From Stegostoma tigrinum (taxonomy: Eukaryota): a stretch of DNA of 64,000 nt. Below, one piece after another: positions 1 to 64,000 of the stretch. A program made the position numbers and the translations under genes. The stretch covers positions 17,939,754 through 18,003,753 of the forward strand of contig NC_081369.1 in assembly GCF_030684315.1 (NCBI RefSeq). Direction: 5' to 3'. Below the pieces are notes generated by a model, which was given only the letters and a program-made list of their open reading frames with translations, did not search any database and was not told the DNA's origin. Position 1 is the first letter of the stretch; every line of letters begins with the position of its first letter.

Positions 1-107
1 AACTGATCGCGACTGGGAAAACATCAAAGAACAAAGAAACCTACAGCACAGGAACAGGCCCTTCGGCCCTCCAAGCCTGCGCCGATCAAGATCCTCTATC
101 TAACCTG

Positions 108-3044
108 TCATCTATTTTCTAACGGTCTGTGTCCATTTGCTCCCTGCCCGTCCATGTACCTGTCCAAATATATCTTAAAAGACGCTAACGTGTCTGCGTC
201 TACCACCTCCGCTGGCAATGCATTCCAGGCGCCCACCACCCTCTGTGTAAAGAATTTTCTTCACATATCTCCCTTAAACTTTCCTCCTCTCACTTTGAAC
301 TCATGACCCCTAGTAATTGAGTCCCCCACTCTGGGAAAAAGTTTTTTGCTATCCACCCTGTCTATACCCCTCATGATTTTGTAGACCTCAATCAGGTCCC
401 CCCTCAATCTCTGTCTTTCTAATGAAAATAATCCTAATCTACTCAACCTCACTGCATAGCCAGCACCCTCCATACCAGGCAACATCCTGATGAACCTCGT
501 CTGCACCCTCTCCAAAGCATCCACATCCTTTTGGTAATGTGTCGACCAGAACTGCACACAGTACTCCAAATGTGGCCGAACCAACGTCATATACAACTGC
601 AATATGACCTGCCAACTCTTGTACTCAGTACCCCGCCCAATGAAGGAAAGCATGCCATATGCCTTCTTGACCACCCGATTGACCTGCGTTGTCACCTTCA
701 GGGAACAATGGACCTGAACACCCAGATCTCTCTGTTCATCAATTTTCCCTAGGACTTTTCCACTTACTGTATAGTTCGCCCTTGAATTTGATCTTCCAAA
801 ATGCATCACCTCGCACTTGCCCGGATTGAACTCCATCTGCCATTTATCTGCCCAACTCTCCAGTCTATCTATATTCTACTGTAATCTCTGACAGTCCCCT
901 TCACTATCAGCTACTCCACCAATCTTAGTGTCATCAGCAAACTTGCTGATCAGACCACCTACACATTCCTCCAGATCATTTACATATATCACTAACAACA
1001 GTGGTCCCAGCACAGATCCCTGTGGAACACCACTGGTCACAGGTCTCCAATTTGAGAAACTCCCTTCTACTACTACTCTCTGTCTCCTGTTGCCCAGCCA
1101 GTTTTTTATCCATCTAGCTTGTACACCCTGGACCCCATGTGACTTCACTTTCTCCATCAGCCTGCCATAGGGAACCTTATCAAATGCCTTGCTGAAGTCC
1201 ATGTATACGACATCTACAGCCTTTCCCTCATCAATCAACTTTGTCACATCCTCAAAGAATTCTATTAAGTTGGTAAGACATGACCTTCCCTGCACAAAAC
1301 CATGTTGCCTATCATTGATAAGTCCATTTTCTTCCAAATGGGAATAGATCCTATCCTTCAGTATCTTCTCCAGTAGCTTCCCTACCACTGACGTCAGGCT
1401 CACCGGTCGATAATTACCTGGATTATCCTTGCTGCCCTTCTTAAACAAAGGGACAACATTAGCAAGTCTCCAGTCCTCTGGGACCTCACCCGTGTCTAAG
1501 GACACTGCAAAGATATCTGTTAAGGCCCCGGCTATTTTCTCTCTCGCTTCCCTCAGCAACCTGGGATAGATCCCATCCGGACCTGGGGACTTGTCCACCT
1601 TAATGTCTTTTAGGATACCTAACACTTCCTCCTTCCTTATGTCAATTGGACCTAGAGTAAGCAAACATCTATCCCTAACCTCAACATCCATCATGTCCCT
1701 CTCCTTGGTGAATACTGATGCAAAGTACTCGTTAAGAATGTCACCCATTTTCTCTGACTCAGCGCATAACTATCCTTCTTTGTCCTTAAGTGGGCCAATC
1801 CTTTCTGTAGTTACCCTCTTGCTCTTTATATATGAATAAAAGGCTTTGGGATTTTCCTTAACCATGTTTACCAGCAATATCTCATGTCCGCTCTTCGCCC
1901 TCTTAATCCCTCGTTCCAGATTCGCTCTACATTCCCGATATTCTTGCAAAGCTTCGTCTGCCTTCAGTCGCCTAGACCTCATGTATGCTTCCTTTTTTCT
2001 CTTGGCTAGTCTCACAATTTCACCTGTCATCCATGGTTCCCTAATCTTGCCTTTTCTATTCCTCATTTTCATAGGAACATGTCTCTCCTGCACGTTAATC
2101 AACCTCTCCTTAAAAGCCTCCCACATATCAAATGTGGATTTACCTTCAAACAGCTTCTCCCAATCTACATTCCTCAGATCCTGCCGAATCTTGGTATAGT
2201 CGGCCTTCCCCCAGTTTAGTACTCTTCCTTTAGGACCTCTCCTATCCTTATCCATGAGTATTGTAAAACTTACGGAGTTGTGGTCCCTATTTCCAAAGTA
2301 GTCCCCTACTTTAATATCAACCACCTGGCCGGGTTCATTCCCCAGCACTAGGTCCAGTATGGCCCCTTCTCGAGTTGAACTACATACATACTGCTCTAGA
2401 AAACCCTCCTGGACACACCTTACAAATTCTGCTCCGTCTTGACCCCTAACACTGAGTGGATCCCAGACAATGTTGGGAAAATTAAAATCTCCAATCACCA
2501 CCACCCTGTTTCTCCTACACCTTTCCATTATCTGTTTACATATTTGTACCTCTATCTCACACCCACTGTTGGGAGGCCTGTAGTACAGCCCCAACATTGT
2601 TACTGCATCCTTCCTATTTCTGAGTTCTACCCATATTGCCTCACTGCTTGAGTCCTTCATGGGGCCCTCCTTCAGTGCGGCTGTGATATTGTCTTTGACC
2701 ATTACTGCAACTCCTCCACCCCTTTTACCTCCCTCTCTATCCCGCCTGAAGCATCAATATCCTGGGACAACTAGTTGCCAGTCATGCCCTTCCCTCAACC
2801 AAGTCTCAGTAATAGCAATAACATCATACCTCCAGGTACCGATCCAAGCCCTAAGCTCATCTGCCTTATCTACTACACTTCTCGAATTAAAACAAATGCA
2901 CCTCAGACCACCTGTCCTTTTGTGTTCATCATCTGCTCCCCGACTACTATTCCCTTTAGTCACACTGACTCCATTATCTAGTTCCCTGCAGGCTTTCGTT
3001 TCTACCTCTTTTCTGTCCAATATTTGGTTCCCATCCCCTGCCAC
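108..3044 (-). pseudogene. CR1 ORF2 (endonuclease + reverse transcriptase), one frame with four premature stops
   Basis: ORF-track segments 2754-3044, 1770-2702, 876-1748 and 261-836 share one frame. Reading through the stops at 2754, 1770, 876 and 261 gives a continuous protein ending at TGA 110-108. Confidence 0.9.
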
Positions 3045-3046
3045 AT

Positions 3047-3548
3047 TAGTTTAAACCCTCCCCCACAGCATTAGCAAAAGCACCCCCAAGGACATTGGTT
3101 CCAGTCCGGTTCAGGTGTAGACCGTCTAATTTGTAATAGTCCCACCTTCCCCAGAACCGGTTCTAGTGTCCCAAAAATCTGAACCCCTCTCTCCTACACC
3201 ATCTCTCAAGCCACGCATTCATCCTGGCTATTCTTTCATTTCTGCACTGACTAGCACATGGCACTGGTAGCAATCCTAAGATTACTACCTTTGAGGTCCT
3301 ACTTTTTAACTTGGCTCCTAAATCCCTAAATTCTGCTTGTAGGACCTCATCCCATTTTCTGCCTATATTGTTGGTGCCTATATACACCATGACAACTGAC
3401 TGTTCGCCCTCCCCCTTCAGAATGTTCTGCAGCCGATCCGAGACATCCCTGACCCGTGCACCTGGGAGGCAACATACCATTTGGGAGTCCCATTTTTGAC
3501 CACAGAACCACCTATCTACTCCCCTTAAAATTGAATCCCCAATGACTA
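3047..3548 (-). pseudogene. CR1 ORF1 C-terminal SGNH/GDSL esterase domain
   Basis: Translates VIGDSILRGVDR...CCLPGARV...YIGTNNIG...FLGH*NRFWGRWDYYKLDGLHLN, giving the GDS, G, GxN and DxxH blocks of SGNH esterases known from CR1 ORF1. One internal stop at 3163. Confidence 0.85.
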
Positions 3549-3925
3549 GAGAGAATGTAGATGTTCTGCGAAGCGGTGGCCAAGTCTATGCTTCGTTTCC
3601 CCAGTGTAGAGGACACCACATTGTGAGCAGTGAATGCAGTAGACTAGATTCTGGGAAGTGCAGGTGATGTGTTGCTTTTATCGGGAAGGTATGTTTGGAC
3701 CCTTGGATACTGGGGAGGGAGGAGGTAAATGGGCAGATGTTGCGCCTTCACCGGTTACAGGGGAAGGTGCCGTAGGGCTGTGGCAAGGTGTTGGGGGAGA
3801 AGGAACTGTGGACCAGGGTGTCCCGGAGGGAACAGTCCCTGCGGAAGGCGGACAAGGGAGGACAGGGGAACATATGTCAGGTGGTGGCATCTTGCTGGAG
3901 GTGGCGGAAATGGCTTCTGGATGAT
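3549..3925 (-). mobile_element. Penelope-like element fragment (linker/GIY-YIG region), inverted arm
   Basis: Reverse complement parallels 3970-4120 and the younger PLE ORF (GTFPCNR..C, VYCIHCSQCG.LY.GETK.RLG). Confidence 0.75.
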
Positions 3926-3969
3926 CATCTGGTCATCCGTCACATATGTTCAGATGAGGTCAACTTCGA

Positions 3970-4708
3970 CAAGGGGCCCAAATATACCTTCCAGGTGAAG
4001 CAACGCTTCACCCACACTTCCCAGAATCCAGCCTACTGCATTCACTGCTCACAATGTGGTCTCCTCTACACTGGGGAAACGAAGCGTAGACTTGGCGATG
4101 CTCCACAGAACATCTACGTTCTGCTTGCAAAAAAGACCCTGAACTACCTGTTGCCTGCTACTTCAATGCACCACCCTGCTCATTGGCCAACATCTCAGTC
4201 TCTGGCTTGCTGCAGTGTTCTAGTGAAGCCCAATGCAAGCTGGAGGAAGAACACCTCATTTTCCACTTGGCGACCCTACAGCACTCTGGACTCAATATTG
4301 AGTTCAATAATTTGAGGGCCTAAACTCTGCCATGCCCTGCCCCCACCCCACACACCAGGCCTTGTTGCCCAATAGCCTGCCATTACACACCCCCTGCTGT
4401 TAGTCACTAACAGTCCCCATGTGCAACTACTCACCCTCCCAGCCTGATCGTTAGCAACTCCTTTGTCTGTCCAACTGTCTTTGTCTCTCTTTGGGCTCTA
4501 TTCTGTCATTTTAATCCCTACCACACCCACCTCCCTATTTTCTGCATATAATGTGATGTTTTCCCAGCCACCATTAGTTTTGAGGAAGACCAAAAAATGT
4601 TAACTCTGTTTTCTCCTTCACAGATGCTGCCAGACCTGCTGAGCTTTTCCAGCAACTTGGTTTTTGTTCCTGATTTATAGCAACCGCAGTTCTTTTGGTT
4701 TTTATTTA
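3970..4708 (+). mobile_element. Penelope-like element 3' part (GIY-YIG + pseudo-LTR + tail), older family
   Basis: Translates GPKYTFQVKQRFTHTSQNPAYCIHCSQCGLLYTGETKRRLGD, followed by a pyrimidine-rich pLTR with a decayed hammerhead-like motif near 4575-4605 and the conserved gatgctgccagacctgctgag segment. Confidence 0.8.
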
Positions 4709-5077
4709 AATTCCAGAGGTGAGCTAAGAGTGACAGCGTTTGACATCAAGACTGCAGTCCACCAAGTGTGACATTAATGTCCCTACTGCAGCTAGAAACA
4801 ATGGGGAGTAAATCACTCCAGTGGTTGGTTGTACAAAGTAAAACAGATGTGGTTGTTGGAAGTCAATCACCTTAGCCACATGGCATCACTAAAGGAATTC
4901 CTCAGGGTATGTTCTGGGCTCAACTGTCTTCAGCTGCTTTAATCCCTTTCCAACATCATAGTATCAGAAGTAGGGATGTTCATTCCCGATTGCACCATGT
5001 TCGCCACCACTGAAGAAAACCGTGCCAAAATCCATCAAGACCTGGACATCACTCAGGCTTGGGCTGATAATTAGCAG

Positions 5078-5410
5078 CATAGGAATGTAAGAAACCAGAG
5101 AAGGATAGGCCATTTGGCCCTTTAAGCCTGTTTTGCCATTCAATGAAATCTTCAACACTATTTTTCCGCACAATCCCTATATGACTTGTTGCTTTTAATA
5201 TGTAGAAATCAAGAGATTGCTGTCATGTAGAATCTCAACAACTAGAACTCCACAGTCTCTGGGTCACTACCTTATGAGTGAAGAAATTCCTCATCATCTC
5301 ATTCCTAAATGGCCTGCCCTTTATTCTTGTACAACATCCCCTGGTTCTAGAACAACTCCTTCAGGAGAAACTTCTTTCTGCAATGACCCTATTGAGGCCT
5401 GCAAGAATGT
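5078..5410 (-). mobile_element. CR1 3'-end fragment
   Basis: cataggaatgtaagaa...taggccatttggccc... matches the reverse complement of the CR1 3' ends seen elsewhere in the window. Confidence 0.55.
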
Positions 5411-5781
5411 AATATACATGGTATGCAAGTACCAGACAATGACTATCTCCACTAAGAGAGAATCTCACTAACACTCCTTGATATTTAATGGCATTACTAT
5501 CAACAAATCCCCCACTATAGAATATCTCTTTTTTTGGGAGTGGTGGTGTTTACCATAGAGCAGAAACTGAATTGCACCAGCTATACTGTGACTACATGAG
5601 CAATAAACTAACTTTCTATTTCCCCAATCCTGTCCACCATCTAAGATAAGTTGGCAGTGTGATGTAATACTCTCCCCTTACCTGTATTTCTATTTAAAAT
5701 TCACAACTAACAACATCATTCAGAATGAAGCAGCCCACTTGATACACACTCCCTCCACTGCTAGGGATAATGTCATTGAGG

Positions 5782-6116
5782 ATGTGATGGCCTAGTGGTA
5801 TTATCACTGGGCTATAAATCTCAATGACCCTGGTAATGTTCTTGGGATATGGGTTCAAATCCCACCATGGCAGATGGTAGAATTGGAATTCAATAAAAAT
5901 CTAGAATTAAGTGTCTAATGATGATGATCATGAAACCATTATCAATTGTCAGCAAAATCTGTCTGGCTCACTAATGTCCTTTCTGAAAGGAAACTGCCAT
6001 CCTTACTTGGTCTGGCCTATGTGTGACTCCAGACTCTTACAGCCCTCTAGGTAATTAGGGATGAGCAAAAAAAATGTCTGCCCAACCAGTGACATCCCAT
6101 GAATGAATATAAAAAT
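5782..6116 (+). mobile_element. tRNA-head SINE with LINE-derived 3' tail
   Basis: A-box-like TGGCCTAGTGG and B-box-like GGTTCAAATCC. The 3' end (ggtaattagggatg...catcccatgaatgaat) matches the tail of the second LINE family. Confidence 0.7.
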
Positions 6117-6724
6117 CTGTTAGTCGGTGGCAGCAGTGTTTACCTTTCGCAGGGTGCACTATGGCACCTCACCAAGGCTCCTTCTACAGCAACCTTCAAA
6201 CCCACAACTCTACTACCTAGAAAGAAAATGCAGGAGAACACAACCATCTGCAAGTTACCCCCCAAGCCATGCACCATCCTGACCTGGAACAATATTGCTG
6301 TTTCATTGCTAATGTTGGGTCAAAATCCTATAATTCATTACAGCTGTATAGATACACCTATATTCCAAGGAATGCTGCAGTTCAAGAAGGCAGTTCATCA
6401 CTACATAGCAATAATGTCTAACAATTAGTTTTAGTCTACATCTCAAGAATTAATAAAAAGAAAATAAACTTGCAAGGCTACAGAGAGGTAGAGAAGTGCA
6501 AGAGGTTGGAGTAATGATCAATGATATGTTATGAATTTAATGGGCCAAATGGGCACGTTCTGTGCCATAATGACTCAATTATTCTATGGCATAATTCACC
6601 ATTCTGAGACAACAGTGGCAATAAGGTCGCTTGTGTGTTCAATCACAGAAATGGGACCAGTTAAAAATATGCATTTGCGGTTATCCATTACTAGATGAGC
6701 CCGAATAAACTGGAGAGCCCAGAC

Positions 6725-8513
6725 TGGCAAAAGTAGACATTGGGCCGCTCCCAATTGATGCTGGAAGGCTAGTGATGGGAGATAAGGAAATAGCGGAAGA
6801 ACTTAATAAGTACTTTGTGCCAGTCTTCACAGTGGAAGACATGAGTAGTATCCCAACAATTCAGGAGAGTCGGGGGCAGAGTTGACTATGGTAGGCATTA
6901 CAAAAGAGAAAGTGCTAGAAAAGCTAAAAGATCTAAAAATTGATAAATCTCTTGGCCCCGATGGGCTACATCCTCAAGCTCTGAGGGAGGTGGCTGAGGA
7001 AATAGCGGAGACGTTGGTTATGATCTTTCAAAAGTCACTGGAGTCAGGCAAAGTCCCAGATGATTGGAAAATTGCTGTTGTAACTCCCTTGTTTAAGAAA
7101 GGATCAAGGCAAAATATGGAAAATTATAGGCCGATTAGCCTAACCTCAGTTGTTGGTAAAATTCTAGAATCCATTGTTAAGGATGAGATTTCTAAATTCT
7201 TGGAAGTGCAGGGTCAGGTTAGAACAAGTCAGCATGGATTTAGTAAGGGGAGGTCATGCCTGAAAAATCTGTTAGAATTCTTTGAAGAGGTAACAAGTAG
7301 GTTAGACCAGGGAAACCCAGTGGATGTTATCTATCTAGGCTTCCTTTGATAAGGTGCCTCACGGGAGGCTGCTGAGTAAAGTGAGGGCCCATGGTGTTCG
7401 AGGTGAGCTATTGGCTTGGATTGAGGATTGGTTGTCTGACAGAAGGCAGAGAGTTGGGATAAAAGGCTCTTTTTTGGAATGGCAACCAGTGACAAATGGT
7501 GTCCCGCAGGGTTCAGTGTTGGGGCCGTAGCTGTTCACTTTATTTATTAATGATCTGGGTGAAGGGACTGGGAGCAGACTGGCGAAGTTTGCCAATGATA
7601 TGAAGATAGGTGGACAAGCAGGTAGCACTGAGGAGGTGGGGAGGCTGCAGAAAGATTTAGACAGTTCAGGAGAATGGTCCAGGAAATGGCTGATGAAATT
7701 CAACGTGAGCAAATGTGAGGTTTTGCACTTTGGAAAAAAGAATACAGGCTTGGACTATTTTCTAAACGGTGAGAAAATTCATAAAGCAGCAGTACAAAGG
7801 GACCTGGGAGTGTTGGTCCAGGATTCTCTAAAAGATAACTTGCAGGTAGAGTCCATGATTAAGAAAGCGAATGTAATGGTGTCGTTTATCTCAAGAGGGT
7901 TGGAATATAAAAGCAGTGATGTGCTTCTGAGACTTTATAAAGCTCTAGTTAGGCCCCATTTAGAATACTGTGTCCGATTTTGAGCCCCACACCTTAGGAA
8001 GGATGTACTGGCGCTGGAGCGTGTCCAGCGGAGATTCACACGGATGATTCCTGGAATGGTAGGTTTAACCTACGATGAACGGCTGAGGATCCTGGGATTG
8101 TATTCATTAGAGTTTAGAAGGTTGAGGGGAGATCTAATAGAAACTTACAAGACAATGTATGGCTTAGAAAGGGTGGAGGCTGGGAAGTTGTTTCCGTTAG
8201 GCCGGGAGACTAGGACCCGTGGGCACAGCCTTAGAATTAGAGGGGGTACATTTAAAATGGAAATGAGACAACATTTCTTCAGCCAGAGAGTGGTGGGCCT
8301 GTGGAATTCATTGCCACGGAGCGCAGTGGAGGCCAGGACGTTAAATGTCTTCAAGGCAGAGATAGATAAATTCTTGATCTCACAAGGAATCAAGGCTACG
8401 GGGAGAGTGCAGGGAAGTGGAGTTGAAATGCCCATCAGCCATGATTTAATTGGTGGAGCGGGCTCGATGTGCCTTACTTCCACTCCTATGTCTTATGGTC
8501 TTATGGTCTTATG
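6725..8513 (+). mobile_element. 5'-truncated CR1 LINE (RT + 3' UTR + (TCTTATGG)n tail)
   Basis: ORFs 6882-7349, 7600-7983 and 8044-8514 contain KSLGPDG, NYRPISLTS, QHGF and LVRPHLEYCV. The tail tcttatggtcttatggtcttatg lies at ~8490-8513. Confidence 0.93.
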
Positions 8514-9150
8514 ACAATCTCTTGCCATATCCCAATGTCTCCTCCACCTGTGTCTGTGCTTGGATAAGGCTCACCTTAATTCATATGCAATTACACTTTC
8601 AAAATCCCAATTAGAGAATGTGGCCCTCCATTTGACACAGTATTTCTACAGCTGCAACAGTTACTCATTTGCACTCTCAGCTCTGCCTTTGATGCTCTGG
8701 TCCCCACTAAAACCATTCCTGTCATCCTGACTATTCCTCCTGGTCATCTGTGCTTCCTTAAATCCAAAGTGATGCAGACTTGAAACGATATGGCAGACAA
8801 ATGGTTTAAACATTTGCTATTGGATCCGGCTAGACCACACAAGGCACTATTGAATACTATAGTCATCTGCTTTTACTGCTCACTGTTTCAGGATCACACA
8901 AAGATGATCCCTGGCTTTGAAACATAATAAATGGGAATGACTCAAAATAATCAGCTGAGCCTGCACCATCATTCAGTAGGATCATTACTGATCTTAGACT
9001 TCAGCTCCACTTTCCCATCTACTCCCCAGACCATTGAGTCTCCAAGAGACCAAAAATCTGCCTATTGCAGCTTTAAACATTATTCAGCAATGGAGTAACC
9101 ACAATGCTAAATGGATTCTAGCCAGGTGGCAAACTACAAAGTATGACAGA

Positions 9151-9299
9151 GATAACAAGGTGTGGAACTGGATGGGCACAGCAGGCCAAGCAGCATCTTA
9201 GGAGCAGGAAAGCTGACGTTTCAGGACCTGCTGTGTTCATCCAGCTGCACACCTTGTTATCTTGGATTCTCCAGCATCTGCAGTTCCTGTTATCTCTGA
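9151..9299. mobile_element. Short fold-back Penelope pLTR-end insertion
   Basis: An inverted pLTR end is followed by a forward pLTR end with tail. Flanked by the imperfect direct repeat tacaaagtatgacaga (9135-9150) / tacaagttatgacaga (9300-9315). Confidence 0.8.
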
Positions 9300-10239
9300 T
9301 ACAAGTTATGACAGATTTTTTTCCCCCTTATCAATGGATTGAATTACAAGATGTGCCACTACAGATCCCTGTCTCCAAAAGACTAACTCCTCCTGTTTCT
9401 TCTAATAATCTGTCAATAAAATCAGCAGCCAATGAGATAAACAAATTATCACTACTGTTATAGAGGTACCTAACTATTATTATAACTTAAAACGGAAAAT
9501 TAAAGTAACATTTCCTGAGGATGATAACGCACTCTACAAGTCCCTTTTAATACTGTCCTGAGTAGTCCATTACACTTGATATTCTCAAGCAATCACCCAT
9601 CCAAGGACTTACTGTGTGCATTTTTGTACGTATGGTGGATTATCACTTTAAAAGTCTTATTGCATGATGTAATGATGACATTATTAGCTATTTTGGGCAG
9701 GAACAGCTTAGTCGAACCACATTGCCTGTAGTGTAAACATCTGCATAATAACATTCCTGCTGTTAACATTTTGGATTGCTGGCCCTTCTTGGAACTTATC
9801 ATAAGAAGAAAACTGGTGACGAGATCTACTGGGTCAATACACCCAGAGGTGCTTCTATAAAAAGAAGAAAGTAGGTCAAAAGATGCCATTAATGATCCGA
9901 AGCATGTATAGTCAGTGAGGCAAAAACAAGCAGAATTCACCACAGGGAAGAGGTGAATAGTCCAGGAAAAGCTTGTCACGTACTCTACCCTGAAGGAACA
10001 CTGTGAGTAATGATACTCTACATGGAGGGAAATCTTTTTGAGCTATGAGCGCAGACTTGGAAAGAAACAAGGCACATTGAACAGACATGTTTGAGGAAGA
10101 AACATAGACACCCTACAGACAAAGTATAAAATTTGAAGTGTCGGAAGAAAATCTCACAGTACAAAAAGAGCATGAGAAACACCCACATTCTCAGTTTCTA
10201 GAGAAGCTGTTATTAAACATACTGGCCATTGCTTGTGAC

Positions 10240-10430
10240 ACCAACTGATACTGTGTCACTCCCTTACTGAATAGCAAACTGGTAAGTGTAGAGATGGATA
10301 CCAGAGTAGAGGTTTCATTGATACCTGAAGGTGTATATTTGAAGCAACTGACTCACAAGATGCTGCAACCCTCAAAACTTGTACAAAGAATGTACAGAGA
10401 CAAAATGGTGCATTTTGAGGGGTTGTATCA
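10240..10430 (+). mobile_element. Decayed Gypsy-type LTR retrotransposon aspartic protease remnant
   Basis: LLNSKLVSVEMDTRVEVSLIPEGVYLKQL...LQPSKL resembles the retropepsin pattern (V.MExDTGA.VSLI.E..Y), with DTG changed to DTR. Confidence 0.55.
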
Positions 10431-10434
10431 ACTT

Positions 10435-10840
10435 GACAATAGCACTGTTCCCTCCATCATAAGGTCAGAGGTGGGATATTCTCCAATATTGCACAATGTT
10501 CAGCACCATTCGCAACTCTCAGACACTGAAGCAGTCCATGTTCAAATGCAACAAAGCCTAGACAATATCCGACCTCAGGATGACAACTCATAAGTAACAT
10601 TTGCGCCACACAAATGCAAGGCAATAAACATTTTCAAGAAACATAAGAAACAACATAACCACCACCCCTTTGACATTCAATGACATTATTATTGCTGAAT
10701 TCTCCACTATCAATGTCCTGGGAGTTAACATTGACAGAAAGTGACTGAACTTGCTACCTTAATACAGTGGCTACAGGAGTAGGTCTAAAGCTAGGAATCC
10801 ACTTCGGAGCTCTCCAAAGGCAGTCCACCATCTACAATAT
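10435..10840 (+). mobile_element. CR1/L2-group LINE (second family) RT fragment
   Basis: PSIIRSEVG...DTEAVHVQMQQSLDNI is homologous to the 63621-63890 segment. Confidence 0.7.
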
Positions 10841-13800
10841 AGCTAAAAAAATTCATCTTGAGATTAGACTTTCATCTAATTAAAACTGGATGCAAGCTCA
10901 AGGCTTAGAGTTGAGAAGTTGATGTACTATTTCAGTAATCATTAGTTTCTCACATAAGTATGTTTTAAAAATAAGCCACCAGAAGGTCCAAGAACACATT
11001 ACAAGGATGCTAATATTCACAGTCTGAGTCATCCTTTGCTTTTTACTTTTAGGAGGATACATTTAGGAAGGTAGAGGAGACAGAATAAAAATAGTAGATT
11101 AGGACAAGAAGCAATAGCCTGAATTTTCTATTAAAGTGTTAAATCAAAATGAATATTGATAAATATACATCTAACTTAATGCAGATTATTAGCAGAGTTA
11201 CAAGCGTAGATTTGGATGAGTGACTGTAAGAACCTATTTTGTCATTTAATAAACTTGTAGCCCATCTTCAACGCCAAATCCAATTTCTTGCATAATTGTC
11301 ATATTCTTCAATTCCATTAGTATTCAAAAATCTATCCATCTCAGCATTGAAAATACTCAGTGACTGAGCATCCAGGGCTCATTGGGATAAAGAATTCCAA
11401 AAGATCACAAACATGAGCATTGATTCTTTTTTGTTATCTCAGTCCTGAGTGGACTTACTCTAAAAGAGGAAACAGATTAGTGTTAGATGGTAAAATTGAT
11501 GGTAAGTGAAACATAAATAGGGAAGAATAATTAAAAGGAAGTGTTTTTTCAAAAAACCCTCAAATTCTGAAAGGCTTTTAAGAAATAAAAGACATCAAAA
11601 TCCATCAATTTCCCCCAGGCTGATAGGACAGAGATTGGAGAAGAGTTAAGCAAGGGGATGGAAAACCAAGATACATGTGAGTGAAAGAACTGTCCAGGAC
11701 ACTGTACCTTGTTCAACGGCCGCCAAAATGCCACCCTCAGTGATCAATACTGCAGCATACAAGAAGGAATCACAAAATTCAAGTAAGTGTTGAACATGAG
11801 TAACAATGGATGCCCAGCCTAATGCTGTGCCTGGCATCAGACATCCTTGCAATAGATAATATCTATATTACTGTTCCCCTTATGACCTGTATACTGAGAA
11901 AATAATTCCCATTATCTAGGCCAGGTTAATGAACCAGAGTCTGTGGAAACACTTAATAGTAATCTTGACAAATGAGGACAGCCAGGCATCATTGGCTTTC
12001 AAGCAGCCTCGCACACTTTCATTCATTCAGAGCTCCTGAAGCATGACTTGCTGTAATTCATGTATTTACTGAATACATCCAAACAGTAATGTTGGTCTGG
12101 CATTCACTTCCTTATTGATGGAATTGCAGATCTGCTATCTCAGCTTCCTTGGAAAAGGGGGGCCTCCATCAGGACCAATTCTCATACAGAGCCAAGTACG
12201 TTCCCCACTGCCCGTGGTTGCAGGTGTATAGATATCAGCTGGAGGTCACAAAACATTTACAATGCAGCCTCACCTGTGTAGCATCATTCTTTAGGGTCAC
12301 ATCTAGCAAACTCAGATATTAATTTCAAATGGGCCCTCTTTACATCTGTTGTCCTGATAGCAGAACATCAAGGAATGGTGAGCAGGACCTAAACAGCAGG
12401 AAATGAGCCATTAAATAATAGCAAGTGAATCTAACACTGCTAGTATTACACTTCAAAAAAACTATACAATGACACCACTCAAAAACCATGACAGCCAGCT
12501 GATTTTGTGTATTGGAAGGACCTTTGGATTTCTACACAAGAAAGAAAATATTTTGATTGTACAATTTACTCAACCATATTGTGCCCTTGAGAATATCAGA
12601 ACTTGACATGTGATCCAACTCCACCTCACCGTCAAGTATTTACAAGTAGTGTGCTAGTCTTCATGGAATCTACTGCACACAGCTTAGCTATATTTAATGA
12701 GGGAAAGAGTTACTTCACTTCACTGAATCCCAGGAGGTCCCGCCTCTGACAGCAGCTACTCATTATCCCTGCAAATGCACGTTGTGTTTTCTTGCCTCAC
12801 AATCATAGTCACTTCTACAGTTTACCTTGATGGGAGGCTAACCTGGAGCTTAATTCTCAACACATGACCCCTTGAGAAATTCATTTTCTTATTGAGATTT
12901 ATTTCCATTGGAGATGGACTAATGGACAATCCCAAGGCAGGCGGGTCATGGAGTTCAAACTATTTTCATGCTCTCAACTGAAAATAGGTTATACTATTCA
13001 TTTATACAATTAAGTTGTAATTTGAGATCAGATTGATCTATTAAACCAGATAGCATCTTGTTGATTAACCAACTCACAATATACACTTAACCAAACACCC
13101 AAATAATAAAAAACATGGAAATATACTGTCGAAAATGTCTTTTTGTCTTTCAATGCTCTTATCATTTTTTTAACTCATTGCTTCCTCTGTTTTGCTGCTT
13201 CTTTAATCCCAGTGTGTGTGGAAATATGAAAAAATTCAACACAAGTGTTATTTGCCCTGTCTACCATAGATTGACCCAGGCTAATGATTGCTGATGCTCA
13301 CCATCTCCTACTGAAATCAGATGAATTAATACAGGTACCTGCTCACTTATATATTATCTTATGGATTTGTGCCATTAAATGAGATGACATCCTGAGAATA
13401 GCCACATTACAGAGAAGAGATTATGATAGTTCCTGACCTTAATACATCTGAATCCAATAAAAACTCAGTACTTATGGTAAAACTCTACTTAAATCATGAA
13501 CATGCAGCTGTCGATACTTTTGAAAAGAGCTGTTTAATGTTATTAGAAAGCCGTGCACACACTTTGTTTGAAGTTTTGAAGAGGATTACAATTAGTAATC
13601 ATTGAAATTGCAAGGTGACAAAAGACTACGGACCATCTAATTTAATAATCTGCTATTATGTTTTGGTTAGGTCTATGAGAGGAGTTAGTAGGGATTGTAG
13701 GTATCTTTATTGTTGCTATTCATTATCTTTTATTTAAACATGGTAAATACTAAATATATACAGGACAAGGCATCATCTCTTCCTCAAGGATACTGAAGAA

Positions 13801-14199
13801 AACCATTTTCTCATATCACATGATCTCACATCATTCCCAGTGATGATGTAATCAATCTTATTTACATATTCATATTAAGCCTTATTCATATACAGTATAT
13901 CCCCCAAGTATCTGACTGTACCCATTCCCTTATATCTTAATTATTTACTTCTCCTTATCCTACATCTCCCCCTAAGTCTCCAACCTCACCTCTGAATCAC
14001 AGAGATAACAGCTGTGGTGGTTTCCCCAGTCTTCATGGCCATGTTTTCAGGAGAAGATTGTGATTTCAAGCGTTCTGCACTTTCTCACAAGATCAGTCAA
14101 CCAGAATGAATGTTGTCAGGTGATACTAGTTCACGATCTCTAGATGTCATAAGGGACCAGCCAACTCCATAGAAGGTTCCCTCCTTATAGGAACTATTG

Positions 14200-15395
14200 T
14201 ACTTCTGTTTCATTCCAGTATCCTGTTTTTTACCTCCAGAAAATGGAAACACAGATGGAGTGTTTTCGAAAGAATCAGGCCTTGACAACTTTGATCATGA
14301 ATCCAAACTACTCTCAAGCCTGGATATTTTGGAATTTGTGTACTTATGTATTGTGATTATCGTAATTCCACATTTGATTGAAACAGTACTCATCTTATTC
14401 CCCCACCTTGTTCAAATCTGCTGCTGTGAGACATGGCATCAGTGTATGAGGAAGAGTAGAAAGTTGAATCTGCAACCTCCTTCCCAGAAAAGGCACACCC
14501 AGAGCCTATCATTCTGGAGTGGGATATAATGAGGGATTCGCAGTGCCAGCTTAATGTCGTCATTTTTAAAAAAATAAAGCCTTTACTATCTGGATTCTCT
14601 GTTCAGCCTCACCATTAGTGTGTAGATATCTCAGTGAGCTACTCATGTGGACAAACCTTTCAGGAAATCCTTGAAGTATTCCTTCATGAGCAAATTGTCA
14701 GTCATTGTCCAACATGATATGGTTAGAAATCATGTGTGGTGCAAATTTCTTTCAATGGTACAATAACAGCTTCAGAGATAAGACCATGTAGATATTTTAC
14801 CTCTAAACACCTTGAACCACTGTCAAAAATGTCTTCCCTCTGAGCTCAAAAATATCTACTCTCAGACATTCCTACAGCCTGGATGGAAATGCCATGAATA
14901 GTTTGATTTATTCCTTCTGATGGGATATATGATGCAGTTTGATATCATTTCTGCTAATGGTTTGGAGGGCCCTGGTGTAACCTCTGAAGAACCTCAAGTC
15001 TGAGGACTCTAGGTATGATCAACCTCTCATCATAAATCAGCAGATTATCTATGACATCAAAATGGTTTCTGTTCTCAAAAAATTGCCCCAGAATTTATTC
15101 TGGCCACCATTGATACAGTACTCATGCATTTGAGTACTTTCTTTGTCTGACTTTTGTACATTTCTAAATTCATTTAAATATGTGTTGTTTCTGGTATCTA
15201 CTAGATCATTAGTGAAGTAAAGATCTCCCTTTCTTCAACTAAATTTATATCTTTTTGTACAGGCCTTGCTACAACATGCAACAATGCATTTGCTGTTGTC
15301 TGCTTCTCCCTTCCACATATTCAGTTGTAGCATTAAATCTCAACAATCTTTAACAAAGTTTTTGCAGTTTTGCTGGCATCTTTGCTAACTTCATA
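14200..15395 (-). mobile_element. Decayed Gypsy-type pol remnant (connection + integrase core)
   Basis: Frameshifted minus-strand translation gives FNATTEYVEG..QTTANAL (cf. PGK...ADALSR), VDIFELRGKTFL, EAVI..LKEI, LDND.QF (cf. SDNGPQF) and HMSSSLRYLHTNGEAEQRIQIVK (cf. H.TSSP.YPQSNGEAER.VQTVK). Confidence 0.7.
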
Positions 15396-15439
15396 GCATT
15401 CAGTAAAATAAGCAAAGTGATCTGTCTTGAGTGTGAGTT

Positions 15440-16055
15440 GAAGATCCCAGATATTGACTGCAAACATGTTGTATACCTTCCTGACCACCTTGTCTACCAT
15501 GGTTCATGAATCTGTGGACCTGTACATCCAGATCGCTCAGTGTGTCAATGCTCCTAAGAGTTCTGCCATTTACTATATAATTTGCACTGAATTTGATCTT
15601 CCAAAATGCATCAGCCCGCATTTGCCCATATTAAATTCCATCTGCCATTTATCTGTCCAAACGTGCAATTTATCTAAATCCTGCTGTATCTTTTGACAAT
15701 TTTCCTCACCATCTGCAACACTGCCAATTTTGGTATCATCTGCAAACTTGCTAACCAGATCACCTACATTTTCCTCCAAATCATTTATATGTATTACCAA
15801 CAATAAAGGTTCCAGCACTGATCCCTGCTGAGCACCACTAGTTACTGATCTCCATTCCTAAAAGCACGCTACTCTTTGTCTTCTACAACCAAGCCAGTTT
15901 TGTATCCATCTAGCCAGCTCACCCTGGATCCCATGAGATTCTACCAGTCTGTCATGAGGTACCTAATGAAATACCTTACTAAAGCCCATGTAGACAACAT
16001 CCACTGCCGTTCCCTCATCATTCATTATTGTCACCACTTCAAAAAACTCAATCAT
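15440..16055 (-). mobile_element. CR1 RT fragment
   Basis: ORF 15573-15818 reads [22 protein letters not shown]...WQMEFN. Confidence 0.88.
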
Positions 16056-17872
16056 TCAGCACCAGAAAGGACTGAAAGCTCCAGTATTCAGCTTAATTGT
16101 ACTGGTGTTAAACCTTTACATCAATGCAGTTATCACTCGTGTACAGACAGAGATGTTCATAGATTTTTCAATCTAAAATGCATTCACCGTGTAATTTTGG
16201 ATCAAGTTAGATCTCACATCCCTGTGAAGTAATCACTATTGGGATTTCACTAATCCACCAATATTAAGGGAGATGTAAGATTCTGATTTTACAAAAGCAT
16301 AAAAAAAGGTTATAGTAATTTGCTACTTGTGGTCATACAAATGTGCAGCCACATTGTCAGCGACATGTTTGTACAGAAAGCCCAACAGATAGCAAACAGG
16401 AATTGAAATCCTGATCCACTTTTCCCATCCTCAGTTCAAAGCCATTGAAGTAAATTAAACTTGCTAGACTATTTGTTATCATAAGCCAACTAACATAAAG
16501 CAAGTTACAACTGAAACCTGCACTTGCCTTTAGCTATTACAGCATTGGAGATTAATCCCTTAATCCTTACTTATTGCATGTTTGTATCTACCACACATAT
16601 TTAAATGTAAAATGTATTTATATATTTTAAAAGAATAAATAAGGAAAATATGCTGCCATAATGATGAAATTAACTGTTCGTGAATTATGCCAACCAAAGC
16701 GTCTGGTTTTCACAATGTAATAGATTAGTTAACATCAATAGTGCAAACTTAATTCAAGTCAATATTTTATGAATTAAACATAATTCAGAACAACTAAAAT
16801 ATATCCAAATAGCACATGCCTACACAATATACACCAATTAATTACATCATCTTTCTTTCCTCACTTGGCCTTCCAAACAACATCAAAATGTAAATCAAAC
16901 TGAAGGAAAAGTTGAATAGAAACAAGGGACAGAATTTTACCTGCCAATGATGAAACAAAAGCGGGACAGACAGACAAATATGGCAGAAATTTCCCCTTTC
17001 TGTGAAAGGCAAATAATCCAGCAGATTAGCATCAGCAAGATTTTATCTCTCCCACCAGTTCAGCAATCAAGTTCTGGGAAGGTCAATGGGTGACAATCCT
17101 GACTTGCTACCACTTACCTTAAAAGGTGAATCAATAGCCTAAGTGCCTCAATCTTTCTTCCTGGCAGGAGAGAAAAGTGTCTGCTTTCCCAACACATTCG
17201 TACATACTAATGCTGCCCTTCGTGGCTGTATAGCCGAGGCCTCCTGCAATGCTTTCCAACTCCCTGTGGCTGCTAGTCCTTGGGCTAGGGCAATTGGGGA
17301 GGATTGGGCAAGAACTCCATATGGAGGTGTTAGTGGTCACTCAGTACTAAAGACACCCCCCACCCCGCCCTCCCCAGTAAGTTAAAAAGGCTATTGTTAG
17401 CCATTTGACTGAAATTTTAAGGGCATTTCAATTTTGTAAAATATGTATGGATTTCTGTCTATCGGAGACACTCCATTGAGATTAGTTTATTAGTCCAATG
17501 GGAAAGAGAAGTGATAGGCATTGTTTGCTTTCAGCTTTCTGCCGAGAAAGCCAGATTATGTGGTGAAGACACACAAGCTTATCACATTGCAGCTTTGCAG
17601 AGGAGAAGCGCAAACTTTAAGCGGTAGTGGAAGAGTTTCTGTCAAAGGGTGTCAGCACTATCAGGGCAAAGTTTTTGATAGCATCAGTACACTGGAGGTT
17701 TCCCTTGGCTATGGTTCCAGAGTTTGAATTCTCCAGTGAGGAGTTAGCACAGAGATGAGGATGCAGCCATATGGAGAGCTCAAATGGGTTCAGGGAGCCA
17801 TTGAGCATGAAGTAAAAGGGTGAATGGGGGAAAGAGGACAAATTCCTGGTTGCAGAAGACACTAACCAATTT

Positions 17873-18014
17873 AAGATAAAGAAATGTGAGGCTGGATGAA
17901 CACAGCAGGCCCAGCAGCATCTCAGGAGCTCCTGAGATGCTGCTGGGCCTGCTGTGTTCATCCAGCCTCACATTTCGTTATCTTGGATTCTCCAGCATCT
18001 GCAGTTCCCATTAT
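17873..18014. mobile_element. Loopless fold-back Penelope pLTR-end insertion (112-bp palindrome + tail)
   Basis: 17873-17928 is the reverse complement of 17929-17984 with one mismatch. TSD CACTA(A/C)CCAATTTAA at 17860-17874 and 18015-18029. Confidence 0.9.
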
Positions 18015-18984
18015 CACTACCCAATTTAAAACGTGTACCTTCCAAAGCTTCATCAAGATATCTGAGAATCAATATCTGTGAAAACTGCTTCTCAACCAGA
18101 GAAGTATTGGTGGAGCTGTGCAGAAAGCTAGAGCAGAGGTTGAGGCGATTGGGACATGACAGACAGGGAATACCTGCAGCATTAAATATGATGATAGTGC
18201 CCAACATTTTTGCCTGAGGTTCATTCTGGAGATCAATACTGTCATGGTTCCTTCTTTCTTTCTACTACTACTTTTCCTGAATAGCTTTTAGCCAAGAATA
18301 TTTAGTTCACAACTGTTATCTTCTCTGAGGCGGATTTCTGTTCTTGCACAATATCATAGTTCCATGTGCCAACTTATGCCTATAGCTGTGAACCTTATTT
18401 ATTACCCTTTGTTCATTTACACATGGAATTTGCACTCACTGCTTTGCATTTCTCCCATCTGATCTCTCCTAAGTACTAATCTACTTGATATGAAGCTATT
18501 CTGTGAACTACAGAACCTGAGGCTATACAATCAGTTAGAGTGTAGTTCATTCAGTATTTGATATTTTCTAATGAAAATTCCGTTAATCTAGGCATGATTG
18601 AAAATAACACATTTTATGTAATTTGAAAGTTAGCATTATACAAAATGCCAGAAGTGCACTTCCTCCAATGGAATGCAAGTTTTGCATCAATACATCAAGA
18701 CATTCAGTAACCAGCGAAGAAAGGACATTTGCTAGAATATTCCAGGAACTGAAATCTTTTTAAAGTTATGCTGAAATGGTTAACTATTTAACACAACAAA
18801 AAAAAATACACAGCAGTGTCAAAAATGTTTTATTTGACAATTCATGAAAGAAAGCATCCCAACATTTTTACATGGATAATCATTGACATTTATTGTATTA
18901 ATATATTAATTATATTTGAATATACAGTAGCTCTACGGCTTCCTGTTTTTTCTGTCTTTACAAGGACAAACGATAGTTATCCAC

Positions 18985-19430
18985 TCATGGACATCACTGG
19001 CTGGCCAGCATTTATTGTCCATTCCAGATTGCCATCAGAAGGTGATGGTGAGCTGCCCTCTTGAATCGTTGTAGACCACACATTGTAGGTTGACCCACAA
19101 TACCCTGAGGGAGGGAATTCCAGGATTTTGACCCAGCGACACTAAAGGAACTGTGATTTATTTCCAAGTCAGGATAGTGAGTGGTTTGGAGGAAAACTTG
19201 TAGGTGGTGGTGTCCACATGTATTTGCTGCCCTTGGCCTTCTTGATAGAAGTCGTCGTGAGTTTGGAAGCTGCTGTTTAAGGATCTTTGGTGAATTTCTG
19301 CATTGCACCTTGCAGATAGTACCCACTGCTGCTAATGAGTGTCAGTGGTGGTGGGAGTGGATGCTTGTGGACGTGGTGCCAATCGGGTGGCTGCTTTGGC
19401 TTGGATGTTGTCAAGCTCCTTGAGTATTAC
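18985..19430 (-). mobile_element. CR1/L2-group LINE (second family) 3' end
   Basis: SFSVAGSKSWNSLPQGIVG...LQRFKRAAHHHLL and the tail gggcaataaatgctggcc. Confidence 0.8.
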
Positions 19431-20129
19431 TGCTCTGCAAAGAAACAGCTTGAACCTTTCTTATGGAAAATAATCGGCTGACAGCTTTACATTCATATAA
19501 ACTAACGTGATCTGATTGAAAAAGCAGATTGTAGAGATGATTATGTTATTGATGATCTGTGTGTTATTACCTAATATAGTCTAGATAGATGTGCAAGACT
19601 GGGTAGAATGAGGGAGCAGATGATGGATATATTAGATAAGGGTTAATTTGGTGTGAATCCATTGTGTAAATATCAGGAACTAGGAGAAGTGCTTTTGTAG
19701 TGCAGTGGTAGTATTCCTACCTCTGAGCTAGGAAGCCAGGGTTCAAGTTCCACCTCTTCCAGAGGTGTTAATAACATATCTGATCAAAAATATCTATGGG
19801 GAACTGGGAATCGGGGGGTGTGAGTTATTTTTTTAAAAAGCGTGGTTAACTGAAATACACCTCTCACTAAAGTGTGGACTTGGACTCTGTTCGAAAACAT
19901 TATTTTTATGTAACACTCTAAACCAGGGTAATAGAATGGTGGGGAAGGAACACACTTCAGATGCAATATGATAAATAGCATAGATAAGTCAAATACAGAT
20001 TTTCATTACTCCGTATACAAATTCAGCAATAATATCGATACCAAATATTTTATGTTATCCAGAAAAATAAACCTTTCATCTCTTTAATAAAGCATATAAA
20101 CACAAACTAGCAAGAAACATAAGAGTGGA

Positions 20130-20950
20130 TGGTAAAAGCTTTTTCAAATATATGTAAAGGAAAAGATTACCTTGGATAAATATGGGTTCATTACAGGTAA
20201 GAACAGGAGAATTTATAGTGGGGAATTGAGAAGTGTCAGGGAAACTAAACAGTTAATTTACACCTGTTTTCACCGAAGGATATGTGGAAAATCTTCCAGA
20301 AATATTAAGTGACCGAGGGATTTCCTGAAAGTGTGAGGAAATAGAAAAAAAAGGTTAGTAACTGGATTCAATGTTAATACATCCCCTGGACCAGGCAAGC
20401 TTTGTCACAGCATATTGAAGGAAACAGTAAGAAAGACAGTAGTGTGGTTATCTTTAAACTTCTATAGATGTGGGAATGTTCCTGTGTATTAGAAAGTAGC
20501 AAACATATGTCCAGTTTAAGAAGGGAAGAAACGAGTAGTTCAGAATTCAGCAAAGGAGGACCATGAGGTTGATTAAGAGAAGAAAAAATCGAGTATGAGA
20601 GTAAACATCCAATGAACATGAAAGCAGACCTATAATTACATAAAAAGCAAAAGATCGGTGAAGACAAATTTAAGCCCCTTAGAGTCTGAAATCGGGGATT
20701 GATAATGAAGAGCAAGGAAGTGGAAAAGCAACTAAATAACAATCTTAGTTCTGTTTTCATAGAAGAAGGCACAAATAATTTCCTAGAAATGCTTGGGAAG
20801 CAAAAATCTATTGGGACTTGAAGAAATTTAAGGATCTTGGTATTTGTAAGAAAAGAGTGCTGGAGAAATTAATCGGACTGAAAACTGATAAATCGGAAGG
20901 CAAGTTGTATGTTGGCCTTCATTATAAGGGAATTTGAGTACAGGACTAAA
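20130..20950 (+). mobile_element. Old, rearranged CR1 ORF2 fragments
   Basis: Two decayed copies of the K.FF.Y....R....GPL....GE...E.LN.YF.SVF linker plus ANV.P.FKKG remnants, out of colinear order. Confidence 0.6.
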
Positions 20951-21652
20951 GATTCCAGGCTTTTGATCTCATACTTATTGTATTTATACATTTATAAATA
21001 TAAATTTATAACTTGTCTGTATTTATATAGAGATATAAAAAAATTATAGATACATGACTATAATATAGTTAAGTAATAAACACTAAACATAGTTGTAAAT
21101 CTCATGTTTCAAACACGCCCAGCAGGGTAAACTCTCTTGATGATGTCACAGTCATATACAGGAAGAACAGGCATAATCCAAGCATAAATGCAGAGTTAAA
21201 TTCAGTCTAAACTGTATGCATCACACAACTCTCCCCACCCACGACATGCACATACCTATAGAAAGACACAGTCGTGAACTCTTCACTGTGATGTGGATGA
21301 CACGAAAATTAGTGATGTAGTTGACAGTGAAGAAGATTATCTCAGAATACAGTAGAACCTTGATCAGATGGGCAATTGGCCAAACAGTGGCAGATGCAGT
21401 TTAGTTTTGGTAAATGTGAGGTGCTGCATTTTGGTAAGACAAATCAGGACAAGAATTATGCACTCAAAGGTAATATCCTAGGGTGTGTTGCTGAACAAAA
21501 AGACTTTGGGGTGTTGGTCCATAGTTTCTTGGAAGTGGAGTCGCAAGTAGGCAAGGTAGTGAAGAAGGCATTTGGTGCACTCATCTTTATTGGTCAGTGC
21601 ATTTAGTATAGGAGTTGGAAGGGCATGTTGCAGCTGTACAGGATATCGGTGA

Positions 21653-21777
21653 TAATGGGAACTGCAGATGCTGGAGATTCCAAGATAATAAAATGTGAGG
21701 CTAGATGAACACAGCAGGCCAAGCAGCATCTCAGGAGCACAAAAGCTGACGTTTCGGGCCTAGACCCTTCATCAGAG
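21653..21777 (-). mobile_element. Minimal Penelope pLTR-end insertion (hammerhead-like motif + tail)
   Basis: Matches the young PLE 3' end. TSD AGGATATCGGTGA at 21640-21652 and 21778-21790. Confidence 0.9.
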
Positions 21778-22217
21778 AGGATATCGGTGAGTCCACTTTT
21801 GGAATACTGCATTTAGTTCTGGTCCCCTTGCTACAAGAAACATGGAGTAAAACTTGAACAGGTTCGGAAAAGATTTATGAGGATGTTGCCAGTGTTGGAG
21901 GGTTTCAGCTATAGGGAGAGGCTGAATAGGCTGATGCTATGTTACCTGGAGAATCAGAGGTTGAGGGGTGACCTTATAGAGGTTTATGGATAGAGTGGAG
22001 TGGATAGGGTCAATAGCCAAGGATTTTTCCCCAGGATAAGGGTGTCCAAAACGAGACAACATTGATTTAAGGTGAGAGGGGAAAGGTTTATAAGGGTCCT
22101 ACGGGGTATTCTTTTCACACAGTGATTAGTGTTTATATAGAATGAGCTGCCAGAGGTGGTAGTGGAGACTAGTACAATTACAACATTTAAAAGGAATCAG
22201 GATAGGTACATGAATAG

Positions 22218-23226
22218 TGATAATGGGAACTGCAGATGCTGGAGAATCCAAGATAACGAAATGTGAGGCTGGATGAACACAGCAGGCCCAGCAGCATCTC
22301 AGGAGCACAAAAGCTGACGTTTCGGGCATAGACCCTTCATCAGAGAGGGGGATGGGGTGGGAGTTCTGGAATAAATAGGGAGAGAGGGGGAGGCGGACCA
22401 AAGATGGAGAGAAAAGAAGATAGGTGGAGAGGAGAGTATAGGTGGGGAGGTAGGGAGGGGATAGGTCAGTCCAGGAAAGACGGACAGGTCAAGGAGGTGG
22501 GATGAGGTTGGTGCGGCTTGGGGTGGGAGGAAGGGATGGGTGAGAGGAAGAACAGGTTAGGGAGGCAGAGACAGGTTGGACTGGTTTTGGGATGCGGTGG
22601 GTGGATGAACCATTTCCACTCTCCCTCCCATTCTTTAGATGACATGTCCATCATGGGCCTCCTGCAGTGCCACAATGATGCCACCCGAAGGTTGCAGGAA
22701 CAGCAACTCATATTCCGCTTGGGAACTCTGCAGCCCAATGGTATCAATGTGGACTTCACCAGCTTCAAAATCTCCCCTTCCCCCACCGCATCCCAAAAGC
22801 AGCCCAGTTTGTCCCCTCCCCCCACTGCACCACACATCCAGCCCAGCTCTTCCCCTCCACCCACCGCATCCCAAAACCAGTCCAACCTGTCTCTGCCTCC
22901 CTAACCTATTCTTCCTCTCACCCATCCCTTCCTCCCACCCCAAGCTGCACCTCCATCTCCTACCTACTAACTTCATCCCACTTCCTTGACCTGTCCGTCT
23001 TTCCTGGACTGACCTATCCCCTCCCTACCTCCCCACCTATACTCTCCTCTCCACCTATCTTCTTTTCTCTCCATCTCCGGTCCGCCTCCCCCTCTCTCCC
23101 TATTTATTCCAGAACCCCCACCCCAACCCCCTCTCTGATGAAGGGTCTAGGCCCGAAACGTCAGCTTTTGTGCTCCTGAGATGCTGCTGGGCCTGCTGTG
23201 TTCATCCAGCCTCACATTTTGTTATC
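22218..23226. mobile_element. Fold-back Penelope insertion (inverted pLTR with tail + forward GIY-YIG end/pLTR)
   Basis: Minus arm ~22218-22606 and plus arm ~22607-23226. TSD TAGGTACATGAATAG at 22203-22217 and 23227-23241. Confidence 0.92.
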
Positions 23227-23369
23227 TAGGTACATGAATAGGATTGGTTGAGAGGGATATGGGCCAAATGCTGGCAAGTGTGACTCAGTTAAGTTAGAAC
23301 TTCTGGTTGGCACAGACGAGTCGTACTGAAGGGTTTGTTTCTGTGCTGTACGTCTCTCTGACTATATGT

Positions 23370-23932
23370 CTTGTTTCAATTGCACAGAGCCTTGCTGTGA
23401 CCTCATTTGTGGACAATTTTTGTCACTTTATCAATGAAGGAGAGAGAGAGCAATGGAGAGAGTGCAATGGAGATTCACCAAATTAACCCCAAACATGGTG
23501 GGACTGTCTTATGAGGAGAGATTGAGGATGTGGTGATTGTATTCCCCTGAGTTTTGAAGAATGAGAGGTGATCTCAATCAATATTATAAAATTCTTACAG
23601 GGCATGACAGAGAGCTGTAGAAGTTTCCCCTAGCTGCTGAGTCTAAAACTGGGAAAATAGTCTCAGGATGACGGATAGGACATTTAAGATTGAGATGAGG
23701 AGAAATTTCTTTACCTAGAGGGTGGACTTCTCTACTCCAAAAACTTGTGAAAGCTCAATCATTAAGAGTGTTCAGGACACAAAGCAAGAGATTTCTGGAC
23801 ACTAATGACAGCAAAGGATATAAGGATAGTTAGAAAAATGGCATTGAAGTAAATGATCAGCCATGATCTAATTGAATGGCAGAGCACGCTTAATGGACTG
23901 AATGGCCTACTCCTATTCTTGTGTTCCCATGG
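23370..23932 (+). mobile_element. Older CR1 3' fragment
   Basis: LERVQ.RFT.L.P...GLSYEERL...LYSLEF.R.RGDL, and 3' UTR gatcagccatgatctaattgaatggc. Confidence 0.8.
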
Positions 23933-24589
23933 TATATACAACTGATATATTGTGAATGATAGAACATCCCAGGGAAAATTTGTGTTTGCACCTGGGATCC
24001 TGAAGTGAAGGAGACTTGACACACTTAAAAATAGCCTCATTCTATTGTGAACAACAACTGAGCAGGAATGGCATTGAGGCAGGATACATCTTGATTTCTT
24101 TCTATAGTTAATAACTTGTACACGATTGAAAAAAAATGATGAAATTAAACTGAATGAGCAATGTGCTAATAGGTAGAGAGAATAATAGGTGTGCAAATTA
24201 TACAATGCAATATTGTATTTTCTGCTGGATTTTGACTACCTTAAGATTATCAGTGAAACCTGAGACACAAAGACATTAACAGCACAGAAGGAGGACATTT
24301 GACCCACTGTGTCCGTGCTGATGAACAAACATCTGATAACACTGATTCCATTTTCCAGATTTTGGTCCTCCGCCCTGGAGGCTATGGCAATTTAAGTGAA
24401 AACCTAAATGCTGCTTTACTGTTTTCAGAGTTTTAGAGACAACCAGTTTTTCAGGCAGTGAGTTGCCACCCACTGGATAAACCTTTGTAATTTAAGTTGG
24501 TACATATTCCTCTAATCAATAAATCTGGTCATATACTGAATTATAGAAAGTTCTACTGCATAAACATTGACCTAATTTCTACAGGATAA

Positions 24590-25495
24590 TGACATAGTAG
24601 TTACTGAATAAGTAATCCAAGAATTAGGGCTAATGATCTGGAGACATGAGTTCAGAATCCCACTAGAGACAGCTGAGAAATTTATTTTTGGATAATTATT
24701 TCTGGAATAAAATGTCAATCCCAATACCATTATGTCATTACTTCATATGGATCTGCTTTAATAATGGTACAAAACATACCAAGGAATTGTGATCACTGAA
24801 CTATTGGGTTGTTATAGAATTCTATTTGGTTCAATGCCACCCATTAGGGAATGAAATCTGCTACCTTTTTCCAGTCTGGGCTATTTGTAACTCCAAACTC
24901 CCACCAATGTGGTGACTCCTTAGTGACATCTGAAGTGGCTTAGTAAACCATTCACTTGTGTCAAGCTGCCATACAATTGTTGAAAAAGAATAGAACTGAC
25001 ATCGATCTTAGCATTGCAAGAAGGAACATCTTCCAAAGTCTCCTTTATTAACATCAAGAGACTTGTGTCAAAATGGAGTATTATCCCATAGACCTGTTAT
25101 TGTCACATTCATGGAATTATACCTTACATTGTCTCTGACACGACCATCACAATTCCTGCATGTGTCCTGCACCATCAGTAAGATAGATCTATGAGAGGTG
25201 ATGGTAAAGTGGTATTGTGACAGGAAGGAGTTACCCTGAAAGTCCATAGCAATAACTTCTGATTCCATATACCCTCGTGAAATCAGATGAAAATTGGGCA
25301 AAGAATCAGCTGATGAATCAGTGCTCTTCCTGAATACTGAGGGCACACAGGTTAAAGATTGTACTCTAGCTGGGAGGCTTCAATGCTCTTCAACAGGTAC
25401 TGACCAAGCTAGCTGAATCCTGAACATCATCACCTCCTGATAAGGTGATAAGGGAGCTAACAGAGAAACGCAAATTACCTGACTGCACCTTCACT
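24590..25495 (+). mobile_element. SINE-like head followed by decayed LINE endonuclease (possible 5' end of the second LINE family)
   Basis: 24590-24950 aligns by eye with the SINE at 5782-6040. 25040-25330 shows APE-endonuclease-like remnants (NI..LV.K, PDIV...E.YL, I.IP..VL.H..DR..RG.G). Confidence 0.55.
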
Positions 25496-25497
25496 AA

Positions 25498-27695
25498 GAT
25501 AATAAAATGTGAGGCTGGATGAACACAGCAGGCCAAGCAGCATCTCAGGAGCACAAAAGCTGACGTTTCGGGCCTAGACCCTTCATCAGAGAGGGGGATG
25601 GGGGGAGGGAACTGGAATAAATAGGGAGAGAGGGGGAGGCGGACCGAAGATGGAGAGTAAAGAAGATAGGTGGAGAGGGTGTAGGTGGGGAGGTAGGGAG
25701 GGGATAGGTCAGTCCAGGGAAGACGGACAGGTCAAGGAGGTGGGATGAGGTTAGTAGGTAGCTGGGGGTGCGGCTTGGGGTGGGAGGAAGGGATGGGTGA
25801 GAGGAAGAACCGGTTAGGGAGGCAGAGACAGGTTGGACTGGTTTTGGGATGCAGTGGGTGGGGGGGAAGAGCTGGGCTGGTTGTGTGGTGCAGTGGGGGG
25901 AGGGGATGAACTGGGCTGGTTTAGGGATGCAGTGGGGGAAGGGGAGATTTTGAAACTGGTGAAGTCCACATTGATACCATATGGCTGCAGGGTTCCCAGG
26001 CGGAATATGAGTTGCTGTTCCTGCAACCTTCGGGTGGCATCATTGTGGCAGTGCAGGAGGCCCATGATGGACATGTCATCAAGAGAATGGGAGGGGGAGT
26101 GGAAATGGTTTGCAACTGGGAGGTGCAGTTGTTTGTTACGAACTGAGCGGAGGTGTTCTGCAAAGCGGTCCCCAAGCCTCCGCTTGGTTTCCCCAATATA
26201 GAGGAAGCCGCACCGGGTACAGTGGATGCAGTATACCACATTGGCAGATGTGCAGGTGAACCTCTGCTTAATGTGGAATGTCATCTTGGGGCCTGGGATG
26301 GGGGTGAGGGAGGAGGTGTGGGGACAAGTGTAGCATTTCCTGCGGTTGCAGGGGAAGGTGCCGGGTATGGTGGGGTTGGAGGGCAGTGTGGAGCGAACAA
26401 GGGAGTCACGGAGAGAGTGGTCTCTCCGGAAAGCAGACAGGGGAGGGGATGGAAAAATGTCTTGGGTGGTGGGGTCGGATTGTAAATGGCGGAAGTGTCG
26501 GAGGATAATGCGTTGTATCCGGAGGTTGGTAGGGTGGTGTGTGAGAACGAGGGGGATCCTCTTGGGGCGGTTGTGGCGGGGGCGGGGTGTGAGGGATGTG
26601 TCGCGGGAGATGCGGGAGACGCGGTCAAGGGCGTTCTCAATCACCGTGGGGGGAAAGTTGCGGTCCTTAAAGAACTTGGACATCTGGGATGTGCGGGAGT
26701 GGAATGTCTTATCGTGGGAGCAGATGCGGCGGAGGCGGAGGAATTGGGAATAGGGGATGGAATTTTTGCAGGAGGGTCTCCAACCCCACCATACCCGGCA
26801 CCTTCCCCTGCAACCGCAGGAAATGCTACACTTGTCCCCACACCTCCTCCCTCACCCCCCTCCCAGGCCCCAAGATGACATTCCACATTAAGCAGAGGTT
26901 CACCTGCACATCTGCCAATGTGGTATACTGCATCCACTGTACCCGGTGCGGCTTCCTCTACATTGGGGAAACCAAGCGGAGGCTTGGGGACCGCTTTGCA
27001 GAACACCTCCGCTCAGTTCGTAACAAACAACTGCACCTCCCAGTTGCAAACCATTTCCACTCCCCCTCCCATTCTCTTGATGACATGTCCATCATGGGCC
27101 TCCTGCACTGCCACAATGATGCCACCCGAAGGTTGCAGGAACAGCAACTCATATTCCGCCTGGGAACCCTGCAGCCATATGGTATCAATGTGGACTTCAC
27201 CAGTTTCAAAATCTCCCCTTCCCCCACTGCATCCCTAAACCAGCCCAGTTCATCCCCTCCCCCCACTGCACCACACAACCAGCCCAGCTCTTCCCCCCCA
27301 CCCACTGCATCCCAAAACCAGTCCAACCTGTCTCTGCCTCCCTAACCGGTTCTTCCTCTCACCCATCCCTTCCTCCCACCCCAAGCCGCACCCCCAGCTA
27401 CCTACTAACCTCATCCCACCTCCTTGACCTGTCCGTCTTCCCTGGACTGACCTATCCCCTCCCTACCTCCCCACCTACACCCTCTCCACCTATCTTCTTT
27501 ACTCTCCATCTTCGGTCCGCCTCCCCCTCTCTCCCTATTTATTCCAGTTCCCTCCCCCCATCCCCCTCTCTGATGAAGGGTCTAGGCCCGAAACGTCAGC
27601 TTTTGTGCTCCTGAGATGCTGCTTGGCCTGCTGTGTTCATCCAGCCTCACATTTTATTATCTTGGAATCTCCAGCATCTGCAGTTCCCATTATCT
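25498..27695. mobile_element. 2.2-kb fold-back Neptune-type Penelope-like insertion
   Basis: 886-bp inverted arms at 25496-26381 and 26778-27663. ORFs 25814-26683(-) and 26689-27345(+) encode the Cys-rich linker PCNRRKCYTC and GIY-YIG NVVYCIHCTRCGFLYIGETKRRL..RF.EH. TSD CTGCACCTTCACTAA at 25483-25497 and 27696-27710. Confidence 0.95.
27570..27597 (+). ncRNA. Minimal hammerhead-ribozyme-like motif in Penelope pLTR (representative copy)
   Basis: CTGATGA-A-GGGTCTAGGCCC-GAAA-CG-TC. Same motif at 23135-23162(+), 32076-32103(+), 37856-37883(+), 21748-21775(-), 22316-22343(-, one change) and 25562-25589(-). Helix I is only ~2 bp, so activity is unproven. Confidence 0.6.
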
Positions 27696-28064
27696 CTGCA
27701 CCTTCACTAATTTGTCTTCTGCACTCCACAAGCTTAAATGCCACCATCTTCTCTCTACTACCTCATATTCACTCTAATTCTGCCAATGCACACACCAACC
27801 ATTAAAGTTCATGGTCTGCCATTCCCATTGTTGTATGCAGCATATTCCCTCAATTGCTCTGAGCTTCCTTTTCACTTACTCAGGATATCTCACCATGTTT
27901 CCCCCAGCTGTTCTGTCTTACTTCTTCAAAGAAATGCAAGAAAGTTTTGATGAAATTGAATTCAAAGCAAGAGAAAACCTATCAAATGTAGACTACATGT
28001 ATGAATAAATGTAAATAAATGAGACAAAAGGTGATGATGATATACTAATGCTGATGAAATACTT

Positions 28065-28160
28065 TCTCCATTTCTGAAGAAGGATGTAGGCCCGAAACGT
28101 GAACCTTTCTGCTCCTCTGATGCTGCTTGGCCTGCTGTGTTCATCCAGCATGTTATCTCA
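28065..28160 (+). mobile_element. Penelope pLTR-end fragment, older subfamily
   Basis: ccatttctgaagaaggatgtaggcccgaaacgtg...gatgctgcttggcctgctgtgttcatccagc. Confidence 0.8.
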
Positions 28161-28689
28161 CTTTCTCCAAGAGACAGGTTTTGAGTGAAATTGTTTGATC
28201 CTATGTCGGATGCATTCAAACCAACTTGCAGAAAAGATCAATCACGTAGGATAAGCAGCAAATGATTGTTTTGCTTTTAGTTTGATTTAGATACCTTGGA
28301 ATAAGCAACTGTTTGAAGATGTGAAATTTTAGATGATGCTGATGCTGAAAAAATAAAGAACTTCTAAGCCTGATTCATAAAAAAATCATTTGCATAAAGG
28401 ACATTTATGCCAATAGCATCTGTATCAAGTCACCATCCAAGATATGGTTCAGTTGGCTCTCATTATGAAGCTATTTTGCAGCTTTCTTTTCATCTAATTG
28501 TAACTGCTTGGAAAAATATCAAGAACGATTGTGGCCAATGGCACTGCAAGAAAAGCTGTTTCATGAAACAGCTTTCATATATGTTAATTAAGTAATCATA
28601 AAGTATGTTCATTTGAAAGCACTTCAAAACGCAGCCAGGCTTATTTCAAGATGTATGTTTTAATTAAATTACAAGTTCACCGATAAGTA

Positions 28690-29880
28690 CATGGAAATCT
28701 GACATTTGGATGACAGATTGGGGGAGCTGCAGAAAGTGAGAAGAATTGCCAAAGGATACAGCAGGATATGGTTAGGCTGGAGATTTGGGCAGAGCAATGG
28801 CAGAATGGCTTTAGATTAGATTCCCTACAGTGTGGAAACAGACCCTTCCGCCCAACAAGTCCCTCCGCCCCTTGCAGCATCCCACTCAGACCCATCCTCC
28901 TATAATCCACACCCCCCTGAACACTGCGGGCAATTTGGCACGGCCAATCCACCTAGCCTGCACATCTTTGGACTGTGGGAGGAAACTGGAGCACCCGTGG
29001 AAACCCACGCAGACACGGGGAGAATGTGCAAACTCTGCACAGACTGTCACCTGAGGCTGGAATTGAACCTGGGTCCCTGGTGCTGTGAGGCTGCAGTGCT
29101 AACCACTGAGCCACTATGCCGCCCAAATGTGAGGTGATGCACTTTGGAAGGTCTAATGCAGGAGGGAAATGTACAGTAAATAGCAGAGTCCTTTGTAGCA
29201 TCAACATACAGAGGGGTCTATTAGTTCAGGTCCACAGTTCCCTGGAAGTGGCAACACAAATGGATAGGGTGGCCAACACTGATCAGGGCAAAGAGTGTAA
29301 AAATTGGCAGGCCTCGTTGCAGCTGTATATATTTTAGTTAGGTCACATTTGGAATAATGTATACAGTTCTGGTCATCACACTATCAGAAGGATTTGGGGG
29401 CTTTGGAGAGGCTACAGAAATGGTTTACCAGGATGTTGCTTGGTTTGGAGAGTATCAGCTCTGAGGAGCAATTGGATGAACATGGTTTGTTTTCACTTGA
29501 ACATTGAAGAACGAGGAGTAACTTTGTGAAGTTTACAAAATTATGAGATGCATGGATAGAATGGATAGTTGGAGTGTTTTTCCCAAATGTCAATTATGGG
29601 AGACAGAGGTTTGAGGTAAAAAGGGGATAAATTTAAAGGTGATGTGAGAAGTAAGTTTTTTACACAGAACGTGTGAGTGCCTGGAATGTGCTGCCAGAGG
29701 AGATGGTGGTGGCGGCAGATACAATAGCAACATTAAACAGGCATCTTGACAGACATATGAATAGGCAGGGAATAGATGAATAAGGACCATGTAGAGGCAA
29801 TGGGTTTTTAGTTTAGAAAGGCATCTTGCGCAGTCTTGGTTGGCCAAATGACTGTTCTTTTGCTGTACTGTTCTTTGTTC
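28690..29880 (+). mobile_element. CR1 RT/3' end interrupted by HE1-type SINE
   Basis: L..WAEQWQ before the SINE and KCEVMHFGRSN after it. Tail tgtactgttctttgttc at ~29865-29880. Confidence 0.85.
28811..29124 (-). mobile_element. HE1-type V-SINE
   Basis: tRNA-like head GGGCGGCATAGTGGCTCAGTGGTTAGCACTG...GGTTCAATTCC, V-domain GGAGTTTGCACATTCTCCCCGTGTCTGCGTGGGTTTCC, and a CR1-like tail ending in (AATCT)n. Confidence 0.92.
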
Positions 29881-31736
29881 ACTCAGTATGGTGCCAAAAT
29901 CTAGATAACACTCAAAATGGTTTTCCAAATATACTTGGAAACAAGGCCTTCTCTCTTTTCCTTTATTGACACAGTTGTGCACTACCCATTAATATTGCCT
30001 GAATATTTTGTGGATGACTTGATTGTTACACTGTGTAGCATGTTTTGGATTATCACATGGCATGCATTCCTGTGCAGTTTAGAGGGAGAATGCTGTCTGT
30101 ATTTTATTTGTAGCTTCTTTATGCTATAAGATTGGTGCTTTTTATTACTACAGCTAATTGATCCTGCTGTCTAAATCCTAGTACTCATTAATTTCCATTA
30201 ATTCATCACCCTGTACTGACTGACATTTATTAATAATTCCTCAATTTTTAAAATCTCATCTAGCTTTTAAATTCCTCAGCAGCCTTCTTATCCAGCCTCA
30301 CAAAGCTCCAAGCCATTTGCATTCCTTCAATTCCGGCCTCTTGAGCAAGCCTGATTTTAATTGTTGCAATACTTAGGCATGACTTCAGTCACCAGTACCC
30401 TAAACTCAGGAATTTTTTCACAAAACCCTCCCCCATTCCACCTTTCTCTCCTCTTCCAAGATGATCCTTTAAACCTAAGTCTCTGATTAAGTTTTGGTCA
30501 CCGTGCTTATGTGGCATGGTGTCAATGTCGGTTTGAACCTATCCCCTGAGGTATCTTAGGTTCGCTGTGTAGATGCTATATAAATATTGCTCCTGATTGC
30601 ACATTCCCTGTACCTCTTATCTTACGATTTCTTGCCTAGTAAGAATGTGTATCTTCAGACAGCTTCATGGAAGTGTGGGACATAAATTTGCAAAACGTTG
30701 CACACCCTTTGAAATTAGAAACAAGCATTTGTGTGTGCTTCTAGATTAGGGGAAGACTCTTCGCTGTCTCTTGCATTAAAATCATGAGATCATGAAATTC
30801 ATTACTGCTGCCACACATACTGAGACTGCTACCATCATGACTGTGGATCACAGTCCTCAAAGGGGCAAGCAATACTCTCCCAGCACTCCAGCAATCTATC
30901 TACTGGTTATAGTTCCAGTAATACAGTTTAGCAGCGACCCCATGCATTTCCATTAAAGGACTCTGATCCTTTGTGGAGTTTCTTTAGTAAAATATTGCAG
31001 TTCTCTCGCCATTATTATTTATATCTGATGTCATCCCTTAATTCATTTGAAAGCTTACAGTTCAATGAGAAACTTATTTTACATAATTCATTCCTTAAAC
31101 TCTGGTTTGTTTCTTTTCAAATAGCTATGCAGATTTGTACTGATTTTTCTCCCTGATTCTTCCATTGCCGCCAGCAGTCTCAAGCCATTAATATTTCACA
31201 TCCACCAGCTGCCTTATTTCCACGGCTGCCTTTACACACATTTGCAGAGAGGATCAGCTAATAAGACTCTGCTACGGTAAACAGAACCTGAAATCATTCA
31301 TTTCCATTCTGTTCTGGATCACTGAACACCGTAATTCATTTTTAAAAGTCTTGCCCTCTATAATAATAAACTATGTTGTGCTAATTATACATTAGACGAT
31401 GATGCTAAGTGTGGGTCAGGCGTGCTTGATCTGCATTGTATATTTTTGAACTAGGAGTTAGAAATACCTTCTATTAATCTGCAGTGGTTGGACATTGACA
31501 CCTGACATTGTGGCATTCCTATAAATATTGTGTCCATCAGTAACTTGCATGAACCAGATTAGTGGCCTTAGTTCCTATAATGCTTACCAGCTTTTTGATT
31601 ACCATTAACAAAATCATAAAAGAAAATGATAAACATTTAACAACAAATGTGTACTGGATGGTCTACAGTTAAAGATCTGTGTCTTAGTTTGGGTACTCCC
31701 AGCACAGACAAAATATTGTGACAATAGAGAACTCAG

Positions 31737-32200
31737 CTCCTTGACCTGTCCATCTTCCCTGGGCTGACCGATAGAACGTCTTGACCTGTCCGTCTTCCCT
31801 GGACTGACCTATAGACTCTTTGACCTGTCCGTCTTCCCTGGACTGACCTATAGACCTCTCACCCATCCCTTCCTCCCACCCCAAGCCGCACCTCCATCTC
31901 CTACCTACTAACCTCATCCCACCTCCTTGACCTGTCCGTCTTCCCTGGACTGACCTATCCCCTCCCTACCTCCCCACCTATACTCTCCTCTCCACCTATC
32001 TTCTTTTCTCTCCATCTTCGGTCCGCCTCCCCCTCTCTCCCTATTTATTCCAGAACCCTCACCCCATCCCCCTCTCTGATGAAGGGTCTAGGCCCGAAAC
32101 GTCAGCTTTTGTGCTCCTGAGATGCTGCTGGGCCTGCTGTGTTCATCCAGCCTCACATTTTATTATCTTGGATTCTCCAGCATCTGCAGTTCCCATTATC
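31737..32200 (+). mobile_element. Penelope pLTR with tail, preceded by three stuttered copies of an internal 32-mer
   Basis: The pLTR at 31856-32200 matches the young family. Units TTGACCTGTCCGTCTTCCCTGGACTGACCTAT+AGA start at 31741, 31781 and 31820. Confidence 0.9.
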
Positions 32201-33054
32201 ATCACTATTTCTGATGCTGCCAGTTGCTGAGGCTGTAACATCTGGAATCCCCTTGCTCAACCTCTCCAGACTGCTACCCTTCTGTAATCCTTTAGGATGT
32301 TCTGCAAAAGCTCCTTCTTTGGCCAAGCTTTTGACTCTACAGATGGGAGAAAATGGTCAAAAACAGAAACTTGCCTTACAAAAGGCAATGAGAAGTTTTT
32401 AACAGGGCTTCTAAGCTTCTCAAGTGGTTTGATGGAGTGCTTAGAGAAATACTATATCCTTATTACAATGCCTTTCCAAGTCTGGAGGTCTAAAATTGAT
32501 CTGTTCTCACAGCTTGAAGACTTCTAGGAAGATACTTGTGTTTTGGGAACTCGAAAGGCTGGGCAGACTTCTGCTAAGGTGACTAGTTCCTGTAAACAGA
32601 CTGAAAAACTTCTTTCTTCTGCTAAAAGGAAAATTGAACTGAATTCTTAGTTCTCTGTTCTGAATCAAAACAAAGCTAATTTATTTAACATGTTTACATT
32701 GCCTTTCATAAACCCAGCAGTACAAACTTTTGTCATTAACAAATTGAGCTTTATTGGAACACTGTAGTAGACCCAGGACAGAATATTAGCATGGAAGCAA
32801 GATGGTTAATTGAAATTGCAAGCAAATGGAACATCAGGGTCATTCCTATGGATAGCAGAGGTGTTCCATAAGACAGTAACCCAGTATGCATCTCATCAAT
32901 ATACAGGTAGTTCTGCTATTATGCGTGTTTCATTAACACGAATTGGTTGTAAGGCGATTGAAGAATAGTGGACACTGTTTGGATAACAAAAACCTTTTGC
33001 AGCGATTTTCTATAACACAAGGTCACACAAGAATGCAACTATCATACTATGAAG

Positions 33055-33320
33055 AAATACCTGTAAAGAAGATTGAATTGTGAGCAATGAATACAGTAGA
33101 CTAGATTGAAAGAAGTACAAGTAAAACATTGCTTCACCTGCAAGGTATGTTTGGGGTCTTGGACAAGGAAGAGTGAGAAGGTGAATTGATAAATGTTACA
33201 CTTTGTGCAATTGCATGAGAAGGTTCCATTGACGTTCAAAGAAGTGTTAAGTATGATGGAGGAATAGACCAGGATGTCACATGGAGAATGGTCCTGCAAA
33301 TTGCTGACGGTAGACAGGAT
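33055..33320 (-). mobile_element. Old Penelope linker/GIY-YIG fragment
   Basis: GTFSCNCTKCNIY...QVKQCFTCTSFNLVYCIHCSQFNLLY. Confidence 0.75.
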
Positions 33321-33939
33321 ATGCCTCAGACCATCCTTTATATTTGCCATTTTGAAGCAAGAGTATCAAAGCCACTTTTCTAATGGTACCTGAAGTTATA
33401 AGTCTATTGAGGACAGTGGCCAATCAAAGCTTAGCAATGATACCCATAGAGGAGGCTGCTACTGAGGTTGCAGGGTAAAAAAGAAGCTTCCTCCATGTTA
33501 ATGCCCTGATAGTCAGAGGGGTTAACCCTCCAGAGGACAGTGTTGGATCCATTGACAGCTATGGTGCATCCAGAAAGGAAGGCCCCTCTTCCTCCGGGAA
33601 GCCACTGGTGGGTCACTGTTTTATTCCTTACAAACTGACTATATGATGGGGTGCCATTGCAGCACTGGCAAACTGGCAGCAAGACATAAAATAGCCACTG
33701 ACAGGCCAGTAAAGGATCTTGATTGACACACCACATCCATTCAGCAGGTGGTCAATCCAAGGTGGTTCCGATCTTTCAGAATATCCTGTGACAATGCAAT
33801 GTCAGGCTTCCCTTCCAATGCTTTCTGTTGTAATTTTTCCAGCCCATTTCCAGAGGACTGTAAAATCCTAGTCAATGAACACACAGTGGAAAACCTGTAC
33901 TGGAAAACAACATTGTTACACAGAATTCCAGGATTGCTT

Positions 33940-34250
33940 ATCTTTCAGCAAGACATTAAACTCAGGCCATATCTGTCCTGTTGAGTGGCCAAAAGAGATT
34001 GCTTGGCATTATTTTGTAGAATAGCCAGAGAGTTCCCTCCAATGACCTAGCTAATAGTTATTCTCAACTAACAGCACTAAAACAGATTATTTGATTGTTT
34101 TCACTTTGCTATTTGTGGGAGATTCTATGCTCAAATTAGTTCCAGTGTTTCCTCCATTACAATTGTGAGAACACTTCAAAAGTACATTCTTGTATGCAGT
34201 ATACTTTGTAATGTCCAGAGGTGGTAAAAACCGGTATATAATGCGGGTCT
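33940..34250 (+). mobile_element. SacSINE1-like DeuSINE (3' two-thirds)
   Basis: agacattaaac...cactaaaacagattat...ttgctatttgtggga...cattacaa...acacttcaaaagtac matches the recalled Deu-domain/tail consensus. Confidence 0.65.
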
Positions 34251-34612
34251 GAGATTTTCCTTTCCCTTGGAATTTCTTAGGGGCAAGAAATCACTCACCT
34301 GTTACTAGAGTTACGTAAAACTAAGACAGCGTTAAACCAATTCTCTATCTCCATCCCCAATACTTTTGTGTGGCTTTCCACTGGACAGTAGTACTTCAGT
34401 AGCAGCTTCAAAGTATTTTAAAGAGTCAGTGTGCATTTTGCAACTTGCCAATTGCCTCCCAGGACAATTACTTATAAAGCAAATACAAGGTGTCAAAAAT
34501 CCCCAAATACTCTCTCCCTAATCCTGAATGCTCCCAACCCAATAATATAAATTAACTAATTTCACGTTAAGGTACAAGGTGAGCTCAGTGCTGGTAATCC
34601 ATACAAGACAAG

Positions 34613-34970
34613 AAAATCTCCCCACCCCTGGCCTCATCCCATGATCAACCCTCCCTCTCATCCCCACCTCCTTGACCTGACACAAACTGTCCATCTTCTC
34701 TCCCACTTATCCGCTCCTCCCACCTCATTGACCAATCCCAACTACTGCCTACCTGCATTCACCTATCACCATCCCACCTACCTTCCCCAGCCCCACCCCT
34801 CCTCTCTCTACTTATTTCTCAGCTCCATTCCCCCTCCTCCATTTCTGAAGAAGGGTCCTGAGCTGAGACGTCAACTTTCCTGCTGCTCTAATGCTGCCTG
34901 GCCTGCTGTGTTCCTCCAGCTCAACACTGTGCTTTTTCTGATTCCAGCGACGACAGTTCTTACTATCTCT
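34613..34970 (+). mobile_element. Penelope pLTR with tail, older subfamily
   Basis: aaaatctccc...cccacctccttgacctg...ccatttctgaagaagggtc...gcctggcctgctgtgttcctccagc. Confidence 0.8.
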
Positions 34971-36537
34971 AAGCAATCCATGATGCTGTGTACCACATTA
35001 TTAACCTATAAAACTGGTGGCTTTTGGAAAGTAAAGTGGGGAAGAATTTTTTTTTAATTTAGTCTTTACAACAACAATGAATATACTGACTCTGGAAGGG
35101 ACACTCATTTGAACCAATCCCAACATTTACACATTCTTTATGAGCTTTTAACATGACAACGCAAAAAGGAAAGCATAATGGACTGGAGAATTGAGGGCAG
35201 AACATTTGCTAAGTGGAATCAAAGGAGAAAAAACAGAAATATGGCAGACTCTCAATTACTACAAAAGACAACACATGAGTTCTTACATAATTGAGTTTAT
35301 TCTAAAAATGTACAAACATCTTATGTTTACAGAGTAGATGCAATTCAAAATGTCAAAATACAAGAAAATATTAATTACAATTACAGCACATGCTACTCAA
35401 TAATAAAATTATCATTAACTGCACCTAATTAGATTTTCAGTACTTTAGACATTTCCAGAAAAATTGTTGTTTTATTTTATAATTTGTTCTGACGTTTATT
35501 ATTCATAACTAATTATTATATTGCAAATATATTTAATTGGAAAATATTTCTTAGTACCTGAATGCATGTGGGCATCAAATAGCCAAAAAAATCTTTACTT
35601 ATATACAAAATGGTAGAATCTGAATATAAAATGCTTGACTTGACAGCACTGTATTTCATCATGTCACATTCTTACAGTAGACAACAGGATTTCTATTATT
35701 TTGTTGACCTCTGAATGATCCTGAGTGAATTTAAAAACACACACATAAAAGGCATCACTATAGGCATATTATTGTAGTGTTTATGTTTAATTGCTGATAA
35801 ATCTAATTTTATCTCCACAACTTATCTGCCCCCTATCTATTGGGACACATGAACTTCGGCAATGATTCTTGACTAGGTCATTATGCCTTCTTCAGATATC
35901 CCCTCAGAATCAGAATCTAGACATAGGTGCAATTTTGCCTTGTGTAGCCAGATTAAAATCAAATCAATCCAAAACCACTCCCCTATTAAAAATACACATG
36001 AAAATGTACCATTTTGATATGTTTTGATTTTTCTTATGATATATGCAGTGTTCAACTAATTGAGAAATTCTGTTTCTATGTAATCTGACACACTGCCCTC
36101 CTCAATTCCAACTGCAGTCAACAATAACATTGATTCTTTTTAGGTCAAAGTTGACTGTCAATTTTCTTTTCACTTTTTCCTTGGAGTTGATGACACTACC
36201 ATGAAGAATGAGTGAGATCCTGCTGACAGTATTTCCTGCTCTGGGACTAACCAGTCCCACCAGTACAGATTAAGAAGCCTTTTGACTCATTTATCATGTC
36301 AGTGCAAATTATTTTCTTTTTCATTGGCACCTTTCCTCACAGTAATGTTATAAAAAAAAGCCACAAAAATCTGCAGGATATAATCAATCTGAGCGACAAA
36401 GCAAGAAGGTCTCAAATGAGTATGGGTAAGTGATTTCACAATCCCATACAAGCAGTGAGTCAGTTGTGTTTATTGGCAACATAGCTAAAATAATCAGGGT
36501 TATAATGCTACTGGCCATAAAACACTTTGAATAAATA

Positions 36538-37947
36538 TCTCCATCTCCAGCACATCCCTCACCTTCCTGGACCTCTCAGTCTCCATCTCAGGCAACCAGC
36601 TTGTAACTGATGTCCATTTCAAGCCCACCGACTCCCACAGCTACCTAGAATACACCTCCTCCCACCCACCCTCCTGCAAAAACTCCATCCCCTATTCCCA
36701 ATTCCTCCGCCTCCGCCGCATCTGCTCCCACGATAAGACATTCCACTCCCGCACATCCCAGATGTCCAAGTTCTTTAAGGACCGCAACTTCCCCCCCACG
36801 GTGATTGAGAACGCCCTTGACCGCGTCTCCCGCATTTCCCGCGACACATTCCTCACACCCCGCCCCCGCCACAACCGCCCCAAGAGGATCCCCCTCGTTC
36901 TCACACACCACCCTACCAACCTCCGGATACAACGCATTATCCTCCGACACTTCCGCCATTTACAATCCGACCCCACCACCCAAGACATTTTTCCATCCCC
37001 ACCCCTGTCTGCTTTCCGGAGAGACCACTCTCTCCGTGACTCCCTTGTTCGCTCCACACTGCCCTCCAACCCCACCACACCCGGCACCTTCCCCTGCAAC
37101 CGCAGGAAATGCTACACTTGTCCCCACACCTCCTCCCTCACCCCCATCCCAGGCCCCAAGATGACATTCCACATTAAGCAGAGGTTCACCTGCACATCTG
37201 CCAATGTGGTATACTGCATCCACTGTACCCGGTGCGGCTTTCTCTACATTGGGGAAACCAAGCGGAGGCTTGGGGACCGCTTTGCAGAACACCTCCGCTC
37301 AGTTCGCAACAAACAACTGCACCTCCCAGTCGCAAACCATTTCCACTCCCCCTCCCATTCTCTTGATGACATGTCCATCATGGGCCTCCTGCACTGCCAC
37401 AATGATGCCACCCGAAGGTTGCAGGAACAGCAACTCATATTCCGCCTGGGAACCCTGCAGCCATATGGTATCAATGTGGACTTCACCAGTTTCAAAATCT
37501 CCCCTTCCCCCACTGCATCCCTAAACCAGCCCAGTTCATCCCCTCCCCCCACTGCACCACACAACCAGCCCAGCTCTTCCCCCCCACCCACTGCATCCCA
37601 AAACCAGTCCAACCTGTCTCTGCCTCCCTAACCGGTTCTTCCTCTCACCCATCCCTTCCTCCCACCCCCAGCCGCACCCCCAGCTACCTACTAACCTCAT
37701 CCCACCTCCTTGACCTGTCCGTCTTCCCTGGACTGACCTATCCCCTCCCTACCTCCCCACCTACACCCTCTCCACCTATCTTCTTTGCTCTCCATCTTCG
37801 GTCCGCCTCCCCCTCTCTCCCTATTTATTCCAGTTCCCTCCCCCCATCCCCCTCTCTGATGAAGGGTCTAGGCCCGAAACGTCAGCTTTTGTGCTCCTGA
37901 GATGCTGCTTGGCCTGCTGTGTTCATCCAGCCTCACATTTTATTATC
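36538..37947 (+). mobile_element. 5'-truncated young Neptune-type Penelope-like element (RT C-terminus, linker, GIY-YIG, pLTR, no tail)
   Basis: Open frame 36540-37631: SISSTSLTFLDL...TDVHFKPTDSHSYL..SSHPPSCKNSIPYSQFLRLRRICS...GIY-YIG. TSD TTGAATAAATA at 36527-36537 and 37948-37958. Confidence 0.95.
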
Positions 37948-39914
37948 TTGAATAAATAGACATTCCTTAAGTGATTGAGGGTGCACCACTGCAGTTTAAC
38001 CCATTGCAGATAACTAAAAAATAATTTGAAGAATAAACATTGCAAAACAGAATATCCATTGAACAAACTACCAATTCCTCTGACAACCAGTTCTAACCAG
38101 GGGTTGCTTTCTTTTCTTTCATACATTAAATACATTTCAAAATGGATGTTGTTCCATTTGGACCACTATCTGCTGTGTGGACTGCATTAGTTGCTTTCTG
38201 AATGATGTTGAACTCTTGGTGCTGAATGGTTTATTAATTGGAAGATTTCATTGTTAATTTTTACCGGCAGTTAACCCTGGATGGGTGTGTTCAAAGCATT
38301 CATCTGGTTAATTGGAACTGGAGGAGACGGGGACAATGAAACTAAAAGCTCATTAAAAAAATTCTAAATTCCTGTACAGTGTTAAGAAGCAATTTGTGTA
38401 ACAGCACAAATGCATTTCATAAGGTCATTTCCTACTAAGCTTTCTGCTGTAATCAGTTCACAGCTAAATAGAAACATAGCTTTGTAATTCATTTTGCTGT
38501 CAGGTGAACGAAGAAAACAGATTTGCAATAGGGCTGCTGCCCTTAATCAATCATTTTTACCAAAACATCCTGTGCACCTTTAACATTTCTCTGGATACTA
38601 CCAGAAACATTGTAAATGTGGTAGCATATTATTAATAAATACTGTTTGTAATATATTGCTCATAAAATATACTGAAAAACATGTGAAGCCCATTGTTCAC
38701 AAGTTGGGCCCCCTGTTGGAAGAACAACTATCGTGTACAGAGGAAGTGCAGCAATATTTTCTTTCCAGTGTGTACAGGAATTCTGATAGTATTACAGAAT
38801 TATAAGTTCTATTATGGGCTAGATGTTGGAGGAAAATTCTGTACATTAATTGAAAGTTGTTAGGAATATGGACTGTAACTTCACACCACGCAGTTGTACT
38901 TAAAATTCACTTTTCACTGCTGCAGGAACTGACCAAAATGGTTTACGATCATTTGTTTCAGACAGAGTCCTGATAGGTCATGTCTGCAATGCTCTCCAGT
39001 CCCTGTTCTGGATGAGCAGTAAATTATAAGCGTATGCAAAAATAATCTCATTTTAATGAAATGTGCTATTTCACTCTTTCACTGCAAGGTGAATGAAAAA
39101 TTTAGTGAAATTTTTCTGAAACATAATTTGCAGGAGACTAACTACTCCTTGGTAAACTCAGAAAATTCTATTAATCTGCATGGGGCATTATATTTCCCAC
39201 AAAACCACAACAGCATCAAATAACAGAAAGAAATTATTAGCTGCCTTCACTAATTCTGCTGTCATTTTTTTGCGCGATCATGAAGTCCCTACTAATGATT
39301 TTAGGCCAGTTCAGAGCCAATAGTTTGATTTACCTTGTTACTGTATGTTCTTATGGTCTTTCAAGGCATATTTTCAAACTGCATGAAAAAAACATTACAA
39401 TTAAGAATGAACAGCAATGTGTTAAGTTGATGTTTGCAGTGACATTTCCAGAACCACTCTACTTATTGATATAAATCATATTTAAGATTAATATTTAAAT
39501 AACTAGCATCTATTATTTAAACCACCAATGAACATGTGGTATAAACAGAAAGTATGATGAGGAACTGTGGGATGCCAATTATACAAGCCCCACTTGTAAA
39601 TTCAGCAAGATCTCACTATAAAAGGTCCCAATATCTCACTTGCAAGGTCAGGTCAGTATGTTTTTAAAATAAGAATCAGAGCATATAATTCCCCATCTTG
39701 TATGCTCCTTGTCTAATTTTGCTCATTTGCTTTAATGTGTGTTTTCTCCATTCTGCCAATATTCTTGCCTCCTTTTGCCATTCTCCTAAAGGTATTACCT
39801 CCTTGCTGTGCTGCAGTTCCACTGGTGTTTGCAAGCATTTTTCTCAAGTGGTAACTAAATTCAATATGTGAACACAGACAATGAATATTGATGAGTCTTC
39901 ACAGCACAACGGGA

Positions 39915-40568
39915 AAGCTAGTGACATAACGGTAATGTCATTGGACTAGCAACCCAGAATTCGAGGCCAAAGTTCTGGGGGACAGGGGTTCAAATTCTAT
40001 CATGACAGATGGCAAGATTTGAATTTAATAAAGGTTGTGTCTGCTGATACCACCGACGCTAATATACTCTGCAAATATGCATATTTAATAGATGCAACCA
40101 TGAATAGAGAGAAGAATGCAGGGAACCAGAGGGAGACAGAGTACCTCACTTGTCATTCCTGTGTTCTCATACACAAATGCCAACCTGCCCCCACACTGTG
40201 CCCTGTTACAAGATCATTTTCTCTGCACATATGCAGCTTTTGCTTATGGTTTGACGACATAGGATCTGGAACTATGCATATGCAGGTTTCCAGATGAGCA
40301 TGCACGCACAATTGTTTGCAGTTGCAAGAGTCAGTAGGTACTGCCTTCTATATGCACCTTCTGGAACAAAGAACAGGCTTAATAGTGATCATACAACAAT
40401 TGTTGTAAAAGTTCATCTGGTTCACTAATGTCCTTTAGGGAAAGAAATCTGCCATCCTTACCTGGTCTGGCCTACAGGACTCCAGACTCACAAAACTGCC
40501 CTCAAGGCAATTAAGGGTGGGCAATAAATGCTGACCTAACCAGAAAGGCCCACATCCCATGAATAAAT
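39915..40568 (+). mobile_element. tRNA-head SINE (same family as 5782-6116) split by a ~320-bp unrelated insert
   Basis: Head with GGTTCAAATTC at ~39987. The body resumes at ~40380 (ctggttcactaatgtcctttaggg) and ends cccacatcccatgaataa. Confidence 0.65.
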
Positions 40569-41129
40569 TACTAAAAATAATAGCCAAGACCAAACCTGGT
40601 TTTCCTTGATGCAAGCATACACATTAACCCACACTTCACCTCTCCCGGCTACCCTCACCAGCACAATGGGTGACCACTTCAAGCAGGGTCATTGGATACC
40701 ATCTAGAAGTAGGATTCCTGACTGAAATATCTTCTTAAACTAAAGTCAATCATATGATCACTAGTATTGTAACAGCAGAAACTAACTCTTTAGAGACTCA
40801 GTGATAGATATGGGTTGACATGGAAAGGAAAGGCAACAGCAGGGGAGTGGACATGAGGGTAGGGTAAGGAGAGTGTGGGGTGTGAGGTTTTGTGATCTTG
40901 GAACTTTTCAGGTGAAGTCTGGTTTGAATTGGGCTACAGCAGCCTGACCAATAACATGAGCTTTGATCACACAATAAATTCCATTCTTAGTATCTTTGCA
41001 CAGTAGACAAGCTCCAGGCATTGAGAGGCTGCCCACCCACTAGGCAGTAGCAAGCTGTTGTGCAGATCAAAAGCTGCTAAAGTGATGGGCATTTTAATTG
41101 TTTTAATTGTAGAAAGATCAGGGGAATAA

Positions 41130-41330
41130 AATGTCTGGCCAGTCTACAGGAGAGAAATATGTTCCCAGTTTCACAGATCCTGCAGTGGAACTATTGTTGG
41201 AAGAAATGGGGCAGAGGAGGGAAACCCATAATGGGGGATTGTAGACTCTCCACAGCCAATGCATTGAGTACCATGATCTGCAACTTAGGGTCCAAATAAA
41301 CACAGGAAGTACTTAAAGAAGTTATCAGGT
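41130..41330 (+). mobile_element. Possible Harbinger-associated Myb/SANT-like ORF remnant
   Basis: MSGQSTGEKYVPSFTDPAVELLLEEMGQRRE resembles the APRFSD..LE.LL..V..RR start of such proteins. The match is short. Confidence 0.35.
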
Positions 41331-41883
41331 CAGACAAAAGAGCCATAGACATTTCCTCCGAGCACACAATGCACTAAACTGGTCAATCACTTCCAAAGGC
41401 TCCCTGTTTTAATTGCTTACCATCAGTGCCCAGTACAGTGAACTGTAGGGTTTCTTTAACACCCAAGACTTTCACTGAGAAGTGTTCATTCAGTTAGATT
41501 CTAACATCCATTTTCTCTTTCAATTAATGTAACAGGTCGTTGAAGATGTCTGTGGTCTCCCGAGTATGGGCTATGTGCTGACAATTGGGATTTACTGCAT
41601 GTCGTGTTAACAAAAGGTCATTCTCACTTTTGACATTCTTTTTCAAGAACAGAACAGCCCATAGCAAGCATGAGAGAGCTTTGAAAACTTCAAAATGTTG
41701 GCCTTCAAGATCCACTAAACCTGTTTCTCATTATCTCACCAATGCAGACTTCTCCCCTTCGCAATAGCTCTCTCCTTTCTTTTTCCTCCTTTATCATTGT
41801 CTCTCTCTTTTCTGCCCCTCTTCAGTTTCTTTTAATTTGCATTATGTTCAGTGGTGCAGAAATCAGTAAATGGAGGAGGCTCA

Positions 41884-42325
41884 GGATGTCACAATGATGC
41901 CACCTGGAAACTGGAGGAGCAACACCTCATATTCCACCTTGGGAGCCGACAACCCAGAGGTCTCAATGTGGACTTTACCAGTTTCAAAATCTCCCCACCC
42001 CGGCCTCATCCCATGACCAATCCTCCCTCTCATCCTCATCTCCTTGACCAGACACAACCTGTCTATCTCCTCTCTCACATCACCGACCAATCCCCACACT
42101 GCCTACCTGCACCCACCTATCACCATCCCACCTACCTTTCCCAGCCCCACCCCTCCTCTGTCTAATTATTTTGGAGCATCCTTCCCCCTCTCCCATTTCT
42201 GAAGAGGTGTCCTGACCCAAAACATCAATTTACCTGCTCCTCTGATGCTGCCTGGCCTGCTGTGTTCCTTCAGCTCCATACTGTGTTAACTCTGGCTCCG
42301 GCGTTGGCAATTCTTACTGTCTCTG
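41884..42325 (+). mobile_element. Penelope GIY-YIG end + pLTR + tail, older subfamily
   Basis: CHNDATWKLEEQHLIFHLGSRQPRGLNVDFTSFKISP. Confidence 0.88.
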
Positions 42326-42339
42326 AGACACTTCTTCAA

Positions 42340-43031
42340 TATCCTGTTTCCTGTGAAGACCATCAGCCTTCACATTCAAAGGATCACCATTGACAATCTT
42401 CCAAGCTTACAGTTACCTTCCATTTAATTCACCATCTTGCTCTTGTGCTGACATCTCTGTCCTTGGTCTGCTGCTGTGATCCAGTGAAGTTCAGCACAAC
42501 CAAAAGACAGTACCTCATCTTTACATCCTACAGACTCAAGATTGAGTTCAACAATCACGGACTGTGAACTCAGTCCTCCATTTCAATTATTTTTGCCATG
42601 TGCCAGTTGGAATTTTGTTTTTCATGGTTCTGTTTTCGGATGTTTTCTGAGCTGTTCATTATTCTGCCATTTACACTTGCACCGAACAAATGCTTTGCCT
42701 CTTTTGTCCCATGACATCTTTGTCATTTACTTTCTCCTGCCCTCTAACCTATTCCAGAGCATTATCCCCTTCCATGGCATAAAATCTACCATATTTCTTT
42801 ACTTCTTAAATTCTAAAGAAGAATGATACTTGACTTGAAACATTATTTCATTTCTCTCTCCAAAGAGCTGCTTAACCTGCTGAGAATTTCTAGCAAAATA
42901 AAAACCGAAAGAACTGTGAATGGTATAAATCAGGAGGAAAAACAGAAGTTGCTGGAAAAGCTCAGCAGGACTGGCAGCATCTGTGGAGAAAGAATCAGAG
43001 TTAACATTTCGCGTTTGGTGACCCTTCTGAG
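42340..43031. mobile_element. Decayed plus-strand Penelope 3' end abutting an inverted pLTR end (42893-43031, minus)
   Basis: HLIF...GL.IEFNN remnant near 42510-42560. The minus-strand tail cagaagggtcaccaaacgcgaaatgttaactctg...gatgctgccagtcctgctgag matches the 4575-4708 family. Confidence 0.6.
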
Positions 43032-43689
43032 GTTTTTCACTCCTCCTCCTCCTTCCTTACAATTCTGCGTCCCTTGCATTGCTTCTTCTACTGCTACGTA
43101 CCCTTCCACTGACCATCTCCCTTCACACTCCTCTTCTACCACCCCCACTGTAAGTCACATCACCTCCCGACTTTCTCCCACTTCACCATCCCTCCCTTTG
43201 TTTGTATTTCAGATATCACAATTGGGCAATACTAGTCAGCTCAATGCTCACTGCTAAGGTGGCAGCCTGAGAGTTATGGACATGTTGCTCAGCTGATTGC
43301 CAAATTAAAAATATTTCACCTCTGAACATATTTGTAAGTGACAGGTTATGGGTGACATTAATAATTCCAATTTGAAAAACACGCAAAAATGCAAGTGCTT
43401 TCTTAGTTAGGTGCGTAACAAATTTGTTTCCCTATGTTGTTGACAATATCTGGACAAGGGCTACCAGACACATGTGGTAAGCTTTTTTTGCTGAAGAAGG
43501 CAACTCTATTTTATCAATGTTCTGTATTCATCTAGGGCTCTCTTATTTTAATGAAAATCTCTATTGATGCATGTGTTTGGCATTAGTGACCCATGTATGA
43601 AAGCAAGTGAAAGCAGAGTGAGGGATATATTCATATCTCTACTAACTTCTTAAAATCTTTACAGTCCTATGTATTAATTACGTGAGAAA

Positions 43690-43866
43690 GTCATTAGGAA
43701 ACCAACATTACAAAAATAGATTTCTGTTTGTGGGTGCTTGCTATGCATAAATTAGTTACTGTGGTGTCCTTAGTTACAACCATGAACACATTTCAAAATT
43801 ACTTTATTGGCCATAAAGCATTTTAGGACATCACATGACTGTGAAAGGCACTATACAAAGCCTTTC
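43690..43866 (+). mobile_element. SacSINE1-like 3' fragment
   Basis: ctgtttgtggg...caaaattactttattggccataaagcatttt...gtgaaaggcactata. Confidence 0.55.
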
Positions 43867-44163
43867 TTAATATTCATACTTAGGTGATATTTTGTTGTTC
43901 TGTCGGGATATCTCTCACAGCACCACATGTACTGTAGGGGATTGGGAAGATACTCTGCTTCAAGCTTCTCAAGAACAACTAAGAATGGACAAAAAAAAGC
44001 CTTTTCGGCAATGCCTGCATCCTGAGAAAGAATTCAAAAAGAATATTCTACATGATATAGGATTAAAGAAATGTTTCCTCCATCATCCCTGTGTTCCTGT
44101 CCATCATATCACAGAGCAATACTATTACTATTACGCAACGCAATGTAAAAGAAATAGATTTGG

Positions 44164-44169
44164 TTTATT
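44164..44169 (-). promoter_or_regulatory. Candidate polyadenylation signal for the NRN1L-like gene
   Basis: AATAAA on the minus strand ~1.2 kb past the stop codon, after a repeat-poor AU-rich stretch. Another AATAAA lies near 45158-45163. No transcript evidence. Confidence 0.3.
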
Positions 44170-45385
44170 TGTTTAAAAGAAAATAAATAAAACAACAGTG
44201 TGAAAATATTGTTAAATGAAGTGGATATGTTTTGAGAAAATTCAGACATGCCCACAGATGCTAAAAGTCACATAACCTTGATAGTTGCTTGGGCTGTTAC
44301 AGCTCAAATGCCAGAAGTGCAAGTTGTACTTCTTTCAATCACTTGATTTCTGCTACTGCTGCAGAGAACAGATATATAATGTATCAGGAGATGCAGAAAG
44401 AGTCACTGCAAGTGATTTTGTGCCTTGGCCAAATAACTTTTATTGGTAGCAATCAAATTGGTGAAGTTGATGATTTAATAGGACTTCAGTTTGATGTTCT
44501 CTGCCCTTTGAATAAATTCACTCAGTCCTGAAGTGTCGGCCTAGATTATGATCATAAATCCTATGGTGAGAGTTAAGAGCATAACCAACGACGTCAAGGT
44601 GGCATTAGCTGGAATGCATGTGAGTGAAAGGTCAGTTTTTACAATATAGATATTAACATCCCTAAGCTACATTTTTGTTCAATTTCCATACCACATGTAA
44701 TTTGCTTCCAAGGCATATGTTCACATCAAAGAATTCCCATACAGTTATTATTTCTGTATATTCCTTTACATTAACCTGTTTTAGTTGCATACTGGTCATA
44801 ACATTTTCTATACTTACACCCACCTCCATGAGGGCCTGAAACTTGCTAAGATTCTGTTCCACAGATACCAGCAGTGCTCTGCAGTCTCCATTGGTTCTGT
44901 TCAAATGGAGGTCTAGGATTAATTAGTTAATCTTGGAGTATTATCATCAGGGAAAACCCTGTCCTCACAAGATGTCTGATGTGTACAATAATGCCTAAAC
45001 AGCAACCAGTGATAGGAACCCCAGCTGGTATTTCCTGGCACAGCAGTAGCTCAAATATCCTCATTTAAGAGATTCAAAATCAGTCCAATCCAGGACTTGA
45101 ACTTTCCTAGTCTATAGGCACAGCACAATTAGCTACCAAACCAGCAGGGCGACTACTTTTATTTTTATCTAATGAATCAACTATGCATTCAAGCTGTGTG
45201 ACATTCTTTGAATGAGAAGTACATTAAATTAATGTAATTTGAACAGAATTATAGAAAGAACCACCCTTAACCGACAGAGAGAGACAACATTCAAAGACAT
45301 TTAAACAGCCAAACATTTTGTCTGTATCAATGGTATTCTTGTCTCTCCGGTGAAGGGAATTAATGCTGGGAGCTGACCTGGAGAT

Positions 45386-45665
45386 CTACATGTTGACCAC
45401 CAACACAGCAATGGACAGAATGAGTGTTGTCAGTCCATACCACAGTGATCCGGCAGAACCTCTCAGGCTCTCTCTGTTTGATTCGCTTCTATCGGAGTTT
45501 TCCATAGTACCAGATGGCCTCACTCTTGAGCTGCACAGTTCATGCAAGTTGCCTTCAAACTGTAACTTTTTCGACTCCTTCCTGAGGGACTCCCAAACAG
45601 AGGCAGTGTCTGCAGGGCAACCTTCCAGAACCGAGTCTGCACATGCATGAAAATCATCCCAGGAC
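45386..45665 (-). CDS. NRN1L: Neuritin-like protein (CPG15-2), last coding exon
   Basis: Acceptor ttttttctgtgcag|G TCC TGG. Translates (R)SWDDFHACADSVLEGCPADTASVWESLRKESKKLQFEGNLHELC...SESNRESLRGSAGSLWYGLTTLILSIAVLVVNM*, matching recalled NRN1L (RSWNDFHACAS.VLSGCP..AA.VWESL...NLH.LC...SETNQETLR) with a hydrophobic GPI-type C-terminus. Confidence 0.92.
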
Positions 45666-47689
45666 CTGCACAGAAAAAAGTGCATACTAAATTGGCTTAC
45701 TTAGGTGTAAGAGAAACATATGCACTTCAGAAAAAAAATGTTCAGTGGCAAATAATTCAGTAGCTTTCAACATTTTTTGGATTAAGGAATTCCACAACAT
45801 TTCGAGAGATTCTTTGGGGGTACTACAAACAAAGTAAGGCGCTTTTTAAATGAATGCAAATTAAATTACACTATTACATTCTGAAAACTTATGATATAAT
45901 ATTGTGGATTATACAATGCTGATGTTTTGTAATTATTTAATTTCAGTTTTTTGCATGAGGTTTAAATGGAATTCTTCTGCATTTGGTTCTACCTTCAAAT
46001 GACCTAAAATTGAGGAAACTCTTGTTCTAGGAAAAAAAACCTGTTTGGAAAATAATAAGCTAATTTCGCAAGTGACTGGAAAAATTTATAATAAGAAGGT
46101 TGAGCTCATGTGTCACATTCTCACCTTTGGGCCAGGAAGCCCAAGTTCACGTCCTATCTGCTCCAGAGATGTGTAAATAACAGGTTGATTAGAAATGTCT
46201 ACAATAAGAACCTGTTACAACATCACCATTAAGTTTCATTGGGATTCTTCACCTAGCCAAATGACCTGACTGATGCTTTTAAGTTGTCTTGTTGGCACTA
46301 ATTTACACTAGTCACAATGATGAGGACATCACATCCTGGCAGTGCACAACATAGAGTTGGAATACAGTTTGTCATTACAGACCAAGAAACACATCATTGC
46401 TCTTTCATAGATGTCTCTTGTATTTTCATATCATGGAGGGATTTTCATGGCTGGAAATATGTTTAAGTACTGTGATACACTTTGAATGTTTGTGCTTTCC
46501 AATACCCATTGAGAAATGTCATTCTTGTGTCCTCCAAGTGCCTCAGTTGCAGTTGCACTCTTTGCAGCCCTTTCCAAACCAGCATACTTTGTCTCAGGCA
46601 GCACAATACATGATTTTCCCAAATACAGTAATATTCCAGGAGATGCATGAAACCAGCCCATAATTCAGGCTATTTGAGATGGAGTTGGAGATGTTAGCAG
46701 GGAGAGGAAGAGTAAGTGGAAATCTGGAAAGTTCCTTTCTGATCTCATCAAACAATGAAAGCCAGTAAATAAGGTCGCACTGATCAACATCAACATTACC
46801 AGGTACCTACTTCCTAATGTAGAAGAGTCCAATTTGACTCAAAATATAACTGTTGTATCTCTCTCCATAGCTATTGCTCGACCTGCTGCGTTTTTCCAGC
46901 ACTTTCTAATTTTATTTCAGATTTTCACTATCTGCAGTATTTTATTTTTACCTACTTTCTACTTAATGTGTTGCGTGGAGTCTTTGAAGTTCTTTGAAGG
47001 TAAAAGTTATTTACTTTCTTAAAACCTATGTGCAAGACAAAAGAAAAATCAATTTTATGTGGTTTGAAGATTGTCAGGTCAGTTGAGCAGCCTATGGGAA
47101 ACTATCAGTCATGTCTTCAGAGATATTCAATTACATAACAACTGTTTACATTTATACAAGGTCATTACTACAGTAAAATGTTATAAGGTGCTTCACAGTG
47201 TTACCAGACCAAATTGGATGCCAAGTGACATAAGGAGGCATTAAAAGACTGGTGACAAAAGCTTGGTCAAAGACATGAATTTTGTAAAGGTGTGCAGAAA
47301 GATAAAGAAGTTAGGGATAGAATCCCAAAGTTAAGGCCTTGTTAGTTGAAGGCATGACTCATTGGGAGAGAAAAAAAAATAGGAAATATGCAGAGGGGTG
47401 AGGGACTCCAGCAAACATTTAATGTATGTGGAGTTTCTGAATGCAGTACATAATTATCAGTGAGTATGAATCCATTGGTATTACAATTATGGGGTGACAC
47501 TATAGTTCATGTTTTCCATGGTAACCACTTTAGTAATGCAAACTGTTGCTCATGTAAGCATAATGTCAAAGACCATGCAGAGTAGCTCCAGACAGGTAGG
47601 AATTGTCTGGAAGCACAACGTGCTTTTACTGAGGGCATAAGTGCAAGGGATGCTGGTAGTCTGGCAAATATGGGAACAGTATGTGATAA

Positions 47690-47870
47690 GATGTGATGCT
47701 ACAGTCCCCTTTATTTTACAATCTTCAGCTTTGCTGACTAGCCTGTTGTGTGGCACTTTATCAATTGACATTTGGTGGTCCTTACTAATCACATCAACCA
47801 CATTACCCTCATCTCTGTTATCCCATGATAAAAAGCTCAATAAAGTTGGTTAAATATGATTGGACTTTAT
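47690..47870 (-). mobile_element. Old CR1 RT fragment
   Basis: DEGNVVDVI..D....DKVPHNRLVSK. Confidence 0.65.
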
Positions 47871-48069
47871 CAAATCTCCATCGTTTGAAAAATTATTGCC
47901 ATTACTTCTACAGTTTCCATCCTTAATTCCCTCAGTTGTATCCATTTTTCTATGGTCCTCGTGCTTTCTGATAGCCTAGAGATTCTACCCGACCAGTCTG
48001 TAAAGTAGTAAGTGAGCAGCAAGCCAGGATGAGGGAAAGGATAGCACACAGGAGGGTGAGGTAGCAGAT

Positions 48070-48388
48070 GGGCAGCACGGTGGCTCAGTAGTTAGCACTG
48101 TTGCCTCACAGCACCAGGGACCAGGGTTCAATTCCAGCCTCGGGCAACTATCTGTGCGGAGTTTGCACATTCTCCCCACATCTGCATGGGTTTCCTCCAG
48201 GTGCTCCGGTTTCCTCCCACAGTCCAGAGATGTGCAGGTTAGGTGGATTGGCCATGCTAAATTGCCCATAGTGTTCAGGGGTGTGTAGATTAGGTGGATT
48301 ATAGGTGTATGGGTCTGGGTGGGATGCTTCAAGGGTTGGTGCGGATTTGCTGGGCCGAAGACCCTGTTTCCACACTGTAGGGATTCTA
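48070..48388 (+). mobile_element. HE1-type V-SINE (in NRN1L intron)
   Basis: GGGCAGCACGGTGGCTCAGTAGTTAGCACTG...GGTTCAATTCC, V-domain, and tail ccacactgtagggattcta. Confidence 0.92.
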
Positions 48389-49224
48389 CATTGTCTGCTG
48401 CATGGGACTAAGTTGGAGGCTTTGATCGAGTGGTATACAGAAAAGAGCAAATAGAAACACACAGAAACGCTTGGTGCATTGTGAGGTCTACAAGAGAGTT
48501 ACTTGTCACTGTCAAGAAGCATGATGGAGTCTCGTTCTGCTTTTGGCTGGTGGCTTCATGCAGGCTTTAGAGCCCAGTTTTTCCAGAATGAAAGTAGTGA
48601 CCAACTACATGTTGACAGCTGCTGATCAAAACACAATGCGGCTGGTGGCTGAAATCTCAGCTTCCATTCCATCACAGGCTGAAACACCCAATGTCTGAGT
48701 GGAAGCTCTAGCTGATATTATGAATTCCAGGCATGTTGCCACACAAGCCCAAACTGTTGCCAGCATTATTGTGACACCTGCATAAAATGGGCTTCACCGG
48801 ATTACAGAAGTCCAGCAATCTGTTCTTCAATCAGTTTGAGGATTGCTGAGTAGCTCCACAGAGCACAGCCTGCTGCCTTCTCCCAGCTTACCCCACTGCC
48901 ACTCCAGCAATGTCCCTGCTGTTGCCTGGTTGCAAGCTGATACCACCATCACCCATACTGAGGCGGTGACCTTCTCCTTCTGGCTCACAGCCATTTTTCT
49001 CCTGAGAGCTTGGCGGAGTTTGACGACAGGCTGCTGTGAGTATTGGAGGGTACTGAGAAGTGGCCCAGGCAGTGGAGCCACTGTTCAAGAACACTGACTT
49101 GCTGCAGCTGTATGTGCACTGTCCACATATGGTCAGGTGGCAAGGGGAATTCAGGAAACCCATGTACAGTGGGTACCCCTTGAGCCAGAATGTGACTTTT
49201 TGCTGACAATGTAGCTCAAATTGT

Positions 49225-49735
49225 GGGAATAATTGTGGGACAGGATAAAAGCATTATAAGTATAACAGGCATTCACCATAGTTATGCTCAGTGCATGGTC
49301 ACACATCAGCTGCATATTCAGGGAGCGGAAGCCTTGTGATTCTAATACATCTCCCCCATGAGATGCAGCACCCATCACCACTGAGAATACAACTATTTGA
49401 GCAATGCCTGTTCTTCCTACTTCACTCTTTTTAACAATTAAGCCCTCACTCCTCACATATAGGACCTCAAAGATCTCCCGGATGCAGCAGTTCCCACTGA
49501 ACTGAGAGATATTGACAATGACATCAACAATGTTTCCTTAGGAGTACAAATTGAAGGCAACAGTGGCCTTAATGCCCAACAACAGGGCCATCCTCATCTG
49601 ATTCCCCATCTTTAGGTCTGGTCAGAAGAGGTGGCTCTGGTCAGTAACCAACTGCTTGGTGAAGGATAACTGCCTCAATCACTGCTCCTGCCTGAGGTAG
49701 TGATAGAATAAGTGATCAGAGCCTTTGGTAAGTGC
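49225..49735 (-). mobile_element. Decayed PIF/Harbinger (HARBI1-like) transposase remnant
   Basis: IAQIVVFSVVMGA...QGFRSLNMQLMCDHALSITMVNACY..NAFIL parallels F..IAGFP.V.GAID...KGFHSLNVQLVCD...I..V.A..PGS.HD.FIL. Upstream AL..GIKATVAFNLY...ISQFSG.CCIREIFEVLY parallels the N-terminal helical region. Confidence 0.65.
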
Positions 49736-50704
49736 AGCTTTCTGCTGACAGACTTCCCTCCTCCTTCCTCCAGATGTAGCTTCTCCCTTCTGCTGTTCAT
49801 GCTGCAATTCCCCATGGTGCTGCAGCCCAACATGAACTGCTACTGTAGCCCACATGACTGAGAAAAAGCTTTCTGCTCAGTGACCATAATAATCCATTGA
49901 TTCCTTGCTAAGGTTGAGCACCACTCCCTGCTGACCGAAAAGGCTGTATGAGCTGCTTCAGCAACACAACACACAGGACTTCCAGTAATTGCCCAAGTGT
50001 TAGAAGGACATCCAAATTACCTTAATTGAAAGGCTTTTAAATAGCACTACCGAGGAGTGAGGGTCCCTCATTTGGTTACATTTTTATCCTTTCTTGCCTC
50101 TTGTGACATTGAAATCAGAAGCATTGTGGAGCCCAATTTTAGACCTGGTGACATCAGAGATGACTTGCAAAAGTTACCAATCCAAGTAGAATTTTTTGAA
50201 GTTGCCATGAGGAGTTTTAAAGCTGCAGATCTCAAAAAAATTTTCTTTATTTTGAAATGAAGCACATTAAAATAGATGCAAGGGCAACAGCTGTTACCAG
50301 TTCCCCACTGACTGAACTGCTCCAGTAATTTGATTGTGAACTATTATAAGGTTATGAGGTGATAGATATATAGAAGGGACACTACAGTTGGAGAGTGAGG
50401 GTAGAATGAGAGGAAGGGGGAGAAAAGCTTTTTTGTTATCTGCAGCTAGAAAGCACAGCTATCAGCTTGAATCCAACCACAGCCACAGGGATGGAGGAAG
50501 ATGATACTAGATCTATGAAAACATCAATAATAATGAGAACTAACTTCGGATGCGTGTGGATGGCCTCTGCTGAATCACAGTGGTCAATGCATAAGTAGCA
50601 GCCGCGGATGGCTGTGGGATATCACTGTGGGATCTCCCTGCTCTTTTACACCCAGAGGGTGGGACACTAGGGTAAAATGATGAAAGCAGCATTCACTGTG
50701 TGAA

Positions 50705-50940
50705 AGAAATACTTTCATTTCAGTAGTGCCTTTCACAGCCTCATGACATTCACAGGTATCTCACACCTGTCATCAAGTGTTTTCAAATTTAGTCAGTGTT
50801 GCAATGTCAGAAATACTGCAGAGCAGTGTTTGCTGTTTGGACCCACAAACAGCAATGAAATAAATTGCTGAGTAATCTTTTTCTAGAAAGGTTCCCTCTA
50901 TGTTTTTCAAAACAATTTCATAGGATCCTTACGACAACAA
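50705..50940 (-). mobile_element. SacSINE1-like 3' fragment
   Basis: Reverse complement of the tail seen at 43690-43866 (gtgcctttcac...cccacaaacagcaatg). Confidence 0.55.
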
Positions 50941-51766
50941 TAGCCTGTGTTCACATAATGTATTTAATGCAGTAAAGTGCCTCAAGATGCTTCACAGCAA
51001 TGCGACCGCACAAAATGACTCCCTCTTTAGTCAAAAAAGGTAGGCTTTAAGGAACATCTGAAATTAGACAGACAGGTATTGGAAAGATGTAGAGCTGAGG
51101 GAGATTATCAAGAAAGTGAGGGTACAGTCCATGGAGCAAGTTGAAAATTTTAAATTGTGGCATTGTCAGATTTGACACCAAAATAGATCTGAGAGCACAG
51201 GAGCAGTAATTGACAGAACTTTCCCTGATTTAAGAAAAAGCTTTCTCTTAATACTGCACTAGTGATTTTTGTACTCGAGTCAGACTTGTGGGTAAGATTG
51301 TTAGCACTGAGGCACAGCTGACATCAAACTACTTTGGTGGGTATTGTTGAATGCAGACAAAAGGGGCTGATGCCAATGTTTGAGTCGCCACCTTCCAAGA
51401 CTCGGCACTTCTGACTATTGATGAGGAAGCAAAATACTAAACTCGAACTGAGAAGCAGGGTAACCAACAGACCAATTGGCAGAAAACCAGCAGGACTGAC
51501 TAGAAAATCAGTTTTACACTTTCCATTAACATCAATAGGGCAGAAGGTGAAATCAGCATTAGACCTGCCCTGTGGGACATTTCTATGATTCACGGCAGCT
51601 GAGAAATCGATGGAATGCTCAGGAACGATGGTGAAGGGGAGTAATAGTGAGTGAAACATCATCGGGATTGGGTTCATTCATTGGCAGAGGAGGCAGGAGG
51701 AAGAGTTCAGTCATGGTGAAAGAGCTACTGGATGAGTATTGAGAATGAGTATGAGATTGCTTATAC

Positions 51767-51770
<4 letters not shown>

Positions 51771-51804
<34 letters not shown>
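51771..51804. repeat. (TA)n microsatellite
   Basis: About 17 TA units. Confidence 0.95.
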
Positions 51805-51808
<4 letters not shown>

Positions 51809-52314
51809 CTTATACCATTCTTGCATAGTAAGAGTTAGGTTTCAAAAAAGCGGCACCAGGCAAATGTGCCTTCAAAATCCCCAAATCTTCTGCATCAGTT
51901 CATTCATGGACGCAGCCAATCGGAGAAATGTAAAGAGAATGGATAATATGAGTGACGAGTGGCTCCTCCAATCACAGGTTGGATCTCTACCTTGCCAGTT
52001 GCTGACACTAGTGACTCTACCAGCTACGAATGCAGGAGAGAAACAGCCTGTGATTAGAGAAGTAGCAAGATATAAGGGAAGGAAGTGGTGGTAGTGAGGG
52101 AGTCGCTGGAGGAGGGCTGAGGGTTGAGCTGAAAGAAGAGAGGTGAGGTGCTGCAGGAGACAAGGAGGCTGCAAAAGGGAAGTGGGAGAGTGGGAGAGAG
52201 AGGGAGAGGGGAAAGCTGTAAGGGTGACGGAGAGGGGCAAAGGCTGCAAGGGAGTGAAGTCTGCAAGGGTATGGGAGAGGGGCAGAGGCTGGTGTCAGTG
52301 TGTAATCTTCTGAA

Positions 52315-52620
52315 GTTCTGCAGTCTGTTTGGTATAGGTAGGCACACAATGCCATTAGGGAACAAGTTCCAGGATTTTGACCCAGCAAAACTGAAGGAAC
52401 TGTGATATATTTCCAAATCAAGGTGGTGAGCCCCTTGGAGGGGAATTTGAAAGTGGTGGCATTCCTACTTATCTGATGCCCTTGTCCTTCTAGACAGTGG
52501 TGGTCTTGAGTTTGGGTTTGGAAGGCGTAGCCTACAGAATCGTGCTGAATCTTTGCAGCATATCTCGGTAGATAGTACATGCTGCTGCTACAGAGCATCA
52601 GTGGTACATAGAGTGAAATG
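52315..52620 (-). mobile_element. CR1/L2-group LINE (second family) 3' fragment
   Basis: SFSFAGSKSWNLFPNGIV; homologous to 19080-19350. Confidence 0.75.
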
Positions 52621-53216
52621 GATCCGCTCGGATTTTATGACAATGGTTTCATGGTCATGTTAAGATTTAATTCCAGGATTTATTTTTATTAAATTCAAAT
52701 TCTACCATTTGCTGTGGTGGGATTTTAACTTTGGTCCCCAGAAAGTTACACAGGTCTCTGGATTTACCACCACACCATCACTTCCACCGCCCTCCCTCCC
52801 ACAAAAAAACAAATGTGAACTATATTTCAAGACTGCATAAGCTCAGGAGCTGCTATATGGGGAAAATGCAGTAAGTTTTGTTGTAATAAACACTGTTGCA
52901 ATATTTATTATTCTGAATATGTAATGGAAATGGGTTGGCTGAGACCTACCAATCTGGATGGGAAATGACACTTTATGTGTAGAATTCTGAGTCAGTTGTT
53001 TTGAAAAGAATTGCTTTGCTGTTTACTTGGGACTGTGACCTAGTGTGAATTCAAATATTGTGATGTTTAAGAAGTCAACAGTTTCCATTTGTGTTGCAGC
53101 GTTAAATTTTTGAAGAGTTGATCATTATTAAGGATTGATTAAAGTTGATTTTAAATAAATTTCTCAGTATCCAAGTAGCCTATATGTGAACATAAAAGCA
53201 GAAGGTATTGTTACTA

Positions 53217-53415
53217 AGATAGTAGGAACTGCCAATGCTGGAGAATCTGAGATAACACGGTATAGAGCTGGATGAACACAGCAGGCCAAGCAGCATCAGA
53301 GAAGCAGGAAAGTTGATGTTTCTGAAGAAGGGTCTCAACCCGAAACGTCAGCGTTCCTGCTCCTCTGATGCTGCTTGGCCCGCTGTGTACATCCAGCTCC
53401 ACACCTTGTTATCTC
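53217..53415. mobile_element. Short fold-back Penelope pLTR-end insertion, older subfamily
   Basis: Inverted end with tail (53217-~53321), then a forward end starting at ctgaagaagggtctcaacccgaaacgtc. TSD AGGTATTGTTACTA at 53203-53216 and 53416-53429. Confidence 0.88.
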
Positions 53416-54461
53416 AGGTATTGTTACTACACGGCTGCAGCACCTAATAAATGGTACAGAGGGAATTGGAAAAAAAGCTTCTGAAACCAAAAAGTAATAC
53501 CTGAAAATTAAAAGATAGCCCTTGAGAAATCTCAAGAGGAGACCTCCAAACAAGATGAGATATTTTGTGCTTGTAAAGAGAGCATGTTAAGTTACAGCTT
53601 AATCTTGTTCCATTACCAGTCCAAATTGAGAAGAGTTAAATTGTTTTTAAGATTACAACAGTTTAATGATTTGTCTCATCTACAGCTAACAACCTACAAA
53701 CTTATTGCCTCCACGTTTAGATCTCCAGGAAGGAGCTCAGTCACAGCAAAGGTCAGTTTAGGGTCCCCAGATTTGCCCCATGATGTCATACGAGGAGGAA
53801 TTGGCATTTGCAGTGTGTCCAATAGTCAATGTCATGCTGTTGCAGCATACAATTTCCAACAAAAGCAGTCTCCAAATTTTAAATGATTCTTTGCACAGGG
53901 AAGCCTGATCACCATGGGAGTCAGGTTGCTGGCAGTGAAATGCCACAATTTCTATTTCTCTGTCAGTTTAGGATGATTATTTATAGGATTATCAAATAAC
54001 ATTGATTATAATGTATTTTAAACACAGATCTAGTTAAACACTTAATTGGGTAAAGAATTTTTAAAAAATTCTCCTGCTGTTTCTCGTGGATGAAAAGACA
54101 CTAGTTTAGCCTTTTCAAACAAGCAAATGATTGGTAATGTGAAAGGCACATGCACTGGCTGCAGAACCAACCCATTAAAAAAAAGTGAAAATAATATCTA
54201 GCCTTAAAGAGCAAAGTAGCATGAAAATGGATCATAGAATTACATTGATAATGGCTGCTGTACTGACAAATGGTTTCAGTCACAGAAATATTTACAAATG
54301 CAGCCAGCCTAATCCAGTTACTTGTTTCCGTATCTTTGATGTCTTTGTAAATCTTTTAATTCTGAAAGATTTTGGTCATCATGTCACACCACAATCCTGC
54401 TGTACCTCAATATCCTCTATTGTGACACACCTCAATATCTTCTACTGTCAGACCTCGTTAT

Positions 54462-54900
54462 GACCATAAGAAATAGGAGCAACAGTATTCAATCCATCAT
54501 ATCTGCTCCACCATTCAATGAGGTTGTGGCTGATTTGATAATCCTCAACTTTCCTACTGTTTCACAAATCCCTAGATACCCTTATTGATTAAAAATTGTC
54601 CATATCAGCCCTGAATACATTTCATAATTCAGCCTCAGCAGTCCTTTGCAGTATTGAATTCCCACCGATTCACAACCTTCTAAGAAAAAAATACAATCCT
54701 CGGCATCTCTTTGTTAAATAATGAAGTTATGCCATCGGTGCATGACTCTCCCAAAAGAGAAACAACTGATCTTTATTTACCCTGTAAAGCTCATTAAGAT
54801 TATATTTTCAATATGGTCTCCTCCTATTCTCGTAGGATCCACAAATTCCTCTGTGCTGCAGCTTTCAGCAGTCTTTCTCCATTTAAAGAATATTCAGCTC
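54462..54900 (-). mobile_element. CR1 3'-end fragment
   Basis: gaccataagaaataggagca...ccaccattcaatgag is the reverse complement of a CR1 3' UTR. Confidence 0.65.
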
Positions 54901-55869
54901 TTCCATTCATCCCATTATGTATGATCATTGGAGCAAACAATTTACTTATCCTCCAGTGTTTCACATCCATAACCTCCAGTGTGATACATCAATATCCCAC
55001 ACGTCACACAGAATTGTCCTCCAGGATGGTATGTTATTAACTCCTAATATAAAGTGCTTTAACAATCTGTCCCTTCCTACGGCACTTCCATGCATACTAT
55101 TAAATGCTGGTCAACAATAGTAGAAAACATAAGGGCAAAAATTGATCTGAATATACTTTACTAAGTTTCATGTATATATTTTGCTACTTTAAAGTTGATC
55201 CAATGGTTTTAATACTATCTTAAATCTAACCTTGTGAACATGATAGATTTGAATACAAGGCTTAATTTAGCTGCAAAACAACATGTTGATTATTTTGATT
55301 AAATGTATACTTTGCTGCTTTGCAGCACTCATCTCCTACACTAGCAAAGTGATGCCTCACAATTGCCTTCTCTGTTATCATGTTGTTTAAATTATAGCAT
55401 GGTTTATTTGTCCGCCTGATATTTATTGAACTCCTTTAAACAACAACTCTGTAACACTGTTTTGTCCCTGTACATGCTCCTCAAATTCACAACTTTAACT
55501 GAGAGTGACCAGGATCAAAACAGTAAAAGTGGATTTCCATCATGTTAATGTACCATCAAATGTAAAACCATTACTTTGAAAGATAAAATTTAAATGTTAT
55601 CAAGTTAAAATATTATATTTACTAACAATTTATATCAATCTGTATGAATGTTCTGCCCACCTGCTATTGCCAGTGCTCGGGACATCTCAATATCAAGGAA
55701 TGGGGGAACCTGCTGACAGTCTGAGTCAGCTTGGGGCTATTACTCTGGAACAGAGGAGGGTGGGCATCTGTTACACTCAGTCCTGTTCTTTCTGGCCATA
55801 CTAATGTAGAAGTTTAAAATATATTTAAATATTTTTATCTTGCTGTTCAAAATGCGAAAAATGGACAAA

Positions 55870-55972
55870 GGGATAGTAGGAACTGCCAATACTGGAGTCT
55901 GAGATAACAAGGTGTAGAGCTGGATGAACACAGCAGGCCAAGCAGCATCAGAGGAGCAGGAAAGCTGGACCC
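55870..55972 (-). mobile_element. Minimal Penelope tail insertion
   Basis: pLTR end plus tail. TSD AATGGACAAA at 55860-55869 and 55973-55982. Confidence 0.82.
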
Positions 55973-57614
55973 AATGGACAAACTTTTGTTGGTGCATGTT
56001 TCATCAATTTGGAGTTAGGATGCTACATGCTTTACATGACCCACCCCTCTCCTTAGCTGAAAACAGCAGCAAATCTAGCTGGACTTCTCAATACAGCAGC
56101 AGTCAGGGACCAATGGAAGCAGAGGAGTTAGCAACCCAAGCCCATCTTCAACCCAGGCAGAGATACTGAAAAACAGTCCTGTTGTGTCTGGGGGTGGCCC
56201 ACACTGTATCAAAATATTTACCATCCTCCTCTGCAAAAGACATTCTGTCCATATTGACAAGGTCCATAAACATTATGCCAAAATGGTGACGCACACATTG
56301 ATGAATTTTCATAGGTCTCTGGTGATGGGTTTTGAGGTGGGTGATGGAAGTGAATGGGGAAGACAGGGAATCCACATCAGTTTGGCTTCATGATGCATCT
56401 TCGCTACTGGAGAGGTTTCTCTGCTGATCTGTGAAGTGAATTGGTGGGCCACTGCATACAAGCAGGCTGGCAATTTATAAACTTTCAGCCCAATTAGGAC
56501 CCAGGTTGTGTCCTATTCCACAGAGGCAGCCTCCCTGCACCTGGAGGGAGGCCTAGCGACGCTGCAGGTTCCATTCCATCAAGAAAGAGGTGAGAGGAAA
56601 GGCCATGCCCTCAATCCAAACATTTCTGCCAGAGGGTCTTACATCTCTTAGACTATGAAATTCTCATTTAGAATTATACATCCAGTGGTGTGTCCATGTT
56701 GATATGCCCCTTACTTTTTCCTACCTGCCTCGACAGTGCTTAAATCTTCCTACTGGTCAGTCTGAACCTGCCAAGTGTCTGACTAGAGACCACCCAATTA
56801 AAAGGACACTAGGGAAAATTGCTCAATCAGTCTCCCTGCTCCCAAATGTGGTCTGAATGACTCCTACCTGTCCCACTGCTGAGAATTCATAAGCACCTGG
56901 GAAAATTCTGCCTTCACTGTGGCTTAAAAACACAGAGCAGCTTGAATTATATTTCTTAGAAATGAGAGCTTGATGGGAAATAACAGAATAAACAGGGAAC
57001 ATCTCTTCCCTCTAGTAGGAGAATCTGGAATATCATCTCAACATTGGAACTAAGTCAGTTAAATGTGAATCCAGAGGAAATGTCTTTACATAAAGGCTTG
57101 TGGGTGGACAACATCACCCCCAAAACATCCTCAATTTGAGATGATTAAATGAGAGAAAGATACAGCATTTATTTCAAATGTAAGAGCTAGACAGAAAAGC
57201 TAGAAATTTGGAATTTAACATTTAAGTACTTGTATGATTAACAAAATGGATTTGTTCTATTTCTATGAGAAAGGCACGAAATGGAAATCAGGAACTGCTG
57301 AATTGGGAAATTATGAAAACTTAGTCAAGAGCATAACACAGCTCTGGACATCTGTATTATTACCAACTGAGGGAATTTCTTGGCAGGGAATTAACATAGC
57401 TATTTCCCTGTTCAATGAAGGTTTATTCCAAACCACTTTTTTCTCTTCCCTCAAAAAGACTGCCACCCTGCTGTAAATGTTTCTTTTGCTGCCTCGATAT
57501 AAACTTGAGGTCAGCACAACATCGAGGGCCGAAGGGCCTGTGCTGTGCTGTAATGTTCTATGCTCTATTGTTAAATTGCTGTCCATTAAAATTTCCACTG
57601 ATTTTTAGTGAAAG

Positions 57615-58160
57615 TATATCACAGAATTGTTGCTGGGCAGAAGGAGGACATTCAGCCTGCACTAGCTCTGTTACTTAGTGCTAATCTACTACCTTTTCTC
57701 CATCTCACTAAATACCATTATTATCCAAATAATCATCCAACGCCCTCTTGAATTTCTCAATTGACCCTGCCTCCACCACATTTCCAGATGGGGCATTCCA
57801 TACCTTAACTACTTGCTGTGTGAAAAGAGTTTTTTTTTCTCACATCGCCCTTGCTTCTTTTAAGTTTACACCCTCTGTTCTTGTTTCTTTCATGAAGTGG
57901 TAGCAGCTATTCCCCATCAACTCTATCCAGCCTGTTTATGACTTTGAAAATCTCTGTCAAATTTCCTCTCGGCCTTCTCTCCAAGAGGAACAATTTCAGT
58001 TTCTTCAATCTATGCATATGACTGAAGTTTCTCATTCCTGGAGCCATTCTTGTGAATCATTTCTGCACTCTCTCCAATGCATTCACATCTTTCCTATAAT
58101 GTGGCACCCACAACTGTACAAAATAATCCAGCTAAGGTCTAACAAATATATTGTAAATCA
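57615..58160 (-). mobile_element. CR1 3' fragment
   Basis: Reverse complement encodes VRP.L.Y.VQLW.PHYRKDVNALERVQK.FTRM.PG followed by the 3' UTR. Confidence 0.8.
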
Positions 58161-58274
58161 TATTGTACTTTCTAAACCAGTTGATCCAAATGCCAAGTTT
58201 ACATGACAGCAGCGAGGTGAAAACATAATTCTTCCCTCCCGACGATCCATTGATCTCATCTTCATTCGCCCCCT

Positions 58275-58740
58275 TCTGGGTGTCAGCCTTGGGTGATGGC
58301 CCTCTACTCTCTGAGTCAGAAGGTTGTGGGTTTACAAATCCACCCCTGAAAGCTGACCTTGACAATTTAGGCTGACGCTCCAGTGCAGTAGCACAAGTAT
58401 GCAGCACTTTTGCAGGCCACTGTATTTCAAACGAGACATTAAACAAACATGCCGTCTGCCTTGTTGGATGGATCTAAACGATCTCATGTCATTATTACAA
58501 AGAAGAAATCGGCAGCTATTCCCAAAATCTGAGCTAAAATTTAATTCCAAATCAAAAACACAAGAACAGATTATTTAGTTATTGTCACTTTGCTGTTGGT
58601 GGGAGCTTGATGTGCACAAATTGTGAAGTATTTTGTAAATTTCTAAGTGACTGCGCTTCCATAGTGCTTCACCAGCTATTAAGCACTTGGAACATCTTAT
58701 TGTGGTGAAAGGAGTGATATACAGATGCAACTGCATCCTT
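58275..58740 (+). mobile_element. SacSINE1-like DeuSINE, near full length
   Basis: ctctgagtcagaaggttgtgggtt...aggctgacgctccagtgcagta...gagacattaaac...aacagattatt...ttgctgttggtgggagcttg. Confidence 0.72.
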
Positions 58741-58950
58741 TTTTTGTTCTTGGAATGATAGCTTAGCAGTTTTTTGACATGGCTTTCCATATGAATATGT
58801 TTCTATTGTTGCTGAAGGGCCAGGGAGCATCCTGAGATGGTTTACTCCCATTTTTCTGTTAAACCACCTGTGGAAATGTGGGATTTCTACCCCTGTCCTT
58901 AAAAATGCCAGGAGAAAGGACCTCCTTGTTGTAAATAACTACAAGCTCAC

Positions 58951-59101
58951 CGGCAAACTGTGTCCAGTTCCTTCAACTCTTCGGCCTCCCCTTCAATATT
59001 TTTGGCCAGACTGTCTCCCAACTTCAGCAAACATTCAGCAAATCCTTTGTATATGTGATTACATTTCATGCCAGTCGCACCAGCTTCACTGAAGAGAAGA
59101 A
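58951..59101 (-). CDS. NRN1L: Neuritin-like protein (CPG15-2), coding exon 2
   Basis: Acceptor tcttcactttaacttccag|, donor CG|gtgagc, 151 bp, phase 1 to phase 2. Translates xLLFSEAGATGMKCNHIYKGFAECLLKLGDSLAKNIEGEAEELKELDTVC(R) and splices in frame to the exon at 45665 (CG+G=Arg). Absent from the ORF track. Confidence 0.93.
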
Positions 59102-59719
59102 CTGGAAGTTAAAGTGAAGATCATTACACATCGCAGCGTTGGAATGAGCCTTCTATAATAAACAGTACCTTGAGGACAAACAGGACCTGTATGCATCTGT
59201 CATTATTATTATTAGGCGATTTAAACTGTGTTCTTCAAAGAAGAGTTTTTGTCTAATTTTCTCCCTTATTTACCTTGCTCTAGGTTTGCTCCTATCCAGT
59301 TGAGAGCCCCTCCTCAGCAAAGTGATAAGGCTTAAGAAGTTGAAAAATGATCTAGCCTGTGAAGGTTTCTTTCGATCACTGATGTTCTCTGCTGGAACAA
59401 GTACATTCCTTTTGGACGTTTTTTCAAGATTGTTCCAACTAGAAGTTGCATTCGCTGCAAAAAGGATTTCTTCATGGTGAGATTGTACAACCAGGGTGAG
59501 TGGAGTAGTCACTATAATACCCAAGCGAGCAAAACAGCTATGTATTTCATGTTATCACGCAGGCACAGGCAAGTTGAATATATAATTTTAATTCAAGAGG
59601 TGCAGTCTGTGCAGTTAGAAATGAAACATGGACAGGGGCAGAACTGACCAGAATTGAGGCATTAGGGGTTCTAAGGTACTGGTAATTTGCATTAACATGT
59701 GTCTAGTTGCATTCGAACA

Positions 59720-60170
59720 GTAACACAAGGGCTAACTGAGCTAAGAGCTAAGATGGTGCTACGAGCAGTCCTGGACACCACATCTTGGAAAGCACATAAT
59801 GACTTGGATAGAGTGTGAAGTAGTTTTGCCAGACTGATTCTTTGACTGAACAGAATAAATTATGAGGAGAGATTACACACGCTGTACATTCCCTGGAATT
59901 TATAATGGTATGGGATAATTTGATTAAAATATTAAGGTATGCAGTGTAATAGATTGGTTTTGTTGGAAACTACTTCTGCTGGTGAGGAAGTCTAGAACAG
60001 GGAGGCATTGTTTATCAATTGAAACTACATTTACAGTGAAATCAGAAGAGTAAACATTTCAACACAGGGTCGTAAAAGTTTAGAAATTTCTTCCACAAAT
60101 GTGACTTGACTCTAGACCAATTGTTCATTTTATATCTGAAATGTATTTGCTTTTGTTAATTAAGTGTATA
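59720..60170 (+). mobile_element. Old CR1 3' fragment
   Basis: W.PHL.K.I..L.RV...F.RLI...L...NYEERL remnants. Confidence 0.55.
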
Positions 60171-60829
60171 AAGTGCGTATGTGATGCAGTGGTAATGTCC
60201 ATATCTCTGAGTCAGGTGGGCTGAATTCAGTTGTATAAAAACAGGTAGTAGGAAAATATCTATAAAGTAGCATATGCCAACAACAGAGTCTTGGAATTAA
60301 GTCGCAGATTGGTTATGAACTTGAGTTGTAAAATGGGTTTGATGTGTAAAATGGGTCTCTTGTTTTTCTTTAGCTTCAACATTCCTGATCCTGAGGCAGC
60401 TCTCACCAACACTGGTGACAACTCAGTGTAAACATTTTTGAGAGACTGGCAGCAAATTACTGTTACTCTTTTTAAAAGCAAAACTGATCAAATACAAGTC
60501 ATGGAGCCAACATCATTCTGGCTGCATTCAAATTGGCCTACAGCTCATTACCATCTCATATTTTAAGTAAGTGCATGAGGAACATTCCCATTGGCTTGAC
60601 ATGGCAATGGTTTGCTCATCACAGTACAGGATACTTTAGGGCCAAGCAGTTGCCTTCAAAATGAATGAACATTTGGCTGAGCTAGTCATTGTTCATTTTG
60701 CTTACCAAAGATTAAAGAGAATCTACCAAGTATAATCCCTGAGGAGTTGAGGCGTGTAACTCAGCTGGAAAGCTGAAAACTGAAATAAAAGAAACCACAT
60801 TGCCTATTGCAAAGCCAATTAAATAAAAG

Positions 60830-61090
60830 AAAGCCCAGCATTTATAGGGCACCTTCAAATTGTCTCCCTGAGTCCTTTATAGCCATTTACGTTTTTTAGA
60901 AGTGCTGTAATGTAGGAGTCATGACAATCATTTGCTGCAACGAGCTCCCACATGGAACAGTGAGGCAATGACTAGGCAATCAGTTCTTTTAAATGGTGTT
61001 TGATAGGAAATGGACTATGACCAGGCAGAATGAAGGATTCTCCAATCCTACCCTTTTCCCTTTAAATATTGCTTTTGCACTCACCTGCAC
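60830..61090 (-). mobile_element. SacSINE1-like 3' fragment
   Basis: gcatttatagggcacctt...ctttatagcca...tgtaatgtagga...gagctcccaca. Confidence 0.5.
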
Positions 61091-61149
61091 AGAATAAACA
61101 GTAGAATGTGGCTAATGAATAGCCAAAGAAATTTCAAATGATCAGATTA

Positions 61150-61632
61150 AGGGTACTGCAAGTGGAGAGGCAAAACAGACTATGGGAACAGAAACAAATT
61201 GTCTTCAGGTAACCAAAAAGAGAAACCTCTGGCAGTAAGTGGATAGCTTACAAAAACCAATAGTAGTGTGTGCCAGCAATGAGGAAATTCAGTTGGTTGG
61301 TGAAATTTGTGAGGATGAAGGACAAATCCCCTGAGATGCTGTTAAACTTGTACAAAGCATGGGTATGGTCACACTTGACAAGAGAAGGCCACAGAAGAAC
61401 AGACAATTGAGCTGTTATAATTTGTTGGAGAATGCCACAAACTCTCTAGAAATAGGAGATATGGCTCAAGCTTGGAACAGAAAAGGGAGAAAACTTAAAT
61501 ATTTTATGCAGGGAGTGAGAAACATTTGAAATGGGCTGGCCAGGAAGGCTAAAAGAAATTCAGGATAATTAATTAGGTATTTAAAGGAGTGAATGATTGA
61601 GAATTATCAATTATTGTGAGTGCAGTCTTATG
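61150..61632 (+). mobile_element. Old CR1 3' fragment
   Basis: E.LL.LYKA.V..HL remnants and a (TTCCTA)-like tail. Confidence 0.45.
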
Positions 61633-62877
61633 AGTTCCTATATTCCTACATTCCTTTTTTCACTCATTCTGCTGATATGAATCCAGTTATCAATACTACT
61701 TTGGAAACAAAAATACATCTTGCAGGATCTTTTTTTCAATTTGTATCAGACTGAAATCAACTTTCACTGACTGTTATCATCCAAGGCTCTTGGGCTATGG
61801 GCTCATGCGCCACTCTGTCTATTCCCACAAGCAAGAGACAAGAGTTCTGCTCTTTAAATATAGAGTTCACATACAGCAGAATACTCACATCTGATAATAG
61901 TGAAAAGGTTACCTCATCCAACCCTCACCCACCCCCCACTTCCTCAACCCATCAGCAGAGAATGATGTGCTGCAGTAAACAATGAAAGATGTGCTGTTGG
62001 CTATGGAGATATAAACTAACTAAGCGATGGTCTAATAATGCATAATAAGGCAGGTTTGATTTACACTTTAATGTGTACAAATTGTTTCCTTCCATATGAA
62101 AGACAGATTTAAGTTTGTATCTTCAAGTCTTTAATCATTTATGTAACTTGCATTATGCTGAAATTGAGCTAAACAGGAAGCCATGTCTTAGCAGCAAACA
62201 ATGCTTCCCTTATCTAAACTAATTCTGCTAAGCACTTTTATGCTCCCACTGTTTCAATTAGTGCATTTGATTGAAAGGCTACTTTGTAAAAGAACACAGA
62301 TATTCTGAAGCTCTTACTCTGTTATCTGATCTCACACTAAATGTAATTTAGCTAATCATGTGACCAGAAATAAACAACGGTCATATGCACGTTGTCACTA
62401 AAAAGTTTCAGTATTGTCGTGTTGAGCAATGCATAAGAGCAATGTTGTGTTTTAGATAAACCATGTAAGAACATTAGAAAGCAGAAAAAACAGAGTACAC
62501 TGAGAAAAGGTGATTGGTTGACCAAGCCCATATCCTTAAATTGACTTATATTGTTATAAACTGTCCAAAATTAATAATTGTCAATTATTAAATAGTGTAC
62601 ACCGTTTAATGGGAAGCTGCTAGGGTATAATAAATTCCATTTAAAATATTACATTTTAATCAAAAGATATACATAAAACATTGCACGCCATCAAATTAAA
62701 TAATACTCAAACCAATATTCAAAAAAAAATCAAAAACATTCCTTCAAGCACAATAAAACATACAGCAATTTATTATAAAAGGGAAAGGAAATGATGAATG
62801 AGTCAAATGAAAGCAATGAATCTTTCTAAAATATTGGCACAAACATCAAAGTAATGAGGAAGAGGGTGATCATGAAA

Positions 62878-62952
62878 GGGTTCTGATGAAGCCCCACCAG
62901 ACTTGAAATGTTAATTCTGATTTCTTCCTATAGATGCTGCCAAACCTGCTGA
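62878..62952 (+). mobile_element. Penelope pLTR-end fragment with hammerhead-like motif
   Basis: GGGTT-CTGATGA-AGCCCCACCAGACTT-GAAA-TG-TT-AATTC followed by gatgctgccaaacctgctga. Confidence 0.6.
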
Positions 62953-63890
62953 CCAACATTTATTGCCCATCTCTAGTTGCCTTCGAGAAGGTGATGGTGA
63001 GCTGCCTCCTTAACCAGCTGCAGTCTGTGTGCTGTAGGTAGACTCAGAATGCCCTTAGGGGAATACGAGGAGTATGACCCAGCGACAGTGAAGGAACAGC
63101 GATATATTGCCAAGTCAAGGTGGTGTTATTTCCATGTATCTGCTGCCATTGTCCTTCTAGATGGAAGTGGTCTTTGGTGAATTTTTGCAGTGCATCTTGT
63201 AGATGGCAGCAGTGTATACTGAACGCCAGCGGTAGATTTAGTGGATGCTTGTGGATGTGGTGCCAGTCAAGTGGGCAGTTTATCCTGGATGGTGTCAGCT
63301 TCCTGAGAGTTGTTGGAACTGCACCCATCTATGCAAGTGGGGAGGATTCTGTCACAGTCCTGACTTGTGGCTTGTAGATTGTGGAAGAGGCTTTGGGAGT
63401 CAGGAGGTGAGTTAGTCATCATAGTATTCCTAGTCTCTGACCGGCTCTTGTAGCTGCTGTATTTACACGGCCAGTCTAATTGAGTTTCTGGTCAATGTTA
63501 GCCCCCGGCTGTTGATAGTAGAAGATTCAGTGATGGTAACAACATTGAATGATAAGGAGCAGTGGTTAGATTGTCTCTTATTGGAGACAGTCATTGCCTG
63601 GCATTTGTGTGGCGTGAATGTTAGTTGCCACTTGTCAACCCAAACCTAGATATTGTCCAGAGCTTGTTCATTTGGACATGGACTGTTTCAACATCTGAGG
63701 AGTCATGAATGGCACTGAACATTGTGCAATCATTGGCCAACAGCCCCACTTCTGACTTTATGATGGAAAGAATGTTATTGATGAAGTAGCTGAAAATGGT
63801 TGGGCCTATGACACTACCCTGAAGAATTGCTGCAGAGATGTCCCAGAGATGAGACGACTGACCTCCAGTGACCACAACCATCACCCCCTG
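62953..63890 (-). mobile_element. CR1/L2-group LINE (second family) RT + 3' end
   Basis: LQGSVIGPTIFSYFINNILSIIKSEVGLLANDCTMF and the tail ggcaactagagatgggcaataaatgttgg. Confidence 0.85.
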
Positions 63891-64000
63891 ACTCCACCCA
63901 TTGGAGAGTTTGCCCCATGATATCCATTGATTCCAGTTTTGCTGGGGCTCCTTGAGACCACTTTGTATCATGAAAGGGTTGCCTGCCATTCTGCCAAAAA

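Follow-up and report, generated by a model that had tools for sequence, protein, structure and literature searches.

Five insertions of a Penelope-like element (PLE) in the genome of Stegostoma tigrinum share one layout, in which two 3' ends of the element stand head-to-head within a single target-site duplication (TSD) and only one of the two carries a tail of 33 nt. This one-tailed, head-to-head layout is a real feature of the DNA and is of a kind already described for PLEs. Judged from their sequence, E1 to E5, which are all five of the insertions named in the initial annotation, appear to be dead PLE copies, each made of two truncated 3' ends. They lie in a window of 64,000 nt (the whole stretch of DNA analyzed), and we consider it reasonably probable that each is a 5'-truncated insertion of an EN+ PLE, made in a single event by double target-primed reverse transcription.

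When the arms are aligned in the sense of the element, one is tailed and the other tailless in all five copies. The tailless arm stops at the end of the core, TTATC, sometimes with 1-3 additional bases that are common to the TSD, and the tailed arm continues through the 33-nt tail (Table 1). In E1, E2, and E4 it is the right arm that has the tail, in E3 and E5 the left. The two oppositely oriented 3' ends that the initial annotation had placed at these sites are thus present as described in 5/5, and TSDs flank all of them, with a measured range of 14-16 nt rather than the 13-16 bp first given. The reported overlap of 1-3 nt between TSD and element end is seen at the tailless ends of E2, E4, and E5, and also in the single-arm copy at 36538. 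The idea that both ends stop in a TTATC-like motif holds for the core, but the tail of E1 runs 5 nt further. At window positions 9295-9304, 411 contigs of public run X10 match for 10 nt beyond the usual tail end and then diverge; the downstream start site of the older subfamily could be as much as 10 nt further downstream, with a 5-nt overlap with the TSD of E1. In a chance test on 3000 random boundary pairs, one pair equalled the weakest TSD score (that of E1, 10) and none scored 11 or more. The fold-backs range in size from 140 to 2198 nt, and their centers differ from copy to copy: the arms overlap by 2 nt in E2 and by about 4 nt in E5, meet bluntly in E4, and are separated by about 3 extra bases in E3, while the junction of E1 is unclear.

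Table 1. Fold-back insertions E1 to E5 and the single-arm copies used as a comparison set (window positions)
Feature	Positions	Strand	Remarks
E1 left TSD	9135-9150	.	16 nt, 2 mismatches to partner 9300-9315; relative's contigs skip 9151-9315
E1 tailless arm, older subfamily	9151-9225	-	75 nt
E1 tailed arm	9227-9299	+	35-nt core + 33-nt tail + 5 further bases
E1 right TSD	9300-9315	.	pairs with 9135-9150
E2 left TSD	17860-17874	.	15 nt, 1 mismatch to partner 18015-18029; X1 record 4 joins 17859 to 18015
E2 tailless arm	17875-17929	-	55 nt
E2 tailed arm	17928-18015	+	55-nt core + 33-nt tail; overlaps other arm by 2 nt at center
E2 right TSD	18015-18029	.	pairs with 17860-17874
E3 left TSD	22203-22217	.	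15 nt exact, partner 23227-23241; within high-copy host repeat
E3 tailed arm	22218-22604	-	353-nt core with 17-nt internal deletion, + tail
E3 tailless arm	22608-23226	+	619 nt
E3 right TSD	23227-23241	.	pairs with 22203-22217
E4 left TSD	25483-25497	.	15 nt exact, partner 27696-27710
E4 tailless arm	25498-26777	-	1280 nt; ORF C-terminal part (CX4CxxC linker, GIY-YIG endonuclease), 3' UTR, hammerhead-like motif, pLTR end
E4 tailed arm	26778-27695	+	884-nt core, 882/884 identical to other arm, + tail
E4 right TSD	27696-27710	.	pairs with 25483-25497
E5 left TSD	53203-53216	.	14 nt exact, partner 53416-53429
E5 tailed arm, older subfamily	53217-53324	-	75-nt core + tail
E5 tailless arm	53321-53415	+	about 95 nt; ~4-nt overlap at center
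E5 right TSD	53416-53429	.	pairs with 53203-53216
Single-arm tailed copy	21651-21780	-	13-nt TSD; comparison set
Single-arm tailless copy	28065-28160	+	10-nt TSD; comparison set
Single-arm tailed copy	31734-32200	+	short repeated pieces at 5' junction; TSD not found; comparison set
Single-arm tailed copy, older subfamily	34613-34970	+	TSD not found; comparison set
Single-arm tailless copy, longest in window	36538-37947	+	11-nt TSD; comparison set
Single-arm tailed copy, older subfamily	41887-42325	+	TSD not found; comparison set
Single-arm tailed copy	55872-55967	-	10-nt TSD; comparison set

The element is an EN+ PLE with a C-terminal GIY-YIG domain in a single RT-EN ORF, as far as its coding sequence indicates. 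Translation of the long arm of E4 gives a CX4CxxC linker, which recurs in homologues P0004 and P0015, and a GIY-YIG match (E = 7e-4) whose 20.3 bits fall just under the Pfam cut-off of 22.6. Homologues of the arm protein number 109 among 813 candidates, many of them with an RVT_1 domain; the best, from Stegostoma tigrinum itself, shares 95% identity, and in P0015 the order of domains is RVT_1 then GIY-YIG. All copies in the window are truncated 3' of the RT core, which in PLEs is related to telomerase, and the RT is present in the homologues alone. A CX2-5CxxC linker upstream of GIY-YIG is given as the mark of Neptune and Nematis elements in PMC8557442, and by this linker criterion the predicted protein is of the Neptune or Nematis type. 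Each insertion unit also includes an adjacent inverted, 5'-truncated copy and lies whole inside its TSD, as is characteristic of EN+ PLEs.

The tail measures 33 nt (31 in some older copies), and in the right arm of E4, the copy at 31734, and the left arm of E5 a frame is open from an ATG through the core end and the tail. That ATG, upstream of the core end, is probably the real start of the ORF. Such an open frame fits the placement, in PMC3846280, of the first ORF codons in the pLTR and of the codons that follow in the tail. No pLTR-ORF junction and no full-length or tandem copy were found in the 64-kb window. At 32072-32112 the words CTGATGA and GAAA flank a 4-bp stem; we take these words to be the hammerhead core consensus, and the motif is a candidate only, with no hammerhead match in Rfam at E<=1. 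The core and the tail end 92 and 125 nt, respectively, from the start of this hammerhead-like core, and a minimal hammerhead ribozyme motif is a known component of PLE pLTRs (PMC4209133). The pLTR-tail RNA is predicted to fold no better than shuffled sequences (z 0.38), and a consensus stem between tail and pLTR was dropped as unsupported, since only 1 of its 11 pairs showed two-sided change. The tail also resembles the 33 nt that precede it (27629-27694 and equivalent positions) as a degenerate repeat in the young family and in E1, the likeness being weak or absent in older copies. The shared words are TCCAGC and TATC, and p is at most 0.03 in 4 of 10 copies and 0.05-0.81 in the other 6, values that are uncorrected and come from related copies. 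That the tail is a degenerate repeat of the preceding segment is a lead only.

Direct evidence that both arms of a fold-back arrive together comes from contigs of four public runs, two from the same species and two from a relative, which were matched to window positions 8600-25400 (E4 and E5 lie outside this stretch). For E2, record 4 of run X1 (the relative) is a contig that passes directly from 17859 to 18015, without any intervening letters, so that E2 and exactly one TSD are absent. At the E1 site, letters 237-787 of record 23 in run X8 equal the piece 8600-9150 and the remaining 236 letters fit 9316-9550, while record 1 of X1 skips 9151-9315 with an equal depth of 13.1 to either side. The 165 nt left out are the element plus one TSD; this bridge was inferred from two contig tables, which do not list it as a joint. 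The comparison with empty sites that the initial annotation proposed thus finds the relative lacking both arms of E1 and E2 and keeping one copy of each TSD, from which it follows that the arms arrived together. Insertion in a single event is therefore seen at empty sites for two of the fold-backs, and for the rest it is indicated by their TSDs. No empty allele appears among the pieces listed for the two same-species runs. At the host repeat around E3, 381-415 contigs per run (X10, X11, X1) leave at 22217 with letters like those of the right flank.

The copy number of the family is very high in the contigs of these sharks. Head-to-head joints from 21776-21779 to 23131-23136 cluster at the hammerhead-like motif, on its 5' edge, with one joint there carried by 45, 52, 48, and 19 contigs in the four runs and 370 loose ends at 21776 in X11, a concentration which indicates that many genomic fold-backs pivot at that edge.

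The five named insertions were not cherry-picked. An nhmmer profile of the element ends gave 22 matches in the window, against at most one weak match (E 0.44-0.91) in each of 5 shuffles. These 22 comprise the 10 arms of E1 to E5, 7 single-arm copies, 2 diverged single ends with tail-like sequence (42904 and 46819), 2 partial matches (42825 and 62881) that were left out of the pair count, and 1 arm of an older inversion, and no further complete head-to-head pair was found among the 12 matches other than the named arms. Single-arm copies, 5 tailed and 2 tailless, outnumber the fold-backs (7 versus 5), so double priming is not obligatory. The TSDs of the single-arm copies at 21651, 28065, 36538, and 55872 (13, 10, 11, and 10 nt) are all shorter than the 14-16 nt of the fold-backs, and no usable TSD was found at 7 of 11 single ends tested. 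The 5' junction of the tailed copy at 31734 (window 31734-31855) contains three short pieces repeated from the 3' UTR of the element itself, which suggests repeated template jumps.

Two other arrangements in the window were left out of the count. An older, diverged PLE inversion at approximately 3550-4710 spans the endonuclease region, with arms 86.8% alike over 151 nt; its right arm (the match at 4592) is tailed, and the outer end of its left arm is missing beside a LINE fragment, which makes the pair unscorable for tails. LINE remnants with AP-endonuclease and RT domains lie at 264-2753 (- strand) and 6849-7349 (+ strand). At 42825-43027 two diverged PLE ends abut, perhaps because one was inserted into the other; the locus was rejected as a head-to-head fold-back because the diverged copies are adjacent tail-to-tail.

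Whether the one-sided tail amounts to a strict rule is a separate matter. All 5 scorable fold-backs in the window have mixed tails, and if tails were independent the chance of five mixed pairs would be 0.031 at a tail frequency of 0.5, 0.011 at 5/7 (the frequency in the single-arm copies), and 0.005 at 7/9. The asymmetry of one tail per pair is suggestive, at n=5 and with copies of one family that are not independent draws; the recurring rule put forward initially thus has 5/5 mixed pairs in its favor, but its strictness depends on five related copies and a p of 0.011-0.031. The tail is called usually one-sided in two papers, and inverted pLTRs and 3' extensions are textbook features of PLEs according to PMC8969392. 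In the literature covered, which takes in few of the subscription journals, tail pairing was nowhere counted, nor was it stated which of the arms is the longer.

Attempts to enlarge the sample did not yield further pairs. Pattern scans gave 0 and 56 matches in viral_contigs, 2 in metagenome_contigs, and 23 in genome_contigs, and these 81 loci were rejected as further copies. None scored more than 18.2 bits with the profile of the ends, and of 85 hits the best 12 fell on the pattern match itself, so that all were treated as chance. The contigs over 8600-25400 do not give tail pairing per insertion, the short side being at most 38 letters among the joints listed. Loose ends at 9262 (782, 793, and 260 contigs) were discarded as a tail ratio, as they mix tailless copies with copies of divergent tail. 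Joints that run from one tail end (18015) to another (21651), in 49 and 47 contigs, are most simply unique contigs between neighboring insertions and were not used.

The lengths of the arms follow a pattern of their own. Counted from the end of the core, the lengths of the tailless and tailed arms are 75 and 35 nt in E1, 55 and 55 in E2, 619 and 353 in E3, 1280 and 884 in E4, and about 95 and 75 in E5, so that the tailless arm extends further 5' by 40, 266, 396, and about 20 nt in the four unequal copies (E1, E3, E4, and E5; 4/4, sign test p=0.125). In these four neither arm is contained in the other, as the tailed arm holds the tail and the tailless arm reaches further 5', and each arm therefore most simply had its own priming event. 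Published schemes of units with unequal arms, one long and one short, draw the tail at 'either end', an argument against any strict rule of length. The arms of E4 agree with each other against the copy at 36538 at 6 of 8 variable sites, and with their 882/884 identity point to one source; one RNA, two RNAs from the same locus, and later conversion are all compatible with this. The arms of E3 are 97.2% alike and each is 97.4-97.6% like the copy at 31734, which adds little because they are no closer to each other than to that copy. Those of E5 are 86.7% alike, and E2 is a near-perfect palindrome with a self-complementary center. The further 5' reach of the tailless arms hints that both primings may have been from one RNA.

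Under double target-primed reverse transcription, a cut by the GIY-YIG endonuclease would leave the target staggered by 14-16 nt, and each target 3' end would prime cDNA synthesis on the sense RNA. One nick would use an upstream start site, leaving no tail, and the other a site 33 nt downstream, adding the tail; head-to-head joining of the two truncated cDNAs would follow, probably by end-joining with 0-4 nt of overlap. As a point against this reading, a clear junction overlap is present in only 2 of 5 copies. An experimental parallel is PAc, a PLE of Anolis, for which both target strands are nicked and extended in vitro and two RT start sites bracket the tail, with no difference in start site between the strands (Frangieh et al. 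2024, PMC11167929). In PAc the ORF starts at hammerhead stem II, and the downstream start site is 111-118 nt inside it (PMC11167929). The earlier proposal that both nicks prime from two defined 3' starts fits this anatomy and the PAc experiments (PMC11167929) and is likely right, but it was already known. A more specific scheme, which strikes us as possible though rather unlikely, is that one RNA carries two tandem priming modules (the tail resembling the 33 nt that precede it), and that in any one insertion each module serves once, for one half of the enzyme, so that the upstream-primed cDNA would lead and the tail-primed cDNA would trail by strand displacement. This one-RNA model predicts one tail per fold-back, arms that start out identical, and a tailless arm that always extends at least as far 5' as the tailed one; a single tail and a tailed arm that is not longer are seen in 5/5.

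The mixed ends might also have been made after synthesis, if both cDNAs began at the same or at random starts and the endonuclease later trimmed or resolved one end of the intermediate. The D. virilis endonuclease is recounted in PMC11167929 as needing the tail for recognition, in PMC8557442 the tail is put down to resolution of an intermediate by the endonuclease, and an A/T-rich TATC motif, a plausible cut signal, ends both the core and the tail. Trimming is nonetheless unlikely, as both ends map to RT start sites in vitro (PMC11167929) and the tailless ends of E2, E4, E5, and the 36538 copy overlap the TSD in the way that primer-template pairing would give. Self-priming, in which one strand folds back and copies itself as a cDNA snap-back or on an antisense template, would account readily for the palindrome of E2 and the private bases shared by the E4 arms, and its antisense form is the explanation proposed for head-to-head palindromes of rotifer PLEs in PMC3846280. 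A snap-back on the sense template predicts a longer tailed arm, however, and the longer tailless arm in 4/4 asymmetric copies argues against it; moreover, the tailed arm holds sequence absent from the other arm, and a tailless cDNA cannot supply a tail. Antisense self-priming must still explain two fixed outer ends, and on balance we regard self-priming as quite improbable.

It is doubtful to a still greater degree that tails are independent on each arm, with a symmetric dimer priming twice on two RNAs and the five mixed pairs a coincidence of small numbers. The authors of PMC11167929 predicted a dimer and saw a start site without strand difference, so strict asymmetry is not what that experiment predicts, and the p values are only modest; against independence stand the absence of any tail/tail or none/none pair among the five and the usually one-sided tail of the two papers mentioned above. 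Two adjacent insertions, or a later inversion or recombination, could be imagined given the very high genomic copy number and the 97.2% and 86.7% likeness of the E3 and E5 arms, but one TSD encloses both arms in 5/5, the centers contain no host sequence, and the relative's empty sites, where both arms are missing, contradict this origin for E1 and E2, making it very improbable indeed.

The canonical EN+ PLE unit has an adjacent inverted, 5'-truncated copy and a tail of 30-40 bp, as described by Craig et al. (2021, PMC8557442) and Arkhipova et al. (2013, PMC3846280). In the shark copies, by comparison, both arms are short (down to 55 nt) and form a small palindrome, the TSDs are 14-16 nt as against 8-10 bp in rotifers, and the window holds no tandem pLTR-ORF-pLTR copy. 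PAc, a Poseidon element of Anolis carolinensis, is similar in the spacing of its two tail-bracketing start sites from the hammerhead and in the cutting and extension of both strands (PMC11167929). It belongs to the Penelope/Poseidon clade, whereas the element here has the CX4CxxC linker of Neptune/Nematis. The main text of that paper reports no strand bias and leaves the pairing of ends within one insertion unaddressed. Other classes of element give looser parallels, and the MITE-like character that the initial annotation saw in these palindromes comes down to resemblance, the arms being unequal, differently ended, 5'-truncated retrocopies. MITEs are short, high-copy, TSD-flanked palindromes without coding capacity, uniform in size and derived from DNA transposons; here there is no fixed length and no pair of matched terminal inverted repeats, the centers vary, and the copies derive from a retroelement 3' end. 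A MITE identity was accordingly rejected on sizes of 140-2198 nt, unequal ends, and retroelement origin, and a reading as miRNA hairpins was likewise set aside, Rfam giving only sub-threshold miRNA matches on E2 and E5. L1 twin priming reportedly also leaves an inverted, truncated insertion in one TSD by priming from both nicks, with the second primer at a variable internal site and pieces that barely overlap; in the shark fold-backs, by contrast, the two outer ends do not vary and one and the same sequence is copied in both arms.

The five insertions provide a clear instance, in a shark, of a PLE signature already on record and aid annotation, as palindromes of this type can be mistaken for MITEs or miRNA hairpins. 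Because the family is extremely abundant in these sharks, an assembled genome would offer thousands of fold-backs. If the strict asymmetry and a tailless arm reaching at least as far 5' as the tailed one were to hold genome-wide, they would point to the one-RNA model, with the tail-primed cDNA trailing the core-primed one, and two tandem priming modules, if real, would constitute a dedicated twin-priming mode of PLE integration.
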